Part shown: one piece after another, positions 1 to 64,000 of the stretch
Layout of the letters: the number at the start of each line of letters is the position of its first letter
Numbering within the stretch: position 1 is the stretch's first letter
Source of the DNA: Mytilus trossulus
Taxonomy: Eukaryota
Assembly: GCF_036588685.1 (NCBI RefSeq)
Contig: NC_086377.1
Location: 12,586,001-12,650,000, forward strand
DNA length: 64,000 nucleotides
Direction: 5' to 3'
Made by a program: the position numbers and the translations under genes
The notes under the pieces: model-generated
Told to the model about the DNA's origin: nothing
Database searches by the model: none
The model's input: only the letters and a program-made list of their open reading frames with translations

Positions 1-640
1 ACAAATCTCATATATGTTATGATGGTATGATACTGAACCCCTTACGGGAAGGATTGTGCGTGATGTTTATATGATGAAATCATAATCTGTCAGTCAGTTT
101 AATTGAAGCCTGGAGCTGGCATGTCAGTTAACTGCAAGTAGTCTGTTGTTATTTAGGTATTATTGTCATTTTGTTTATTTTCTTTGGTTACATCTTCTGA
201 CATAAGACTCGGACTTCTCTTAAACTGAATTTTAATGTGCGTATTGTTATGCGTTTACTTTTCTACATTGGTTAGAGATATAGGTGGAGGGTTGAGATCT
301 CATAAACATGTTTAACCCCGCCGCATTTTTGCGCCTGTCCCAAGTCAGGAGCCTCTGGCCTTTGTTAGTCTTTTATTTTAGTTTCTTGTGTACAATTTAG
401 AAATTAGTATGGCGTTCATTATCACTTAACTAGATATAGGAAGATGTGGTGTGAGTGCCAATGAGACAACTCTCCATCTATATATATTTGTTTAGGGGCA
501 GCTGAAGGACGCTTGCAGGTGCAGGAATTTCCCGTTACATTGAAGACCTGTTGGTGACCTTCTGCTGTTGTTTGTTTAATTTTTGGTCGGGTTGTTGTCT
601 CTTTGACACATTCCCCATTTCCATTCTCAATTTTATCAAT
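1..640. repeat. High-copy interspersed repeat fragments
   Basis: Sequence such as GTTTAACCCCGCCGCATTTTTGCGCCTGTCCCAAGTCAGGAGCC and CTTTGACACATTCCCCATTTCC recurs degenerately at ~26390-26870 and, inverted, at ~43690-44060. No coherent ORF. Confidence 0.6.
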
Positions 641-1956
641 GTATATTTTGAAAGTAAAATCATGAAAATACTGAACTTGGTGGAAAATCAATGAGGAGAG
701 TCCATAATCACAAGGCAAAATCAAATAGCATTACACCTCAAAATCGAACGGACAAGAACTGTAATATTCCTGACTTGGTACAGGCATTTTCAAATGTAGA
801 AAATGGTGGATTAAACCTGGTTTTATAGCGTGGTAGTTTCTGTTTTCTACAGTTTATGTTCGGGTCTAATTTATGTTAATGTGTGGTTCTGTTAACTATC
901 ATATTTATTTTGTCTTTTTCTTGTGTAATTTTTATTCCTAAAGTATAACCACTTCATTATGAAGGTGTTACATATATTGCAAAGCTTAAATAACAAATGA
1001 AAAAAAAAAAGAAATAGTTGATATGTTTGACGCTGTTTTGAATCGGTGTTCATTAAGCCTTATCGATTTATTTATAATGAATAACGATATTCTACCCTTG
1101 CTTTTTGTTATTCTACATTCAATTACACACTTGGAGCGATATATTGAGTTTTAAAAGGAAATTTGCATCATGTTCAGCTGGGATGAATTTTCTGAGAAAA
1201 AAGAAGCGTGAACACATTATAACACTAGTTGAGTTTGATATCAGTTAATGTTCCACTAAGAGGATTTAAAAACCTTAACTGGCTTCGCATATTACACAGA
1301 AATGCATATACATATTCTTTACATATTCGTGATTGTGAAACAGCTATGGTATCTTCCTACAAAATTGTTGTCACATTTGTAACACAGAAGAAATTATACA
1401 TTTTCTAGGCTTACTAAGTGCTTTAGAAAAAACAACTTTTCAAAAACAAGTTTTGTATAGCCTAATTTGATATGTCATAGATTTAATGTTTTTGATCATT
1501 TTTTAACTGAACTGTCCCGTTACACCTCGGGAAATGAATGAAGAGCGTAATTAGTAAAACGATGTAAACTGTATTTTAATGTAACTTTAGTGTTTTTGAA
1601 GATTGATATTTTTATGTTTGCGGCTTATTATTGTTAATCTTATTAATTAAACATTGACATCATGCATCAATCTTGAAGTGATTTTATGCAATTCGATGTC
1701 ATGGTCACACACGACAGAATTAACATATAAAAGATAAAACATTAGGTTTTTAACCATCTTAGCAAAGGGCTACCGTGTATAACCGTCATTCGAGATGATT
1801 GCATTACTTTTTTAATGCATAAACAATGCAGAGTGATGTAATTAAGATATCAGGAAAAGGTTGATCCCGATTACTTGTTTTCTTTTATATGTACTTGTTT
1901 ACTATCACGTTTACTGTTCAGGCATGTTTATATATATGTGTGACGTTGCTCGGTTC

Positions 1957-3450
1957 AGATTCATCCTACCTGCAGACAAAGGGAGTGCAGTTGTCGTCAT
2001 GGACAAATCTAACCATATCCAAGAGGCTATTCGCCAATTAAATGATGACCGGTTTAACAAAAAACTTAATTCAGACCCACCCTCTAATTCGGCGATGAAA
2101 TAGCTGAATGTTAAAAGAAAATTTGTGACAATAACATCATTGATATAGATACTCTCAAATATTTAAAACCTGACGATTCCAAACCTGGCCGATTCTACCT
2201 GCTCCCTAAAACTAATAAACCTGGTAACCCAGAAAGACCATTGGTCTCAGTTAATGGTCATCCCACCGAACAAATATCCGAATTCGTTGATTACTATCTT
2301 CGACCACATGTAGAAAACTTGCCATCTTTTATAAAAGTTTAACTACTAAAAATGCAGGGTTTAAACCCCCTACCTGCCAATACAACTTTTTTTCACATTG
2401 GATGTCACCTCCCTCTATACGAATTTTCCCCATGCGGATGGTATTGAAGCATGTAGAGTAGTTTTGGACTCTCGATCTCTTAAAATTCCACCTACTAAAT
2501 GCTTAGTAGAAATGCTTACTATGGTCCTGAAAAAGAACAATTTCACATTCCAAGGACAACACTATTTACAGAAAAATGGCACTGCTTTTGGTACAAAAAT
2601 GGCGCCAATATATATGGGTTAAGTTGAAAAGCAACTGCTGGAGTGCTCCATCGAAAACCCGCTTTACTGGTGTCGATTTATTGATGACGTTCACATGAAA
2701 TGGGAGAAGGGAGACCAATAATTACAAACTTTTATAACAAATGTTAATAATCAACACCCTACCATCAAATTCACTCATGAAACATCTAATTCCATCATTA
2801 ACTTACTTGATACATCTAGTACCCTCTCTGTAGGTATAATAAACACAGATATATTCTCTAAACCTATATATACTATCAATACAGCTAAGCTCTTAGAATA
2901 ATGCAAATCTGATCCTCTGAGGACACGTCAAAACAACGTCTTGTGCAGCTCAAAGGACATTTGAAAAGAAGGAGATATAAACACAAAAACATCAAAAATA
3001 GTTTTCGAAAAGCGGAATTCATCCCCAGAAGCAGTCTGCTAACTTACAACGAAAAACAGAAAAGTTATCCAAAATCTTTCCTGAGCCTCCCATGATTGCC
3101 TTCAAACAACCTTACAGCCTGAAAAATATACGTGTCCGTGCTGACCTTTCCAAACCTAACCATACTGTTGGTAATTGTCAGCCTTGTGGGAATAAGCGCT
3201 ACAAATGTTTCAACCACATTGCAGCATTCATCAACATTTCACAGTAAGACCACATAAAAGACATACGAGATCTTCTGCAATGTCAAATGCAAAAGCTCAA
3301 ACGTGATTTAAGTTCTTGAGTGTCCTATATGCGGTGTCCAAACTGTTGGTAAATCTTTGCAGCCATTTCACAAACGCCTTATTGGCCACATGATAACCTC
3401 ACAAAAAACGATATATTCCTGTTAGCCAACACTTCAGGTTACCTGATCAC
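1957..3450 (+). mobile_element. Decayed Penelope-like retroelement (RT plus GIY-YIG endonuclease)
   Basis: Broken frames give [46 protein letters not shown] (2668-2691) and a C-terminal NVI*VLECPICGVQTVGK...KRLIGH (~3261-3389), matching the RT-then-GIY-YIG order of PLEs. Many stops and frameshifts. Confidence 0.88.
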
Positions 3451-3899
3451 AATCTTTGATTTTTATTTGTTGACATATTTTCTAGGTTTCTAGTGATTAA
3501 GAGTACAATACAATGTGACTGCTTTCCTTTAGTTTTGACTTGTATTACACAATACATGTTTTGTGTCTGTGTGTTTTGTTCACACATCGTTGTCAGTATA
3601 ATTGAATAATATACATCTTTCATATAAGTGATAAGTGTCGTTAGCATAACAATCATGTTCATACGGCGTGTCAGAAATATGTAATCAAAATCTCTGGGCT
3701 TGAGGTTTTGAATTTGGCGTTGTTTTCATTTAAGTTTGAGTCGATCAGAGTATAGATTACTACAAAGTTTGTTCTAAAGAATGATGTCCGTCTTGTAGTC
3801 GTGCTGCGTGACTTGTACGAATACAAACTGTGGGTAAAAATAGTTAAAAATAATAATTACATAACTAAACACCTATAAAAAGTAAACATGGAAGTTGGT

Positions 3900-5032
3900 C
3901 AGGGATATATTTATCTAACAACTGTACCAGATTAAAGCATTTCAGACAAGGTCTTCTTCGTGTTACCTATAACGAGACAATATCTTAATTGGAATGTTTC
4001 AAAACATTTCTGGATAATATGTATTATTAATCATGTCTATCAAAAGATGGACACGAAAAGAAAGGTTCAGCTATATTTGTTTTCAGAACTCTAGTTGATG
4101 TAAGTTTGGGTTGTTATTAGTCTGTAGCAAAGTGGTGTTATTCTTTGCATTATATGTAACAAAAACACGACCGGAAGCAGTAAACAACTGCAAATAACCT
4201 CATTTGAGTTTTATCTGTCCTGGTGCACATTTCAAACTACATGTGCACCATGGTTGACCTCCACTCACAAGTCCTGCAAATGAAAAAAAATGTATAACTT
4301 CAAGATTTGATATTGTCATGTACATAACATTGAACAATTGGTTGATGAAGTACATATTTCATAAATAATATTTGTCCACAGCCATATTTGGAATTCACCT
4401 TGCTTTTTTTATCTGATTTGCCATAATAAAGAACTCTCATCAGAAATCATAACAAAATCCAGAGATAAATAAATACAATGAATTGTGTAGAGCTGTATAT
4501 TAAAAAAAAAGGAAATACAATAAATGACCATATGTAGTTATGGCTCATGAAATTTAACCACGTTTTTTATGTTTCGTATGTTATCAGAAGAGAACAATTT
4601 TATTACACTGAGCTGTGTATGTGTCACATAGTTCATAGCGTATTATGTGGTTTGATTTTTAAAATTCACCATGGTTAAATGCAGACATTTAAACATAAAA
4701 AAAAATGTGATGTAATTAGCAAAAATTTAATTCGCTAAGGACCGGATGAAACAACATTTAGCAACTAAAGGTTATCGTACGGCTTCAATAATTAAAATTA
4801 GGTCGATTGTTATAAAAAAAATTGCATATACGGTCAAAACTAATATAAATGCAAATATGAGATATTGTGTTTATGGTATTGTTAAGAACCATTATGTAAA
4901 AGGTTACCACTGGTTACGGCTTTTTTCTTATAGATAATATAAATGATCATTTAGAATATACCTGTACTTATGACCTTCTTTGCCATATGCCGAAACAGAA
5001 GCGACAAGCGAAACTAGAAGAAGAGTCAACAT
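3900..5032 (-). pseudogene. Copy 0: pseudogene of the secreted Gly-rich/six-Cys protein family
   Basis: Exon 1 remnant 5032-4962 (MLTLLLVSLVASVSAYGKEG, Gly block deleted, donor now phase 2). Exon 2 remnant 4273-4200 (LVSGGQPWCTCSLKCAPGQIKLK*). Non-coding exon 3 remnant starts at 3966. Promoter is retained. Confidence 0.9.
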
Positions 5033-5059
5033 AATGATTGGTTATTTTGATCTGTATAA

Positions 5060-5580
5060 GATGTGAAGTATACTCCAATATGTATGACCTTTTATAATTT
5101 GTTTATTGTAAGACACGTGATACATAGCCTAAAAAACATTGGATTGATATATTATGAAAAATGAGATTTATAAAATTGTGGTTTTGAAATATTATGCAAA
5201 TATTATAATTGCATATCTTGATTAAGCAGGTTTTTTTTGGACAAAGTCCGATACATAGCATGCAACTATCACGCATGTCAACAAATGACCTTCATGGATA
5301 TGAGAGAAAAAATAACTGTGCTGATGTCAGCAAGTTTAAATGTAAAAAGAATAAATCTGTCAACGTTAAATATTGCATCATAATATAGTATAGTAGTGCA
5401 TATTTTGATCAAGGATTTTTTTATATAGAAAAGTCCAATCTATAGCATGCAACTATCACGAACAAGTAATATGACCTTATTAGAATAGAAGAAAAACTTT
5501 TTTTGTTTATGTCAGCCAGTTATAAATGAGAAAAAATGAAACTAATAACGTAAAAGATATTGCATCATATTATAGTACAG
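5060..5580 (-). promoter_or_regulatory. Family promoter module of copy 0 with a tandemly duplicated distal half
   Basis: TATAAAA and CACGTG proximal. The block GCATGCAACTATCACG...TGTCAGC...ATTGCATCA occurs twice (~5210-5395 and ~5397-5580). Confidence 0.65.
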
Positions 5581-7914
5581 ATAAAAAAATTGTTTTTATT
5601 TCATAAGTTTATTATTAACAGTTTGAACGAAACGTACATTTTTTTACATTTTTGATCAGATATGAAATTGAAAAGCAGGAATTATCTTGATCAAAAAGGG
5701 AACATCATACAAAGAACAATATTTCGTTACATTAATTGATTCATAGAGGAAGAAAGTAATGCAAAATCCCGAGTCTGAAAATAAACAAATGTGATTGATT
5801 TGGTTCATGAAGCTAATGCTCTACGCATCCGTTAAATATGCCCGACTCATTTAAAATGTATGCCCTATATTTGTTATTTTTTTTCATATTGGAAAAGTTA
5901 CCGAGTGCCAAATATGAAGCAGATTTGCCCTTCCGGGGTTCCCCAAATCATCTCTGATTGCTTTTTGTTCGTTTGGCTAGGTTTTCTATTTGATATGTTG
6001 TATTTTGTGTACTATTGTTTGTCTATCAATTGTAATAAATTTTCGCAACGCGTTATAAGTTTCTATATTGTACTTTATGTACTATTGTTTGTCTATTGGT
6101 TGTAATAGATTTTCGCCATGCGTTATCAGTTTATATATTGTGTTTTATGTACTGGTGTTTGTTAATTAGTCGTATTTTTTTTAGCCATGAGTTATGAGTT
6201 TCTATATCTAGCTGTCTATTAAATAATTTGTAGCTTTATTAGCATTTTGACATAAGATATCAGGACCATGTTTTTTCTGAATGTTTTTTTTTAACTAAGC
6301 TTATGTTTTATAAAGCTGCATTCCTAATACTAACTAAGGTCTTTCTACCTAAGAAATAAATAAATTAAGCTGTATTTGGCAAAATTGTAGGAATGTTGGT
6401 CCTCATGGCTCTTCATCTTCGTACTATCTTCGGCTTTTTTTTTAACAACAGTATGGTGTAGGCTTAACGTGCGTCTGTCGTAAATACACAATTTCATCAT
6501 GATGTATATGATGAGTTTATTGGATACAACTTTCTATCTTATTTAGGGCGATTTCTATTTATTTTTACAGAAATTGTTATTTACGGATCCGGGATATCAG
6601 TAAGTATTCGACTTTTACGTTAACTTTCCAAAATTAATAAAAAAAAAATTACGTGTCAGACACTATAATGATAGATATAATTAATTTCACCGAAAACTAT
6701 CACATCTGTCTCAGTCTCAATATAGAGATATTTTACAAATAGTAAACTAAAAACCTACTGGTTTTACTATACAAATGAAGGCAATGATTTTTTTATCAAC
6801 ATAGCATTTTGTGTCTCGCAAGTATCGATATTATGTTGTGAATATAAGCTATTGCTGCTTTTATGTGCGTTTTTACACTGCATGAAAGATTTCGAAACAT
6901 ATAACTTTTTCATTTCTGCTATTATGACTGGATTTACTGAAGCAAAATACTCCAGATACATATTTATGCTATTAAAAAACCCATCAAATATGAAGTATCA
7001 GGTCAGTCCTTTTCTATTCGGGATTTCATCAGCAAGAACTTTTCTATAGTGCTAACATATATGTTTTATATAACGTGTGTGGTTATTTTACATATCCTTG
7101 TCATCATACATCAATATGTAAATGAATTCATACGATTCGGTGATCAGAATGACAGCATACGATTATGACATATGAAGTTATAACCTTTAGCATAATCAAC
7201 CATCTGTTCAGTTTAAAACATTGGTAAGTAATTAATGTATGGGGATACCTGGCATATTTGTTCCAATTGAAATCGATCAAAATGTTCCCTAACATAGTTT
7301 TTAACCATCGAGTCTTGATCTCTTGAGTTTCCCACATGTTAGTTACAAACGTCTAAAAATAGCCAATCAAGACAAGCGTGTTTATCAAAAAAATGTGTTT
7401 GCTTAAATATTCGGTAGACACAAATCCCCTGTTTTTATTCAGATCTGCAGTTAATGCTTTTGTTCGGACATGATTACAACATATTAAAACAAGGAGATGT
7501 GCTATTATTGGCAGTGAGTCAACTGTCCACCAATGTTCATACAATTTGGATGTAAGCTATTACAGGCAAATGAAAGCCTTTGACAAAGACTAAAACAGCA
7601 CACTGTATAGTCAGCTATAAAACGCCCGCATGGAAAGATTGATACATTTCAAGTGATAAATTAAACAGACTAATTCATAACAAAACATTCCGTAATGTTA
7701 TTCTTTTTTTTATTTATATTTCATCAAACTTCGAAAAGTGCGTCACTCCTCTCAACAGCCTCTTATATGATATTAGTCGCACACAATAGAGACTGCTACA
7801 CTTAAAATCTGCATTCGCAAAAATAAACAAGTTTAAACTACAATTCAACAGAGAAATAACGTTACGTTTATTATTGCAAATGAAGCCTAACAATTGATAT
7901 GCATTACAAAAAGA

Positions 7915-8312
7915 TTGTCTGGCGTATAAGATTGTAATCCTGGTACTTTTGATAACTATTTACACCACTGGGTCGATGCCACTGCTGGTGGACGTTTCGT
8001 TCCCGAGGGTATCCCCAGCCCAGTAGTCAGCACTTCGGTGTTGGCATGAATATCAATTATATGGTCATTTTTATAAATTTTCTGTTAACAAAACTTAGAA
8101 TTTTTCGAAAAACTAAGGATTTCTTACCCCAGGAGTTGATTACCTTAGCCGTATTTTGCACAACTTTTTGGAATTTTGGGTCCTCAATGCTCTTCAATTT
8201 TGTATTTATTTGGTTGTTTAAATATTTGGATATGAGCGTCACTGATGAGTCTTATGTAGACGAAACGCGCGTCTGGCGTATAAAATTGAAATCCTTGCAC
8301 TTTTGATAACTA
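7915..8312 (-). repeat. High-copy interspersed repeat (ACGCCAGACGCGCGTTTCGTCTAC family)
   Basis: Near-identical reverse complement of the unit at 42770-43285. Partial copies at ~6330-6500, ~25940-26100, ~44300-44460 and ~45050-45160. Confidence 0.8.
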
Positions 8313-9299
8313 TCAACAGAAAATTCCATTATTGCCAAACACATAATATAGTACTTGTTAAATCAAAAATGACAACAAAAGAAATTAAACAAAATTGTAA
8401 GTGATGGCAAAATATCTATGACAATTTCTTTATCTTTTGCTCAACACACTTTTTGATATAGTTAATATTCCCAAAAGCTATGTAAAAGTTTTCAAATGAA
8501 TAGCTTCGAATAATACAACACACAGAGTAAATTATGTCAGAGATATGTGATTTATTCATACCTGCATGTGCTTAATTCACTAAATCGAATTTTAGAAAAC
8601 AATTTACCACAACACGAAAGCATTTATCAAATTAAAAACACATTCATTGCTTCGTGTGTCTAACGTCAAAATATTTATAATTCACATATTTTCTCGTTCA
8701 ATGGTTATACCAACAGTTTTAAAATTTCACATTGACAATGTCAGCCATTAGGGTTAAACATCAACAGTATGTACTAAATGATTTTAGAAAAAGCTCGAGA
8801 TTTAAAAAGTCCAAAAGTTATATAGAATGCATACATGTTATAAGAAGCCACACATAGTTAATAAAACTACGCGATTAAATATTTTTGACGTTTTTGGTTC
8901 AACATATTTTCTAATTCATAACATAAACATAACCTAAAAACATATTGTAGAAAGATTACATACTGACAGGATCTGTTTAAGTACAGTCACTTTATAAAAA
9001 CCAAGAAACACAAAGAGTAGCATATACATTACACCTCCAAAAACTGAATGATAATACAAACACATTGACAGGATGTATAGAAACCAAGCCACGTTAAATG
9101 GATATCACAAAAAAAACAATCTTTAGTAAAAGTAATATTTATAATAGATCAAAGACAAATGAACGACTCATATAGCACATAGTTAAGATGATAATCAACG
9201 TCAGTACGCATAATTTATGTCAAAGTCATTGTGTATTATTTGTGAAGTTAATACGAAATATTGACCAACAAGGTATTGGCACCTTCAGATGAAGTTTAT

Positions 9300-9835
9300 T
9301 TAAAAAGGACGAGCCGTTCTATGACTTACACTGGTTCAACAACTTTCTGCTTAGACATTGTGTCTATTTAAATTGATTCAGTTAGTTTATGAGAAATATT
9401 TTAACTGATTTAGTAATTAAAACGCTCCCATTCAAGCTTGAATATGAACAATCTATCAAATATGCCAAAAAACGTCACCTTTTAGATGTTTTTTTTGTCA
9501 AAAATGAAAGTGGCCGCAACAGTGTTCATCCTCAATTTTTATATATGTTATGTATTATCATCAAATACAACAAACATTTCAATATTATGAATGAACACGA
9601 ATGCGGCCACTTTTTTTAAAGACGGCAACCGTCTAAAATTTAACTGAAAAGCTAATTTAGCATGACTTAATGATGCTAGTACTTGATATATGTCGATGTA
9701 TTGTCAAAATAACCCATATTCACGACGCAGAAGTATTCTTCTTTTTAGTAAATAGCTAAAAGATTACATTTTCACAAATTGTAAAACTGCTATATTTTGG
9801 GGCCAAAAAGAGGTCTTATTGAACCTCCTCCTTTG
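9300..9835. mobile_element. Non-autonomous DNA element (MITE-like, AAAATGAAAGTGGCCGCA family)
   Basis: Same ~550 bp sequence at 29201-29760 (inverted), ~34940-35205, ~39050-39480 and ~59895-60480. Ends resemble AGGAGTAGGTTCAGTAAG inverted repeats. Confidence 0.65.
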
Positions 9836-9839
9836 AGAA

Positions 9840-10590
9840 ATAGGTCTAAACACGAGGCGGAGGAAGCTGTATCTATTGTTTTTAGTTCTGATGCATATAT
9901 ATTAAAGGAACCCAATCAGAAAAGGTTTGGATTGATTATGAAAAGAACATCACCAATACATCTGAAAGTAAAATTAAATAATCTTGTTTCTTTGAATCAA
10001 TTGTTTTGACAACTTTCTGAAGGAACTCCATTTCTTATGAAAATAAGGAGAGATCGGCAAGGAGAGGCTCACAGTGTGTTCCCGCAGGAATACCGACAAT
10101 TTGTTGAAAAAAGTCTAACTCTAAACTTAATAAATATGTTGTCGATAAGAAACTCCAGCATACTGATCACTTGTTCTTGTGTGTAGCATGTTTTAACTGT
10201 TTTGTTTTAACTACAGCACACGTAACATAAAAAACTAAAGAATAAGCTAAACGAACCCCATAAAAAACCAAGGGTGACCTAAAGGTACTCCGGAAAGGTA
10301 AGCTGATCCTTTTCCATATGTGACACCCGTTGTATTGCTGATGTGATAACAAATCCGATTAATATGTCTAATTCGATATTTCACAATCATGATAGGGAAG
10401 GTTTGTATGTACAACATGAGGAACATATCCGATATCATTTGCAAAACGGTTATTCCATAACGGTCAACCAACTCGTGATGGCGTCCTTAAAATTTATGAA
10501 GGGATGATTTGAACTTCACCAATTAGTACTTTTGATTTAATAGCTTCCCTGTGAGCAAGACAATCATTATAGGAAATGCAAGTACGGGAA
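9840..10590 (-). mobile_element. Decayed RT fragments of a second Penelope-like family
   Basis: Minus-strand translation gives MLEFLIDNIFIKF, FQQIVGIPAGTHCEPLLADL and IGDVLFIINP...SELKTIDTASSASCLDL (10180-9840). The 10190-10590 part is the reverse complement of the 3' portion seen at 40400-40780. Confidence 0.75.
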
Positions 10591-11544
10591 TTATTAGTTT
10601 TAAGGATCAACATAGGTTAAAAACCACTACGTGAGTAATCAGTTTCACAGTATTTCTAAAGACCGTCTTTCGCTGCTGACAGAATTTTAGTCACTCTAAT
10701 GGACAATTATTTAATCAAACATGAAGATTGGCCAGCAATAGTACCACTCACGCCAACGATTTCTGACACACTTTTGTCATAATCGCCAATCAGTTCATCA
10801 GTTCAGTAATGAACTTAGTTTGATTGATTCATAGCCTTGTATTAGTAACTTTTGAGTAAGCAGTATTCCTCGTTCAATTGTTCATAGGTTTTCTTACATC
10901 TTACTACTGTTATCATTGACATACGAGACTATTTTGATTATTAAATGTTTCTGTTTCTAAAGACAAATCATCGGCCTTATCTATATTAAAAACAAGAAAC
11001 AAACAACAAAATTTACGAAGGGGCGATTTCTACTGCACCATTTGGAACAATTGATATAAAAGCTTCCTTTTAAGCTTAATTCATACATTAGAGGGTCACC
11101 TTAACAAATATAATAAAAGTTGAAACTATAGTATTGTATTTGCCATTTGATTAGGGACTTCATTTTTTTTAATTCATATTCGCAATTTTCTTTTTTTGTG
11201 ATTTTAGGTTCTATGTCAGATATATGACATATGCTCATATCTTAATATGATGAAGTTTAACTTTACACACACACAATGATTATTGCATAGTAGAATAAAT
11301 CGTTATTTATCTTGGCAAAGTAAACCTGTTTTAAATTGTATAACAAGGTTTGTGATGTGTTTTAATTGTTAAAGAAAATACTACTGTGAGGTGAGAGTAG
11401 TGTTGATTTTGTCCTTTTGTTGCCTCATTTTTACCATTATCTTGTAAAATCTTTAAAATACTTGGGTAGAAATATACTTAAAAAAAATCATGAGAAAACC
11501 AAAATCTCAGTGTGTCAGTTAATCAAACTAAATAATTCAAGTTG

Positions 11545-11613
11545 TTCTAGAATATATTTATTTAAAAAATATACAATTCGCAAGCATTCAATATCAGGTC
11601 TTCGTCGTGTTAC
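11545..11613 (-). other. Copy 1 non-coding exon 3 (3' UTR) with polyA signal
   Basis: Acceptor CAG|GTAACACGACGAAGACCTG at 11613; AATAAA at 11562-11557. A homologous exon follows copies 0, 3, 4 and 5. Confidence 0.7.
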
Positions 11614-11877
11614 CTGAAACAAGAGAAGACAATAATTAATATTTTCTTTATAATCTGTATCATCAATCAAAACTAAGATAAGCTTAAAGAGAAAGTACTT
11701 TTTAACATGTGATCAATTCAAGCTAGTTAATTATTACCTTTTTTCATGCATGACCCTAACAAAATGTTGTCTAAATTATTTCTTATTGATGTGGTGAATG
11801 TGCTTACACGGTTAATAAATGTTTGATAAATGTCATACAAAATAAACTAAATATATGCAAACTTACCAATATAATAT

Positions 11878-12257
11878 CTAATAGTATCCTTTACCAGATG
11901 ATCCACCGACAACCCTGCTGCCTCCACTAACTACACTGACTGGTCCAGTAACAATACCACCAATGGGTCCTCCAATACCACCGATTGGACCAAGAACTCC
12001 ACTACCACCTCCAACAAGACCGCTTACACCGGCGATAATACCTCCACCACCGATGATACCTCCACCACCAATAATACCAGCTCCTCCAAGGGAAGCACCG
12101 TAATTTTGGTTGGTTACCCACCATGGCAATACAGAACAACAAGTATTCAAACTTCCTGGCAGGAGAGGTGCCAAGTTGCAGTTTTTGCTGAGTTTAATCT
12201 GTCCTGGTGCACATTTCAAACTACATGTGCACCATGGTTGACCTCCACCGACAAGTC
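11878..12257 (-). CDS. Copy 1 coding exon 2: six-Cys domain and Gly-rich tail (spliced protein 198 aa)
   Basis: Acceptor TTGCAG|GA at 12257, phase 1 matches exon 1. Reads LVGGGQPWCTCSLKC...NTCC...GKGYY* with TAG at 11880-11878; GTAAGT donor at 11866. Confidence 0.92.
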
Positions 12258-12940
12258 CTGCAATTTAAACAAAATATACTAACTTCAAGATTTGATGATT
12301 GATAAAAACTTATTTAATAAATGATATTTGTCTAGAGCCATTTGTAGAATGCACGTTGCGGTTTTCTTGAAACACCACATTAATAAACTCTGATAAGGAA
12401 GCATAAACAATTTAGAGAGAAGTAAATACAATGAATTGTGTAGAGCTGTATGATTAAAAAGGGAAATAAAATACATGGTCAAATGTGTTCATTGCTGATC
12501 AAATTTCAACGAAGATTTACAAAATTCGTATGCTATCAGCAGAGAACACATATATTACTATCATTTGTTTATTCCACCGAAGATTAACATCATACTTGGT
12601 TTTTCCCTGTAAGTGTCATGTATGGTGAAGCGTATTATGTGGTTTTATTTTGAGCTGGAATATTCACCAATGCAGACATATGAATATATAAAAAAAAGAA
12701 TATATGGTGTAATTGGCAATGAGTTAACATGCTAAGGATCAAAGACACAAAATCTAGAAACTAAATACTATCGAACGGTTTCAATAATCAAAATTCGGTA
12801 AATTATTTTGAGAAAAATTGCATGAAATGTTAGAACTTATATACATACAAATATGACATATTTTGATGATGCTATTGTTCAGAACTATTTTATTTCGGCT
12901 TTTTCCTTATTGATTATATAAATAGTCATTTAGATCATAC

Positions 12941-13157
12941 CTGTATTTAATCCTCCGATCAATCCTCCTAAACCGCCACCATTTAACAGAAGTCCACCAC
13001 CACCGACAATCCCTCCAGATCCACCAATAATTCCACCACCGCCGAGAAGTGGGCCACTTGTGATAACTCCACCATTGACAAGTCCTCCTAATAATGGACC
13101 TCCTTTGTTGTATGCCGACACGGAGGCGACAAGCGAAACTAGAAGAAGAGTCAACAT
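12941..13157 (-). CDS. Copy 1 coding exon 1: signal peptide and Gly-rich block
   Basis: ATG at 13157, MLTLLLVSLVASVSA|YNKGG...GLNT; donor CAG|GTATGA at 12941/12940; 217 nt, phase 1. Confidence 0.92.
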
Positions 13158-13189
13158 TTTGATGGGTGACTGATCTGTAGAAGATGTGA

Positions 13190-13490
13190 AATATACTCAG
13201 ATATTCATGTCCTTATATACTATGTGTATTGTAAGACACGTGATACCTGGCTCTAAAAAATGGTTTAATATATTATGAAGAAGGAGATTTATTAAATTGT
13301 GGTTTAAAATATGCAAGCAGTGCATATTTTGATTAAGCAGGTTTTTTTTTACAATACATAGCATGCAGCTATCACGAACATGAAAGATGACCTTATTAGA
13401 TGTAACAAATCCTTGCTGATGTCAGCCAGTTGTAAATGAGAACAGATGAAACTAGCAACGTTAGACATTGCATCATATTAAAGTACAGAC
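13190..13490 (-). promoter_or_regulatory. Family promoter module of copy 1
   Basis: TATA-like box, CACGTG, TGACATCA and TGATGCAAT (13475-13467) in the same order as in the other copies. Confidence 0.65.
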
Positions 13491-14519
13491 AGAGTTTCTT
13501 GTTTTTTATTTCATCAGTTTGTCTTCTTCATTTGCCAGAATATGTTTAACCACGTACGCTTTCCCCGAATACTGATCCGAAATTAGGGTATAGCTTTCCT
13601 TAAAATACATGGTTCTGCTATCCAATTTTGTTTCTTTTTTAGTTTATCTAAGATTTTTGGAGAAATTTCTCCTTTATCGTCGATTATGTCGTTTATAAAA
13701 CTAAATATCGTCTTCTACCCAATGTTTAAAATACAAACTTTTGCCTTGAATCTTAATATATTGATTTCCACATAAAACCTGTTTCCTGATCAGGCTGTCA
13801 TTCCTATAGTTTTCAGTTTTCTTTGTCGTCCCGCTACCATTTTGTATCCAGCACTTTAAGATTTCTAGGTAAACAGTAGACAGGTTTGTGTGTGTTTTCT
13901 AATCAATTATGAGAACCAAGATTCATTTTAAATATTACGCATGTTTACCCCCAAACTCACTGTTGTAGGTTGGAATGAGTTTCCAGTTTGCCAAAGTTTC
14001 ATCTGTAAGTCTTTTTATCAAATTTATTTTCATTGCTTTAATGTAAGAATCAAGATTTGTCATTTTTAACAACCCTCTCCTTTTTCTTATTAATCTTTTC
14101 TTAGCGCTGAGCGTTTAACTTTCTAATTTCTACCCTCCAATAAAATATAATATATCATCTTCTTAAACTTATATATATATTTTTGTGTACATATTTATTA
14201 GTGATGCAATATATCATATATATTAGGTATAAAAGGGTTTTTGATGATAGTGATTCCACCATTTATTTTCCAATCGTTAACTATTTTTTCGGATTTTTTC
14301 ATACGTTTTTCTGTATAACTTTTTTGACATTTATTTTTTGGAGCCAAACTATGTTTTTGTAATTATTTTCTTTTTGATGATGAAACATGTGAAATAACAT
14401 AGTAGAGTATTCGATAGACATTACAAAAAATAAAGTTATACTTGTTAGATCGATTAAGTCATAATGTTATAATAAGATATTTTGTACTAAAAGTACCCCC
14501 CCTCCCCCTTCCAAAAAAA

Positions 14520-15109
14520 AAGGTGTCATGAGCACCATATTATAAATAAAATTAGAAAATGTTATTAAAAACATAAAATGTACTATCTCTTTTTTTTCCC
14601 AACTGCAAATCCGAGATTCTTTTTTACCAAGATTAATTTAATTCTTAAATTTGACAGCAATACAACAACAAAAATGACCCGGGATTCAATAAGTTTAGAA
14701 TATATCCAAGATAGCTGCATAGTTTGATGAAAATCCAAGTTGATGTGAAAAAGTAATATAAAAAAATAAAAAAAAATGCCTATCTGAATTTATATAATAT
14801 TTTTTTTACCTATTGTAAATTTAAATTTGTTCATTTCAAAGCAATAAGTCAAAATAAACCTGAATTTTGTGAGACCAGTCAAAACTAAATTTTGAGGTCC
14901 AGACTTGTCGAGACAGGTCGACACTGGTTGAGACTGAGTCGAGACTAGTCAAGACCATTTCAAACAACACCAAGATCATCAAGTACTGCATCAGACTTAT
15001 TAAGTAAAGTCGAGATCTAGTCGAGTACATAGTCGATAATAATCGAGTAAAATGTGTGCTCGATTTTACTGGTCCAGCACAAAAACTGGTCAATTCGGAG
15101 TTTGTAGTG
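14520..15109. mobile_element. Truncated non-autonomous element with a CACTACAAA-type end
   Basis: Direct copy of 21790-22609. Contains AGTCGAGACT sub-repeats and ends TTTGTAGTG, the reverse complement of CACTACAAA. Confidence 0.55.
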
Positions 15110-18100
15110 TTTACAAGGTGTGCACTATACATTTTGTTTTAAATTTTCATATTTAAAAAGTACCAAGTGCCACATATGGAGCAAAATTACCCCTGAGAGT
15201 TGTTTGTTCATGTTGTTAGATTTTTAGTTTTACATTGTGTAGTTAATGTACTTTTATGTGTCTATTGGTCGATATAAATTTAAGCCATGAGTTATGCGTT
15301 TATATTTCACCTTTCTATTAAAGAATTTATAGTTCCAACCTTTTCAGCATATTGGCATTAGATATCAGAATCATATTGTTTGGTGACTGAGTTGTATTAC
15401 TAGTCTTTTTTTTATAGTAATGCATTCCTTGCATACAACATGTTATTTAAACTAGACCGATTTTTTTTTTATTTTACAGAAAATGATATATAAGGTCAGC
15501 AGTTTTATGTTAAATTGATGAATTGAAAATCTACTGTTTAATTATCAAAAGAAGTATGATACTTATGGTGCGTTCATATACTACATGAGGAATTTGGATA
15601 CATATAACTTTCACATATCATATTTCAGGTATCATGCATAGAGTTACTGAAGCAAAATACTCCAGAGACATACTTATGCTATCAAAAAAACTAACAAATA
15701 TAAAATATTAGGTAAATCTGTTTCTGTTTACAGTACGTAATTATGATAGATATCTATAATAACGGCAATAACTGTACTATAGTGTTTAGAAAAACATATA
15801 CCATTTAATGTGTGTGATTAGTCTTAACTATATTTACATATCATTGTCATCATACATCAATCTGAAGTAAATGTTTACGAGTCGATGACCAGGATGACAG
15901 CATACGATTATGACATATAAAAAGTTAGAATATTTAAAATGATAAACCACTTGTACAGTTTGAAACATTTTTTCATCACTTAATTAAACGGGATACCTGG
16001 TATATTTGTTTTAATAAAAATCGATACACATTTTCCTTATAGGTTGCACTTTGTAAATCACGTGTGATTTGCAAGTCAAGCCTCTTTTGGGGAGAAATTC
16101 AATGCGCATTAAATACTGCTACTGTTTATCTAGTTGTTGCCATGGATGCAAAGTAACTGTTTTCTAATTAAGACTCGATTAGAGAATTAAATGGATATAA
16201 ATAAAAATGTCTTTTTATTTAACTTATTTTTCAGGTGGACTGGATGACATTTGGGTGATTAGTCTCGATAACCCAGACGCATATTTAAATATAGCGTCTG
16301 GGGTGATTAACCGGACTGGTCAGATATTTATAGGGGGCGTAACAAATAATTAAATATAGAACATATCTATAAATAGCACTTCCGGTATCCCCATTCTATT
16401 TAAAAACAATTAATGCAAACAGTAAACAGTGTAACGTTACATGTATAAAAGTTATGTGATTATTAAAACTGACATTTTGTAGTTGACCCTATTTTGCCCA
16501 ACTTGCAGATGGGCAAATTTAAAAGAACGATCGAAAACTGTAATTTATAGCGGTGGTCATTTTTCCTGAATTTTGTGTCACATGTAAAAAAAATAATTAA
16601 GAATTAAGACAGAATTTTTTTTCGTGGGAAAAATTTGGTTGATTATATAAAGAAACAATGTAGCATGACTGTAGAGTGCCCTCATTATAACAAGGTCTGG
16701 ATCAGCCACTGTTTGTGTATAGGGGGTATCACGCTCCGCTATGCGCTAAGAGAGCCAAGGTATCCGTATAGGTGGACCGTTGTACATAAAGCCATACAAT
16801 ATACCCTAATTTTCTGGTGAATTATAGTTTCTCCGACATGTATCCCGAACGGCCTATAATCTAGGACCTCATCTTTATATTTATTGTCATTTTTTTCAGT
16901 CCTGAACATTTAATACCAATATTTACCACAAGACGATAACCAAGCAACCCAAAATCAATCTATTTTTATATTATAAAACACCACGTTTAATATTCTCTTA
17001 TCTTCATACTATAAAATGCTCGATAAAATGTCATTTTTCTATATTTGTATTATAGCATACACTCTCTATTCTATGAAATATTTTCCACTTGACGTTATAA
17101 GCAACCAACAATTTATATTGTATCCACATTAGTCTGTATTCTTTATTTCCCCCCCTTTTTTCTTAGTTTTGTCTCGTTATTCTTATTTCTGTAAATCCTT
17201 GTTATAATTTATGCTTTCCTTTTTATATAATCTTTCAGATATCTGACGCACTTACCTAACTCGAAAAGCACACATCAAGTTACGTTTATGGAAAGAAAAA
17301 CAACTCATACAAATACTGAGATTTCAATGTAGAAAATCCTCCATAACAACTTATTACTGGCAGATTTATTTACAAAATTAACTGATCTTAAAATTGCAAA
17401 CGACAGAATAGTCTGAATGTTTCACAATAATCTATATCGCCTAATCCTTTTGGGAAGAAAACATTTAGGGACCAATGTTCACACAATACCACTTTGTCAG
17501 TCTCCGTGTCCATGAGGAAATACATAAGTTAACCAGTCATTCATGAAACCCAATTTAATACTCTCTGAATACATGTATAAATCAATCACATGGAAAAGAT
17601 GGAATGGGATTTGTCCCATACTGCATAACTTGTAAAAAAAATAACTGAAAAGTGTATTCTCCTACTACAAACTATTATGCTGAGTTCACACGTAATATAT
17701 TATATACGAATTTGATTCCAATATCCATCATGTATTTAAGGGCAGCTTCACAGAAATTCTCCTGTACATGCGAACCTTTACATAAAATAAGTAGATTGGT
17801 ATGATTGCTGATGAGAACAACCTAGCAAAGTTCAAATGACATGGATGTTCGCAAATATAATCACTGCTGGGCCTTCAATATTAAGAAAACTCCATACCAT
17901 ATAAATAACTGAGAAGGGCCAGACATGTAAATGAGATAAATTCAAACGTGAAATCTGTTAAATTTCTTATATGATTGTTGATTTGTTTAATTTCTCTGAC
18001 ATATCTGACAACAATGTGATTCTTGATTTTTGTTTTATTTACTTAATGACTGTCTGTGTACCTTTTTTCGCTTTATGGTTGCTGTCAGTATAATGTTTAT

Positions 18101-21100
18101 ACTGTGATTATAATGATTGCTGGCAGCTTCAGTATTTCAAAACAAATCTTTGAATATTTTTTTCTTATAAAATTGGAGCTGTTTATGATACAATGAAAAT
18201 TCAAGTATTATAGATTTTTTTTTAATTCTTCACATTTTACACATAATATCTGTGTCCAGAAATCTTCATTGGTTTGTCTACAAAAGAAAGTAAATGTTAA
18301 AATCATATTAATTTTTGGTCACCAGCATAGCATATATGAAAAACAAAATGTTTGGAAAAAACATCATAAATAAATAAACATTTTAAAATGTCTTGGTGCA
18401 AGCTGAATCCCGCTACGGCATGCAAGATTATCTCGCTGTGTTGATGACACAACCCATTGGTAGCATTGGGTTGTTTCCTGTTCTTTTGTCGGGTTGATGT
18501 CTCTTTGACACATTCCCTGTTTGTAATCTCTATCAAAATCATGCATGAACTGTTATCATTATTGAAGGCCATACCGTTGCCTATAAGTGCTCACATCCAC
18601 CTTGTTTGAACTTGGGGTGGATAACTGTTTCATTGGTATTCAAACCACATCTTCTTATTTTTATAATGTTGACCTTTTGGTACTTTTATTCTCAACTTTT
18701 TTTTAAGTCAACAGTATGTCCCCTTAATTATGTTGATGTCTACTTTTGGTAATGTATATCACTGGGATCAGTCATCGGTTGTTGCCTCATTGAGACCTCC
18801 TTTCATTGATGCTGGATCTATTGTTTTGCATAAAATCGAATTTTCAGTGTTTTCCTCAAGCCATGTTTTTATTTTAAGGTTTAGAAAGTCAATTGGTATA
18901 TATTCACCGACAACATTGTATGATTTCTTTTATGATTTTTTTTTAGTATGGAAAAAATGCCTTTTAAAAGTGCAAAAAAAGTATTGTCCAGTTGACCAGT
19001 CCAGACTTTGTTTACTAACAGTATATTTAAACTACTTTTTATAACAACGTGTCCCACTTCTTCTATGCTTGTTTAAGCTAAATGCATTTGTTAAAAAAAA
19101 TCGAGCACAAATCATTTACACCGTTTGGTATATGTTCAAATTGGCATCTTCTAGATATACTTTGTTTGGTTTTCTTCTGCTAATGGTTTTGGATTGCTTT
19201 CCCTCTTTTAAATGTGTACAACATTGCGCATCATTCCTCCCCCCTTTTTTTTACACATATCAAAATGCGTACTCCATTATACATTGCAGACAGATACAAC
19301 AAACTTATCCTGGATGAAGTTCATATTTCATAGCACTTTCAATAAAATTTATAAAGTTAAAGATAATACAAATCAACCACAACATGTATTTATAGCGTAC
19401 ACACGACTGTTCGAGTGGTCCCAGTCAATACAAAAATTGCCATTTATTATATTATTAACTGCTTGCGTAGCACGGACATACATGAAAGAATATAACTACT
19501 CAGTGTTTCAGGTTGTATTAAAATTTATGTGTAACAGTTTGTGTTGTTATATTATGATTATATCTTACCAAAGTTTGATGTGCTGTTATGTTCCTATGCG
19601 GTGATGGAAGCCATGCTGTCTTTTGTTTTCCACGACTTGTATGTCGTCACAGAAAAATATAAATAGCTTTAAACAACAATCGGTACACTCGGGATTTTCA
19701 ATAGTATTATCGTAATATAATTTCTTCCGAAGTCAATAACCAACTTCTTGGTTATTCGTCTTGGACATTATCTTTAAATACAAGCTAAAAAATCCGATAC
19801 TATTCCGAATGTCATAAATTACCATTTTTATATCACTTGTCATCCAGACGCTCTACTTTGAAAAATAAAGCGGCTGGATGATCGAGACTATTGGGTGATG
19901 AGTCCAATTTAATTGAAAAATTCAGTGCGAACCTGCAATGTTTATAAATGGAGGGCAGTGAAATTTTAAAATATGCCACACAGCTATATGTTTTTATTTG
20001 TACAAAAAAAGAAGTGCATGTCTCCTTTCCTGAAACTTCCTGAATGAACATTGCCTGCATATGCAATTTAGGCAGTTCCTATGGAAAATGTAATTGCTGG
20101 TTTTACACAAGTGCAACCTAAAATGATTTTTGCTTTTTTGCTTTTTGAAATCTTGAGTTTTCCACATATTAGCTAAAAAGGTGCCTAATAATAGACAATC
20201 AAGACAAGCGTGTTTAAAAATAAATATGTTTGTTTTAATACTCGATATAAATAACTCCCCTGTTTTAGTCAGATCTGCATTTATTCTTACATGATTATAG
20301 CATATTGAAATAAGGGTACGCGCTATTATTGGCAGTGAGTCAACCAATGTTCAAACAATATTGATGTAAGCTATTACAGGCAACCTAGAGCCTTTGACAA
20401 TGAGGAAAACATCACAGTGAATAGACAGTTATAAAACGCTCGGACATGCAAAGATTGACATAATAAATGGATGTTTTCAACGCTATTCGAAGTTCAATAA
20501 CAAAAACAAAAAATAGCTTCCATCCAAATTGTTTCAAAATTGGTTGACCCACTGCCAATAATAGCGCATATCCTTATTTTAATATGCTATAGTCATGAAA
20601 GAACACAATTTATTCAAACATTTGTTCAAATAATCAGTAGAAATAACTCCCCTGTTTTTAATCGTATCTGCAGTCTATGCAATTTGGATGTAAGCTAGTA
20701 CAGGCAACCGAGACTCTTTGACAATGAGAAAAACATCACAGTCAATAAACAAATTAGCACCATACACAATATAACACAGGTTAAAGCAACAATTAAAACA
20801 AAAAAAACTTATGATGGTATGCTCTCTATGAAAATTGTCTATGTCTTAAGTTAACCCACATTTCAAAAGAGTAAACATTTCCAGAACGGTAACGGTATCT
20901 ACAATGTATAGGTTTTCCAACAAATTTCATTGCAAAATACATTTAACAATGTTAAACAGAGTAATACATGTCAGAGATATGTCATCTATCCATACACAAA
21001 ATAAGCTGTTGTGTTCACCAATTCACAAAATCAATTTGCAACTTACAAAAGTTAATAATCCAAATTAAAAGATTTTTAAAATTGTTATATTTTGAACTTA

Positions 21101-21299
21101 TATACGTAAAATAGTAATGTAAAAATCGTTTTAACAAGATAAATAATAAAAGAAAATGTACATATGTACACGAGGTTTATTTTATAATAAACACGATCAT
21201 TTAACGCTGCAAATACACGCGCGTTTACTTTCAAGTGGGCGTAAAATAACACTTGTGAAATCTGTTGTAAATGCTCGTTCACATTTTAGTGCACGTATA

Positions 21300-21720
21300 A
21301 ATAAACTTCAATCTGTTCTTTCAAATTAATAAACTTATGAAACGAAAACGAATTACTTTAGTGTAAAATGTACTATAATATGATGCAATATCTAACGTTG
21401 ACAGATTTTATTTTTTAGTCAATTACACCTGTCTGACATCGGTGAACATTCTTTTTTATTTTATCTAATAAGGACATCGTTCACGTTCATGGTAGTTGCA
21501 TGCTATGTATTTGACTTTGTCCACAAATAAAACCTGCTTAATCAACATATGGATACATTGCACATGTTTACACCACAACTTTATAAATCTATCTTTTTGT
21601 AATATATCAAACCACAGTTTTTAACTATGCATTACGTGTCTAATAGTCAAATAAACAGAGTATAAATGACATGCGTTTCTGAGTATACTTCACATCTTCT
21701 ACAGATCAAAATAACCCATC
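21300..21720 (+). promoter_or_regulatory. Family promoter module of truncated copy 2
   Basis: TGATGCAAT at 21381-21389, TGACATCG, GTTGCATGCTATGT and TATAAA at 21661; 5' UTR homologous to the other copies. Confidence 0.65.
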
Positions 21721-21795
21721 ATGATGTTTACTCTACTTCTAGTTTCTCTTGTCGCTTCTGTTTCGGCATATGGTATTATTAGGAAGGCAAGCTGA
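21721..21795 (+). pseudogene. Copy 2: 5' fragment only (signal peptide)
   Basis: Reads MMFTLLLVSLVASVSAYGIIRKAS*. A small deletion follows YG and homology stops at ~21785 against a repeat; no plus-strand exon 2 follows. Confidence 0.85.
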
Positions 21796-22609
21796 ATTGA
21801 AAAAGTTATTAAAAAAATAAAGTGTACTATCTCTATTTTGGTCGAACTGCAAATTCTAGCTTTTTTTACCTGGATTAATTTAGTTCTTGAATTTTACAGC
21901 AATACAACAAAAAATAAAATGACCTTGGATTTAGTAAGCCTAATATACATGTATATCTAAGATATTTACATACTAGTTTGATGAAAATCAAAGTTGATTT
22001 AAAAAAGTTATTGAAAAAATTAAAATGTACTATCTCTATTTTGTCGTGTCGCAAATCCTAGCTTTTTTGACCAAGATTACTTTAATTCTTAAATTTTACA
22101 GAAATATAAAAAAAAAAAACTAAATGACTTGGGATTCAGTAAGCTTAATATATATCTGCAAGTTGAAAATCCAAGTTGATTTGAAAAAGTTATAAACAAA
22201 ATTAAAGATGCCTATCTGAATTTATATAATAATTTTTATTTTTACCTATTGTAAAATTAAATTCTTTCATTTCACAGCAATAAACCAAACTATCTATAAA
22301 TAAGCTTCAATTTTGTAAGATCAATATTTAATTCAGTTAGATTGGCTGATTTACACCAGTCAAAACTACATTTGAAGGTCAAGACAGGTCGAGACAGGTC
22401 GAGCCTTGGTCAAGATCATTTCAGACTACACAAAGATCATCAAGTACTGAATCAGACTAATTAAGTAAAGTCGAGACCTAGTCGAGTATACTTAAGTTCA
22501 GGTAAGTACAGTCGAGGCAATGTCGAGACTAGTCAAGTTAAATGTGTGCTTGATTTTTACTGGTCGAGCCCAAAAACTGGTCAATTCAGACTCTGATCAG
22601 TTTGTAGTG
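21790..22609. mobile_element. Non-autonomous element with ~190 bp internal tandem units and a CACTACAAA-type end
   Basis: About two tandem units (AAAAAGTTATT...TGTACTATCTCTATTTTG), then GTCGAGAC sub-repeats, ending TTTGTAGTG at 22601-22609. Second copy at ~14520-15109. Confidence 0.55.
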
Positions 22610-23369
22610 TAGTGTTTTATCATTATTTGTACAAATGGTTTACATCAGTTTTTTTTTATTCCCTTGACATAGCTGAGGCATCTATAAAGTTTTTAATAGA
22701 TGCATATTCTGCTATTGTTTTTTTATTTGGTCAAGTTGTTGTCTCTTTGACACATTACCCATTGCCATTCTCAATTTTATTATACTTTGTATCGGACTTC
22801 TTCCAGCCAACAAAACCCAACTTAATCAGCATATTTCAAAGATGAATGCCTCTAAATACAATTAGACTCTGATTGTTCATAATATATTAAAGAACTAGTT
22901 ACTTCACATGATGTTATTAATCCGTGAACATACACATAAACATTTTGAACAAAACATGAACGATTCTACCATATGCATTAACTGATCCGTAAACCTATTA
23001 AATTTAGGTAACAAGTAAAAACGTATATTCTATAGTACAACTTTATTTTAACAGTTACCAATAAACATTCGTTTCATTAATTCCAATTTGAAATATCTTT
23101 ATTGAGGACTTTCTTTTTGAATTCGATAATGAACAAGGAGCTTAAATTATAACCAAGTGTCATAACGGGGAGAAGATTGATAGTAAACCAAACTGATAAG
23201 TGTTAATGACAGTAGTGCATTGTCTGTTATTTAATCATGGAAAGGTATTTAGTGATGTTTGAACAACAAAACAACACTTGTATAGTAATGTTTGTCAGTT
23301 TAAAAAAAAAGCAAAATCCAAATGATTGAATGTTTATAATTAATCCAGCTATTATAAATTCTGCTTTAA

Positions 23370-23637
23370 GGTGTACCCAACATTTCACTTAAATTGATTT
23401 GACGCGTTTAATTTTCATAGATTTGGCAAAGTATTTACTTTGACCCTTTAACAAAATGTAAAAATTTCTAAAAAATTTAACCAACCATTTTATCAGAAAA
23501 GTTACACTGGTTATATAGCAGTTTGACAAACACCAATTTTGATCATTGAGATGCTAAATATTCCCTTGACAACACAACGTTACTAAAACGTTTAGCTGAC
23601 TTTACAGAGTTGTCTCCCTGTAGTTTTAGGTACCACC
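23370..23637. mobile_element. MITE flanked by TTAA
   Basis: TTAA-GGTGTACC...GGTACCACC-TTAA; short TIRs with TTAA on both sides (Kolobok-like by TSD). Confidence 0.7.
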
Positions 23638-24626
23638 TTAACTGATTTTTATACAATCTGTGAAAGATATATGGTATATGAAAAAAGTAATGCTATGTTA
23701 TGCAATGTAATGCATCAAATTACACAACTGTTTACCCAGGTAATGCATAAAATTACAGTTACATGTTATGCCAAAATTGCTCCATTTAACATTGTATGCA
23801 GTTACTTGGAAAAATGTAATGCATTTGAACTAAGTCATTAGTTAGATGTATATTGAAATGTTAGCCTTTGATACAAATTTCATTATTTGTTAACAGCCTC
23901 TATCTAGTTGTCAGTACTTGCAGGTCCTCTCAGATCTGTACATAATGGTTTGTTCTCGTCTTGAATTTTTTTCACGATTAATTTAGATTGAAAAAGGGGT
24001 GATTGCTCACAAACTTGATTCAACCCACCACATTACTTATGAACATTTCCAAGGTCATGAGAATATCGTTCAGCGATTGTCCTTTGTTTAAGCCTTTTTT
24101 TTTCTAAGTTGAAATGTTTCAACCTATCCATGTCGGGTTATTTTATAGCAGGCTATTTAGTGTAAGTTTTTTTATTGTTAAAGGTTGCTTACATCCAATT
24201 CGTTTGAACTGTGGTGAATAGTGTAAATTGGCAATACAACCAAATCTTCGTATTTTAAAATCATTTATAGATCATATCAGTACAAAAGTCTGAAGTTTAA
24301 AGATTTCATTAAAACCCAAGTTATTTGATTAATACTTTAACCCAATACACAATCTTCCTAGATTTAGTGTTGGATATAAGGTGGACTAAATATTCATACC
24401 TGAAAGCCAGGGTTAGTAATACAGAAACAAAATTATAAAAAAAAACCAAAACAATATAGTTGAAGATATTTAGGTAAAATGTGCCTGAGAAGGTTGGAAC
24501 TTCAATTCACTATATGTGTCTCGTACTGATATGTAGAAAAGCGTTTGACATCAGATCGATGTCTATCGAAACAAAGATCCCAGGTATTCATATGATGAAT
24601 GATGTCTCTAACACTGCACACATTAG

Positions 24627-25788
24627 GGGCCATGTCAATAAAAGTATTCTATGATATGTCCTAATATATTTCTTTGGACATTTTTTAAGGATAGTCTTAT
24701 GAGGTGTCTGAGACTTTTCTTGGAATATAAACAAAGATATCGCATGACAGCCTTAACTACGATGGTCCTAGGACCATGCTAACACATTTATCTAACTAAA
24801 AAATATGTAGGGATTTCAATGACATATATTCTATTGTATTTCTGTTTATACGTAAAGGAAAGAGGATTACTATTTTATGGATAACAATAAACACGAAATA
24901 AAAGTATTAACGGAATACTATTAGCTATGTTTATATATATGATAACAAATATGAATGAATTTCGTACACCAAAAAACACATTTAAATAGTCACAAAACTT
25001 TGTTAATTTTGAAATTCGTGCTGCATTTTTTTTATCTGAGGTCCACTCGATTTCATTTGATATATTGAATCAGGATTATTTAAAAATTAAGTTTTTTTTC
25101 ACATTCTAAAAAATGATTATTATGTAGATGAGAGTAATACTATGACATCGAAAAATATGCTTTTCGGAGAATTACTATTGATGCCTATTTTATACAAATG
25201 TGTATACACAAAAGTAATTTTAGTACATAAGAAAAGATCTTTGACAATTATGGATAACATTTGTCTTGAAATTGAAAACAAAGTAACACAATTGATTGTT
25301 AAACAATTATTAGTACATAAAAGAAGATATGTGACAATTGACTACGCTTTATTCTTGTAAGAGGCTTATAATTAAAAACAAAACGATACTGAATACTATA
25401 AACGTTATTTGTTGTTGGTATCTGGAAGTATTTTATTGATAAAATTTGTCTTGAAATTGAGACAAAGTATGACAATCGATTGTTAAACAATTATTAACAA
25501 AATATTTAGTTTTAATAAAATATTTAGTTTTAATTTCATTACAGCACTATAGTTTAATATTGAATCATTTGTTTTTTATTTTTGAATTTATGCCATATTT
25601 GCTGTTTTTATTTCGTTTTCGAACAATACTGGCCTGAGACACCTATATATATATATCCTATCTATAGGCCCAAATTTACGAAATGTCTTGTTTTAAGACA
25701 CTTTTGTTAATTTGACTTAAGACTAAGATTGTCCGTAGACCACATAAAGTCATGTTCTAGTCCTATGATAGCTCCGTTGACATGGCCC
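24627..25788. mobile_element. PIF/Harbinger-like non-autonomous element
   Basis: TIRs GGGCCATGTCAA...TTGACATGGCCC with 3-bp flanks TAG/CAG. Inverted paralogue at ~44625-46035. Confidence 0.6.
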
Positions 25789-28309
25789 CAGGGATATGAC
25801 AGTTGTTGTCCATTCGTTTGATGTGTTTTATTATTTGATTTTGCCATTTAATTTAGCACTTATTTTTTCGGAGTTTAGTATTTTTGTTATTTTACTTTTA
25901 AACAAATTATGTTCATTTTTTTTATATATTTCATACTGTTATCAAAAGGTACCAGGAGTATAAGTTAATACACCAGACTCGCGTCTCGTCTACATCAGTG
26001 ACGCTCAAATAAAATAGTTAAAAGCCAAACAAGTACAAAGTTGAATAGCATTGATGAACCAAAATTTCCAAAAATTGTGCAAAATTAGGCAAAGGTAATC
26101 TATAATATTCAAAATCGTATGATGTCATTATAATCACCAAATCCTCAACATTATTTTATAGATTGATGTATAATTACAATAATTAACGAATATGGTTAAC
26201 ACTGACTAACCGCAGATACAAAATGTAGATTTAAAAAAAAAACTCTTAGGAACAGTGCACAACGATGTCACGAATATCTATCAAGCCTATGGACACTTTG
26301 CTGATGTAATCCCTTACAGAAAACAAAAACCCAGATCAGTTAAGATCAGTTAAGATAAGGTCTGGAGCCTCACACCACATCTTCCTATATCTAGCATGTC
26401 AATAACAGCTAGCAGTCCTTTGTTGATTTATGTATAATTATAATTGTGTTATGTTTCTTTGCTCACCTATTCTGACATTGAACTTGGAAATAGTATGCAA
26501 TGATTGTGTTAATGCGCGTTGCTGTATGTTTGCTTTTTCTACATTGGCTAAAGGTACAAATTAATAGGGGCAGGGTTCAGATATAAATAAAATAGAAAAA
26601 ATTGTTTAACCCCGATGCATGTTTGGGCCTGTTCCAAGGCGGCATCTGTTTTGTATGATTTTTAGTTTTAGTTTCTTTTATACATTTCCGAGTTTAGTAT
26701 GACGTTCATTATCAATGAACTAGTCAATATATTCTGATAAGAGGGTCAGCTTAAATACACTTCCGGGTGCGATATTTTGTCGCTGTATTGGAGACTCATT
26801 GGTGGTCTTCGGCTATTTTCAGCTATTTGGTTTGGTTATTGCCCCTTTGACACTTCCTCATTTCAATGTCCGATTGTATAACCTAGCAATAACACTTGTT
26901 ATTCTTTTTTACCTGTTAATTCAAATCTTTTTAATACAAAAATATCTTGATATCGCAAATTTATATGTACATCAAAAGTATACAATATCATTACCACTAA
27001 TAACTAATTTAAAAGTAGGAATTTGTGATGTCTTGATAGTTAATAACATACCAATATCATTCATAATCATAAACTGAATCATGCTCAAGGAAAAGAGGTT
27101 TTCCTCATCATTAAAATGTTTACAACTATTGATAGATAAGTCGGTTAAAAGAAGCATGAAAATTCCAATCATTATCAGTTGACCAGTTTCTGCCAGTATT
27201 AACAACTTGTGGAGTATTGTCCTGGTGGATAATACCGGTGGACGATAAATACCATCCAAACATTGTTTTCTGATTGGGCTGCAATAATACATCTATTAGA
27301 ACTAAAATTTAAAGACAAAACAGATGCGACTTCCTCTGACAAGTCTTTAGACGTGTACCTTGACACTGACATATGCGGTCATAATCCTATTAAACCAGAC
27401 GATTTTTGAAACTATTAATATCCACCACCTAGTGATAGTATACCAATTTCACCGGCATATAGGATATATAGTCCCTACTTCATTCGGTATTCACACTTTG
27501 TAAAATTATAACAGTGTAACAGTGTCTTGGATGAAAACTAATCAAAGATCGTCAAAACATTTAAGTCACCAGAAGCACTACGTCCTTTTGGATGAATATA
27601 CTTTATCAACATCACAAATAAAATACAATTGTCTTGAATGTAAAGTATTGGTAATAGCAGTGTTTTCGATCTTGATAACGTGTTATTGTAATCTTTTTTA
27701 CATGCACGTCTTTGATAAGTGTTACTTTTACTGTTACATCCATTTATGAATATATATATATTTACGTGGCTCTGTACGTCTACATTCTATCCTTGCCTCA
27801 TTGTGCTATGACACATGTTTCTGTTATTGTCTTCAGTGTTTGCTTACATGCTGATGTCTGTATGCTTTTTTGTTTTTATTTGTTGACATTCTTGCTTGTT
27901 TTATAGTAATTAAGATTACACAAAAGGATGACTTCTTACCCCCTAGTTTTGACGTGGATTATATACTACATGTATTATATCTGTGTTCTTTGTACAGACA
28001 TTGTGGTCAGTATACTGGAATGTTGTGAAACTGTCATATAAGTGATCATTTTTTTTTAGCTATGAACTAATGGTAAATCCACCATTTTAAGAAAATACCT
28101 GTACAAAGCAGGAATATGACAATTGTTATCAGAGTATAGATTAGTATAAAGAGCGTTCTATATATAGAGTGATGCGCGTCGTGTTGTCATGCTGCGTTTT
28201 TATGACTAACGGGCAAAATCTTCACAATGTTAGTGTAAATAGAAATTAAAAAAAAATAACACCACCAAAAACCTAATGTGTCATTAAATAAAAGAACCAT
28301 ATAAGTTTG

Positions 28310-31300
28310 TCAGGAATATGTTTATTTTACAAATGTACAGATCTAAAGCATTTCATAGCAGGTCGTCTTCGTGTTACCTACAACGATAATAATGATTTAA
28401 AGATATGTTCTATAATATAGTATTAATTATGTTTATCCTCATCTTAGTATATATCTAGGATTATGATTGGTTAACGCACGTCGTTACAAAACCCAAAGTC
28501 CCTGGGTGTTGCTAACCATATACCCGGACGTTGCTAACCTTTATCCCGTGGGAACTTCACGCAAGTTTTCCTTAGTTCCATGGTTGTTCCTTGTGAAATA
28601 TTGAATTCTGTAGATTATTCATGATGTTTGTAATCAAATATTTAATTCATTAACGATTTTGTCCTTTTATGCCGATTATACTAATTTCATTAAATGCATC
28701 ACTTGACTGACACATTTTCAAGGAATAGGACTACTGACTTATCTATGAAAATCACCCTCGTTGACGTCAAACCATCTATTACGTAACTCCAACAACATTG
28801 AGCGCCAAATTTGACTCAATCCGGTTTCTCTGTCTCCGTATTAAAAACGTCTTATATTTGACTACCTGTAGGGTTCTAACAACGGAAGTACCCTACACCC
28901 CGTAAATAATATGTAAAATTTCCAAATTTCAATAAAACTTTTTTTAGATAATGAACAAAAACGTTGTGTTCACGTTACACTTGGTACCCGAATTTCCATT
29001 AAAACTCGCCCGATTCGGACTTAGACCGGGGATAAATACGCCTCATGGGGAACTGGGGTACTTCAGGGTGTTAAAATAACCATACATACGGATATGAACG
29101 TAGATAACTTATAATATCAAAACCTTACATTGAAATGACAAGAAAGGTTTACCTATATTAGTGACACAGGAGATGTTGTTGTTTTAAGAACTGTAGTTGA
29201 TTAAGGAGTAAGTTCAGTAAGACCCCTGTTTGGCCCCAAAATATAAAAGTTTTACAAAATTACGAAAATATAATCTTTTAGCTACTTACAGAAAGTCAAA
29301 TACTTCTGCTACATAAATTTTGTAAAAAACACAATGTACATATATCGGGTATTAACATCATTAGGTCATGCTAAATTACTGAAATCTTCACAATTTGAGC
29401 ATTTTGTTAAAATTTTAGACGGTTTCCGTCTAAAATGAAAGTCGCCGCACTCGTGTTCATTCATAATTTTGAAATGTCAGTTGTTTTTCATGGTAATTCA
29501 TAACAAGTATAAAGGTTGAGGATGATCACGGATGCGGCCACTTTCATTTTTGACCAAAGCCATCTGAAAAGTGACGTTTTATTGGCATATATGATATATT
29601 TTTCATATTTAAGCTTGCATCGTAGAGTATTTAAAGAATGAATCAGTAAAATATATGTTAAATAAAATTATTGAATCAATTTAAATGGACAATTAAGAGT
29701 TAAAACTTCTTTCTTTCGATGAACCTTAGTTTTGAGGCCAAAATCGGCCGTTAACCTGCTCATGTTGATCCTTAGTTGTCTGTAGCAAGTTGTGGTTTAT
29801 TAAAATACGTTTGTATGCATGTCGTTGTGCGTGTGTTTCCTTAACGTTTCTTTTTTTCATAAATTTTCATACAGACAAGAAAGCATGCAATTTCAAATGA
29901 TCTCATATGTAATCAAGATCTAATATAAATGGCTATGTATCGATACAGTATTTTGTATTAAACATGCGACAATAAATATTACTTATTCTGTTGCTTTAAG
30001 ATTTGACAACGCGATCAGCATCATACTGTTCTAAATGAATAATAATTTCTTATGCACGACTTGAACAAAACTGTGTTGAACTAATTTATTATTGAAGCTG
30101 TCGATGTGCATACAATGTTAATACAGAAATATTGAATGCTAAGCAGAAACTTACCTTTTAGAATATCTAATAGTATCCTTTACCAGTTGATCCACCGACA
30201 ACCCTGCTGCCTCCACTAACTACACTGACTGGTCCAGTAACAATACCACCAATGGATCCTCCAATACCACCGATTGGGCCGCCAATACCACCGATTGGAC
30301 CAAGAAGTCCACTACCACCTCCAACAAGACCACTAACACCACTGATGATACCTCCACCACCAATAATACCTCCACCACCAATAATACCAGCCCCTCCAAG
30401 GGAAGCACCGTAATTTTGGTTGGTTACCCACCATGGCAACAAAGAACAACAAGTATTCAAACTTCCTGGCAGGAGAGGTGCCAAGTTACAGTTCTTGTTG
30501 AGTTTGATCTGTCCTGGAGCACATTTCAAACTGCATGTGCACCATGGTTGACCTCCACCAACAAGTCCTGTAAAGATATCAAAATACATAAATTACAAAA
30601 TATCATAGTGTCATGTATATAACATCGTCCAATTGGTTGATGACGTACATATTTAATAAATGATACTTTTCCCAAGCGATTTTCTTTATTTACCAAACTA
30701 GTAAATGCTCATAAGAAAACATACGAAACCCATATATATGTAGAATACAATGAAATGTGTAGAGCTGTATGAGAAACATACATTGATACGATGTTAATTT
30801 ATAAAAGATTCACAGGAAATTACAAATTACTACCGAGAAATGTACATGGAACGGGAAATTATATTTGAAAAAATCGCTATGATGCCGTAAATCATTATCA
30901 AAATATTTTTTTTAAAATGACCGTTACATACAACAAGGATGACCGTGATTGGCAAACAGTTGACCGTTACTTGTAAAGGATGACTGTAATGTGTAAAGGC
31001 TAAGTGTAATTTTTAAAGGATGACCGTCATTTGTAAAGGATGAGTGTAATTTATAAAGGATGACCGTAACTTTTAAAAGATGTCGGTCAATATTCTAAGA
31101 GATATCCATAGGTGTAGTCCTAGCTTTATGTTGACTTTGTCTCAATAAGGGATCGGTTAGTGGATACTAATATGTTTCATAAACATTGCCGTGTTTTGGG
31201 TTCATGACAATGATAGTACATTGCATATTGACAAACAATGAAATATTTATTGATAACAATGTTAAAATGTTAATACAAATTGACAGCGATACGACGAAAA

Positions 31301-32692
31301 TTTTAAGAAACATGAAATACGGATGCCTCATACACTTTCATTTTCAAGTGGGCCGTGAAATGGAATAAAACTGTTAGTTGACATTGTAATTAACAAAATC
31401 ATATCATAGTGAAAATCATCAGATTATCAACAATTTCCTAGACCAAAAAATGTAACCCGAAGCTGGACAGACGGACGAACGGACAGACTAACGAACGCAC
31501 TGACCAGAAAAATTAACGACTATTTTAAGGATCTGTTTTGCTTGAGCTCACCCTCATTAGCTTAGTCGTATTATTTTCAAAACATTTTTTATTTTTTTAG
31601 TTGCAAGAAAAATGGAAGACTAATTAGAGATGATATAATACCAATGGGTGTACATAAACATGATGAATTGGCATTTATTAAAGGTGTATTTATTGTGTCA
31701 TTAAAAGGAATCCCAGAAACAAAAAAAAATCGTTTGTTGTTCATGTGCATGTCTTGTTGTAAATTCATTTAAAGAATTAAGACCTCTACCGTAAAAAAGA
31801 TATTTATGGTTAACACATATTTGAAGCACGTCTTATTTTCTTCTACCTATAGGGTAAAACTTTCTTATTAACACGTTGATACTAACACGATTAATCATTT
31901 GAAACAAAAAAGGTAGTTATATAAAAAACGATATTTTTCTAAGATTTGACGGTCATCAAATAAAAGTTACGGTCATCTTAAAACCAATGACAGTAACCCT
32001 TGTTATGAATTGCTGATTATGTTACGGTCATCTCGATTGTGATTTACGGTCACCTGAGCGATTTTTTCAAGTCGAAATTCCAATTTCATACACATTGCTC
32101 GGTACTAATAAGTGATTTCAGTGTGAATCTTTTATAAATTTACATCGTATCTATGTTTGATTTGTAAAATAAATGATTTAGAAGCACGTTAACATACAAT
32201 ACAAATACTGACCTAAGTTTTCATCCAACATCTTGGTATGACCGTTAATGCAGTTACGGTCATCATCTTTACCCCCAAGGAATTATGGCAATAGGTTAAA
32301 TATTTCACAAACGTTAAATGAAATGTCAAAACAAATGTGCATGCATAAACCAAATATTTAAATTATTGTAAGGAACCAATTTATAACGGGTTGTGGATTT
32401 TTTTCCTTTCCATAGAGTAAATGGTCATTTATAACATACCTGTATTTATTCCTCCAACTAATCCTCCTAATCCACCTAATCCACCTAATCCTCCTAATCC
32501 CCCTAATCCACCATTGTTGAGCAGAAGTCCACCACCACTGACAATTCCTGCAGATCCACCAATAATTCCACCACCACCAAGGAGTGGACCACCAGAAACA
32601 ACTCCACTACTAACAAGTCCTCATAATAATGGACCTCCTTTGCCATATGCCGAAACAGAAGCGACAAGAGAAACTAGAAGTAAAGTCAACAT
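28310..32692 (-). pseudogene. Copy 3: full-length gene with a single nonsense codon (putative young pseudogene or null allele)
   Basis: Exon 1 32692-32440, exon 2 30567-30155 (stop 30169-30167), exon 3 from 28377 with AATAAA at 28326-28321. Splice sites and frame are intact (would be 217 aa), but codon 24 is GGA>TGA at 32623-32621. Confidence 0.88.
29201..29760. mobile_element. MITE (AAAATGAAAGTGGCCGCA family) in intron 2 of copy 3
   Basis: Starts TTAAGGAGTAAGTTCAGTAAGACCCC; counterpart in intron 2 of copy 4 at ~39050-39480. Confidence 0.65.
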
Positions 32693-33459
32693 TATGATGG
32701 GATATTCTGATCTGTAGAAGATGTGAAGTATACTCAGATATGCATGTCCTTTTATACTATGCTGATAGTCAAACACGTGGTACATAGCTTAAAAACAGTG
32801 GTTTGATATATTGTGAAAAAGGAGATTGATAAAATTGCGGTTTTAAATAGTGCAATTCTTGCATAAGTTGATTGAACAGGTTTTGTTTTAGGACAAAATC
32901 CGATACATATCATGCAACTATCACGAACATAATAAATGACCTTATTAGATAAAAAAAATTAACATAGTTAACTGATGTCAAATATTGCATCATATCATAG
33001 TGCATCTCAGACGAAAGGAGTTTGTTGTCATTTCATAAGTTTATCAATTTGAAAGAACAGATTGATCACTACATACAATATCTTTTAATCTTGTTAAAAG
33101 AATGAATTTATACCGTCTTGAATGAAAATGGGAAATTTTACAAAGAACAAGTGTTTCTGTAATTATCTTACTAAGACAGTTATGTAAAAAGCTAAGTCTG
33201 AATACACCAATAGCATTATTTGTAAATAGAATAATGGTCACCGAAGCTAATGTTTCACCCATTCATGATGTTTGTCTACAATATTTAAATTTTCATGTTT
33301 GAAAATTTACACTTGATTCAAATATAAGACACACACATCTAAATGCATATTGAGGTATCTTATAGAATTGGCAAAGAAATCGATGCTTGGTTGAAGTCCA
33401 ATTCCTTTTGAAAGAACAGATTCAAAGTTTTGTTGAATACTTGAAATAAGAGAATTGCA

Positions 33460-33697
33460 AACTAAAGTATAAGTAGCATCAGTGTCAATAGTAGCCCTGC
33501 CTAAAGTATAAGTAGCAGCAGTGTCAATGGTACCCCTGACTAAAGTATAAGTAGCAGCAGTGTCAATGGTAGCCCTGACTAGTATAAGTAGCAGCAGTGT
33601 CAATGGTAGCCCTGACTAAAGTATAAGTAGCAGCAGTGTCAATGGTAGCCCTGACTAAAGTATAAGTAGCAGCAGTGTCAATGGTAGCTCTGACTAG
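33460..33697. repeat. 39-bp minisatellite, about 6 units
   Basis: Unit AAGTATAAGTAGCAGCAGTGTCAATGGTAGCCCTGACTA. Confidence 0.92.
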
Positions 33698-35544
33698 TGT
33701 GGTTTTACAGCTGCAGGTATAACTAAATATCTATCAATATTTCTACCAACAAGCTCATCAAGGCTCTCTTTCTCTTTTCACTCGCGAAAACAAATCTGAT
33801 TCAGATATCACCTCCCCCCAATTTTAAAGTTAAGTGGCTGTTCCTTTATGAAAGCCATTATTTTGATGATTTGCAGTAGTTTAAATAAACTATAGAAGTC
33901 TCGATTGCGCATTAGAAAACGTAGGCTGCAGCAGCGTGCTTGCAGACGAAAAAAAGGATTGAGATGTTAGGGCTCACTACATTTTTATCTTTTCTGTTTG
34001 TTTCAAATGATATTTCTTCTCCTAAAAATGCATGAAATATTTGCCACTGGACGTTAATCAACCAACAATAAATCAATCTTCTCCATGGAATATTTGACGA
34101 AGGGAGAGAGAAATGTTTTTTTTTTTAATTTTAAGTGTAATTTGACGGATCTGAGATACTAGACAAACATATCATTTACCTCACACTTTTTTTTAGTAAT
34201 GAATTTATGCGTGAATCGTTGTTTGAGTAAAAACCAGTGGCCGATATTTCTATGTACGTCAAGTCAGTTCGGGAAGACCTTTTCAAATAAATTAGGCAGC
34301 AGCTATATAATTTTCGTAAGAGGGGGGAGTGAATTTTTCATGACAAATTTTGGTCGAAAACATTTTTTTTCTTTCAATTTTAGCATTAAATATATTGGCA
34401 GTTGAAAGCAAAAGAAAATTTCAGTGTTAAAAAAATATTTGTTTTTCTCCAAAACTGGAAACACTTTTTTCCGAAAAATCCATAGCCTACACCCCACACA
34501 CACACACATTACCCCGAAAATCAATAGAAACTTCTTTATTGGTTTGGCAATGATGCTGCTTTGAGTCTTGATCAGGGGCTTATAAAGTACGTTAATTTAA
34601 AAAAAAAGTAATAAACATAATATACATTTTAGACAACAATTTCTGTAAAGAACCTTATTGATAATTGTTGAAATTATCAATTTTATTCAAAAAAAGTTTC
34701 CTTCTTAAATATAAAAACGAATCAACTAATGTCCTAAATGCCTACATTTGTGTACACTTAACCTACACAAGGCCTGCATTGAGTTTCGAATGTGTGTAGA
34801 CCAAACATGATTTAAACTACATGTAAACATTGCGTGTTATCAATGGGAACGCAATTGTGTTTAGTTTACGTGTGAGTTACACTAACACAACACCAAATTT
34901 ATGTCAATGTGAACACGGCCGAAGACAAATTACACTTCAATATTAAGAATGAACAGGAATGCGGCCACTTTCATTTAAGACGAAAACCGTCTAAAATATA
35001 TCTAAAATGCTAAAATGTGAAGATTTCAGTAGTTTAGCATGACTTGATGATGCTAGTTCCCGATATATGTGCATTGTTTTTTGTCAAACACAGCCCATAT
35101 TTATTAACCAGAAGCAATACATAAATAAAAGTATATATATTTTTAAAATTTTGTAAAACTGCTGTATGTTAGGACCAAAAAGGGGTCTTACTGACACTAC
35201 AACTTTTGAAAACATTAAAACTAAAAAACAATATAGAGCACACTTTGTTAATATTATGGATGAGTAAAACGTTAGGCTCATGAAACAGTATTCTTTTTTA
35301 CCAATCAATGCTATTGGTGTATTTTCCGACAAAATATTTGACAGTTCTTTTTTAGGATATTATTTATCAAGTAATGCGAAGAAACACTTGTTCTTTGTAT
35401 GATATTCCCTTTTCATTGAAGACATTAATTTCTACATTTCTATTTCATTCCGCATGCCCATCTCAGCAAGATATAAAGATAGTGTATCTTTGGATCAGTA
35501 TGTTCTGTAAGCTTATTACACTAATGAAACCGTTTACATTACTC

Positions 35545-35870
35545 TACAATGCACTATAAGATGATGCAACATTTAACACTGATATATTTATCCTTTTCTC
35601 ATTTACAACTGGCTGACATCAGCTATCTTTTTTATTTCTTTCTGAAAATATCATATTTTATGTTCGTGATAGCTGCATGCCTGTACTGGACTGTGTCCAC
35701 AAAAAAACACGTACCTAATCAACATATGCATAAATTGCACTATTTAAAACCGCAAATTTATAAATCTCCTTTTTCATAATTTATCAAACCACTGTTTTTT
35801 AGTAATGTATCACGTGTCTTACAATAATCATAGTATAAAAGAACATTCATATCTAAGTATATTTCACATC
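35545..35870 (+). promoter_or_regulatory. Family promoter module of copy 4
   Basis: TGATGCAAC 35562-35570, TGACATCA 35614-35621, CACGTG 35811-35816, TATAAAA 35834-35840, and Inr-like TCACATC with A at 35866 (32 nt after the TATA start). Confidence 0.7.
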
Positions 35871-35894
35871 TTCAACAGATCAAAGTAACTCATC

Positions 35895-36150
35895 ATGATG
35901 TTGGCTGTACTTCTAGTTTCTCTTGTCGCTTCTGTTTCGGCATATGGCAAAGGAGGTCCATTATTAGGAGGACTTGTTAGTGGTGGAGTTGTTACTGGTG
36001 GTCCACTCCTTGGCGGTGGTGGAATTATTGGTGGATCTGCAGGAATTGTCAATGGTGGTGGACTTCTCCTTAACAATGTTGGATTAGGAGGATTAGGAGG
36101 ATTAGGTGGATTAGAAGGATTAGGTGGATTGGTTGGAGGAATTAATACAG
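35895..36150 (+). CDS. Copy 4 coding exon 1: signal peptide and Gly-rich block
   Basis: MMLAVLLVSLVASVSA|YGKGG...GINT; donor CAG|GTATGT at 36150/36151; phase 1. The start could be the second Met at 35898. Confidence 0.92.
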
Positions 36151-36323
36151 GTATGTTATAAATGACTATTTATATTATGGAAAGGAAAAAGTCCACAACC
36201 CGTTATAAAATGGTTCCTAACAATAGTTTAATAATTATTATTTAAATATTTGGTATATGCATGCGTAATTTGTTTTGACATTGAATGCAACGTTTGTGAT
36301 ATAATTTACCTATTGCCATAATT

Positions 36324-37434
36324 CACTGGGGTAAAGCTGATGACCGTAACTGCAATCACTGTCATCTCAAGATGTCGGGTGAAATATTGGGTCATTTTTT
36401 TTTTGTATGTTAACGTGTTTCTAAATCATTTTCTTTACAAATCATACATTGATACAATGTAAATTTATAAACGATTCAAACGGAAATCACTAATTACTAC
36501 CGATAAATGTACATGAAACAGGAATTTCGACTTGAAAAAATCGCTCAGATGACCGTAAACCACAATCGAAATGATCGTAACAGAATCAGCATTTCATAAC
36601 AACATGTGAACAAGGGTGACTGTTATTGGTTTTAAGATAACCGTTATTTGTAAATGATGACCGTCTCTTTTAGATGATGACCGTCCAATCTTCGAAAAAT
36701 ATCCGTATTTATATAACTACCTTTTGTTGTATCAAATGATTAATCGTTTTGGTATACACGTATTTATAGAAGATTATTACCCTATAGGTAGAAGAAATTA
36801 AGACGTGCTTCAAATACATAGTTTTTCATCAATATATTTTTACCGGTAGAGGTCTTAATCTTTTAAATGAATTTGCAACAAGACATGCACATGAACACCA
36901 TTTATAACATTGTTATCAATACATATTTCATTGTTTACGAGAAATATGCAATTTACTAGCATTGTCATGAACCCAAAACACGGCAAATATTTAAAAAGAA
37001 AGGTATGAAACATATTAATATCCGCTAACCGATCCCTAAATGAGACAAAGTCAACAAAAAGCTAGGACTACAAATACGGATATGTCTTAGAATATTGACG
37101 GTCATATGTTTACCAATCGCGGTCATCTGTTTACCAATAACGGTCATCTGTTTACCAATCACGGTCATCCTTGTTATATGTTACGGTCCTCTTGAAAATA
37201 TTTTGATAATGATTTACGGTCATCTTAACGATTTTTTCAAATCGAATTTCCCTTTTTATGTTTAATTCTCGGTAGTCATTTGTAATTTTCCTTTGCATCT
37301 TTACGTCGTATCAATGTATGCTTTGTAAAGAAAATGATATATAAGCACTTTAAAACAATACGGAAACTGACCTTATTTTTCATCCGACATCTTAGGATGA
37401 CTGTTATTTAACAGTCATCAGCTTTACCCCAGTG
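36324..37434. mobile_element. Long-TIR (foldback-type) non-autonomous element in intron 1 of copy 4
   Basis: CACTGGGGTAAAGCTGATGAC...GTCATCAGCTTTACCCCAGTG with GATGACCGT sub-repeats in both arms, flanked by ATAATT on both sides. Confidence 0.75.
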
Positions 37435-37974
37435 ATAATTGTTGTAGCCGTTCGGTGCCATATAGTTGCTTTTGTATTTGTCATTTGGTACATAATAGGT
37501 TCTCTCATTGGCAATCAGGCCAAATAATATTTTTCTAATGTATAATCAATAAAACAAAATTGAACATAAAACCACAATATACGCTATGAACTCTGTAACA
37601 ATGTGTAATAGGTGCAAACCTGGTGGACTTATTATCATCGGTGGTGTACACAGCACAAAACAATACTTGTATTTCATGTTGTTAGCATCTGTTATTATAA
37701 AGAATCAGTGCTCTAACTCAATCAACAAGAAATACATGTACATTTGGCGCTGCGTTTAATTTCCGTTTTTATCATACAGCTCTACACATTTCATTGTATT
37801 CTATATTCGTAGGTTTCGTATGTTTTCTTATGAGCAGTTACTAGTTTGGTAAATAAAGAAAATCGCTTTGGAAAAATATCATTTGTCTAGTATGTACGTC
37901 ATCAACCACTTGGACGATGTTATATACATGACACTATGATATTTTGTAATAAATGTATTTTGATATCTTTACAG

Positions 37975-38354
37975 GACTTGTTGGTGGAGGTCAACCATGG
38001 TGCACATGTAGTTTAAAATGTGCCCCAGGACAGATTAAACTCAACAAAAACTGTAACTTGGCACCTCTCCTGCCAGGAAGTTTGAATACTTGTTGTTCTT
38101 TATTGCCATGGTGGGTAACCAGCCGAAATTACGGTGCTTCCCTTGGAGGCGCTGGTATTATTGGTGGAGGAGGTATTATTGGTGGTGGAGGTATCATCGG
38201 TGGTGTTAGTGGTCTTGTTGGAGGTGGTAGTGGACTTCTTGGTCCAATCGGTGGTATTGGAGGACCAATCGGTGGTATTGTTACTGGACCAGTCAGTGTA
38301 GTTAGTGGAGGCAGCAGGGTTGTCGGTGGATCAACTGGTAAAGGATACTATTAG
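37975..38354 (+). CDS. Copy 4 coding exon 2: six-Cys domain and Gly-rich tail (spliced protein 211 aa)
   Basis: Acceptor TTTACAG|GA at 37975; ends GKGYY* at 38354; donor AAG|GTAAGT at 38366/38367. Confidence 0.92.
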
Positions 38355-38414
38355 ATATTCTAAAAGGTAAGTTCTGCTAATCATTGATTTTTTTCTGTAT
38401 AAACAGTGTATATA

Positions 38415-38730
38415 AAAAAGAAGATGTGGTATGATAGCCAATGAGACAACTATCTATAAAAGACCAAAATGGCACAGACATTAACAACTATAGGTCACCG
38501 TACGGCCTTCAACAATGAGCAAAGCCAATACCACATAGTCAGTTATAAAAGGCCCCGATAAGACAATGTAAAACAATTCGAACTAGAAAACTAACGACCT
38601 TATTATGTAAAAAAAGGAACGAAAAACAAATAAGTAACAACCACTGAATATACAGGCTCCTGACTTGGGACAGTCAGATAAATAATGTGGCGAGGTTAAC
38701 CTGGGACAGTGGTATAACAGTACAACACAA
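38415..38730 (+). repeat. High-copy interspersed repeat (AAGATGTGGTATGATTGCCAATGAGACAAC family)
   Basis: Related copies at ~440-480, ~56890-57145, ~57850-58010 (inverted) and ~63820-64000. Absent from the matching intron of copy 3. Confidence 0.75.
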
Positions 38731-39624
38731 GTGTATACACATCGACAGCACCAATAATAAATTAGTTAAACACAGTATTGTTCAAGTCGTGCATTAGAAA
38801 TAATTATTTATTTGACTTAAAGTACAGTATGATGCTGATCGAGTTGTCAAATCTTACTGCAACGGAACAAGGAATACTTATCGTCGCATGTTTAATACAA
38901 AGTAATGTATCGATACATAACCAGTTATATTAGATTACATATCAGATCATTTGAAATTGAACGCTTTCTGGTGTTTATGAAAGTTTATGAAAAAAGTAAC
39001 GTTAAGGAAACACATACACATACAAACATATTCAAATTAATTCAATAAGTGAAAGTACATGCTACGATTCAAGCTTAGACATGAAAAATCTATCATATAT
39101 GAACAAAACCGTCACTTTTCAGAAGGTTTTGGTCAAAATGAAAGTGGCCGCATCCGTGTTTATCCTCAACCTTTATATACTTATGTATAACCATCAAATA
39201 CAACTTACATTTCAAAATTTTGAATGAACACAGATGTTAGACGGAAACCGACTTAAATTTCATTAAAATGCTAAAATTGTGAAGATTTCAGTTATTCAGC
39301 ATGACCTAAAGATGCTAATACCCGATAAATATGCATTGTTTGTTTTTATAAAACGACCAATATTTATGTTGCAGAAATATTTGACTTTCCAGTAAATAAC
39401 TAAAATATTACATTTTCATACTTTTGTAAAACTGCTATATTGTGGGGCCAAAAAGGGGTCTTACTGAACTAACTCCTCAACATGAACTACAGTTTTAAAA
39501 GCAACAAATATAGGTAAATCTCTCTTTTTATGCCAATGTTATGTTTTGATATACATAATTAATATCATAAATATTATCGAGAATATATTTGAATCATTAT
39601 TATCAGTGTATTGTATCGTTGTAG

Positions 39625-39700
39625 GTTACACGAAGACGACCTGATATGAAATGCTTTAGAACTGTACATTTGTAAAATAAACATATTTCTGACAAACTTA
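39625..39700 (+). other. Copy 4 non-coding exon 3 (3' UTR) with polyA signal
   Basis: Acceptor GTAG|GTTACACGAAGACGACCTG at 39625; AATAAA at 39676-39681. Confidence 0.7.
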
Positions 39701-40319
39701 TATGTTTCTTTCATTTAATGACACATTAAGTGTTTGGTTGTGTTATGATTTTTTTTAAATATTTGTACACTAACACTGTGAAGATTTTTCCCGTACGTCA
39801 TAAAAAACGCAGCACAACAACAAGACGCACATCATTCTATAGAACACACTTTAAATTAATCTATCCTCTGATAACAATTGTCCTATTCCTGCTATGTACA
39901 GGCATTTTCTTTAAATGATGGATTGCATAGCTAACAAAACGTATAACTTATATGACAGTTTCACAACATTCAATTATACTGACAACGATGTTTGCACAAA
40001 GAACACAGCCAAAGTACAGTTACTATGTTGTCCTTGTCAAAAGAAGCGGGAAAGTAGTTACCATTGTGTTGCAATCTTAATTACTATTTAACAAGCAACT
40101 ATGTTAACAAATAAAAACAAAAAAATCATATAGACAACAGCATGTAAACAAACACTAAAGACAATAACACAAACATTTATCATAGCAAAATGAGGCAATG
40201 GTAGAATGTATATGTACTAAGCCACGTACATTATATATCATCATAAATGGACTAAACAGTACAAGAAACACTTATCAAAAACGTGCATGTACAAAAGATT
40301 ACTATACCACGTTATTTCT

Positions 40320-40895
40320 GCTTTCCAATTGTGAACTTTCCTTTTCTAAGTAGCAACATTCCAGCAGCACCTACATACGGGTTAAATATCTCCCAATTGA
40401 TACGATAGTCCCGTGCTTCATTTCCTATCATGATTTTCTTGATAGAGGATTGCTGCTCATAAGGAAGCTTTTAAACCAAGAGTTCCAAATGATGAAGTTG
40501 AAATCATCCCTACGTAAATTTGACGAACGCCATCACAAGTTGGTTTACCGTTATGGAATAACCATTTCAAAAATGATATCGGATATGTTAATTACGTCAT
40601 AATTACAATCCCCTTCCCCTTCATGAATGTGACCTACCGATGTAGACTATTTACTGGATTTGTTATTACATAAGCAACACGGCGGGTGCCATATGTGCAG
40701 CAGGATCTGCTTACCCTTCCGGAGCACCTTAGATCACCCCTAGTTTTGGGTGGGGTTCGTGTTGTTTTTTCTGCAGTTTTCTATGTTGCGTCATGTGTGC
40801 TATTGTTTGTCTTTTTCATTTTTAGCCTTGGCGTTCTCAGTTTATTTTAGATTTATGATTTTGACTGTCCCTTTGGTATCTTTCATCCCTCTTTT
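40320..40895 (+). mobile_element. 5'-truncated Penelope-like retroelement fragment
   Basis: Translates FPIVNFPFLSSNIPAAPTYGLNISQLIR*SRA, an RT C-terminal motif. Absent from the paralogous arm near 27680. Confidence 0.72.
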
Positions 40896-41613
40896 AGCAA
40901 GATTGATAACCCTGCTAGTACCTAAACAATACATTTAAGACAATTGTATATTATCTGTGATGTTGATACAGTGTACTCACCGATACGGACGTAGTATGCT
41001 GCTGGTGACTTATTTGTTTTGACGATCTTTGATTCGATTCTTAGTTTTCATCTAAGACACTGTTACACTGTAACAATTTTACAAAGTCTGCATACCGGAG
41101 GAAGTAGAGACTATATATCCCATCTGCCGGTGATGTTGGTATACTGCCACTAGGTGGTGGATATTCAAAGTTTCAAAAATCGTCTCGTTTGACTAAGATT
41201 ATGACCGCATATGTCAAAATCAAGGTACACGTCTAAAAACGTATCTGTTTTGTCTTTAAATTTTAGTTCTGAAAGATCGCAGCCCAATAAAAAAAACAAG
41301 GTTGGGTTGGTATTTACCACCCCCGGTATTCATAAGTGGTGTTCACCAGTATTAATCACCCCGGACAAAACTCCACGAGTTGTTAATACTTGCAGATACT
41401 GGTCAACTGATAATGATTTAAATTTTCATGCTTCTTTTGAGCGACTTATCTATCAATAGTTGTAAACATTTTTATGATCAGGAAAAGTTCTTTTCCATGA
41501 GCATGATTCAGTTTATAAATATGAATGATTTTGGTATGTTATTCACTATCAAGACATCACAAATTACTACTTTTGGATTAGTTAGTATTGCATACTGTTG
41601 ATGTACAAATAAA

Positions 41614-42150
41614 GGAGTAAGTACGGTAAGGGCCATATTTGGCCCCAATTATAAAGTTCATAGTTACAAGACAGTAAATGTCTTAAGTTGCCTTAAAGAC
41701 ATGTCAGAAAGTTAAACTAAACTGTTTTTGTCAAAGTTTAATTCTCACACGTTGATTTTACGTCCCAAAAGGGTCAAAATAAGGGATTTTGGTGAAATTT
41801 GAAATTTTCAATCACATTTACGACCAGGAAACATAGAGCGCAGTCGTCGACAAAGTTAATATCCAAATAAGACATGTGAAATGTCTTCACAAACATTATT
41901 TTAAAAGATCGTTGTTGTCGACGTATGCGCTCTATGTTTCCTGTTTAATAATCTTAGGAAATTTACCGATTTTTATTGATTTTTTCGTGAAAAATCAATA
42001 TTAGTACAACTTGTGACGTCATAATGAAACGCAGAAACGTAAAACTTTCAACAAAATGGCTCATTTCCTTTCAAGTCACTTAATTCGCTATAATTTATTG
42101 TGATATTGGTCAATAAATCCGAATTAGAAATTTATTACTGAACATACTCC
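41614..42150. mobile_element. MITE with GGAGTA...TACTCC termini
   Basis: Imperfect TIRs GGAGTAAGTACGGTAA / TTACTGAACATACTCC. Empty site visible in the inverted paralogue at ~26955-26966. Confidence 0.7.
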
Positions 42151-42240
42151 TTTGCTATTTCAATTTTTTAAAGTGTATAAATAAAGATATTTTTTTATAA
42201 AAAAGATTTGAATTGACAGGTAAATAGAATAAATATAGAA

Positions 42241-42355
42241 TAAAGGACTTTTTGTTTTTGATACTGACTTTATCACAGTAAAATATCAGGTGAGCCCGAA
42301 GTGCGAGCATGATATTTTCTGTGATAAAGTCAGTATCAAAAAAAAAAGTCCTTTA
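42241..42355. repeat. Near-perfect hairpin (~48 bp arms)
   Basis: TAAAGGAC...GATACTGACTTTATCACAG...loop...CTGTGATAAAGTCAGTATC...GTCCTTTA. Confidence 0.9.
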
Positions 42356-42767
42356 TGTTGTTTATCGGTAATTAAAGAAAAATAAAAATCACTACAATAA
42401 TAGAGAAAATTACAAACGAACTCCTTTTTCGCGTCGAATCACGGCGAATCACACTTGACGTCACAGGCTGCATTACGTCATTTGAAAGTTTGTCACAGTG
42501 CAGTAAACATGCCGTTCTCTTGTACAAAGTATTGAAAAGGAATTATAGCATGCGTTTCATTAATATTCTGCTTTGGACATGACACTAACAATGGCAAATA
42601 TAATGGTAGCATACCGGTAAGTCAAGTTTCTTTATTTTTCACAAAGCATCATCATAGTGATAAATAGTCAGTAATAACGAAATAGTGTGAGGAGACATTT
42701 ATACTGGAGCCCACCCCATCCCCCTCTTTTCTCCCTAGGCAGTGTAAGCTGACTGTAAATTATCTGA

Positions 42768-43285
42768 ATAGTTATCAAAAGTACCAGGATTATAATTTTA
42801 TACGCCAGACGCGCGTTTCGTCTACATAAGACTCATCAGTGACGCTCAAATCAAAATAGTTAAAAAGCAAAACAAATACAAAGTTGAAGAGCATTGAGGA
42901 CCCAAAATTCCAAAAACTTGTGCCAAATACGGCTAAGGTAATCTATTCCTGGGGTAAGAAAATTCTTAGTTTTATTTCGAAAAATTCAAAGTCTAGTAAA
43001 CAGAAAATTCATAAAATGACCATATAATTGATATTCATGTCAACACCGAAGTGCTGACAACTGGGCTGGTGATACCCGCCGGGACGAAACGTCCACCAGC
43101 AGTGGCATCGACCCAGTGGTGTAAATAGTTATCAAAAGTACCAGGATTATAATTGTATACGCCAGACGCGCGTTTCGTCTACATAAGACTCATCAGTGAC
43201 GCTCAAATCAAAATAGTTAAAAAGCCAAACAACTACAAATTTGAAGAGCATTGAGGACCCAAATTCCAAAAAAGTGTGCCAAATA
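42768..43285 (+). repeat. High-copy repeat, ~1.4 tandem units of ~358 bp
   Basis: AATAGTTATCAAAAGTACCAGGATTATAAT starts at ~42768 and again at ~43124. Confidence 0.85.
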
Positions 43286-45708
43286 TTCACTTTACTGTCG
43301 ACTTCATTATTATTTTAAACATTTTAATAGAAGTCACTAAACTTTTAGCTGATCATTCTTGCTTTTTCAAAGCCATGTTCATTTTTTTTTCAACACGGAC
43401 CAGAAATATGAAACTTAAGAGTTTAAGGGCCCTGCGGTTACCTTTAATTTCAGAAGCGAATTTAGAGGAAGGGGACCCGGGTCACAGTCACCCCTTATAA
43501 AGGCAACAATTCTGGTCAAAGCAGACTTTTATAGTTTGGTGCCCCGGTTATACCCCCTTTTTTAAAATTTATCCTAGATCCGCATACATGCATGAAGATT
43601 ACGGTTCACTTTTTTGTTCTTTGTTCTAGGCAAAGCTGTTTTATTGACACTGAAACGACATACATTTGTATTTAAAAATTGTGTAAGAAGCTGGCCCTCT
43701 TGACATAAAATATTTACTAGTTCAGTGATAATGGACGTCATACTAAACTCTGAAAAAAATAAAATAAACTTAAATTAAAAATCATACGAAACAGATGCTG
43801 CCTTGGAACAGGCGCAAACATGCGTCGGGGTTAAACTTTTTTTTTTTATATATCTGAACCCTGCCCCTTTCAATTTGTACCTTAAGACAATATAGAAAAC
43901 AAGCAAACACACAGCAACACGCGTAATAACAATCAGTACATACTATTTCCAAGTCTAATGTCAGAATAGGTAAGAAAAGTTACAAAACAAAATTATAATG
44001 ACACATAAATTAACAAAGGACTGCTAGCTGTTATTGACATGCTAGCTCCAGACCTCATCTCAACTGACCTGTTTTTTTGTTTTCTGTTTGGGGTAACATC
44101 AGTAAAGTGTCCATATACATGATAGATATTCGTGATATCGTCGTGCACTGTTCTTCAGAGTTTAAAAAAAAAATCATTTTATATCTGTGGTTAGTCAGTG
44201 TTAACCATATTTATTAAATATTGTCATTATACATCAATCTCTAAAGGAATTTTGAAGATTTGGTGTTTAGAATGACATCATTAGATTTTGGATTTTATAG
44301 ATTACCTTTGCCTAATTTGGCACAACTTTTTGGAATTTTGGTTCATCAATGCTCTTCAACTTTGTACTTGTTTGGCTTTTAACTACTTGATCAGAGCGTC
44401 ACTGATGTAGACAAGACGCGCGTCTGGTGTATTAAATTATGCTCCTGGTACCTTTGATAACAATTTGAAATATATAAAAAAGAAATAAAGAATATTTGTT
44501 ATTTGAAAGTAAAATAACAAAAATACTAAACTCCGTGAAAAAAAACTAAACGGAAGGTCCCTAATTAAATGGCAAAATCAAATAATAAAACACATCAAAC
44601 GAATGAACAACTGTCATATTCCTTAGGCCATATCAACGAAGCTGTCATAGGACTAGGACGTGTCTTCATATGGTTTTAGTACAATCTTTGTCCGGATTCA
44701 AGTTAAAACAAGTGTCCTAAAATGAGATATGTCCTACTTTTGGGCCTAAGGATAGGATATGTAATTAGGTGTCCTAGGCCAGTCTTGTAAGTAATGATGT
44801 TCTAAAACGAAATAAAAACAGCAAATATGGCATAAATTTAAAAAAATAGAAAACAAATCAATAATTCGAACTGCCCCTTTTTCAGCTTACAAATACTAGC
44901 ATCAGCAGCATTTTTCACTCATGAACATACGTTGCAATGCTCATTTTTTTTGAGAATGTGAAAACTTATTTTAAATAATCCTGATTTGATATATGAAATA
45001 AAATGGAAAGGAACTCAGAACAAAAATTCAAAAAACTTTCGATCTTCAGTGGTGTACAACTTTGTACTTTTTTCACTTTCGATATTCTAAATATGGGCGT
45101 CACTGCTGAGTCTTGTGTGGACGAGGTGCGTTTTTGGCGTATTGAATTTTAAACCTGATGCTTTTTGTTTATCTTTTAATCATGTGTTTCTATTGTAGTC
45201 CTGTAATATAATGTTGTCATTTCAATGTTGTATTTAACTTTGCCATTAAAGTGCGAGGTGTGGCATGCCACAAAACCAGGTTCAACCCACCATTTTTATT
45301 CCCCTTTAAAAATGTCCTGTACCAAGTCAGGAAGATGGCCATTGTTATATTATTGTTCGTTTCTGTGTGTGTTGCATTTGAACGTTGTGTCGTTTGTTTA
45401 CTCTTATTCTTGATATATTTAGATAAGACGTGGCACGGTACTTGTCTATCCCAAATTCATGTATTTGGTTTTGATGTTATATTTGTTATTCTCGTGGTTT
45501 TTTGTCTGATGCTTGGTCCGTTTCTGTGTGTGTTGCGTTTCGGTGTTGTGTCGTTGTTCTTCTCTTATATTTAATGCGTTTCCCTCGGTTTTAGTTTGTT
45601 ACCCCGATTTTGTTTTTTGGTCATGGATTTATGAGTTTTGAACAGCCGTATGTTACTGTTGACTTTATTTGTTTATATCCCAAGACATATCTCAGATACG
45701 TCCAAAAA

Positions 45709-45978
45709 CAAGAATGTGTCCCCAGTACACGAATGCTCCTCTCGCACTTTAATTTCCTTTATTCGGTGGACCGTGAAATTTGGGTCAAAACATAAAATTA
45801 AAATTAACATTAGAAAGATCATATCATAAGGAACATGTGTACTAAGTTTTAAGTTGATTGGACTTCAACTTCATCAACGACTACCTTGACCAAAAATTTT
45901 AACCTGACGATGTCCGAACAGACGAACGGACGTACAGACCAGACATAATGCCCCTCTACCATCGTAGGTGGGTCATAA
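45709..45978. mobile_element. Helentron/HINE-like short element
   Basis: Inserted in an A run relative to the paralogue near 24685. Has a GACG-type microrepeat and a terminal short hairpin; a related fragment lies at ~31320-31515. Confidence 0.45.
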
Positions 45979-46884
45979 CAATGTCCAAAGACATATTTTA
46001 GGACATATTCTGTGATACTTTATTGACATAGCCCCTGATTTGTTCAGTTTTAGAGACAAGATTCATCATATGGATACCTGGGATCTTTGTTTCGATAGAC
46101 AACGATCAGAAGTCAAGTGCTTTTCTTCATTTCAGAAATTTACAAAGTAATTAAACTAAACGATCATTACACAAAGTTAGATAAGCTTGAAATGCATTAA
46201 ATTACAATTTTTTAAGAAGTAATATCAAAGTATTTGATTAACTGACACATTTTTGAACAAAATTGAAACGTTTTTAAAACAACATAACGACAAAAACGAG
46301 TCTAACATATGCAAGAACTGTTCCGTAAACCTATTAAATTTAAGTAACAAATAGAAAAGTATATGGTCCGAGAACACAATTAATTCGTAGTGCATTTCTT
46401 TTAGAACATAAATGAAAATTAAAAAAATCCCACCTGCGCTTTCTCAATGAAACTTTCACAGTGTTGTACTACTTTTGGGACAAATTATATCACAATTATA
46501 GAAAACTTCATCGTCTCTAATTCAAAATATGGACAATTTTATCTTTAGGGCGTCTTGAAATCTTTTGACAGCTTCCGAAGTGCCATATTTCAACCTTTTA
46601 GATCTAGCAGGGCGAGGTAGACTTTTATGTCAGCAACACAAACTTTGTATCAAGGTTTGTAGTGGCGTTTTAGTTAAACAGAATATTTGTAAACATTTAA
46701 TTTTCACCCCTTTTTTCTCTATCTTAAAAAAATTCGATATATTACAACAATGTCGCCTTTCAGTCGTTTTGCGTTCTTGTGTAAATGTCATGAACAATTA
46801 TTGAGGTTTAATATTACTGGAAAATTTATATTCTTAAAAAACAACCTGTTGTGACTGAACTCAGGAATAAACATAAAAGTTAAT

Positions 46885-46951
46885 GTGAAAAATATTTATT
46901 CTATACATTTACAGTTTTCAGGCATTCAATAACCTGTCCTTTTCGTATGAC
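46885..46951 (-). other. Copy 5 non-coding exon 3 (3' UTR) with polyA signal
   Basis: Acceptor GTAG|GTCATACGAAAAGGAC at 46951; AATAAA at 46900-46895. More diverged than in the other copies. Confidence 0.6.
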
Positions 46952-47663
46952 CTACAATGAGAAAATAAACGAATCAAATTGTTTCATATTTTTTTCGGAT
47001 AATCTTTATGCTTAATCAAAAACTTAGATTGGCATGAACAGACAGGTTCACGTATATTTGTGACACAAGACATATTGTTCTTTTCATACTTCTAGTGTAT
47101 GGGTTATAAGTTTCGACCCTTGGTTGTCTTTAACAAAGTGTGGTTTATTTATATTTTTTTGTATGAATGTCGTTGTGTGTGTGTTTAACTTGTTTCCTAA
47201 AGAAATGTATTTGATAAGACGAACCACTAACACGCCATTCAAGCATGATCTTAAAATAACGTCATATATATAGGAAGCAATTGAAAATGCATGTACCAAG
47301 TAAGGAATATGACAGTTGTTATCCATTCGTTTGATGTGTTTTATCCTTTGAAGTTGCAATTTGAAAAGAACTTTTCGCGGAGTTCAGTATTGTTTTTCTA
47401 TTTTAATTTTTAGCTTATTAGTAGGTCATATATCTAAAAATCGATAGTCTATCCTGTTTGAAAAAAACCGATGTTATTAAATTTTCAATTGAAACGACCT
47501 GACAACATGATCATCCATGTACTGTGGGGCATCTGATAAATGTAAGCTATACAAGCGTTTATATCTAATTGAAGCGGTCGGTGTGCATATGTCGTATTAA
47601 CATATTGAATGAGGGATGTTTTACACACTAAACTAGAGGATTGAAAACTTACCTTTTGCATAT

Positions 47664-48049
47664 TTAATAGTATCCTTTACCAGTTGATCCGTATCCACCG
47701 ACAACACTGCTGCCTCCACTAACTACACTGACTTGTCCTGTAACAACACCCCCAATTGGACCTCCAATACCACCGATTGGACCAAGAAGTCCACTACCAC
47801 CTCCAACAAGACTACTGACACCACCGATGATACCTCCACCACCAATAATATCTCCAGCACCAATAATACCAGCACCTCCAAGGGAGGCACCGTAATTTTG
47901 GTTGGTTACCCACCATGGCAATAAGGAACAACAAGTATTCAAACTACCAGGAAGGAGAGGTGTCAAGTTACAGTTCTTGTTGAGTTTAATCTGTCCTGGT
48001 GCACATTTCAAACTGCATGTGCACCATGGTTGACCTCCACCGACAAGTC
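47664..48049 (-). CDS. Copy 5 coding exon 2: six-Cys domain and Gly-rich tail (spliced protein 209 aa)
   Basis: Acceptor TTCCAG|GA at 48049; ends GGYGSTGKGYY* (TAA 47666-47664); donor AAG|GTAAGT at 47653/47652. Confidence 0.92.
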
Positions 48050-48586
48050 CTGGAAATAAGAAAAATATGATTCAATTCATGATTCACACTCATATGTGTA
48101 AAGGAACGTACATGACTGGTCAAATTCATTTTTCGCTGATCTAGTTTGAACATCGTTTCTTTATGATTTCGTATGTTATCACTAAGGAATACATGTATTA
48201 CTTTGAGCTACATGGAAACTGTCGATGAATAAAAGTCTAGTAGGTTTTAACCTGTAGATGTCATAAAATTGGTAGCGTATTTTATGGTTTTATCTACAGC
48301 TGGAACGTTCATCTACGTTTAATGTTGACATTGATCAAAATATAAGATACTGAAAAGAATGTATAGTGTGATGGTCAATTGGAAAAATTACTAGGGACTA
48401 ATGACACAACAATCAGTAATTTTTTAGGTCACTGCACGGATTAAGCAATTCAAATTATGCATTTATTGTCAGATCAAATAAAACACGCAAAGATGAGTGG
48501 TTTTGATTTTGCTATTGTGAGAATCATTTTATAACCGGTCGTGGATTTTCTTTCATAGATAATATAAATGGTTATTTATAACATAC

Positions 48587-48830
48587 CTGTGTTTAATCCA
48601 CCGATCAATCCTCCTAATCCACCTAGTCCTCCTAGTCCTCCTAATCCACCATTGTTAAGCAGAAGTCCACCACCATTGACAATTCCTGCAGATCCACCAA
48701 TAATTCCACCGCCACCAAGGAGTGGACCACCAGTAACAACTCCACCACTAACAAGTCCTCCTAATAATGGACCTCCTTTGCCATATGCCGAAACAGATGC
48801 GACAAGAGAAACTAGAAGTAATGTCAACAT
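48587..48830 (-). CDS. Copy 5 coding exon 1: signal peptide and Gly-rich block
   Basis: ATG at 48830, MLTLLLVSLVASVSA|YGKGG...GLNT; donor CAG|GTATGT at 48587/48586; 244 nt, phase 1. Confidence 0.92.
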
Positions 48831-49587
48831 TATGATGGGTTACTTTGATCTGTAGAAGATGTGAAGTATACTCAGATATGCATGTCCTTTTATACATTGC
48901 TGATAGTCAAACACGTGGTACATAGCTGAAAAAACAGTGGTATGACATATTAAGAAAAATTAGATTTATAAAATTGCGGTTTTAAATAGTGCAATTCTTG
49001 CATTTGTAGATTGAAAAGGTCAAAAGGTTAAGGACAAAATCCAATACATATCATGCAACTATCACGAACATTATAAATGACCTTATTAGAAAAAAAAATA
49101 ACATAGTTAACTAATGTTAAATATTGCATCATATCATAGTGCATCTCAGACGAAAGAATTGTTTTTTCATTTCATCAGTTTATTAATTTGAAAGAACAGA
49201 TTGATCACTACATACAAAATCTTTTAGTTTTGTTAGAAGAAGGAATTTGAAAAGCAGAAATGATATAGTCTTGACTGAAAAAGGGAATATTTTACAAAGA
49301 ACAAGTGTTTCTGTAATTAACTTACTAAGAATGTTATGTAAAATGCTGAGTCTGACAATACACCAATAGCACTATTTGTAAACAGAATAATGGTCAACGA
49401 AGCTAATGTTTCACTCATTCATGATATTTGTACGACTTATTTTCAATGTTTGTCTACAATATTTAAATTTTCATATTTGACAATTTACACTTGATTCAAA
49501 TATAAGGCACAAACATGCATAGTGAGGTAAGGTCTTATAGAATTGGCAAAGAAATCAATGCTATCAATGCTTGGTTGAAGTCAAATT

Positions 49588-51437
49588 TCATGCATTTAAT
49601 ATCAAGAAATAAATAGGGAAAGTGTATCAAATAAAACATGCAAGTTATACACTGTTTACACTAGGGACTATATCCGTAGACAACGAAAACCAAAGGACGA
49701 TAACTGTGTCCTTGGACCAAATAGGACAGAATCTTTATAAAACTTTGCATAACCTAAGCTTATGCTATAATGAAACAGTTAACCAAGTTTCATGGCCAAA
49801 TGTCATATACAAGAGAAACTAGGGTCATTTTAGTATTGACATTTGGATGTTTATTTTTGTCTACATTTGTCAAGATTTTGGCTAAAAAATTTGAAATTTT
49901 GCAAAAATTGCCTTTTTAAATGCTCTTGAATATTATATATTAAGTATTAAAAGCATCTGCACACTCATCTTATTTATCAGATGTACTGTAATTATTCCAA
50001 AGTCAAATTTATATGAGCCTATGCCTGAAAATAGAGATTTTCCAATTCAGGGAAGCCTTATATAAATATGCATTTTTCTTAGCCAATTTTAAGTTTTTGA
50101 AGTTTTTTAAGCCTAAATTATTCTTACATATATATTAAACTTACTTTAAATGTATAGAAAAGTTACAAAAAGTATACCAAATGGGTATAAAATGGTCTTG
50201 GGCCATGTAGTACTGAGAATTATTCAGAGTCAATTTAGGCGGTAGTCCATATTGACATATAAAAATGCACACAGAAGCTATTAGAAGTGAAAATGTGTTA
50301 CTTTTTGCTAATTTCTATGCTAAGGTGTTATGATACAAGAAGTCGTATTGCAAAAGGACTCTTGCATTTAATTTTTTTGAAAGACAATATGGTCTGACGG
50401 TCAGTTTTTTCACTTTTCAATGGAAAACTTGTATTTAGTTTTAGTCTCAATAGGCATCAATTTGGACCACCTACTATCATACAGGAAAAAAATATGGTAG
50501 CCTTTAAAGGAGTTAGGTGAACTGAATGTAGTGAAGTGTTTTTTTTACAGATTTAGGGAAATATTTGTGATGGACTACAGATTTGATGTACAAAGCGCTT
50601 CACATTTTACATACATCAATTAGGCCGTTTAACCAGGGCCATGAAAATAAAATATGCTGCACTTTTTTTCTGTGATAATCTACTTTTTTCAATATTCAGA
50701 GTTCACAAATGGTTAACTAAATTTGATTTGAGCATAGAAACACAAATATCAGGAACAAAAAAACTGGCAGATAGAATGTCAGCATGCCTCTTAGGCATAA
50801 AATGTAAACTGCTTTAGAATGCTTATTATAGCCGTAGAATGCCAAAATGGCACATTTTAACAGAATTTCTGTGTACCAAAGATGTAAATCCTTTACATTG
50901 ATTGAGTTTGACAAATTGAAACCAGCAAATCATTCAGGAAAGTTGCCGAAGTACAGAATCTAGATTTCAGGAATCCACCTCTTAGGCCCGATAACACAGT
51001 TATTTGGTAGTACATTTCTTTAGACAATAAATTCAAAGTAAAAAAATCGCACCTGCTCTTTCTCAAATTTTTTTTTACAGTGTAGTGTACTGCCAGTGAG
51101 ACAAATAATATCAAAATTATAGAAACTTCTACCAGCTCTAACTCAAAATATTGACAATTATGTGTTAAGAGGGTGTAAAATTCAGTTTGACAGCTTCAGA
51201 CGTGATAAATTTTGACCTTTTAGAACTGGACCAATTCACTACTTCACATAAAGAACCAGCACCAAACCTTTTTTGACATGTAATTACATCCCCCTACTTA
51301 ATATGTCATGCATTTAATATCAAGAAATAAATAGGGAAAGTGTATCAAATAAAACATGCAAGTTATACACTGTTTACACTATGGACTATATTCGTAGACA
51401 ACGAAAACCAAAGGACGATAATTGTGTCCTTGGACCA
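49588..51437. mobile_element. 1.85 kb insertion bounded by 132-bp direct repeats
   Basis: 49588-49719 and 51306-51437 are nearly identical. The block is absent from the homologous position upstream of copy 3 (~33400-33468). Part of the interior resembles ~46420-46600. Confidence 0.6.
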
Positions 51438-51743
51438 TAAGTAGCAGCAGTGTCAATGTTAGCCCTGACTAAAGTATAAGCAGCAGCAGTGTCAATGGTA
51501 GCCCTGACTAGTATAAGTAGCAGCAGTGTCAATGGTAGCCCTGACTAAAGTATAAGTAGAAGCAGTGTCAATGGTAGCCCTGACTAAAGTTTAAGTATCA
51601 GCAGTGTCAGTGGTAGCCCTGACTAAAGTAAAAGTAGCAGCAGTGTCAATGTTAGCCCTGACTAAAGTATAAGTAGCGGCAGTGTCAATGGTAGCCCTGA
51701 CTAAATTATAAGTAGCAGCAGTGTCAAAGGTAGCCCTGACTAG
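51438..51743. repeat. 39-bp minisatellite, about 8 units
   Basis: Same unit as 33460-33697. Confidence 0.92.
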
Positions 51744-54700
51744 TATGGAATTTACAGCTGCAGATATATATAAATTTCTATTAATATTTCTAACAACAAG
51801 CTCATCAAGTTTCTCTTCGTCTTGGATCAGACGTGAGCCTTGTGGTCTGATCCTGACCTGTTTAAAGACAGGTCTTTTGAGGAGTTCGAGGACAAGTTCC
51901 TCTGAAAAGCAAGTTATTTTGTCCTTTTGAATGGCATGTTGTCCTTTTCTTTACCTCCTTGTGGTGACGAGAAGTGGGTGTTTTGAGGACTCCGGAATTT
52001 CAAATGTGATAATGGTGGAGTTGGTGATCTGACATAATTGCTCAAAGGGCGCATTGACGGGGACTAATTTTCTCGATGGTCGGTTACAACTGTCATCTTT
52101 TAATAACTGATTAACTTTAGATATTAAGTCTTTGATATTGAATTGTAAAACGTTTACTACTTTTTCAGTCGTCTTACTGTTTTGCGAAGCCCTTGGCCTC
52201 TGTGGACAATAATTAGAGTCGTTCACGTACGGAAATAGAGCTTGCAGTTGCGAATATGACTGAGGACCGCCAGCAGTGGTTCTATTGACTCCATACCTGG
52301 CTTTCTGGTACGCTAATGAAAACTTAGTGCATTTTAATGATCTATGTATAGTTCTGTGATTTATCTCTACGATTAACCGGGCCTTTTACTCTGGCGTTCA
52401 CGGAGGAAGTATTCCAAAGGTATATTGCAAGAAACGGCCAAGATTAGCGGTTGAGGACTCCTACTCCTTCTCCTTACATAAGACTCTTTCAGTTGGGATA
52501 AGTCTCGGTCAAAAGACTCCTCACTTGATGATGAGACTTTCCTTTGGCAGTGTTTTCACTTGTGCCTGTCAGATGTAGTTTCACGGATTGTCTCACGTGA
52601 AGTGTTGTCACAGAATGGACATTACAACTGGAGTAGTCAGCTGAAATGATATTGCAGTTCTGTTTAGAGTGTCCTTTATTGATCCTGAGTAGAAAGCTGG
52701 GGATGTCGATACAGCTGATCCAATAATATGCTTGACTCTCGGAAGCAAGATACTACAAGGTCTTTGTAGTGACAATGTGGGTGCAGGACAATTTTCAAAA
52801 AAGATAGGGTCATAATCTGATAATGAAGCCAAAGTCCCTAGTCCAGTGTGACCCTGTCAGACAAAATAATTTGATTTTGTTTCATGGGTTCTAGATATCT
52901 AATTAGTTTCACAATGTAAGGATCCTGGTGGATCCAAAGGTCCCTGTTCAATTGAAAACATTCTATCCAATTATTCTTTATTGGTGAGTGTTGCATTCAA
53001 CTGTACCTTGATATCAGACTGAGCTTGTCCAATAGATAAAGGAGTATCCATAGGTGGGGCCCAGCCCCCCTGACCAACAGAAACGTCAGTCTTGGGTTTC
53101 TCATGTTTTTGTTATGTTACTTCAGGTGCAGTATTGAGAGTGGTTTCTGCTGAGGCACACAAGTTTTCCTGGATGAATGTGTTCATGAAGTATAACTCAT
53201 TCGACTTTGAGAGTCCAGTAGGTTTACTAATAGTTGACACTTTGCCTGATATGATGTTAACTTGGCTGGATTGCCTAATAAATTAGATTGAATTCCTTGT
53301 TGGTCCTTAGTCTGCTGGTAATCATGTTTTATCACAGTGTCTTGTTCTCCTGCACTTGTTGTTCAGGATGTTCGTTCTTCAATAATGATAACTGATTTTT
53401 GAACTAGGTGGTTGACCTTACTAACTGGGTTCGCTCTTTTTAAGTTAGTCGAATACATAAGTCCGTAGTCAATTCATTCTTTCTGATAACTTCTGACATT
53501 TTTTGTATCTCCCTCTTAAAGTCCTGAAGTTACACTGGATATGTCATGTTTGAATACCTGCTTGAAACTCACTAGATCATTATGTAGTTTCTGGTAAAAG
53601 AATAACATACCAGGTTCAACAAAATATTTCTTTAAAATTGATTTTGGCACACCAGTAATGTTTAAAACTGTATTTAGGTCTATGCAATGAGAGGAATCTT
53701 TAACCTTAAGTATCTGTATCGACATTTCATTGTATACACCCTCAACTGATTAAAGTTGATCCAAAGTGGCATCAATAAGTATTATATTTTTTTTGGTTTT
53801 AAATAGTTGTTAATTTAAACTGATAGTATACTGTGTCGGGAGGAATACACTAATGTACTTTGCCACAAAGATCGGTGTTCGTAATCAACCACGATGTCTG
53901 GCTATTCAAAATGGCGACTCATTAAAATGAGAAACTAGACAATCATTCAATTTCATACAGTGAATCTGATTTGTAGTACTGCCTGAAAAGTACTTACACT
54001 TTCCCAAATTGATGAAGGATTATGTTTAAGATATAGCAGAGGCTATAATTTGCAGTAATGAAAAGCAAATGGTGTGAAACGTACCGTGCAGGGCGGTAGT
54101 TTCAAAATCAACAGATTCGTCCGACGCCAATGTTGTGATCCGAGCATGTAATGAATAATACACAAAAACAAGATATGAAACTCACAAGGGTTTATTTATT
54201 AATGCAATCAATAAATGTCAATATACTTAAATGCATGTGGTTATACGTAAAAAGTTCGAATGTTGTGTTCTGTGTAATACGTCACGAATTCATTCATGAT
54301 AAGGTACATATAAAACATAGACTGGTTCAGTACTTTGTTTTGGTGTTCAGCTCGAAAATACGTTAGTATATTGAAACATCCTGATCACAGAGTAACAACG
54401 AACACGTTACAAAACCTAGAAAAGCATACAAACACAGTGCAACAAAATTACAAACGCCGTCACGAGACTGTTTTAACGCCAGAAAAGTGACATCACAGGT
54501 AATATCATACTTGGCGATGAAATTAAAACTATAAGCGATAAGCATTTAAAAATATCCGATCAGAATTACAAAGACTACTTCATAACATGCATCAATGTTG
54601 GATTAACAAATACCGTTACGTGTCTGTTAACAATGCGATTTCACAATTAGTAATTTAGTCATAATCGGGAAAAAATCTTGTTCGGTACTTAAAAGATAAG

Positions 54701-55221
54701 ACGACGTAATTGATAAATCAAAATAGAAGACATGGTAAAATCTCCTTAGTTAATCTAAATTTTAACATGACGTCCTTCAAACGCTTTGAGTACACACCCG
54801 TGGTAAAATTTGAATATATTGCATGGGCTGTTGCGATCGTACTCCCACGTCATATGCTTTTTTATAAATTAGTTTCGCGACGTCATAATACGATGACGTT
54901 AGAATATGAGCATTTTACGGGAAAATACACGCTTGAAAAACCGAAAATCATCACAACATGGCAACGTAAACAAACGATGCTAAAATGTGTTATAAGCCAT
55001 ATTTGTTTAAACATTTAAGACATATAAGTAAATTATCATTTAAAATAATTCAAAACTATTTATATGCGTTATTTGAAATAGTTTAAGCATGTCACTAATT
55101 CAGTTTGCTCCGTTCTTTTACGCCAATTTAATAGTGCGTTTATTTATGGGAATGGCAAATATTTGCCTCCACCTAGAGCGCTTCGATCCAAAAGAATTGC
55201 CGTATTTGTCTTATTAGAATC

Positions 55222-55380
55222 GAAATAATTCATGGGGGCTTGAATATATCTAGATTTTACCACGGGTTGTCCCTTTATGCCGATATTTTACCCCTCTCTA
55301 TCGCTCAGGGTAAAATATTTGTCATAAGTGGCCAACCCGTGGTAAAATCACGATATATTCAAGCCCCCATGAATTATTTC
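55222..55380. repeat. Long hairpin (~70 bp arms)
   Basis: GAAATAATTCATGGGGGCTTGAATATATC...TTTTACCACGGGTTG / CAACCCGTGGTAAAA...GATATATTCAAGCCCCCATGAATTATTTC. Confidence 0.9.
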
Positions 55381-58279
55381 TTAAATGTAAAGAAATTTAT
55401 TTTTAATCTTTCCTCTTCCTACGTAAGTAGCACACTCCTGTATGTAAAGTCTGTATTGTGTGAACGGCTTGAACATAACGCATCATCTCAGATATGTAAA
55501 CAAGAGATTTATTAGATGTAAGTATTGGCTGAAATATGTTTTTTTTTCAGTGATATAACATCATCAATATATCTGAAAGATTTTTTAAAAAAAATTCACA
55601 AGGTGCTTTTCCTTTTTGTCTTTGAGAAACATATGTACGTTTTATGCTTCATACGAATACAAACACAAAAATGCCAGTAGCGGTGTACAATTAGTACCTA
55701 TTGGAACATTGATTGTCTGGTGAAATAGCAAGCCTTCAAGTCAACAAATATACTGTCAATTAAAATGTCAAGCTTTTTTCTGGTATATTCAGTGTGATTC
55801 TTCACAAATTAAGATTCCAACTTTTATAGAAAGAGCTCTGTATGGTGAGATATTGAAGTCGATCTATCAACTAAACATGGGTAAAACAAGTGTTAAGCAT
55901 AAGAAAATTAAAAGTCTTAATGTTTCTATAAAATTTAAGATATTGTGATCTTAAATTATATCTGGTTTACACCACTTACAGAATATATCTCATCAGAATA
56001 TTTGAAGGCCATCTTTTACTGTCGAAAGAATTGTGGTTAGTACATTTTGATGATCCAGCAATGTTTCGTTCCTTATATCGAGTTTGTGAAGTTTTGTTAT
56101 CCAGTAAAATGACGGTAATTTTTCTTCGTTTTTTTTTAATTTTGTTTAAATAAGGAATATGTAGTATTACCAGTTGTATAGCAACCTAAATAGATGATCA
56201 AATAGCTGAGATCCATTCGAACAAAAATGTCCAATTTTGGTTTGTTTTGGTAAGACTTTATACATTTCTAGTCCCCACTTGTATCAACCAGTAACCCGTA
56301 ACCCGTTATTCTTTTTCCAGTTGATTAGCTGTGGAATTCTATATTTTAGTCTCTTGACCAACCACTGTCTTTGCTGTTCATTGGTAACGATACAACTATC
56401 TCTAGTACTTACCTGATTATATGGACTCTGAAAACAAACATTTCTTACATCACATTTTACTTAATGATAATGGTACACAATTCAACCAAACAAATCAATT
56501 TGTTTTGGCCCCAGATGACGTTTAAGATTTTTATATCATTGAAAAAGCTACAAATTATCTCCCTTTGGTGAAAAATGCCATTTTTTAATTTATTATAATT
56601 GAATTTTTTTTTGGACTACTCGCGATCTGTGACCTATACTGTTTATTATGTTTTTCAAAAAAGCTGTATTCAAAAAATGACTACTGTCAAATTTAAGCGA
56701 TATCTGTATTTAAGTTCTTTTTTTATTTCGATATTACCGTTTTTCTCCTTTAACATGTTTTAGTTCGACATTGAAAAAAAAGTAACCTAATGAAAATACT
56801 TGCTTCTTTTGAAGGCGGATTGTGAGCTAAAATGACCCTATATTTTTATTCTATTTTTTTCTATCTAGTATAAGATATGTATATAAAAAGCATATGTTGT
56901 ATGATTGCCAATGAGACAACTCTCCAGAAGAGACCCGATGTGACAATGTAAAACAATTGAAACAAGAAATCTAACTGCCTTATTTATGTACAAAAAATGG
57001 ACGAATACACATAAACAAACGACAACAACTACTGGCTTCTGACTTGGGACAGGCACATACATACATAATGTGGCCGGGTTAAATATGTCATCGGAATCCT
57101 AATCCTCCCCTATCTTGGGACAGTGGTATTACAGTACAACATAAGAAGTTTGTTAATAGAAAAAAAATAGCGAAATCTAATATTAAAAAAAAAGATTTAT
57201 ACCCGCGAGGTCCCTTAACATGATTGTTTAATGTGTTTAATTCATGTCTTTAATAAGCTATTGATGTCGATGGCTGGTCATCAGATCGTAAAAACTCATT
57301 GCGAAATTGATGTATGGTGACAATTTTTAATAAATATGGTTAACACTGACTAACCGCAAACATTAAATGATACATATTTTTTAACACTATAGTACAGTTC
57401 ATGTCGTTATCACGGATATGTTTCATAATAACGTACACTTTGCTGATGTAATCGCGAACAGAACAAAGGCACAGATTTACCTAGTAGTTGATATGTGCTG
57501 GCTTTTTTGACAACATACATATATCTCGCAAGAATTTTGCTTCAGTAACTCTGTAATAGCTGAAATATGATAAGTAAACGTGCTCTTTGGCGACATTTCT
57601 ATGCAGTGTATCATAATACAAGATATCAAAGGTAACATGGTTTAGTTTAATACGTTAGACGCGTCATATATACAAGATTTACAGTTTGATGTAGACCAAT
57701 CTCGCGTGCATTTTCTGTGCGTAAACACCGTAATTTCAGTAGACAATAAAAGTAAACGTTTTACTTCCGCGTTTACCTTTACGTTAACATGAGAATGGCT
57801 CGTCTTCTAATTTTGTAAAGAGTAAACGCACGTTTACTTTCGCGTTAATTGTTTTACATTGTCATTTCAGGGCCTTTTATAGTTGAATATTCGGTATGGG
57901 ATATGCTCATTGTTGAAAGCCGTACGGTGACCTAGAGTTGTTAATTTCTGTGTCATGTGGTATATATTGAGGACATTTGTCTCATTGGCAATCAATACAC
58001 ATCATCTTTTTATTATTAACGTGAAATAGGGCGCATCTTATATTTTCGTAAAAGCACTTGTATTGTGTGTTGTACACGCGTGTTAACGCAGACAGAAAAT
58101 ATTGACCTTACATATCTAATGATAAGGTTCATCAACATTGTTCGAATGGCATATTGACGAATACAGTTGAAGATATTACAGCTTTAAATAATTAAAAAAT
58201 AATCATAAAAATATTTTTTTTTCTGCACAAAAAAACAGACAAGCTTGTCTTAAATTCATCCAATTAATTAGACCTTTAC

Positions 58280-59260
58280 CAAAATCCAGCAGTTTTCACA
58301 TCTCAAACTGACAAAAATATAACAAAAACTTTTGAGCGACTCAACCAAAAATGACCATATTTGCAGTTTATAATGCTAATCTATCGTGCATCATAGTAAA
58401 TCGGTAATATTTCTGTGCCAGGATTGATTATGTAAAACCATCAATGGGGCTTTCAACTGAAAGAAGGAAAATCATGATCGCCTGACTATTTGGTACAGTT
58501 TGCACACTTCGTCTATTAATGGATTTCAGATAATAACGATGTCAGCAATATTGGAACACAATGACTACATAATGTTGTCAACATCAAATTAGAGTGCCAG
58601 CATGTCCTCTTTTTATTCAAAATATCGTAAAAAAATAACAGTATTTTCAATACTTTAGACGGACTAGTTTGACCAAATTATTTGACCGCATCAACCAAAA
58701 CTGAAAATATTTGCAATTTATTATGTAAATTTTAAAGTCGCATAGTAAATCTGAAATAATTCAATGTCATGATTGATTGTATTATAAATATGATAGCAAT
58801 AGTTAAACACAATGACTAAAACAATTTGTCCACATCAATTTGGAGTGCAAGCATGTACTCCTTATATTCAAATTATTCAACCATAAAAAATATCAGTAGT
58901 TTCGATACCTCAGACTGACATGTATAACAAAATGTTTTTACCGCATCAGCCAAAACTAAAAAAAATATTTGCACTTCATTATGCAAATGTTATAGTGGCG
59001 TAGTAAATCAGTATTATTTTTCTGTGAGGTGTGATTGTTTAATACAAATGACAGCAGTATTGGAACACAATGTATATGAAGTATATATTTTTCGGCATCA
59101 ATTAAAAATGCCAGCTTCTCCTCTTTTTATTCAAAATATTGAATAATAAAAAAAAAATATTTCTCCTCATTAACCATTTGTCAACCAAAACTGATCATGT
59201 CTGCACTTTATATTTCTTATAGTCGCATAATATATCAGTAGTATTTTCATAGCAAAATAT
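58280..59260. repeat. Degenerate tandem repeat, about 4 units of 235-350 bp
   Basis: CAACCAAAA(A/C)TGA...TTTGCA...ATAGTAAATC recurs near 58343, 58692, 58947 and 59182. Confidence 0.6.
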
Positions 59261-60819
59261 ATCAGTACTTTTTATACCCCATATAATAATCAGCACAATA
59301 TCATACCGTGCTACAGAAAAATTTAAATGTTGAAAAAATAATCATTGTTTTTCTTTAAATTAAAACAAGGAAATTTTTAAATTAATATTACTAAACATTC
59401 CAAATATTGGCCTTTTATATAAACTGAACTGTTCATTTTTATTTAAATCAATTATACCAATTATAATAGAATCTGAATAGTTAAAATAATGCATTATTTT
59501 ATTAAAGCGGGGAAGCTCAAAGTCGAATTGACTGATGTCCCTATAAATTGTTATATATAAAATCACTGTAGTTCAAATAAGATGTTGTCATCAAGGAAGC
59601 ATCAATACTAAGATAAGAGCTCAGTAATAGAAGATAGTCACTGAATAATATGGTCGAGACTTTCTTATGCATACTTTGTTTAAGGGAATTGGAAATTTAT
59701 GTGTTGTAAAAGAGCGACACACCATGCAAGCTTGACATTGCAAGTCATAAGTTAAAATAAACAGATAAGGACCAACAGACTAACAAAAGTTCACAATAAA
59801 CATAGATAATTAAAGAGAAACACGAACAAACAAATTGGGGCTTATATACGGTGCCCTGCTGGGTAACATATCCTGGTCTCTATATGGCACTCGTTAAAGG
59901 ATAAGGTCCGGAAGAGGCCGATTTTAGCCTCAAATTTCAAGTTTATCTGACGGAAGGTTTTTGACAATTTTTTAAACACTTGAATATCTAGTTTAGTTGA
60001 TTCAATACGTATATGTAACAGATTTTAACTGAGTTTATCATTCAAAACGCCCCGATTCTAGCTTAAATTTGAAAAATCTATCAAATATGACAAAAATTGT
60101 CACCTTTCAAACGATTTTTGTCAAAAATGAAAGTGGCCGCATCCGTGTTCATCCCCAACCTTAATATATGTTATGTAATCTCATCAAAGACAAATTACAA
60201 TTCAATGTAAAGATTGAACAGGAATGCAGCCATTTTCGTTTAAGACGGAAACCGTCTAAAATATATCTAAAATGCTAACATTGTGAAGATTTCGGTAAGT
60301 TAGCATGACTTGATGATGCTACTTCCCGATATATGTGCATTGTATTGTCAAACACATCACATATTTATTAAGCAGATGCATTTTACGGTCCTCTAAATAA
60401 ATAAAAGTATACATTTTAATAATTTTGTAAAACTGCTCTTTGTTAGGGACAAAAGGGGTCTCACTGAACCTACTACTTTTGAAAACATTAAAACTAAACA
60501 AATTATAGAGCACACTTAAATATTATGGATAAGTAAAACATTAGCCTCATGAAACAGTATTCTTTTTTTAACAATCAATGCTATTGGTATACTTTCTGAC
60601 AAAGTAGTTGACAGTTCTTTCTTAGGCTACTATTTATCAAGTATTGTGAAGAAACACTTGTTCTTTGTATAATATTCTCTTTTCATTGAAGACGATATAA
60701 TTTCTACATTTATATTTCATTCTTCATGCCCGTCTTAACAAGAAATAAAGATATTGTATCTTTGCATTAATCTGTTCTGTGAACTTATTACACCAATGAA
60801 ACCGTTTACATTCCTTTAT

Positions 60820-61145
60820 AATGCACTATAAGATGATGCAATAATTAATGTTGATAGATTTATACTTTTCTCATTTACAACTGGCTGACATCAGCTAACT
60901 TCTTTTTTCTTTCTGAAAGTATCATATTTTATGTTCGTGATAGCTGCATGCTATGTACAGGACTGTGTCCACAAAAACACATACCTAATCAACATATGCA
61001 TGAATTGCACCATTTAAAACCGCAATTTTATAATTCTCCTTTTTCATAATTTATCAAACCACTGTTTTTTTAAGTAATGCATCACGTGTCTTACAATAAT
61101 CATAGTATAAAAGAACATTCATATCTGAGTATATTTCACATCTTC
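60820..61145 (+). promoter_or_regulatory. Family promoter module of copy 6
   Basis: TGATGCAAT 60834-60842, TGACATCA, CACGTG 61083-61088, TATAAAA 61106-61112. Near-identical to the copy 4 promoter. Confidence 0.7.
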
Positions 61146-61169
61146 TACAGATCAAAGTAACCCATCATA

Positions 61170-61413
61170 ATGTTGACTCTACTTCTAGTTTCTCTTGTTG
61201 CCTCTGTTTCGGCATATGGCAAAGGAGGTCCATTATTAGGAGGACTTGTTAGTGGTGGAGTTGTTTCTGGTGGTCCACTCATTGGCGGCGGTGGAATTAT
61301 TGGTGGGGCTGGTGGAATTGTCAGTGGTAGTGGACTTCTGCTTAACAATGGTGGATTAGGAGGATTAGGAGGATTAGGTGGATTAGGAGGATTGGTTGGA
61401 GGAATACATACAG
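61170..61413 (+). CDS. Copy 6 coding exon 1: signal peptide and Gly-rich block
   Basis: ATG at 61170, MLTLLLVSLVASVSA|YGKGG...GIHT; donor CAG|GTATGT at 61413/61414; phase 1. Confidence 0.92.
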
Positions 61414-61585
61414 GTATGTTATAAATGACCATTTATATTATGGAAAGGAAAAAATCCACAACCCGTTATAAAATGGCTCCTAACAATAGTTTAATAAAAA
61501 TAATTTAAATATTTGGTATATGCATGCACATTTGTTTTGACATTGCATTCAACGTTTGTGTAATAATTTACTTTTTGCCATAATT

Positions 61586-62820
61586 CCTTGGAGTAAAGCT
61601 GATGACCGTAACTGCATTCACGGTCATCCCAAGATGTCGAAAGAAATATTAGGTTAGTATTTGTATTGTATGTTAACGTGTTTCTAAATCATGTTGTTCA
61701 CAAATCATACATTGATACGATGTAAATTCATAAAAGATTCACACGGAATTCATTATTTACTACCAAGAAATGTGCATGAAACAGGAATTGCGAATTGAAC
61801 AAATCGCTCAGATGACCGTAAATTACAATCGAGATGACCGTAACAGAATCAACAATTCATAACAAGGGTGACTGTAATTGGTTTTAAGATGACCTTTATG
61901 TGTAAATGATGACCGTAACCTTTAGATGATGACCGTCAAATCTTAGAGAAAAATATCCGTAAATGATTAATTGTGTTGGTATAAACGTAATTATAGGAGA
62001 GTATTACTCTATAGGTAGAAGACAATAAGACGTGCTTCAAATACATAGTTAACAAGCAATATCTTCTTTACGGTAAAGGTCTTAATTTTTTAAATGAATT
62101 TGCAACAAGACATGCACATAAACAACAAACGATTTTTGTTTATGTCTGGGATTCCTGTTAATGCCATTATACATAGTACTGGAGACACGTTCATGGTTCT
62201 TAAATTTTTCGTCGTATCGCTGTCAATTTGTATTAGAATATTAACATCGATCTCAATAAATATTTCATTGTTTACGATAAATATGCAATTTACTAGAATA
62301 GTCATGAACCCAAAATACGGCAAATAGTTAAAAACAAATGTATGGAACATATTTATATCCACTAATCGATCCCTTATTGAAACAAAGTAAACAAAAAGCT
62401 ATTACAAATACTGATATCTCTTACAATATTGACGGAAATCTTTTAAAAGTAACGGTCATCTATTATACATTACACTCAGCCTTTACAAATTACAGTCATC
62501 CTTTACAAGTTGCGGTCATCTGTTAACCAATCACGGTCATCCTTGTTATATGTTACGGTCATCTTGAAAATATTTTGATAATGATTTACGGTCATCTTAA
62601 TGATTTTTTCAAATAGAATTTCCCGTTTTATGTACATTTCTGAGTAGTTATTTGTAATTTCCTGTGAATCTTTTATTAATTTACATCGCATCAATGTTTG
62701 CTTTATAAAGAAAAGGATATATAAACACTTTAACAGACAATACAGAAACTGACCTAGTTTTTCATTTGACATCTTGGGATGACCGTGAATGCAGTTACGG
62801 TCATCAGCTTTATCCCAGTG
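61586..62820. mobile_element. Long-TIR element in intron 1 of copy 6
   Basis: Same element at the same position as 36324-37434, also flanked by ATAATT. Confidence 0.72.
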
Positions 62821-63289
62821 ATAATTGTTGTAGCCGTGCGGTGCCATATAGTTGATTATGTATTTGTCATGGCAATCATGCCACATTGTATTTTTCTAAT
62901 GTATAATCAATAAAACGAAATTGAGCATAAAACCACAGTATACGCTATGAACTCTGTAATAGGTGCAAACCTGGTGAACCTATATTAATTGATTCATTGT
63001 TTACACAACTCAAAACAATACATGTATTTCATGTTGATAACATCTGTCATTATAAAGAATCAATGCTCTAACTCAATCAACAATAAATACATGTACATTT
63101 GGCGCTGCATTTAACTTCCTGATTTATCATACAGCTCTTATGAGCATTTACTTGTTTGGTAAATAAAGAAAATCGCTTTGGAAGTATATCATTTACTAGT
63201 GTTAGTATGCACGTCATCAACGAATTGGACGATGTTTAATATATGACATTATGACATTTTGTAATTTCTTTCTTTTAATATCTTTACAG

Positions 63290-63690
63290 GACTTGTTGGT
63301 GGAGGTCAACCATGGTGCACATGCAGTTTGAAATGTGCTCCAGGACAGATCAAACTCAACAAGAACTGTAACTTGGCACCTCTCCTTCCTGGAGGTTTGA
63401 ATACTTGTTGTTCCTTGTTGCCATGGTGGGTAACCAGCCAAAATTACGGTGCTTCCCTTGGAGGCGCTGGTATTATTGGTGGTGGAGGTATCATCGGTGG
63501 TGGAGGTATTATCGGTGGTGTTAGTGGTCTTGTTGGAGGTGGTAGTGGACTTCTAGGTCCAATCGGTGGTATTGGAGGGCCAATCGGTGGTATTGGAGGG
63601 CCATTCGGTGGTATTGTTACTGGACCAGTCAGTGTAGTTAGTGGAGGCAGCAGCGTTGTCGGTGGATCAACTGGTAACGGATACTATTAG
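63290..63690 (+). CDS. Copy 6 coding exon 2: six-Cys domain and Gly-rich tail (spliced protein 214 aa)
   Basis: Acceptor TTTACAG|GA at 63290; ends GNGYY* at 63690; donor AAG|GTAAGT at 63702/63703. Exon 3 is expected beyond the window. Confidence 0.92.
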
Positions 63691-64000
63691 ATATTCTAAA
63701 AGGTAAGTTTCTGCTTATTAATTAACTTTTCTGTATTAACAGTGTATACACATCGACCGCTTCAATAATAAATAAGTTATTGGTCAAGTCGCGCATTAGA
63801 AATTATTATTTATTTAGATATAGGAAGATGTGGTGTGAGTGCCCATGCGACAACTCTTCATCCAAATAGCAATTTTAAAAAAAGTAATCCATTAAAGGTC
63901 AATGTACAGCCTTCAACATGGAGCATTGACTCACACCGAACAACAACCTATAACGGGCCCCTAAATTTCTAGTGTAAAACCATTCAAACGGAAAAAAAAC

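What the first reader, a model, noticed from the sequence alone, without database searches (positions are those of the whole stretch)
3900..63702. Seven-copy cluster of an unnamed secreted block-copolymer protein: Gly-rich / six-Cys / Gly-rich
Seen: splicing the exons by hand gives four intact genes (198, 211, 209 and 214 aa), one nonsense copy and two relics. All share a signal peptide; the full-length copies then have a GGL/GGII block, a Cys domain, a PWW motif and a GGII/GGPIGGI block. Knowledge: Gly/aliphatic low-complexity secreted proteins are typical of insoluble extracellular materials (shematrins, abductin, lamprin, chorion proteins), but I do not recognise this architecture as any of them. 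Inference: a lineage-specific, dosage-amplified structural protein family undergoing birth-and-death evolution, possibly for periostracum, ligament, shell matrix or byssus.
Basis: partly seen in the sequence, partly recalled or inferred. Interest (0 to 1): 0.85.

Follow-up and report, generated by a model that had tools for sequence, protein, structure and literature searches.

The report
Mussel glycine-rich secreted protein gene cluster
This stretch of a mussel (Mytilus) chromosome holds a real, transcribed cluster of genes for small, greasy, glycine-rich secreted proteins built around a six-cysteine knot; the same knot occurs in more than 50 other mussel genes, three of whose products have been found inside mussel shells, so these are most likely building blocks of shell-associated material.

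Summary
The window carries five two-exon genes: four intact (198, 210/211, 209 and 214 aa) and one with a TGA at codon 24. It also carries two relics. All seven share a promoter, and the five genes share a signal peptide, a Gly/aliphatic block, a six-Cys module and a second Gly block ending GKGYY.

Contigs from three independent studies show the predicted intron of one copy spliced out. One contig ends in what I recognise as a cDNA template-switch oligo, which marks the transcript start. Paralogues are under purifying selection (dN/dS 0.09-0.39). Orthologues exist in four Mytilus species, as predicted proteins only ('shematrin-like protein 3' or 'uncharacterized').

New here: the Cys module (C-x-C-x3-4-C-x10-C-x12-CC) is shared by at least 57 loci, 56 of them on this chromosome, fused to very different low-complexity tails. 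Three module-bearing relatives were already detected by mass spectrometry in shell matrix and reported as orphans: the M. galloprovincialis nacre 'GRS-rich protein', and two Perna viridis nacre/myostracum proteins.

A structural role in a shell-associated matrix is therefore likely but indirect. The tissue of expression was not obtainable. The proteins do not meet the defining features of shematrins, and defensin kinship found no support.

The scan also noted an 'alpha-defensin-like' module in a Gly-rich protein elsewhere in this genome (s1-820679), probably a paralogue.

The parts
11878..12257 (-). Gene A, exon 2: Cys module at 12100-12243, C-terminal Gly block, stop codon
12941..13157 (-). 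Gene A, exon 1: signal peptide and N-terminal Gly block. Intact gene of 198 aa; closest to M. edulis XP_071141045
30167..30567 (-). Gene B, exon 2 (Cys module at 30410-30553)
32440..32692 (-). Gene B, exon 1, with an in-frame TGA at 32621-32623 (codon 24; the other copies have GGA). This is the nonsense copy
35895..36150 (+). Gene C, exon 1 (ATG at 35895 or 35898). Intact gene of 210/211 aa
37975..38354 (+). Gene C, exon 2 (Cys module at 37989-38132)
48587..48862 (-). Gene D, exon 1: 5' UTR from the transcript start at 48862, ATG at 48830. Intact gene of 209 aa
   Evidence: (loose end at 48862 reading as a template-switch oligo; exact contigs)
47651..48049 (-). Gene D, exon 2: Cys module at 47892-48035, stop codon at 47664-47666. 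The exon ends at 47651, where a 3'-UTR intron begins
   Evidence: (joints 48048->48586 and 46949->47651)
46901..46949 (-). Gene D, start of a third, untranslated exon (seen in one run only; its far end was not mapped)
   Evidence: tables 2 and 5 (X4)
48887..48917 (-). Gene D core promoter: TATAAAAG at 48887-48894 (about -32) and CACGTG at 48912-48917 (about -53). Both are conserved in all seven copies
61170..61413 (+). Gene E, exon 1. Intact gene of 214 aa
63290..63690 (+). Gene E, exon 2 (Cys module at 63304-63447)
4206..5032 (-). Relic 1: signal-peptide piece (4973-5032) and the first 30 codons of exon 2 (4206-4295), followed by a stop. Promoter homology continues to about 5390
21353..21774 (+). 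Relic 2: conserved promoter plus 17 signal-peptide codons (21724-21774), then unrelated sequence

Best explanation
These are genes for mature secreted proteins of about 17-18 kDa that most likely serve as non-mineral-binding framework or filler components of a shell-associated extracellular matrix made by the mantle (nacre/myostracum/prism framework, periostracum or ligament). Proposed working, all of it inferred. The signal peptide sends the chain out of the cell. The central six-Cys, Trp-bearing module folds into a small disulfide-locked knot. That knot is the element shared across a superfamily of more than 50 genes, and acts as a common docking or assembly node, binding another matrix component or itself. 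The two flanking Gly/Leu/Ile/Val blocks (GGX, GGGGII and GPIGGI repeats; GRAVY +0.6; almost no charge) give an insoluble, self-associating, flexible spacer. The conserved Tyr/Lys-bearing ends (YGKGG at the start, GKGYY at the finish) are candidate cross-linking points. Shown: the genes, splicing, transcription, selection, family membership, and relatives present in shell. Inferred: the tissue, the material, the knot's role and the cross-linking.
For: Real genes with canonical splice sites and open frames. The predicted 537-nt intron of gene D is spliced out in contigs of three studies, with zero depth inside the intron. One contig end matches, from my own memory, the 3' end of a SMART template-switch oligo, which marks the mRNA 5' end. 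TATA box and E-box are conserved in all copies. dN/dS is 0.09-0.39 in both the Cys module and the Gly blocks. Orthologues in M. edulis, M. californianus and M. coruscus are 78-81% identical to the M. edulis protein, position by position, even within the Gly blocks and at the GKG(G)YY end. Mature composition is 35-38% Gly, about 30% L/I/V, 0-1 acidic and 4-7 basic residues, GRAVY 0.58-0.66. The module is shared by 57 loci that have the same exon layout. Three module-bearing relatives were detected in shell matrix. P0029 is the 'GRS-rich protein' of M. galloprovincialis nacre acid-soluble matrix: the sequence is identical in the paper's S1 Table and the composition matches exactly. Perna viridis Unigene35334 is in nacre acid-insoluble matrix, and Unigene240 is in nacre and myostracum acid-insoluble matrix, including a peptide from inside the module.
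Against: No tissue information for the window's own genes: run names were coded, and no paper in the held library names these proteins. The window subfamily's motifs (GKGYY, PWWV) are absent from the supplements of both the M. galloprovincialis and the Perna viridis shell proteomes. This is weak evidence, because trypsin yields only one or two peptides of usable size from these proteins. The shell evidence concerns paralogues only about 40-55% identical in the module. Shell proteomes also pick up bystander proteins, and two of the three identifications rest on a single peptide. AlphaFold gave only a low-confidence model of the module (pLDDT 64) and none of the whole chain (pLDDT 31).
Confidence: 0.55

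Rival explanations
1. A structural protein of a secreted material that is not the shell: byssus or foot secretions, egg envelope, mucus or another matrix.
For: Composition and architecture fit any insoluble extracellular material. Other branches of the superfamily carry Tyr/Pro-rich tails that, from my own recall, look like mussel foot protein repeats. The tissue is unknown.
Against: The only physical detections of module-bearing proteins are in shell matrices. No byssus link was found, but the byssus literature could not be searched by sequence.
Confidence: 0.17
2. An immune effector: the six-Cys module is a defensin-like (trans-defensin) domain, and the protein, or a peptide cut from it, acts on microbes.
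For: The Cys spacing C-x-C-x3-4-C-x10-C-x12-CC resembles the alpha-defensin array as I recall it. Paralogues even read C-x-C-R-x3-C-x2-G-E. The low-confidence model has three strands with the CC pair on the last one. Mussels keep many clustered, variable antimicrobial peptide genes (own knowledge).
Against: No Pfam defensin hit even at E<=10. No hit of the module profile to any solved chain at E<=10. Foldseek found nothing below E 4, and VIA-align found nothing at Z>=2. The module is embedded in the chain, with no dibasic processing sites around it, and the protein is nearly uncharged and very hydrophobic. Relatives sit in shell matrix.
Confidence: 0.08
3. True members of the shematrin family of pearl oysters, as the automatic NCBI name suggests.
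For: Shared traits: signal peptide, Gly-rich blocks with hydrophobic residues between Gly runs, and a C-terminus with a basic residue plus Tyr. Paralogues have GnY repeats and end in KKSY or RKGSTY. NCBI names one orthologue 'shematrin-like protein 3'.
Against: As described in PMC3896809, shematrins are Gly-Tyr-rich with an RKKKY-type basic C-terminal signature. The window proteins have about 2% Tyr and end in GKGYY, and they carry a conserved six-Cys module that is no part of that description. The similarity lies in low-complexity sequence only. No pearl-oyster shematrin sequence was on hand to test directly.
Confidence: 0.1

Closest known systems
'Nacre Gly-rich protein 1' (AKQ70859), the same as 'GRS-rich protein' of Mytilus galloprovincialis nacre (Gao et al. 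2015, PMC4517812)
   Same: Related signal peptide, a Gly-rich block, then the same six-Cys module (40% identity over 55 residues, E 5e-12), then a low-complexity tail. It falls within the same superfamily tree.
   Different: It belongs to another branch, grouping with the 5.2 Mb cluster. It is Arg/Ser/Tyr-rich and charged rather than aliphatic and uncharged, its tail is not Gly/Ile, and it is shorter (158 aa). The paper lists it among proteins with 'neither homology nor putative domains'.
Perna viridis shell proteins Unigene35334 and Unigene240 (Liao et al. 2019, PMC6641155, S2 and S4 Tables)
   Same: Both carry the module. Unigene35334 has the same overall plan as the window genes: signal peptide, Gly block, module with FPWW, a Gly-rich tail with a VSVV-like stretch, and an end bearing Lys and Tyr. 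Both were detected in acid-insoluble shell matrix.
   Different: A different genus. The tails are Gly/Phe/Tyr-rich (35334) or Gly/Asn plus poly-Ala (240).
Shematrins and KRMPs of pearl oysters
   Same: Secreted basic Gly-rich framework proteins of shell, in multi-gene families, with a C-terminal basic-plus-Tyr end. In KRMP-3 the Gly/Tyr region binds chitin and a separate basic region affects crystal growth (PMC4498902), which is a two-function modular plan.
   Different: The window proteins have no GnY repeats, no RKKKY end and no Lys-rich domain. Their six-Cys module is no part of the descriptions of shematrins or KRMPs that I read.
Abductin, lamprin, elastin and the GGX parts of spider silk (elastomeric or self-aggregating Gly/hydrophobic proteins)
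   Same: Short Gly-Gly-hydrophobic repeats, few charges, and a few Lys/Tyr residues as possible cross-link sites. This is a resemblance in how it might work, drawn from my own knowledge.
   Different: No sequence homology was tested or claimed. Those proteins lack a central disulfide module.
Alpha-defensins / trans-defensins
   Same: Six Cys in a C-x-C ... CC array with similar loop lengths.
   Different: No detectable sequence or fold match. The last two loops are longer, the module is embedded in the chain rather than released, and it is not cationic in the window copies.

Membership tests
Mytilid 'WCTC...CC' module superfamily (named members: nacre Gly-rich protein 1 / GRS-rich protein) | Six Cys spaced C-x-C-x3-4-C-x10-C-x12-CC, with Trp before the first Cys and Leu/Pro positions conserved | tested here: met
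   Alignment A1: W4, C5, C7, C11, C22, L24, C35, C36 and P40 are invariant in 21 modules. BLASTP against P0029 gives E 5e-12.
Mytilid 'WCTC...CC' module superfamily (named members: nacre Gly-rich protein 1 / GRS-rich protein) | Two coding exons: signal peptide plus a low-complexity block, then an intron, then the module at the start of exon 2 followed by a low-complexity tail | tested here: met
   Window genes. Paralogue loci show the module at the start of an open frame, with a signal-peptide exon upstream.
Shematrin | Gly-Tyr-rich GnY repeat domains (as described in PMC3896809) | tested here: not met
   Tyr is 2-2.6% of the mature chain. The repeats are GGL, GGGGII and GPIGGI.
Shematrin | C-terminal RKKKY/RRKKY-type basic signature | tested here: not met
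   The window copies end in GKGYY or GNGYY. Some paralogues end in KKSY or RKGSTY.
Shematrin | Sequence homology to Pinctada shematrins beyond composition; mantle-edge expression and a place in the prismatic layer | not testable with these tools
   No Pinctada sequence was available by reference, and the tissue names of the runs were coded.
KRMP | Lys-rich basic region followed by a Gly/Tyr region (PMC4498902) | tested here: not met
   4-7 basic residues in the whole mature chain, and no Gly/Tyr region.
Alpha-defensin (Pfam Defensin_1) / trans-defensin | A match to a defensin sequence model or to a solved defensin | tested here: not met
   Pfam found no defensin family at E<=10 for the exons or for 21 modules. 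The module profile against all PDB chains gave no hit at E<=10.
Alpha-defensin (Pfam Defensin_1) / trans-defensin | Three-stranded sheet fold with the defensin disulfide pattern | tested here: inconclusive
   The AF2 model has three strands but a pLDDT of 64. Foldseek's best defensin match is at E 6.4, and VIA-align found nothing at Z>=2. Disulfide pairing is not available.
Periostracin (Waite et al. 1979, as summarised in PMC3821031) | About 20 kDa, basic, water-insoluble, 55% Gly, 10% Tyr, 2.2% DOPA | tested here: not met
   The window proteins are 17-18 kDa, basic and hydrophobic, but only 35-38% Gly and 2% Tyr. Paralogues near 5.7 Mb come closer: 49% Gly, 4% Tyr, 11-12 basic against 2-3 acidic residues.

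The most novel reading that the evidence does not exclude
The six-Cys/Trp module is an undescribed mytilid protein domain that serves as a common docking knot for a whole toolkit of block-copolymer matrix proteins. More than 50 genes on one chromosome fuse the same knot to Gly/aliphatic, Gly/Tyr, Gly/Asn, Tyr/Pro or (in Perna) poly-Ala blocks. The family may include the never-sequenced periostracin. The window's clade would be its uncharged, aliphatic, possibly elastomeric branch.
Probability: 0.3. Interest if true: 0.7.

Novelty: new variant of a known kind. Interest (0 to 1): 0.5.

Why it matters
Mussel shell, periostracum, ligament and byssus are model biological materials, yet many of their proteins are orphan low-complexity sequences with no way to group them. 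A conserved, foldable module shared by more than 50 such genes gives a handle for several things: classifying orphan shell proteins across Mytilus and Perna, making antibodies and probes, and testing how one docking knot combines with exchangeable polymer blocks. It also shows why this branch would escape trypsin-based shell proteomics. The window itself is one ordinary, if neat, branch of that family, and its function is still unproven.

Tried and rejected
- **Pfam:** nothing on the exons or on 21 modules.
- **Solved structures:** the module profile against all PDB chain sequences gave no hit at E<=10.
- **AlphaFold:** the module gave pLDDT 64. Full-length M. edulis orthologue with 10 orthologues gave pLDDT 31, with only the signal-peptide helix predicted.
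- **Fold searches:** Foldseek against PDB gave no hit below E 4. VIA-align wide gave nothing at Z>=2.
- **ESM Atlas:** no usable hit for the module; one unnamed mollusc cluster at 0.80 for the whole protein.
- **HMMER of the window module against 1.84 billion representatives:** the seven specific hits lead, where a source could be traced, only to Mytilus. Six further hits were about 30-residue stretches of long proteins (827-2,859 aa). I looked up two of those, a bacterial Ig-like protein and an unnamed metagenome protein, and took them as chance.
- **Word-seeded searches with two paralogue modules:** these returned almost nothing, which says little.
- **Literature:** no papers for a module motif, for six accession numbers, for 'nacre Gly-rich protein' or for 'shematrin-like protein 3' plus Mytilus.
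- **Periostracin identity for the window proteins:** rejected on composition.
- **Multi-peptide precursor reading:** rejected, because there are no dibasic sites.
- **Tissue of expression:** not obtainable.
- **The SCOP 'chitin-binding' tag** that the Perna authors list for Unigene240 in one table becomes a different SCOP tag in another table. I give it no weight.
- **Joined gene models:** the spliced models were never sent to any tool. Searches went exon by exon by reference, and lengths and compositions were summed exon by exon.
Full report
**Observation**

The window has no N. A six-frame ORF list and tblastn with the two exon translations find seven loci of one family:
- Five complete two-exon genes: A (exon 1 at 12941-13157, exon 2 at 11878-12257, minus strand); B (32440-32692 and 30167-30567, minus); C (35895/35898-36150 and 37975-38354, plus); D (48587-48830 and 47664-48049, minus); E (61170-61413 and 63290-63690, plus).
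- A relic with a signal-peptide piece (4973-5032) and the first 30 codons of exon 2 (4206-4295).
- A relic consisting of the promoter plus 17 signal-peptide codons (21724-21774).

Every gene has a CAG|GTATG donor and a phase-1 acceptor just before the module. Summed exon lengths give 198, 210/211, 209 and 214 aa for A, C, D and E. Copy B would be 217 aa but has TGA where the others have GGA, at codon 24.

**Transcription**

I laid contigs of four runs, from four studies, on gene D. Three runs (X1, X2, X4) cover its exons and give zero depth across 48113-48516, inside the intron. X3 covers exon 1 only, with one exact contig.
- A joint from 48048 to 48586 skips 537 nt, with GT..AG ends on the minus strand. 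It appears in X1 (3 contigs), X2 and X4, and equals the predicted intron.
- X2 record 14 is a 222-nt contig with one mismatch that crosses this joint. X3 record 20 (201 nt) and X1 record 8 (94 nt) match exon 1 exactly. So copy D itself, or an allele of it, is transcribed.
- An X1 contig ends at 48862 and continues into 15 letters that I recognise, from memory, as the reverse complement of the 3' end of the SMART template-switch oligo. That marks X1 as cDNA and puts the mRNA 5' end 32 nt upstream of the ATG.
- X4 also shows a second intron in the 3' UTR (47651 to 46949).

About 32 nt upstream of that start lies TATAAAAG, and about 53 nt upstream lies CACGTG. Both are conserved in all seven copies, relics included.

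**The proteins**

After a 15-residue signal peptide (hydrophobic core, V-S-A before the likely cut; no predictor was available) the mature chains have 183-199 residues and weigh 16.6-17.8 kDa.
- Composition: 35-38% Gly, about 30% Leu/Ile/Val, 0-1 acidic and 4-7 basic residues, 4-5 Tyr, 3 Trp, 6 Cys. GRAVY is +0.58 to +0.66.
- Order along the chain: YGKGG, a Gly/Leu/Val block ending in (GGL)n, the Cys module, then GGGGII and GPIGGI repeats, a VSVVSGG stretch, and GKGYY.
- The repeats are tandem at DNA level, with periods of 9, 18 and 21 nt. They account for the length differences between copies.
- Trypsin would give only one or two peptides of 7-25 residues. The other fragments are 3, 26 or 64-108 residues long.

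**Evolution in the window**

- The copies share exons, introns and about 400 bp of promoter at 78-92% identity. B and C lie head to head inside an inverted duplication spanning roughly 25.5-44.9 kb.
- dS between copies is 0.1-0.47 and dN/dS is 0.09-0.39, both in the module and in the Gly blocks.
- The cluster is larger than the window. An intact eighth copy lies at C5:12661096-12661476, a broken copy with four stops at C5:12585006-12585352, a divergent member at C5:12709240, and a lone 87% copy at C5:3.08 Mb.

Intact, nonsense and truncated copies side by side fit birth-and-death evolution. Whether the amplification serves dosage was not tested.

**Relatives**

- A word-seeded search with the module region found only Mytilus proteins (one Logan contig has no organism label). 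They come from M. edulis ('shematrin-like protein 3', XP_071141045), M. californianus ('uncharacterized', several loci), M. galloprovincialis and M. coruscus.
- Ten full-length orthologues are 78-96% identical to the M. edulis protein, column by column, including the Gly blocks and the GKG(G)YY end. That is unusual conservation for low-complexity sequence.
- HMMER of the module against 1.84 billion representatives gave 13 hits. The seven specific ones lead, where a source could be traced, only to Mytilus.
- Within the genome, a profile of 21 modules (A1) finds 57 loci, 56 of them on this 88-Mb contig: about 25 at 3.82-4.15 Mb, about 22 at 5.17-5.74 Mb, 10 at 12.585-12.71 Mb and one at 3.08 Mb. 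One more lies on C10.
- These loci keep the same plan: a signal-peptide exon, then the module at the start of the next exon. Their tails differ widely: GGSGYGGG, GIGGG, about 350 residues of Gly/Asn repeats, Tyr/Pro/Gly repeats, or a repeated 23-residue Gly/Pro/Trp unit. Most end in a basic residue plus Tyr.
- In a tree of the modules, the window copies and their M. californianus and M. coruscus orthologues form one clade with 100/100 support on a long stem.

**Link to shell**

- One HMMER hit's cluster contains 'nacre Gly-rich protein 1' of M. galloprovincialis (AKQ70859, P0029). Its composition (Gly 22.8%, Arg 9.5%, Ser 8.2%) equals that of the 'GRS-rich protein' in the nacre acid-soluble matrix of Gao et al. 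2015. The S1 Table of that paper prints the identical sequence with the matched peptide (PMC4517812). The paper counts it among proteins with 'neither homology nor putative domains'.
- A motif search in the supplements of the Perna viridis shell proteome (PMC6641155) found two more module-bearing proteins.
  - Unigene35334 is in nacre acid-insoluble matrix (S4 Table). Its plan is the same as the window genes.
  - Unigene240 is in myostracum and nacre acid-insoluble matrix (S2 and S4 Tables). It carries Gly/Asn and poly-Ala tails, and one matched peptide lies inside the module.
- I compared the Perna sequences by eye only, because they have no reference here.

So the module is at least as old as the Mytilus-Perna split, and three of its bearers are physically in shell. 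The window subfamily's own motifs are absent from both sets of supplements. Given its lack of tryptic sites, that says little.

**What the module is**

Pfam, the PDB sequence profile, Foldseek, VIA-align and the ESM Atlas gave no match. AlphaFold predicts three short strands, with the CC pair on the last, at low confidence (pLDDT 64). The whole chain is predicted disordered.

The Cys array resembles alpha-defensins in spacing. This was a lead from earlier notes s1-820785 and s1-820679. No sequence or fold test supported it, and the module is not released from the chain or cationic here.

**Most likely working (inferred)**

I propose a secreted, insoluble, nearly uncharged chain in which a disulfide-locked, Trp-bearing knot docks the protein into a matrix. 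Two Gly/aliphatic blocks act as flexible, self-associating spacers. The Tyr/Lys ends are the cross-linking points. I put 0.55 on a shell-associated matrix role, 0.17 on another secreted material, 0.08 on an immune role, and 0.10 on true shematrin membership, which is a matter of classification rather than function.

**Comparison and novelty**

Judged by the features in the papers I could read, the proteins are neither shematrins nor KRMPs. They do not match periostracin in composition, although paralogues near 5.7 Mb come closer. The gene models are already public as predictions, and three relatives are listed as orphan shell proteins. In the papers I could search and read, nobody treats the module as a domain that defines a family. 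I rate this a new variant of a known kind (Gly-rich shell-matrix-type proteins), of moderate interest.

**Limits**

- The tissue of expression is unknown, because run names were coded.

Noticed in passing
G000:C5:3.82-4.15 Mb, 5.17-5.74 Mb, 12.585-12.71 Mb, 3.08 Mb; C10:71.1 Mb (loci L009-L042): At least 57 loci carry the same six-Cys module at the start of an exon, fused to very different low-complexity tails: Gly/Tyr, Gly/Ile, Gly/Asn of about 350 aa, Tyr/Pro/Gly, or a repeated 23-residue Gly/Pro/Trp block. All but one lie on a single chromosome.
   Followed up: partly
L012, L013 (G000:C5:5.69 and 5.74 Mb): These paralogues encode basic proteins of about 17-18 kDa with 49% Gly and 4% Tyr. 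That is closer than the window genes to the published composition of periostracin, whose sequence was reported as undetermined in PMC3821031. The Gly/Tyr-tailed cluster near 5.2 Mb may be closer still.
   Followed up: partly
window 25567-44858: Genes B and C sit head to head inside an inverted segmental duplication. Matching blocks of 81-91% identity run outward from about 33-35.6 kb to 25.6 kb on one side and 44.9 kb on the other.
   Followed up: partly
window 48887-48917, and the equivalent places upstream of all seven copies: The core promoter is conserved even in the relics: TATAAAAG about 32 nt and a CACGTG E-box about 53 nt upstream of the mapped transcript start. The E-box is invariant in all seven copies.
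   Followed up: partly
window 46949-47651: One run shows an extra intron in the 3' UTR of gene D, starting 13 nt after the stop codon. Loose ends in another run at 47649-47660 suggest alternative 3' ends.
   Followed up: no
window 47204-47405 and 49527-49728: Short stretches beside gene D have very high contig depth in three runs, with many loose ends on both sides. This is probably a dispersed repeat transcribed elsewhere in the genome.
   Followed up: no
window 1861-2622: Two short ORFs look to me, by motif and from my own knowledge, like a decayed reverse-transcriptase fragment. Pfam found no reverse-transcriptase hit: one ORF gave only a sub-threshold RRM_5 match and the other gave nothing.
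   Followed up: partly
PMC6641155, S2 and S4 Tables (Perna viridis Unigene240): A Perna shell protein joins the same module to Gly/Asn repeats and long poly-Ala/Glu stretches of the silk-like type. The module therefore also pairs with Ala-rich blocks, outside Mytilus.
   Followed up: no

What the first reader, a model, noticed from the sequence alone, without database searches (positions are those of the whole stretch)
38001..38096. Alpha/trans-defensin-like Cys array embedded in the middle of a Gly-rich protein
Seen: CTCSLKCAPGQIKLNKNCNLAPLLPGSLNTCC has spacing C-x-C-x3-C-x10-C-x12-CC, three Lys and no acidic residues. It is almost invariant: at most one substitution per copy (N>S, A>T, S>G). 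Knowledge: CxC...C...C...CC is the spacing of alpha-defensins and resembles other trans-defensin folds. Inference: a defensin-like fold co-opted as a disulfide knot or assembly node between flexible chains, or a tethered antimicrobial module. The strong conservation is unlike rapidly diversifying immune peptides and favours a structural role.
Basis: partly seen in the sequence, partly recalled or inferred. Interest (0 to 1): 0.72.

Follow-up and report, generated by a model that had tools for sequence, protein, structure and literature searches.

The report
Defensin-like knot in mussel matrix proteins
A mussel gene family of about 50 copies carries, in the middle of floppy secreted proteins, a small six-cysteine module predicted to fold like mammalian alpha-defensins; relatives have been found in mussel shell, so the module likely serves as a structural knot rather than as an antibiotic.

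Summary
The Cys array is real. It opens exon 2 of a spliced Mytilus gene for a 211-aa Gly/Leu/Ile/Val-rich protein with a signal-like leader; five full copies lie in the window. The genome holds at least 54 related loci, 50 with the full six-Cys pattern, in subfamilies with different low-complexity flanks; 45 of 50 follow a phase-1 splice acceptor. Two AlphaFold2 models (pLDDT 65.5, 68.9) give a three-stranded sheet whose best PDB matches are alpha-defensins (HD6: rmsd 1.3-1.8 A over all 32 residues; scores modest). All 43 domains outside the window's subfamily have Arg and Glu at the alpha-defensin salt-bridge positions; the window's subfamily lost both; none has the invariant Gly. Three relatives occur in published mussel shell proteomes, not called defensin-like. 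'Almost invariant' holds only among 89-95% identical neighbours; subfamilies are 32-56% identical. Best reading: an alpha-defensin-like fold used as a disulfide-locked junction in matrix proteins. Disulfides, oligomer state, tissue and activity are untested. It is not a member of the alpha-defensin family.

The parts
35833..35841 (+). TATA-like box about 60 bases upstream of the start codon
   Evidence: contigs of run X5 begin at 35866-35867; function inferred
35895..36150 (+). Coding exon 1: signal-peptide-like leader (about 16 aa, judged by eye) and Gly/Leu-rich N-terminal flank that starts with Tyr-Gly-Lys
   Evidence: covered by contigs
36151..37974 (+). Phase-1 GT-AG intron, 1824 bases, ending 26 bases before Cys1
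   Evidence: joints across it in runs X20 and X5 come from related copies
37998..38096 (+). Trp plus six-Cys core (the finding); predicted three-stranded alpha-defensin-like sheet
38097..38132 (+). Partly conserved tail of the module (12 residues, Pro-Trp-Trp in this subfamily, Thr invariant in alignment A2); low model confidence
38133..38354 (+). Gly/Ile/Val-rich C-terminal flank ending in a Lys-Gly-Tyr-Tyr motif and the stop codon
38367..39624 (+). Likely intron in the 3' UTR, starting 12 bases behind the stop; a non-coding last exon starts at 39625 with AATAAA at 39676
   Evidence: donor and acceptor; loose ends at 38370 in run X20 match the start of the last exon
11878..13157 (-). Paralogue, intact, 198 aa; Cys core 12136-12231 (N>S)
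30167..32692 (-). Paralogue with an in-frame stop at codon 24 of exon 1 (likely pseudogene or null allele); Cys core 30446-30541 identical to the finding
47664..48830 (-). Paralogue, intact, 209 aa; Cys core 47928-48023 (A>T)
61170..63690 (+). Paralogue, intact, 214 aa; Cys core 63316-63411 (S>G)
4204..5389 (-). Broken copy: promoter and start of exon 1 (4972-5389) and the first 70 bases of exon 2 (4204-4273), cut after Cys3
21314..21773 (+). Orphan remnant of the promoter and signal-peptide part of exon 1

Best explanation
The array is the six-cysteine core of an exon-borne module in a Mytilus family of low-complexity proteins that are likely secreted; it is predicted to fold as an alpha-defensin-like three-stranded sheet and likely acts as a disulfide-locked junction in an extracellular organic matrix such as the shell. 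Shown: gene structure, family size, conserved Cys/Trp scaffold, splicing, and three relatives in shell extracts. Predicted: the fold. Inferred from the register of the structural alignment: intramolecular disulfides 1-6, 2-4, 3-5. Inferred and untested: after secretion the rigid module pairs with the module of another chain (or with another matrix protein) through an edge strand, as alpha-defensins dimerise, and so ties the flexible flanks together, while the Tyr/Lys motifs at both chain ends are later cross-linked by quinone tanning. Subfamilies would tune the material by changing the flanks while keeping the knot.
For: Fold: strands at residues 2-8, 16-22, 32-39 and 2-8, 16-19, 32-38. Foldseek: 13 of 18 rows shown are defensins (11 alpha) for the window domain; 23 of 24 rows shown (19 alpha) for the second subfamily, top HD6 H27W, E 0.078, probability 1.00. 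VIA-align over 48,161 chains ranks HD6 first for both: Z 4.1, rmsd 1.3 and 1.8 A, 32 of 32 residues. Register: model 2-37 aligns with cryptdin-14 residues 3-35, whose Cys are 6, 8, 13, 23, 33, 34 with Arg9-Glu17 bridged (PMC9872612, passages); this puts Cys1-2 and Cys5-6 on the alpha-defensin Cys. Arg at Cys2+1 and Glu at Cys3+4 in 43 of 43 genomic domains outside the window's subfamily. Module: 45 of 50 best-scoring acceptors are phase 1; exon structure checked whole for the five window genes and one Pro/Tyr-subfamily gene; flanks differ between subfamilies. Matrix: Perna viridis Unigene240 and Unigene35334 (PMC6641155, supplement files 2 and 4, taken as the acid-insoluble myostracum and nacre tables) and M. 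galloprovincialis GRS-rich protein-1 from acid-soluble nacre (PMC4517812), deposited as 'nacre Gly-rich protein 1' (P0038), 46% identical to the window domain over 48 aa. Tyr/Lys chain ends resemble the C-terminal signatures of shematrins and KRMPs (PMC3896809, passages). Alpha-defensins dimerise through beta strands, and proHD6 with a long N-terminal extension is still mostly a dimer (PMC4827351 section 10).
Against: Model confidence is moderate (pLDDT 65.5 with the other four models at 49.8-60.7; 68.9; pTM 0.40-0.44); no Foldseek E-value reaches 0.001; Z 4.1 is below the 7-8 that the tool names as a common best score, although a 32-residue target limits Z; AlphaFold2 may favour a memorised fold for this Cys pattern, and Foldseek scores sequence too. 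Disulfides were not read from coordinates. No Pfam or PDB sequence match of significance. The invariant Gly at Cys4-2 is absent in 50 of 50 domains, and the window's subfamily has Ser and Gln in place of Arg and Glu in 7 of 7, one event on one long branch; P0038 also lacks the Glu. The window's own subfamily was not found in the shell tables searched (0 hits for three of its motifs in 5 files of PMC4517812; whether all files list sequences was not checked). The shell hits rest on 1-2 peptides each, and those proteomes also contain intracellular proteins. Tissue of expression is unknown. proHD6 does not form fibrils while extended, so an HD6-type net is unlikely for a tethered domain.
Confidence: 0.55

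Rival explanations
1. Same fold, but the module is a ligand-binding anchor that fixes the low-complexity chains to chitin, glycans or mineral and does not pair with itself.
For: Most subfamilies carry 2-9 aromatic residues in the core, with an invariant Trp before Cys1. The Perna authors list a chitin-binding SCOP hint for Unigene240 in one table. Helianthamide, a defensin-fold protein-binding inhibitor, is among the structural matches (Z 2.7-2.8). Alpha-defensins bind glycans (recalled, no call).
Against: The window's subfamily has one aromatic residue in the core. The SCOP hint changes to another domain in the second table. No chitin-binding family in Pfam.
Confidence: 0.2
2. The module is a tethered or proteolytically released antimicrobial or microbe-trapping peptide that protects the shell-forming space or other surfaces.
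For: Alpha-defensin-like fold. The 22-locus Pro/Tyr subfamily is cationic (+4 to +7) and aromatic, with the highest dN/dS (0.31). HNP1 and HD6 work at +3 and +2. P0038 has basic clusters on both sides of the domain. Family size and clustering resemble immune gene expansions.
Against: No dibasic or R-x-x-R site in the window protein. dN/dS is below 1 in every subfamily measured (0.09-0.31). No short stand-alone precursor among 11 candidates of 25-86 aa, only one exon fragment (weak). Relatives are found in shell matrix with peptides from the flanks.
Confidence: 0.15
3. The defensin likeness is a modelling bias: the Cys form interchain disulfides, a thiol reserve or a metal site, or another small fold (resistin-like).
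For: Moderate pLDDT; no significant E-value; resistin appears at Z 2.1-2.5 and its C-terminal Cys spacing is partly similar (recalled, no call).
Against: Exactly six Cys with nearly fixed spacing (1; 3-4; 10-11; 11-12; 0) in 50 domains, and the Arg/Glu pair in 43 of 43 outside one subfamily, fit a compact intramolecular fold. Two queries 34% identical give the same top match. Resistin aligns worse (rmsd 3.7-4.5 A).
Confidence: 0.1

Closest known systems
Mammalian alpha-defensins (HD6, PDB 1ZMQ; HNP1, HNP4; cryptdin-14, PDB 7YOA; Pfam PF00323)
   Same: C-x-C start and CC end; predicted three-stranded sheet superposing at 1.3-1.8 A on all 32 residues of HD6; Arg and Glu at the salt-bridge positions in 43 of 50 genomic domains.
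   Different: Mollusc, whereas alpha-defensins are reported only from mammals (PMC7203481, passages); internal domain between low-complexity flanks, no acidic propiece; no Gly at Cys4-2; loops longer (10-11 and 11-12 residues against 9 and 9 in cryptdin-14); no Pfam match; the window's subfamily lacks the salt bridge.
Big defensins and beta-defensins of bivalves and vertebrates (Pfam PF14862)
   Same: Trans-defensin-type sheet; phase-1 intron just 5' of the Cys-rich region, a shared trait of these genes (PMC7203481); tandem expansion in mussels.
   Different: Cys1-Cys2 gap is one residue; beta-defensins rank below alpha-defensins in all five fold searches; no hydrophobic globular N-terminal domain; a long C-terminal extension follows the CC.
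Shematrins and KRMPs of Pinctada shell; RefSeq label 'shematrin-like protein 3' (P0003)
   Same: Secreted Gly-rich chains with Lys/Tyr ends; KRMPs also join a small Trp/Lys-rich domain to a Gly/Tyr tail.
   Different: The label appears to rest on composition; neither family is described with this central six-Cys module in the passages read; the window protein has only 2% Tyr.
Nacre Gly-rich protein 1 / GRS-rich protein-1 of M. galloprovincialis (AKQ70859.1); Perna viridis Unigene240 and Unigene35334
   Same: Same six-Cys module in the middle or front of a secreted low-complexity chain: members of this family (the Perna sequences were compared by eye only).
   Different: Other subfamilies with other flanks; published as proteins without homologue, and with no defensin mention in PMC4517812 (0 occurrences).

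Membership tests
alpha-defensins | Six Cys, C-x-C ... C ... C ... CC | tested here: met
   Spacing 1-3-10-12-0; loops longer than in cryptdin-14
alpha-defensins | Three-stranded antiparallel beta-sheet | tested here: met
   Predicted only; top structural matches; moderate confidence
alpha-defensins | Disulfides 1-6, 2-4, 3-5 | tested here: inconclusive
   Aligned ranges put the end Cys in register; bonds were not read from coordinates
alpha-defensins | Arg5-Glu13 salt bridge (HNP1 numbering) | tested here: not met
   Ser and Gln in 7 of 7 domains of the window's subfamily; met as residues in 43 of 43 other genomic domains
alpha-defensins | Invariant Gly17 (Cys4-2) | tested here: not met
   0 of 50 domains
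alpha-defensins | Signal, acidic propiece, C-terminal mature peptide released by proteolysis (recalled; HD6 case) | tested here: not met
   Domain is internal, with 85 residues behind it, one acidic residue in the mature chain and no dibasic site
alpha-defensins | Match to Pfam PF00323 | tested here: not met
   No hit; none of the 5 weak genome hits is a family locus
alpha-defensins | Antimicrobial or trapping activity; dimer formation | not testable with these tools
   Needs bench work; no complex prediction could be run
big/beta-defensins | Phase-1 intron at the 5' end of the Cys-rich region | tested here: met
   Five window genes; 45 of 50 best acceptors; not specific, since phase-1 introns often flank secreted modules (own knowledge)
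big/beta-defensins | Disulfides 1-5, 2-4, 3-6 with beta-type spacing | tested here: inconclusive
   Spacing is alpha-like and beta-defensins rank lower (Z 2.0-2.4); bonds not read
big defensins | Hydrophobic globular N-terminal domain | tested here: not met
   N-terminal part is Gly/Leu low-complexity, no Pfam hit
shematrins / KRMPs | Gly-Tyr repeats with a basic R/K-rich Tyr-ending C-terminal signature | tested here: not met
   Only a Lys-Gly-Tyr-Tyr end; Tyr 2.1%; repeats are Gly with Leu/Ile/Val
mussel shell matrix proteins | Detected in cleaned shell by mass spectrometry | tested here: inconclusive
   Met for three relatives; not found for the window's subfamily

The most novel reading that the evidence does not exclude
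Mussels re-invented the alpha-defensin architecture, including its Arg-Glu salt bridge, independently of mammals, probably from the Cys-rich exon of a big-defensin-type gene, and turned it into a self-pairing building block used in some 50 genes to knot low-complexity chains into shell or other extracellular materials.
Probability: 0.35. Interest if true: 0.85.

Novelty: new variant of a known kind. Interest (0 to 1): 0.68.

Why it matters
Alpha-defensins are reported only from mammals (PMC7203481). An invertebrate family with the same Cys pattern, predicted fold and salt-bridge residues would be a clear case of convergence, or of a hidden branch, within trans-defensins, and a case of an immune-type fold co-opted for a biomaterial. 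It also gives a folded, synthesisable handle on a large set of 'low-complexity, no domain' mussel shell proteins, with a natural experiment: subfamilies with and without the salt bridge, and charges from +1 to +7.

Tried and rejected
Chance ORF: rejected (0 hits in 100 shuffles; splice sites and contig cover). Sequence-level family assignment: nothing significant in Pfam or PDB; one paralogue reaches HD6 H27W only at E 4.1, behind unrelated hits. ESM Atlas: no usable hit for two homologues, no model held. Relatives outside Mytilidae: all named hits (12 proteins; 27) and 80 are Mytilus; the scan of 1.84 billion representatives gave 15 hits, 14 of this family and one unrelated repeat protein (P0034, rejected); supplements of the Pinctada fucata and Tridacna crocea shell proteomes gave 0 motif hits (small files, may hold no sequences). 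This is weak evidence of a mussel-only range. A search for big-defensin genes in the genome found none (6 candidates), so origin from that exon could not be tested. Joint loss of Arg and Glu as covariation evidence: discounted, it is one event. 'Domain more conserved than flanks': not significant. Expression of a second subfamily could not be examined. Literature: ten searches showed no paper that describes this module as defensin-like; motif strings gave 5 unrelated papers. The library lacks most subscription journals; a mussel foot-gland paper was not held; PMC8194122 had no readable supplement; 7 of 16 supplement files of PMC3896809 were not searched. These may bear on tissue and on prior description. 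Earlier scan notes: nothing by sequence or by words.

Full report
Observation. The peptide, its Cys spacing, its three Lys and its lack of acidic residues are as described. Five full copies lie in the window, on both strands, with at most one substitution each in the core; a looser pattern never arose in 100 shuffled windows. The 38-kb gene has coding exon 1 at 35895-36150, a phase-1 GT-AG intron of 1824 bases and exon 2 from 37975, giving 211 aa: a signal-like leader (judged by eye), a Gly/Leu-rich flank, the Cys core, and a Gly/Ile/Val-rich flank ending in Lys-Gly-Tyr-Tyr. The mature chain is 36% Gly with one acidic residue and no dibasic site. One of the five copies has a stop in exon 1, and two more fragments lie at 4.2-5.4 kb and 21.3-21.8 kb. 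In 4 of 24 listed public runs that I laid, summed contig depth in the exon bins was about 10^4 to 10^6 in three runs and at most 78 in bins wholly inside the intron, and contigs of two runs join across the intron. These contigs come from related copies, the libraries are not on record and depth is a poor measure of expression, so this shows that the family is spliced, not where or how much.

The family. All named homologues are Mytilus proteins, labelled uncharacterised, 'shematrin-like', 'keratin-like', 'nacre Gly-rich protein 1' or, for one apparent fusion model, TTN. Three protein searches of the genome gave 54 distinct loci among those fetched, a lower bound: 53 on contig C5, mostly in five clusters, and one on C10. 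Fifty have the full six-Cys pattern and 48 have no stop between Trp and CC. They fall into subfamilies with different flanks: Gly/Leu/Ile/Val (window, 7), Gly/Ile/Val (5), Gly/Ser/Tyr (11), Pro/Tyr/Ser/Gly (22) and 5 others, among them a Gly/Asn one. In 36 distinct domains only Trp, five Cys and a Thr are invariant as aligned, the fourth Cys is shifted by one column in one row, and identity to the window domain falls to 32-56% outside its subfamily. The best-scoring splice acceptor upstream of the core is phase 1 in 45 of 50 loci, mostly 8, 11 or 23 bases before the Trp codon. The core is thus a module at the head of an exon, kept while the flanks were rewritten.

Fold. AlphaFold2 on the window domain with 36 rows gave three strands, mean pLDDT 65.5; on a 34%-identical Pro/Tyr-subfamily domain with 43 rows, three strands, pLDDT 68.9, five models within 4 points. 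Foldseek listed defensins in 13 of 18 and 23 of 24 rows shown, alpha-defensins first, best E-values 1.5 and 0.078. VIA-align against 48,161 chains ranked HD6 first both times (Z 4.1; rmsd 1.3 and 1.8 A; 32 of 32 residues), followed by HNP1 and a macaque alpha-defensin; helianthamide, resistin, bromelain inhibitor, beta-defensins and unrelated folds lie at Z 2.0-2.8. These scores are modest and no match is statistically significant; the weight lies in their agreement and in a feature that is independent of the models. Cryptdin-14 has Cys 6, 8, 13, 23, 33, 34, an Arg9-Glu17 bridge and Gly21, and six Cys, Arg5, Glu13 and Gly17 are the nine invariant alpha-defensin residues (PMC9872612, passages). 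Arg at Cys2+1 and Glu at Cys3+4 are present in 43 of 43 genomic domains outside the window's subfamily; that subfamily has Ser and Gln in 7 of 7; Gly at Cys4-2 is absent in 50 of 50, where the loop is one or two residues longer. The two Perna sequences also show Arg and Glu there (by eye), whereas P0038 has Arg and Val. The window's subfamily is one side of a long, fully supported branch (midpoint root, 44 rows, 47 columns), so its double loss is one event. The model aligns 2-37 to cryptdin-14 3-35 and 4-36 to HNP1 1-30, which places the first and last Cys pairs in the alpha register; the 1-6, 2-4, 3-5 pairing is inferred from this, not read.

Selection. Among the five window copies (89-95% identical) dN/dS is 0.05 in the core and 0.22-0.28 in the flanks, at dS 0.15-0.30; by counts the contrast is not significant (p = 0.24). 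Within subfamilies the core has dN/dS 0.09-0.31.

Where it works. Three family members are in published mussel shell proteomes: Perna viridis Unigene240 (1 and 2 peptides, one directly behind the CC) and Unigene35334 (1 peptide) (PMC6641155; supplement search and passages), and M. galloprovincialis GRS-rich protein-1 from acid-soluble nacre of NaOH-cleaned shell (PMC4517812; supplement search and passages), which is P0038, 46% identical to the window domain. The authors list no homologue for them. The window's own subfamily was not found in those files, and periostracum and byssus were not sampled there. A shell, periostracal or byssal site for this gene is therefore an inference.

Mechanism. 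Most likely (0.55) the module is a disulfide-locked junction: alpha-defensins dimerise through beta strands, and proHD6, with a long floppy extension, remains mainly a dimer though it forms no fibrils (PMC4827351; abstract and section 10). A central dimerising knot plus Tyr/Lys chain ends that could be quinone-tanned, as proposed for the Gly/Tyr region of KRMPs (PMC3896809, passages), would make a network of flexible chains. Pairing and tanning are untested; no complex could be folded. Rivals are a chitin/glycan/mineral anchor (0.2), an antimicrobial or trapping module (0.15; most plausible for the cationic Pro/Tyr subfamily), and a modelling bias (0.1).

Comparison and novelty. It looks like, and may work like, an alpha-defensin, but it fails membership: no Gly17, no salt-bridge residues in this subfamily, no propiece or release site, no Pfam match. 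Alpha-defensins are reported only from mammals, while a phase-1 intron before the Cys region is shared by big and beta-defensin genes (PMC7203481, passages). The simplest history is an independent shortening of the Cys1-Cys2 gap in a big-defensin-type exon followed by recruitment into low-complexity genes, but a de novo origin is not excluded, and the genome search for big defensins was blank. Ten literature searches in an open-access library found no description of this module as defensin-like; PMC5549309, PMC8194122 and PMC10610157 (passages only) added nothing on it. Verdict: a real, undescribed-looking domain family; new variant of the trans-defensin kind; interest 0.68.

Noticed in passing
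window 38367-39700 (+): Likely intron in the 3' UTR that begins 12 bases behind the stop, with a short non-coding last exon at 39625 and AATAAA at 39676.
   Followed up: partly
G000:C5 about 3.82-4.15 Mb (L029, L032-L053, L061, L062): A cluster of at least 25 loci, 22 of them with an Arg- and aromatic-rich version of the module (+4 to +7) and mostly Pro/Tyr/Ser/Gly tails; the best candidate subfamily for antimicrobial activity, and the closest in sequence to HD6 (35-38% in the structural alignments).
   Followed up: partly
L026 (G000:C5 5.49 Mb): Member with a 364-residue tail of about 55% Gly and 28% Asn, like the GN repeats of nacrein-type shell proteins (likeness recalled).
   Followed up: no
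P0036, P0002: Database gene models with two modules in one chain; may be real tandem domains or fused neighbouring genes.
   Followed up: no
   Followed up: no
window 33461-33698 and 51437-51742: Two arrays of the same 39-base tandem repeat (6.1 and 7.9 copies).
   Followed up: no
window 25567-30776 against 37768-44858: Several blocks of 81-91% identity in inverted orientation: the 30-kb and 38-kb genes sit in an old inverted duplication.
   Followed up: no
L008 (G000:C5 12585006), just upstream of the window; L006 and L027 downstream: The cluster continues on both sides: a frameshifted copy upstream, a full exon-2 copy and a member of another subfamily downstream.
   Followed up: partly
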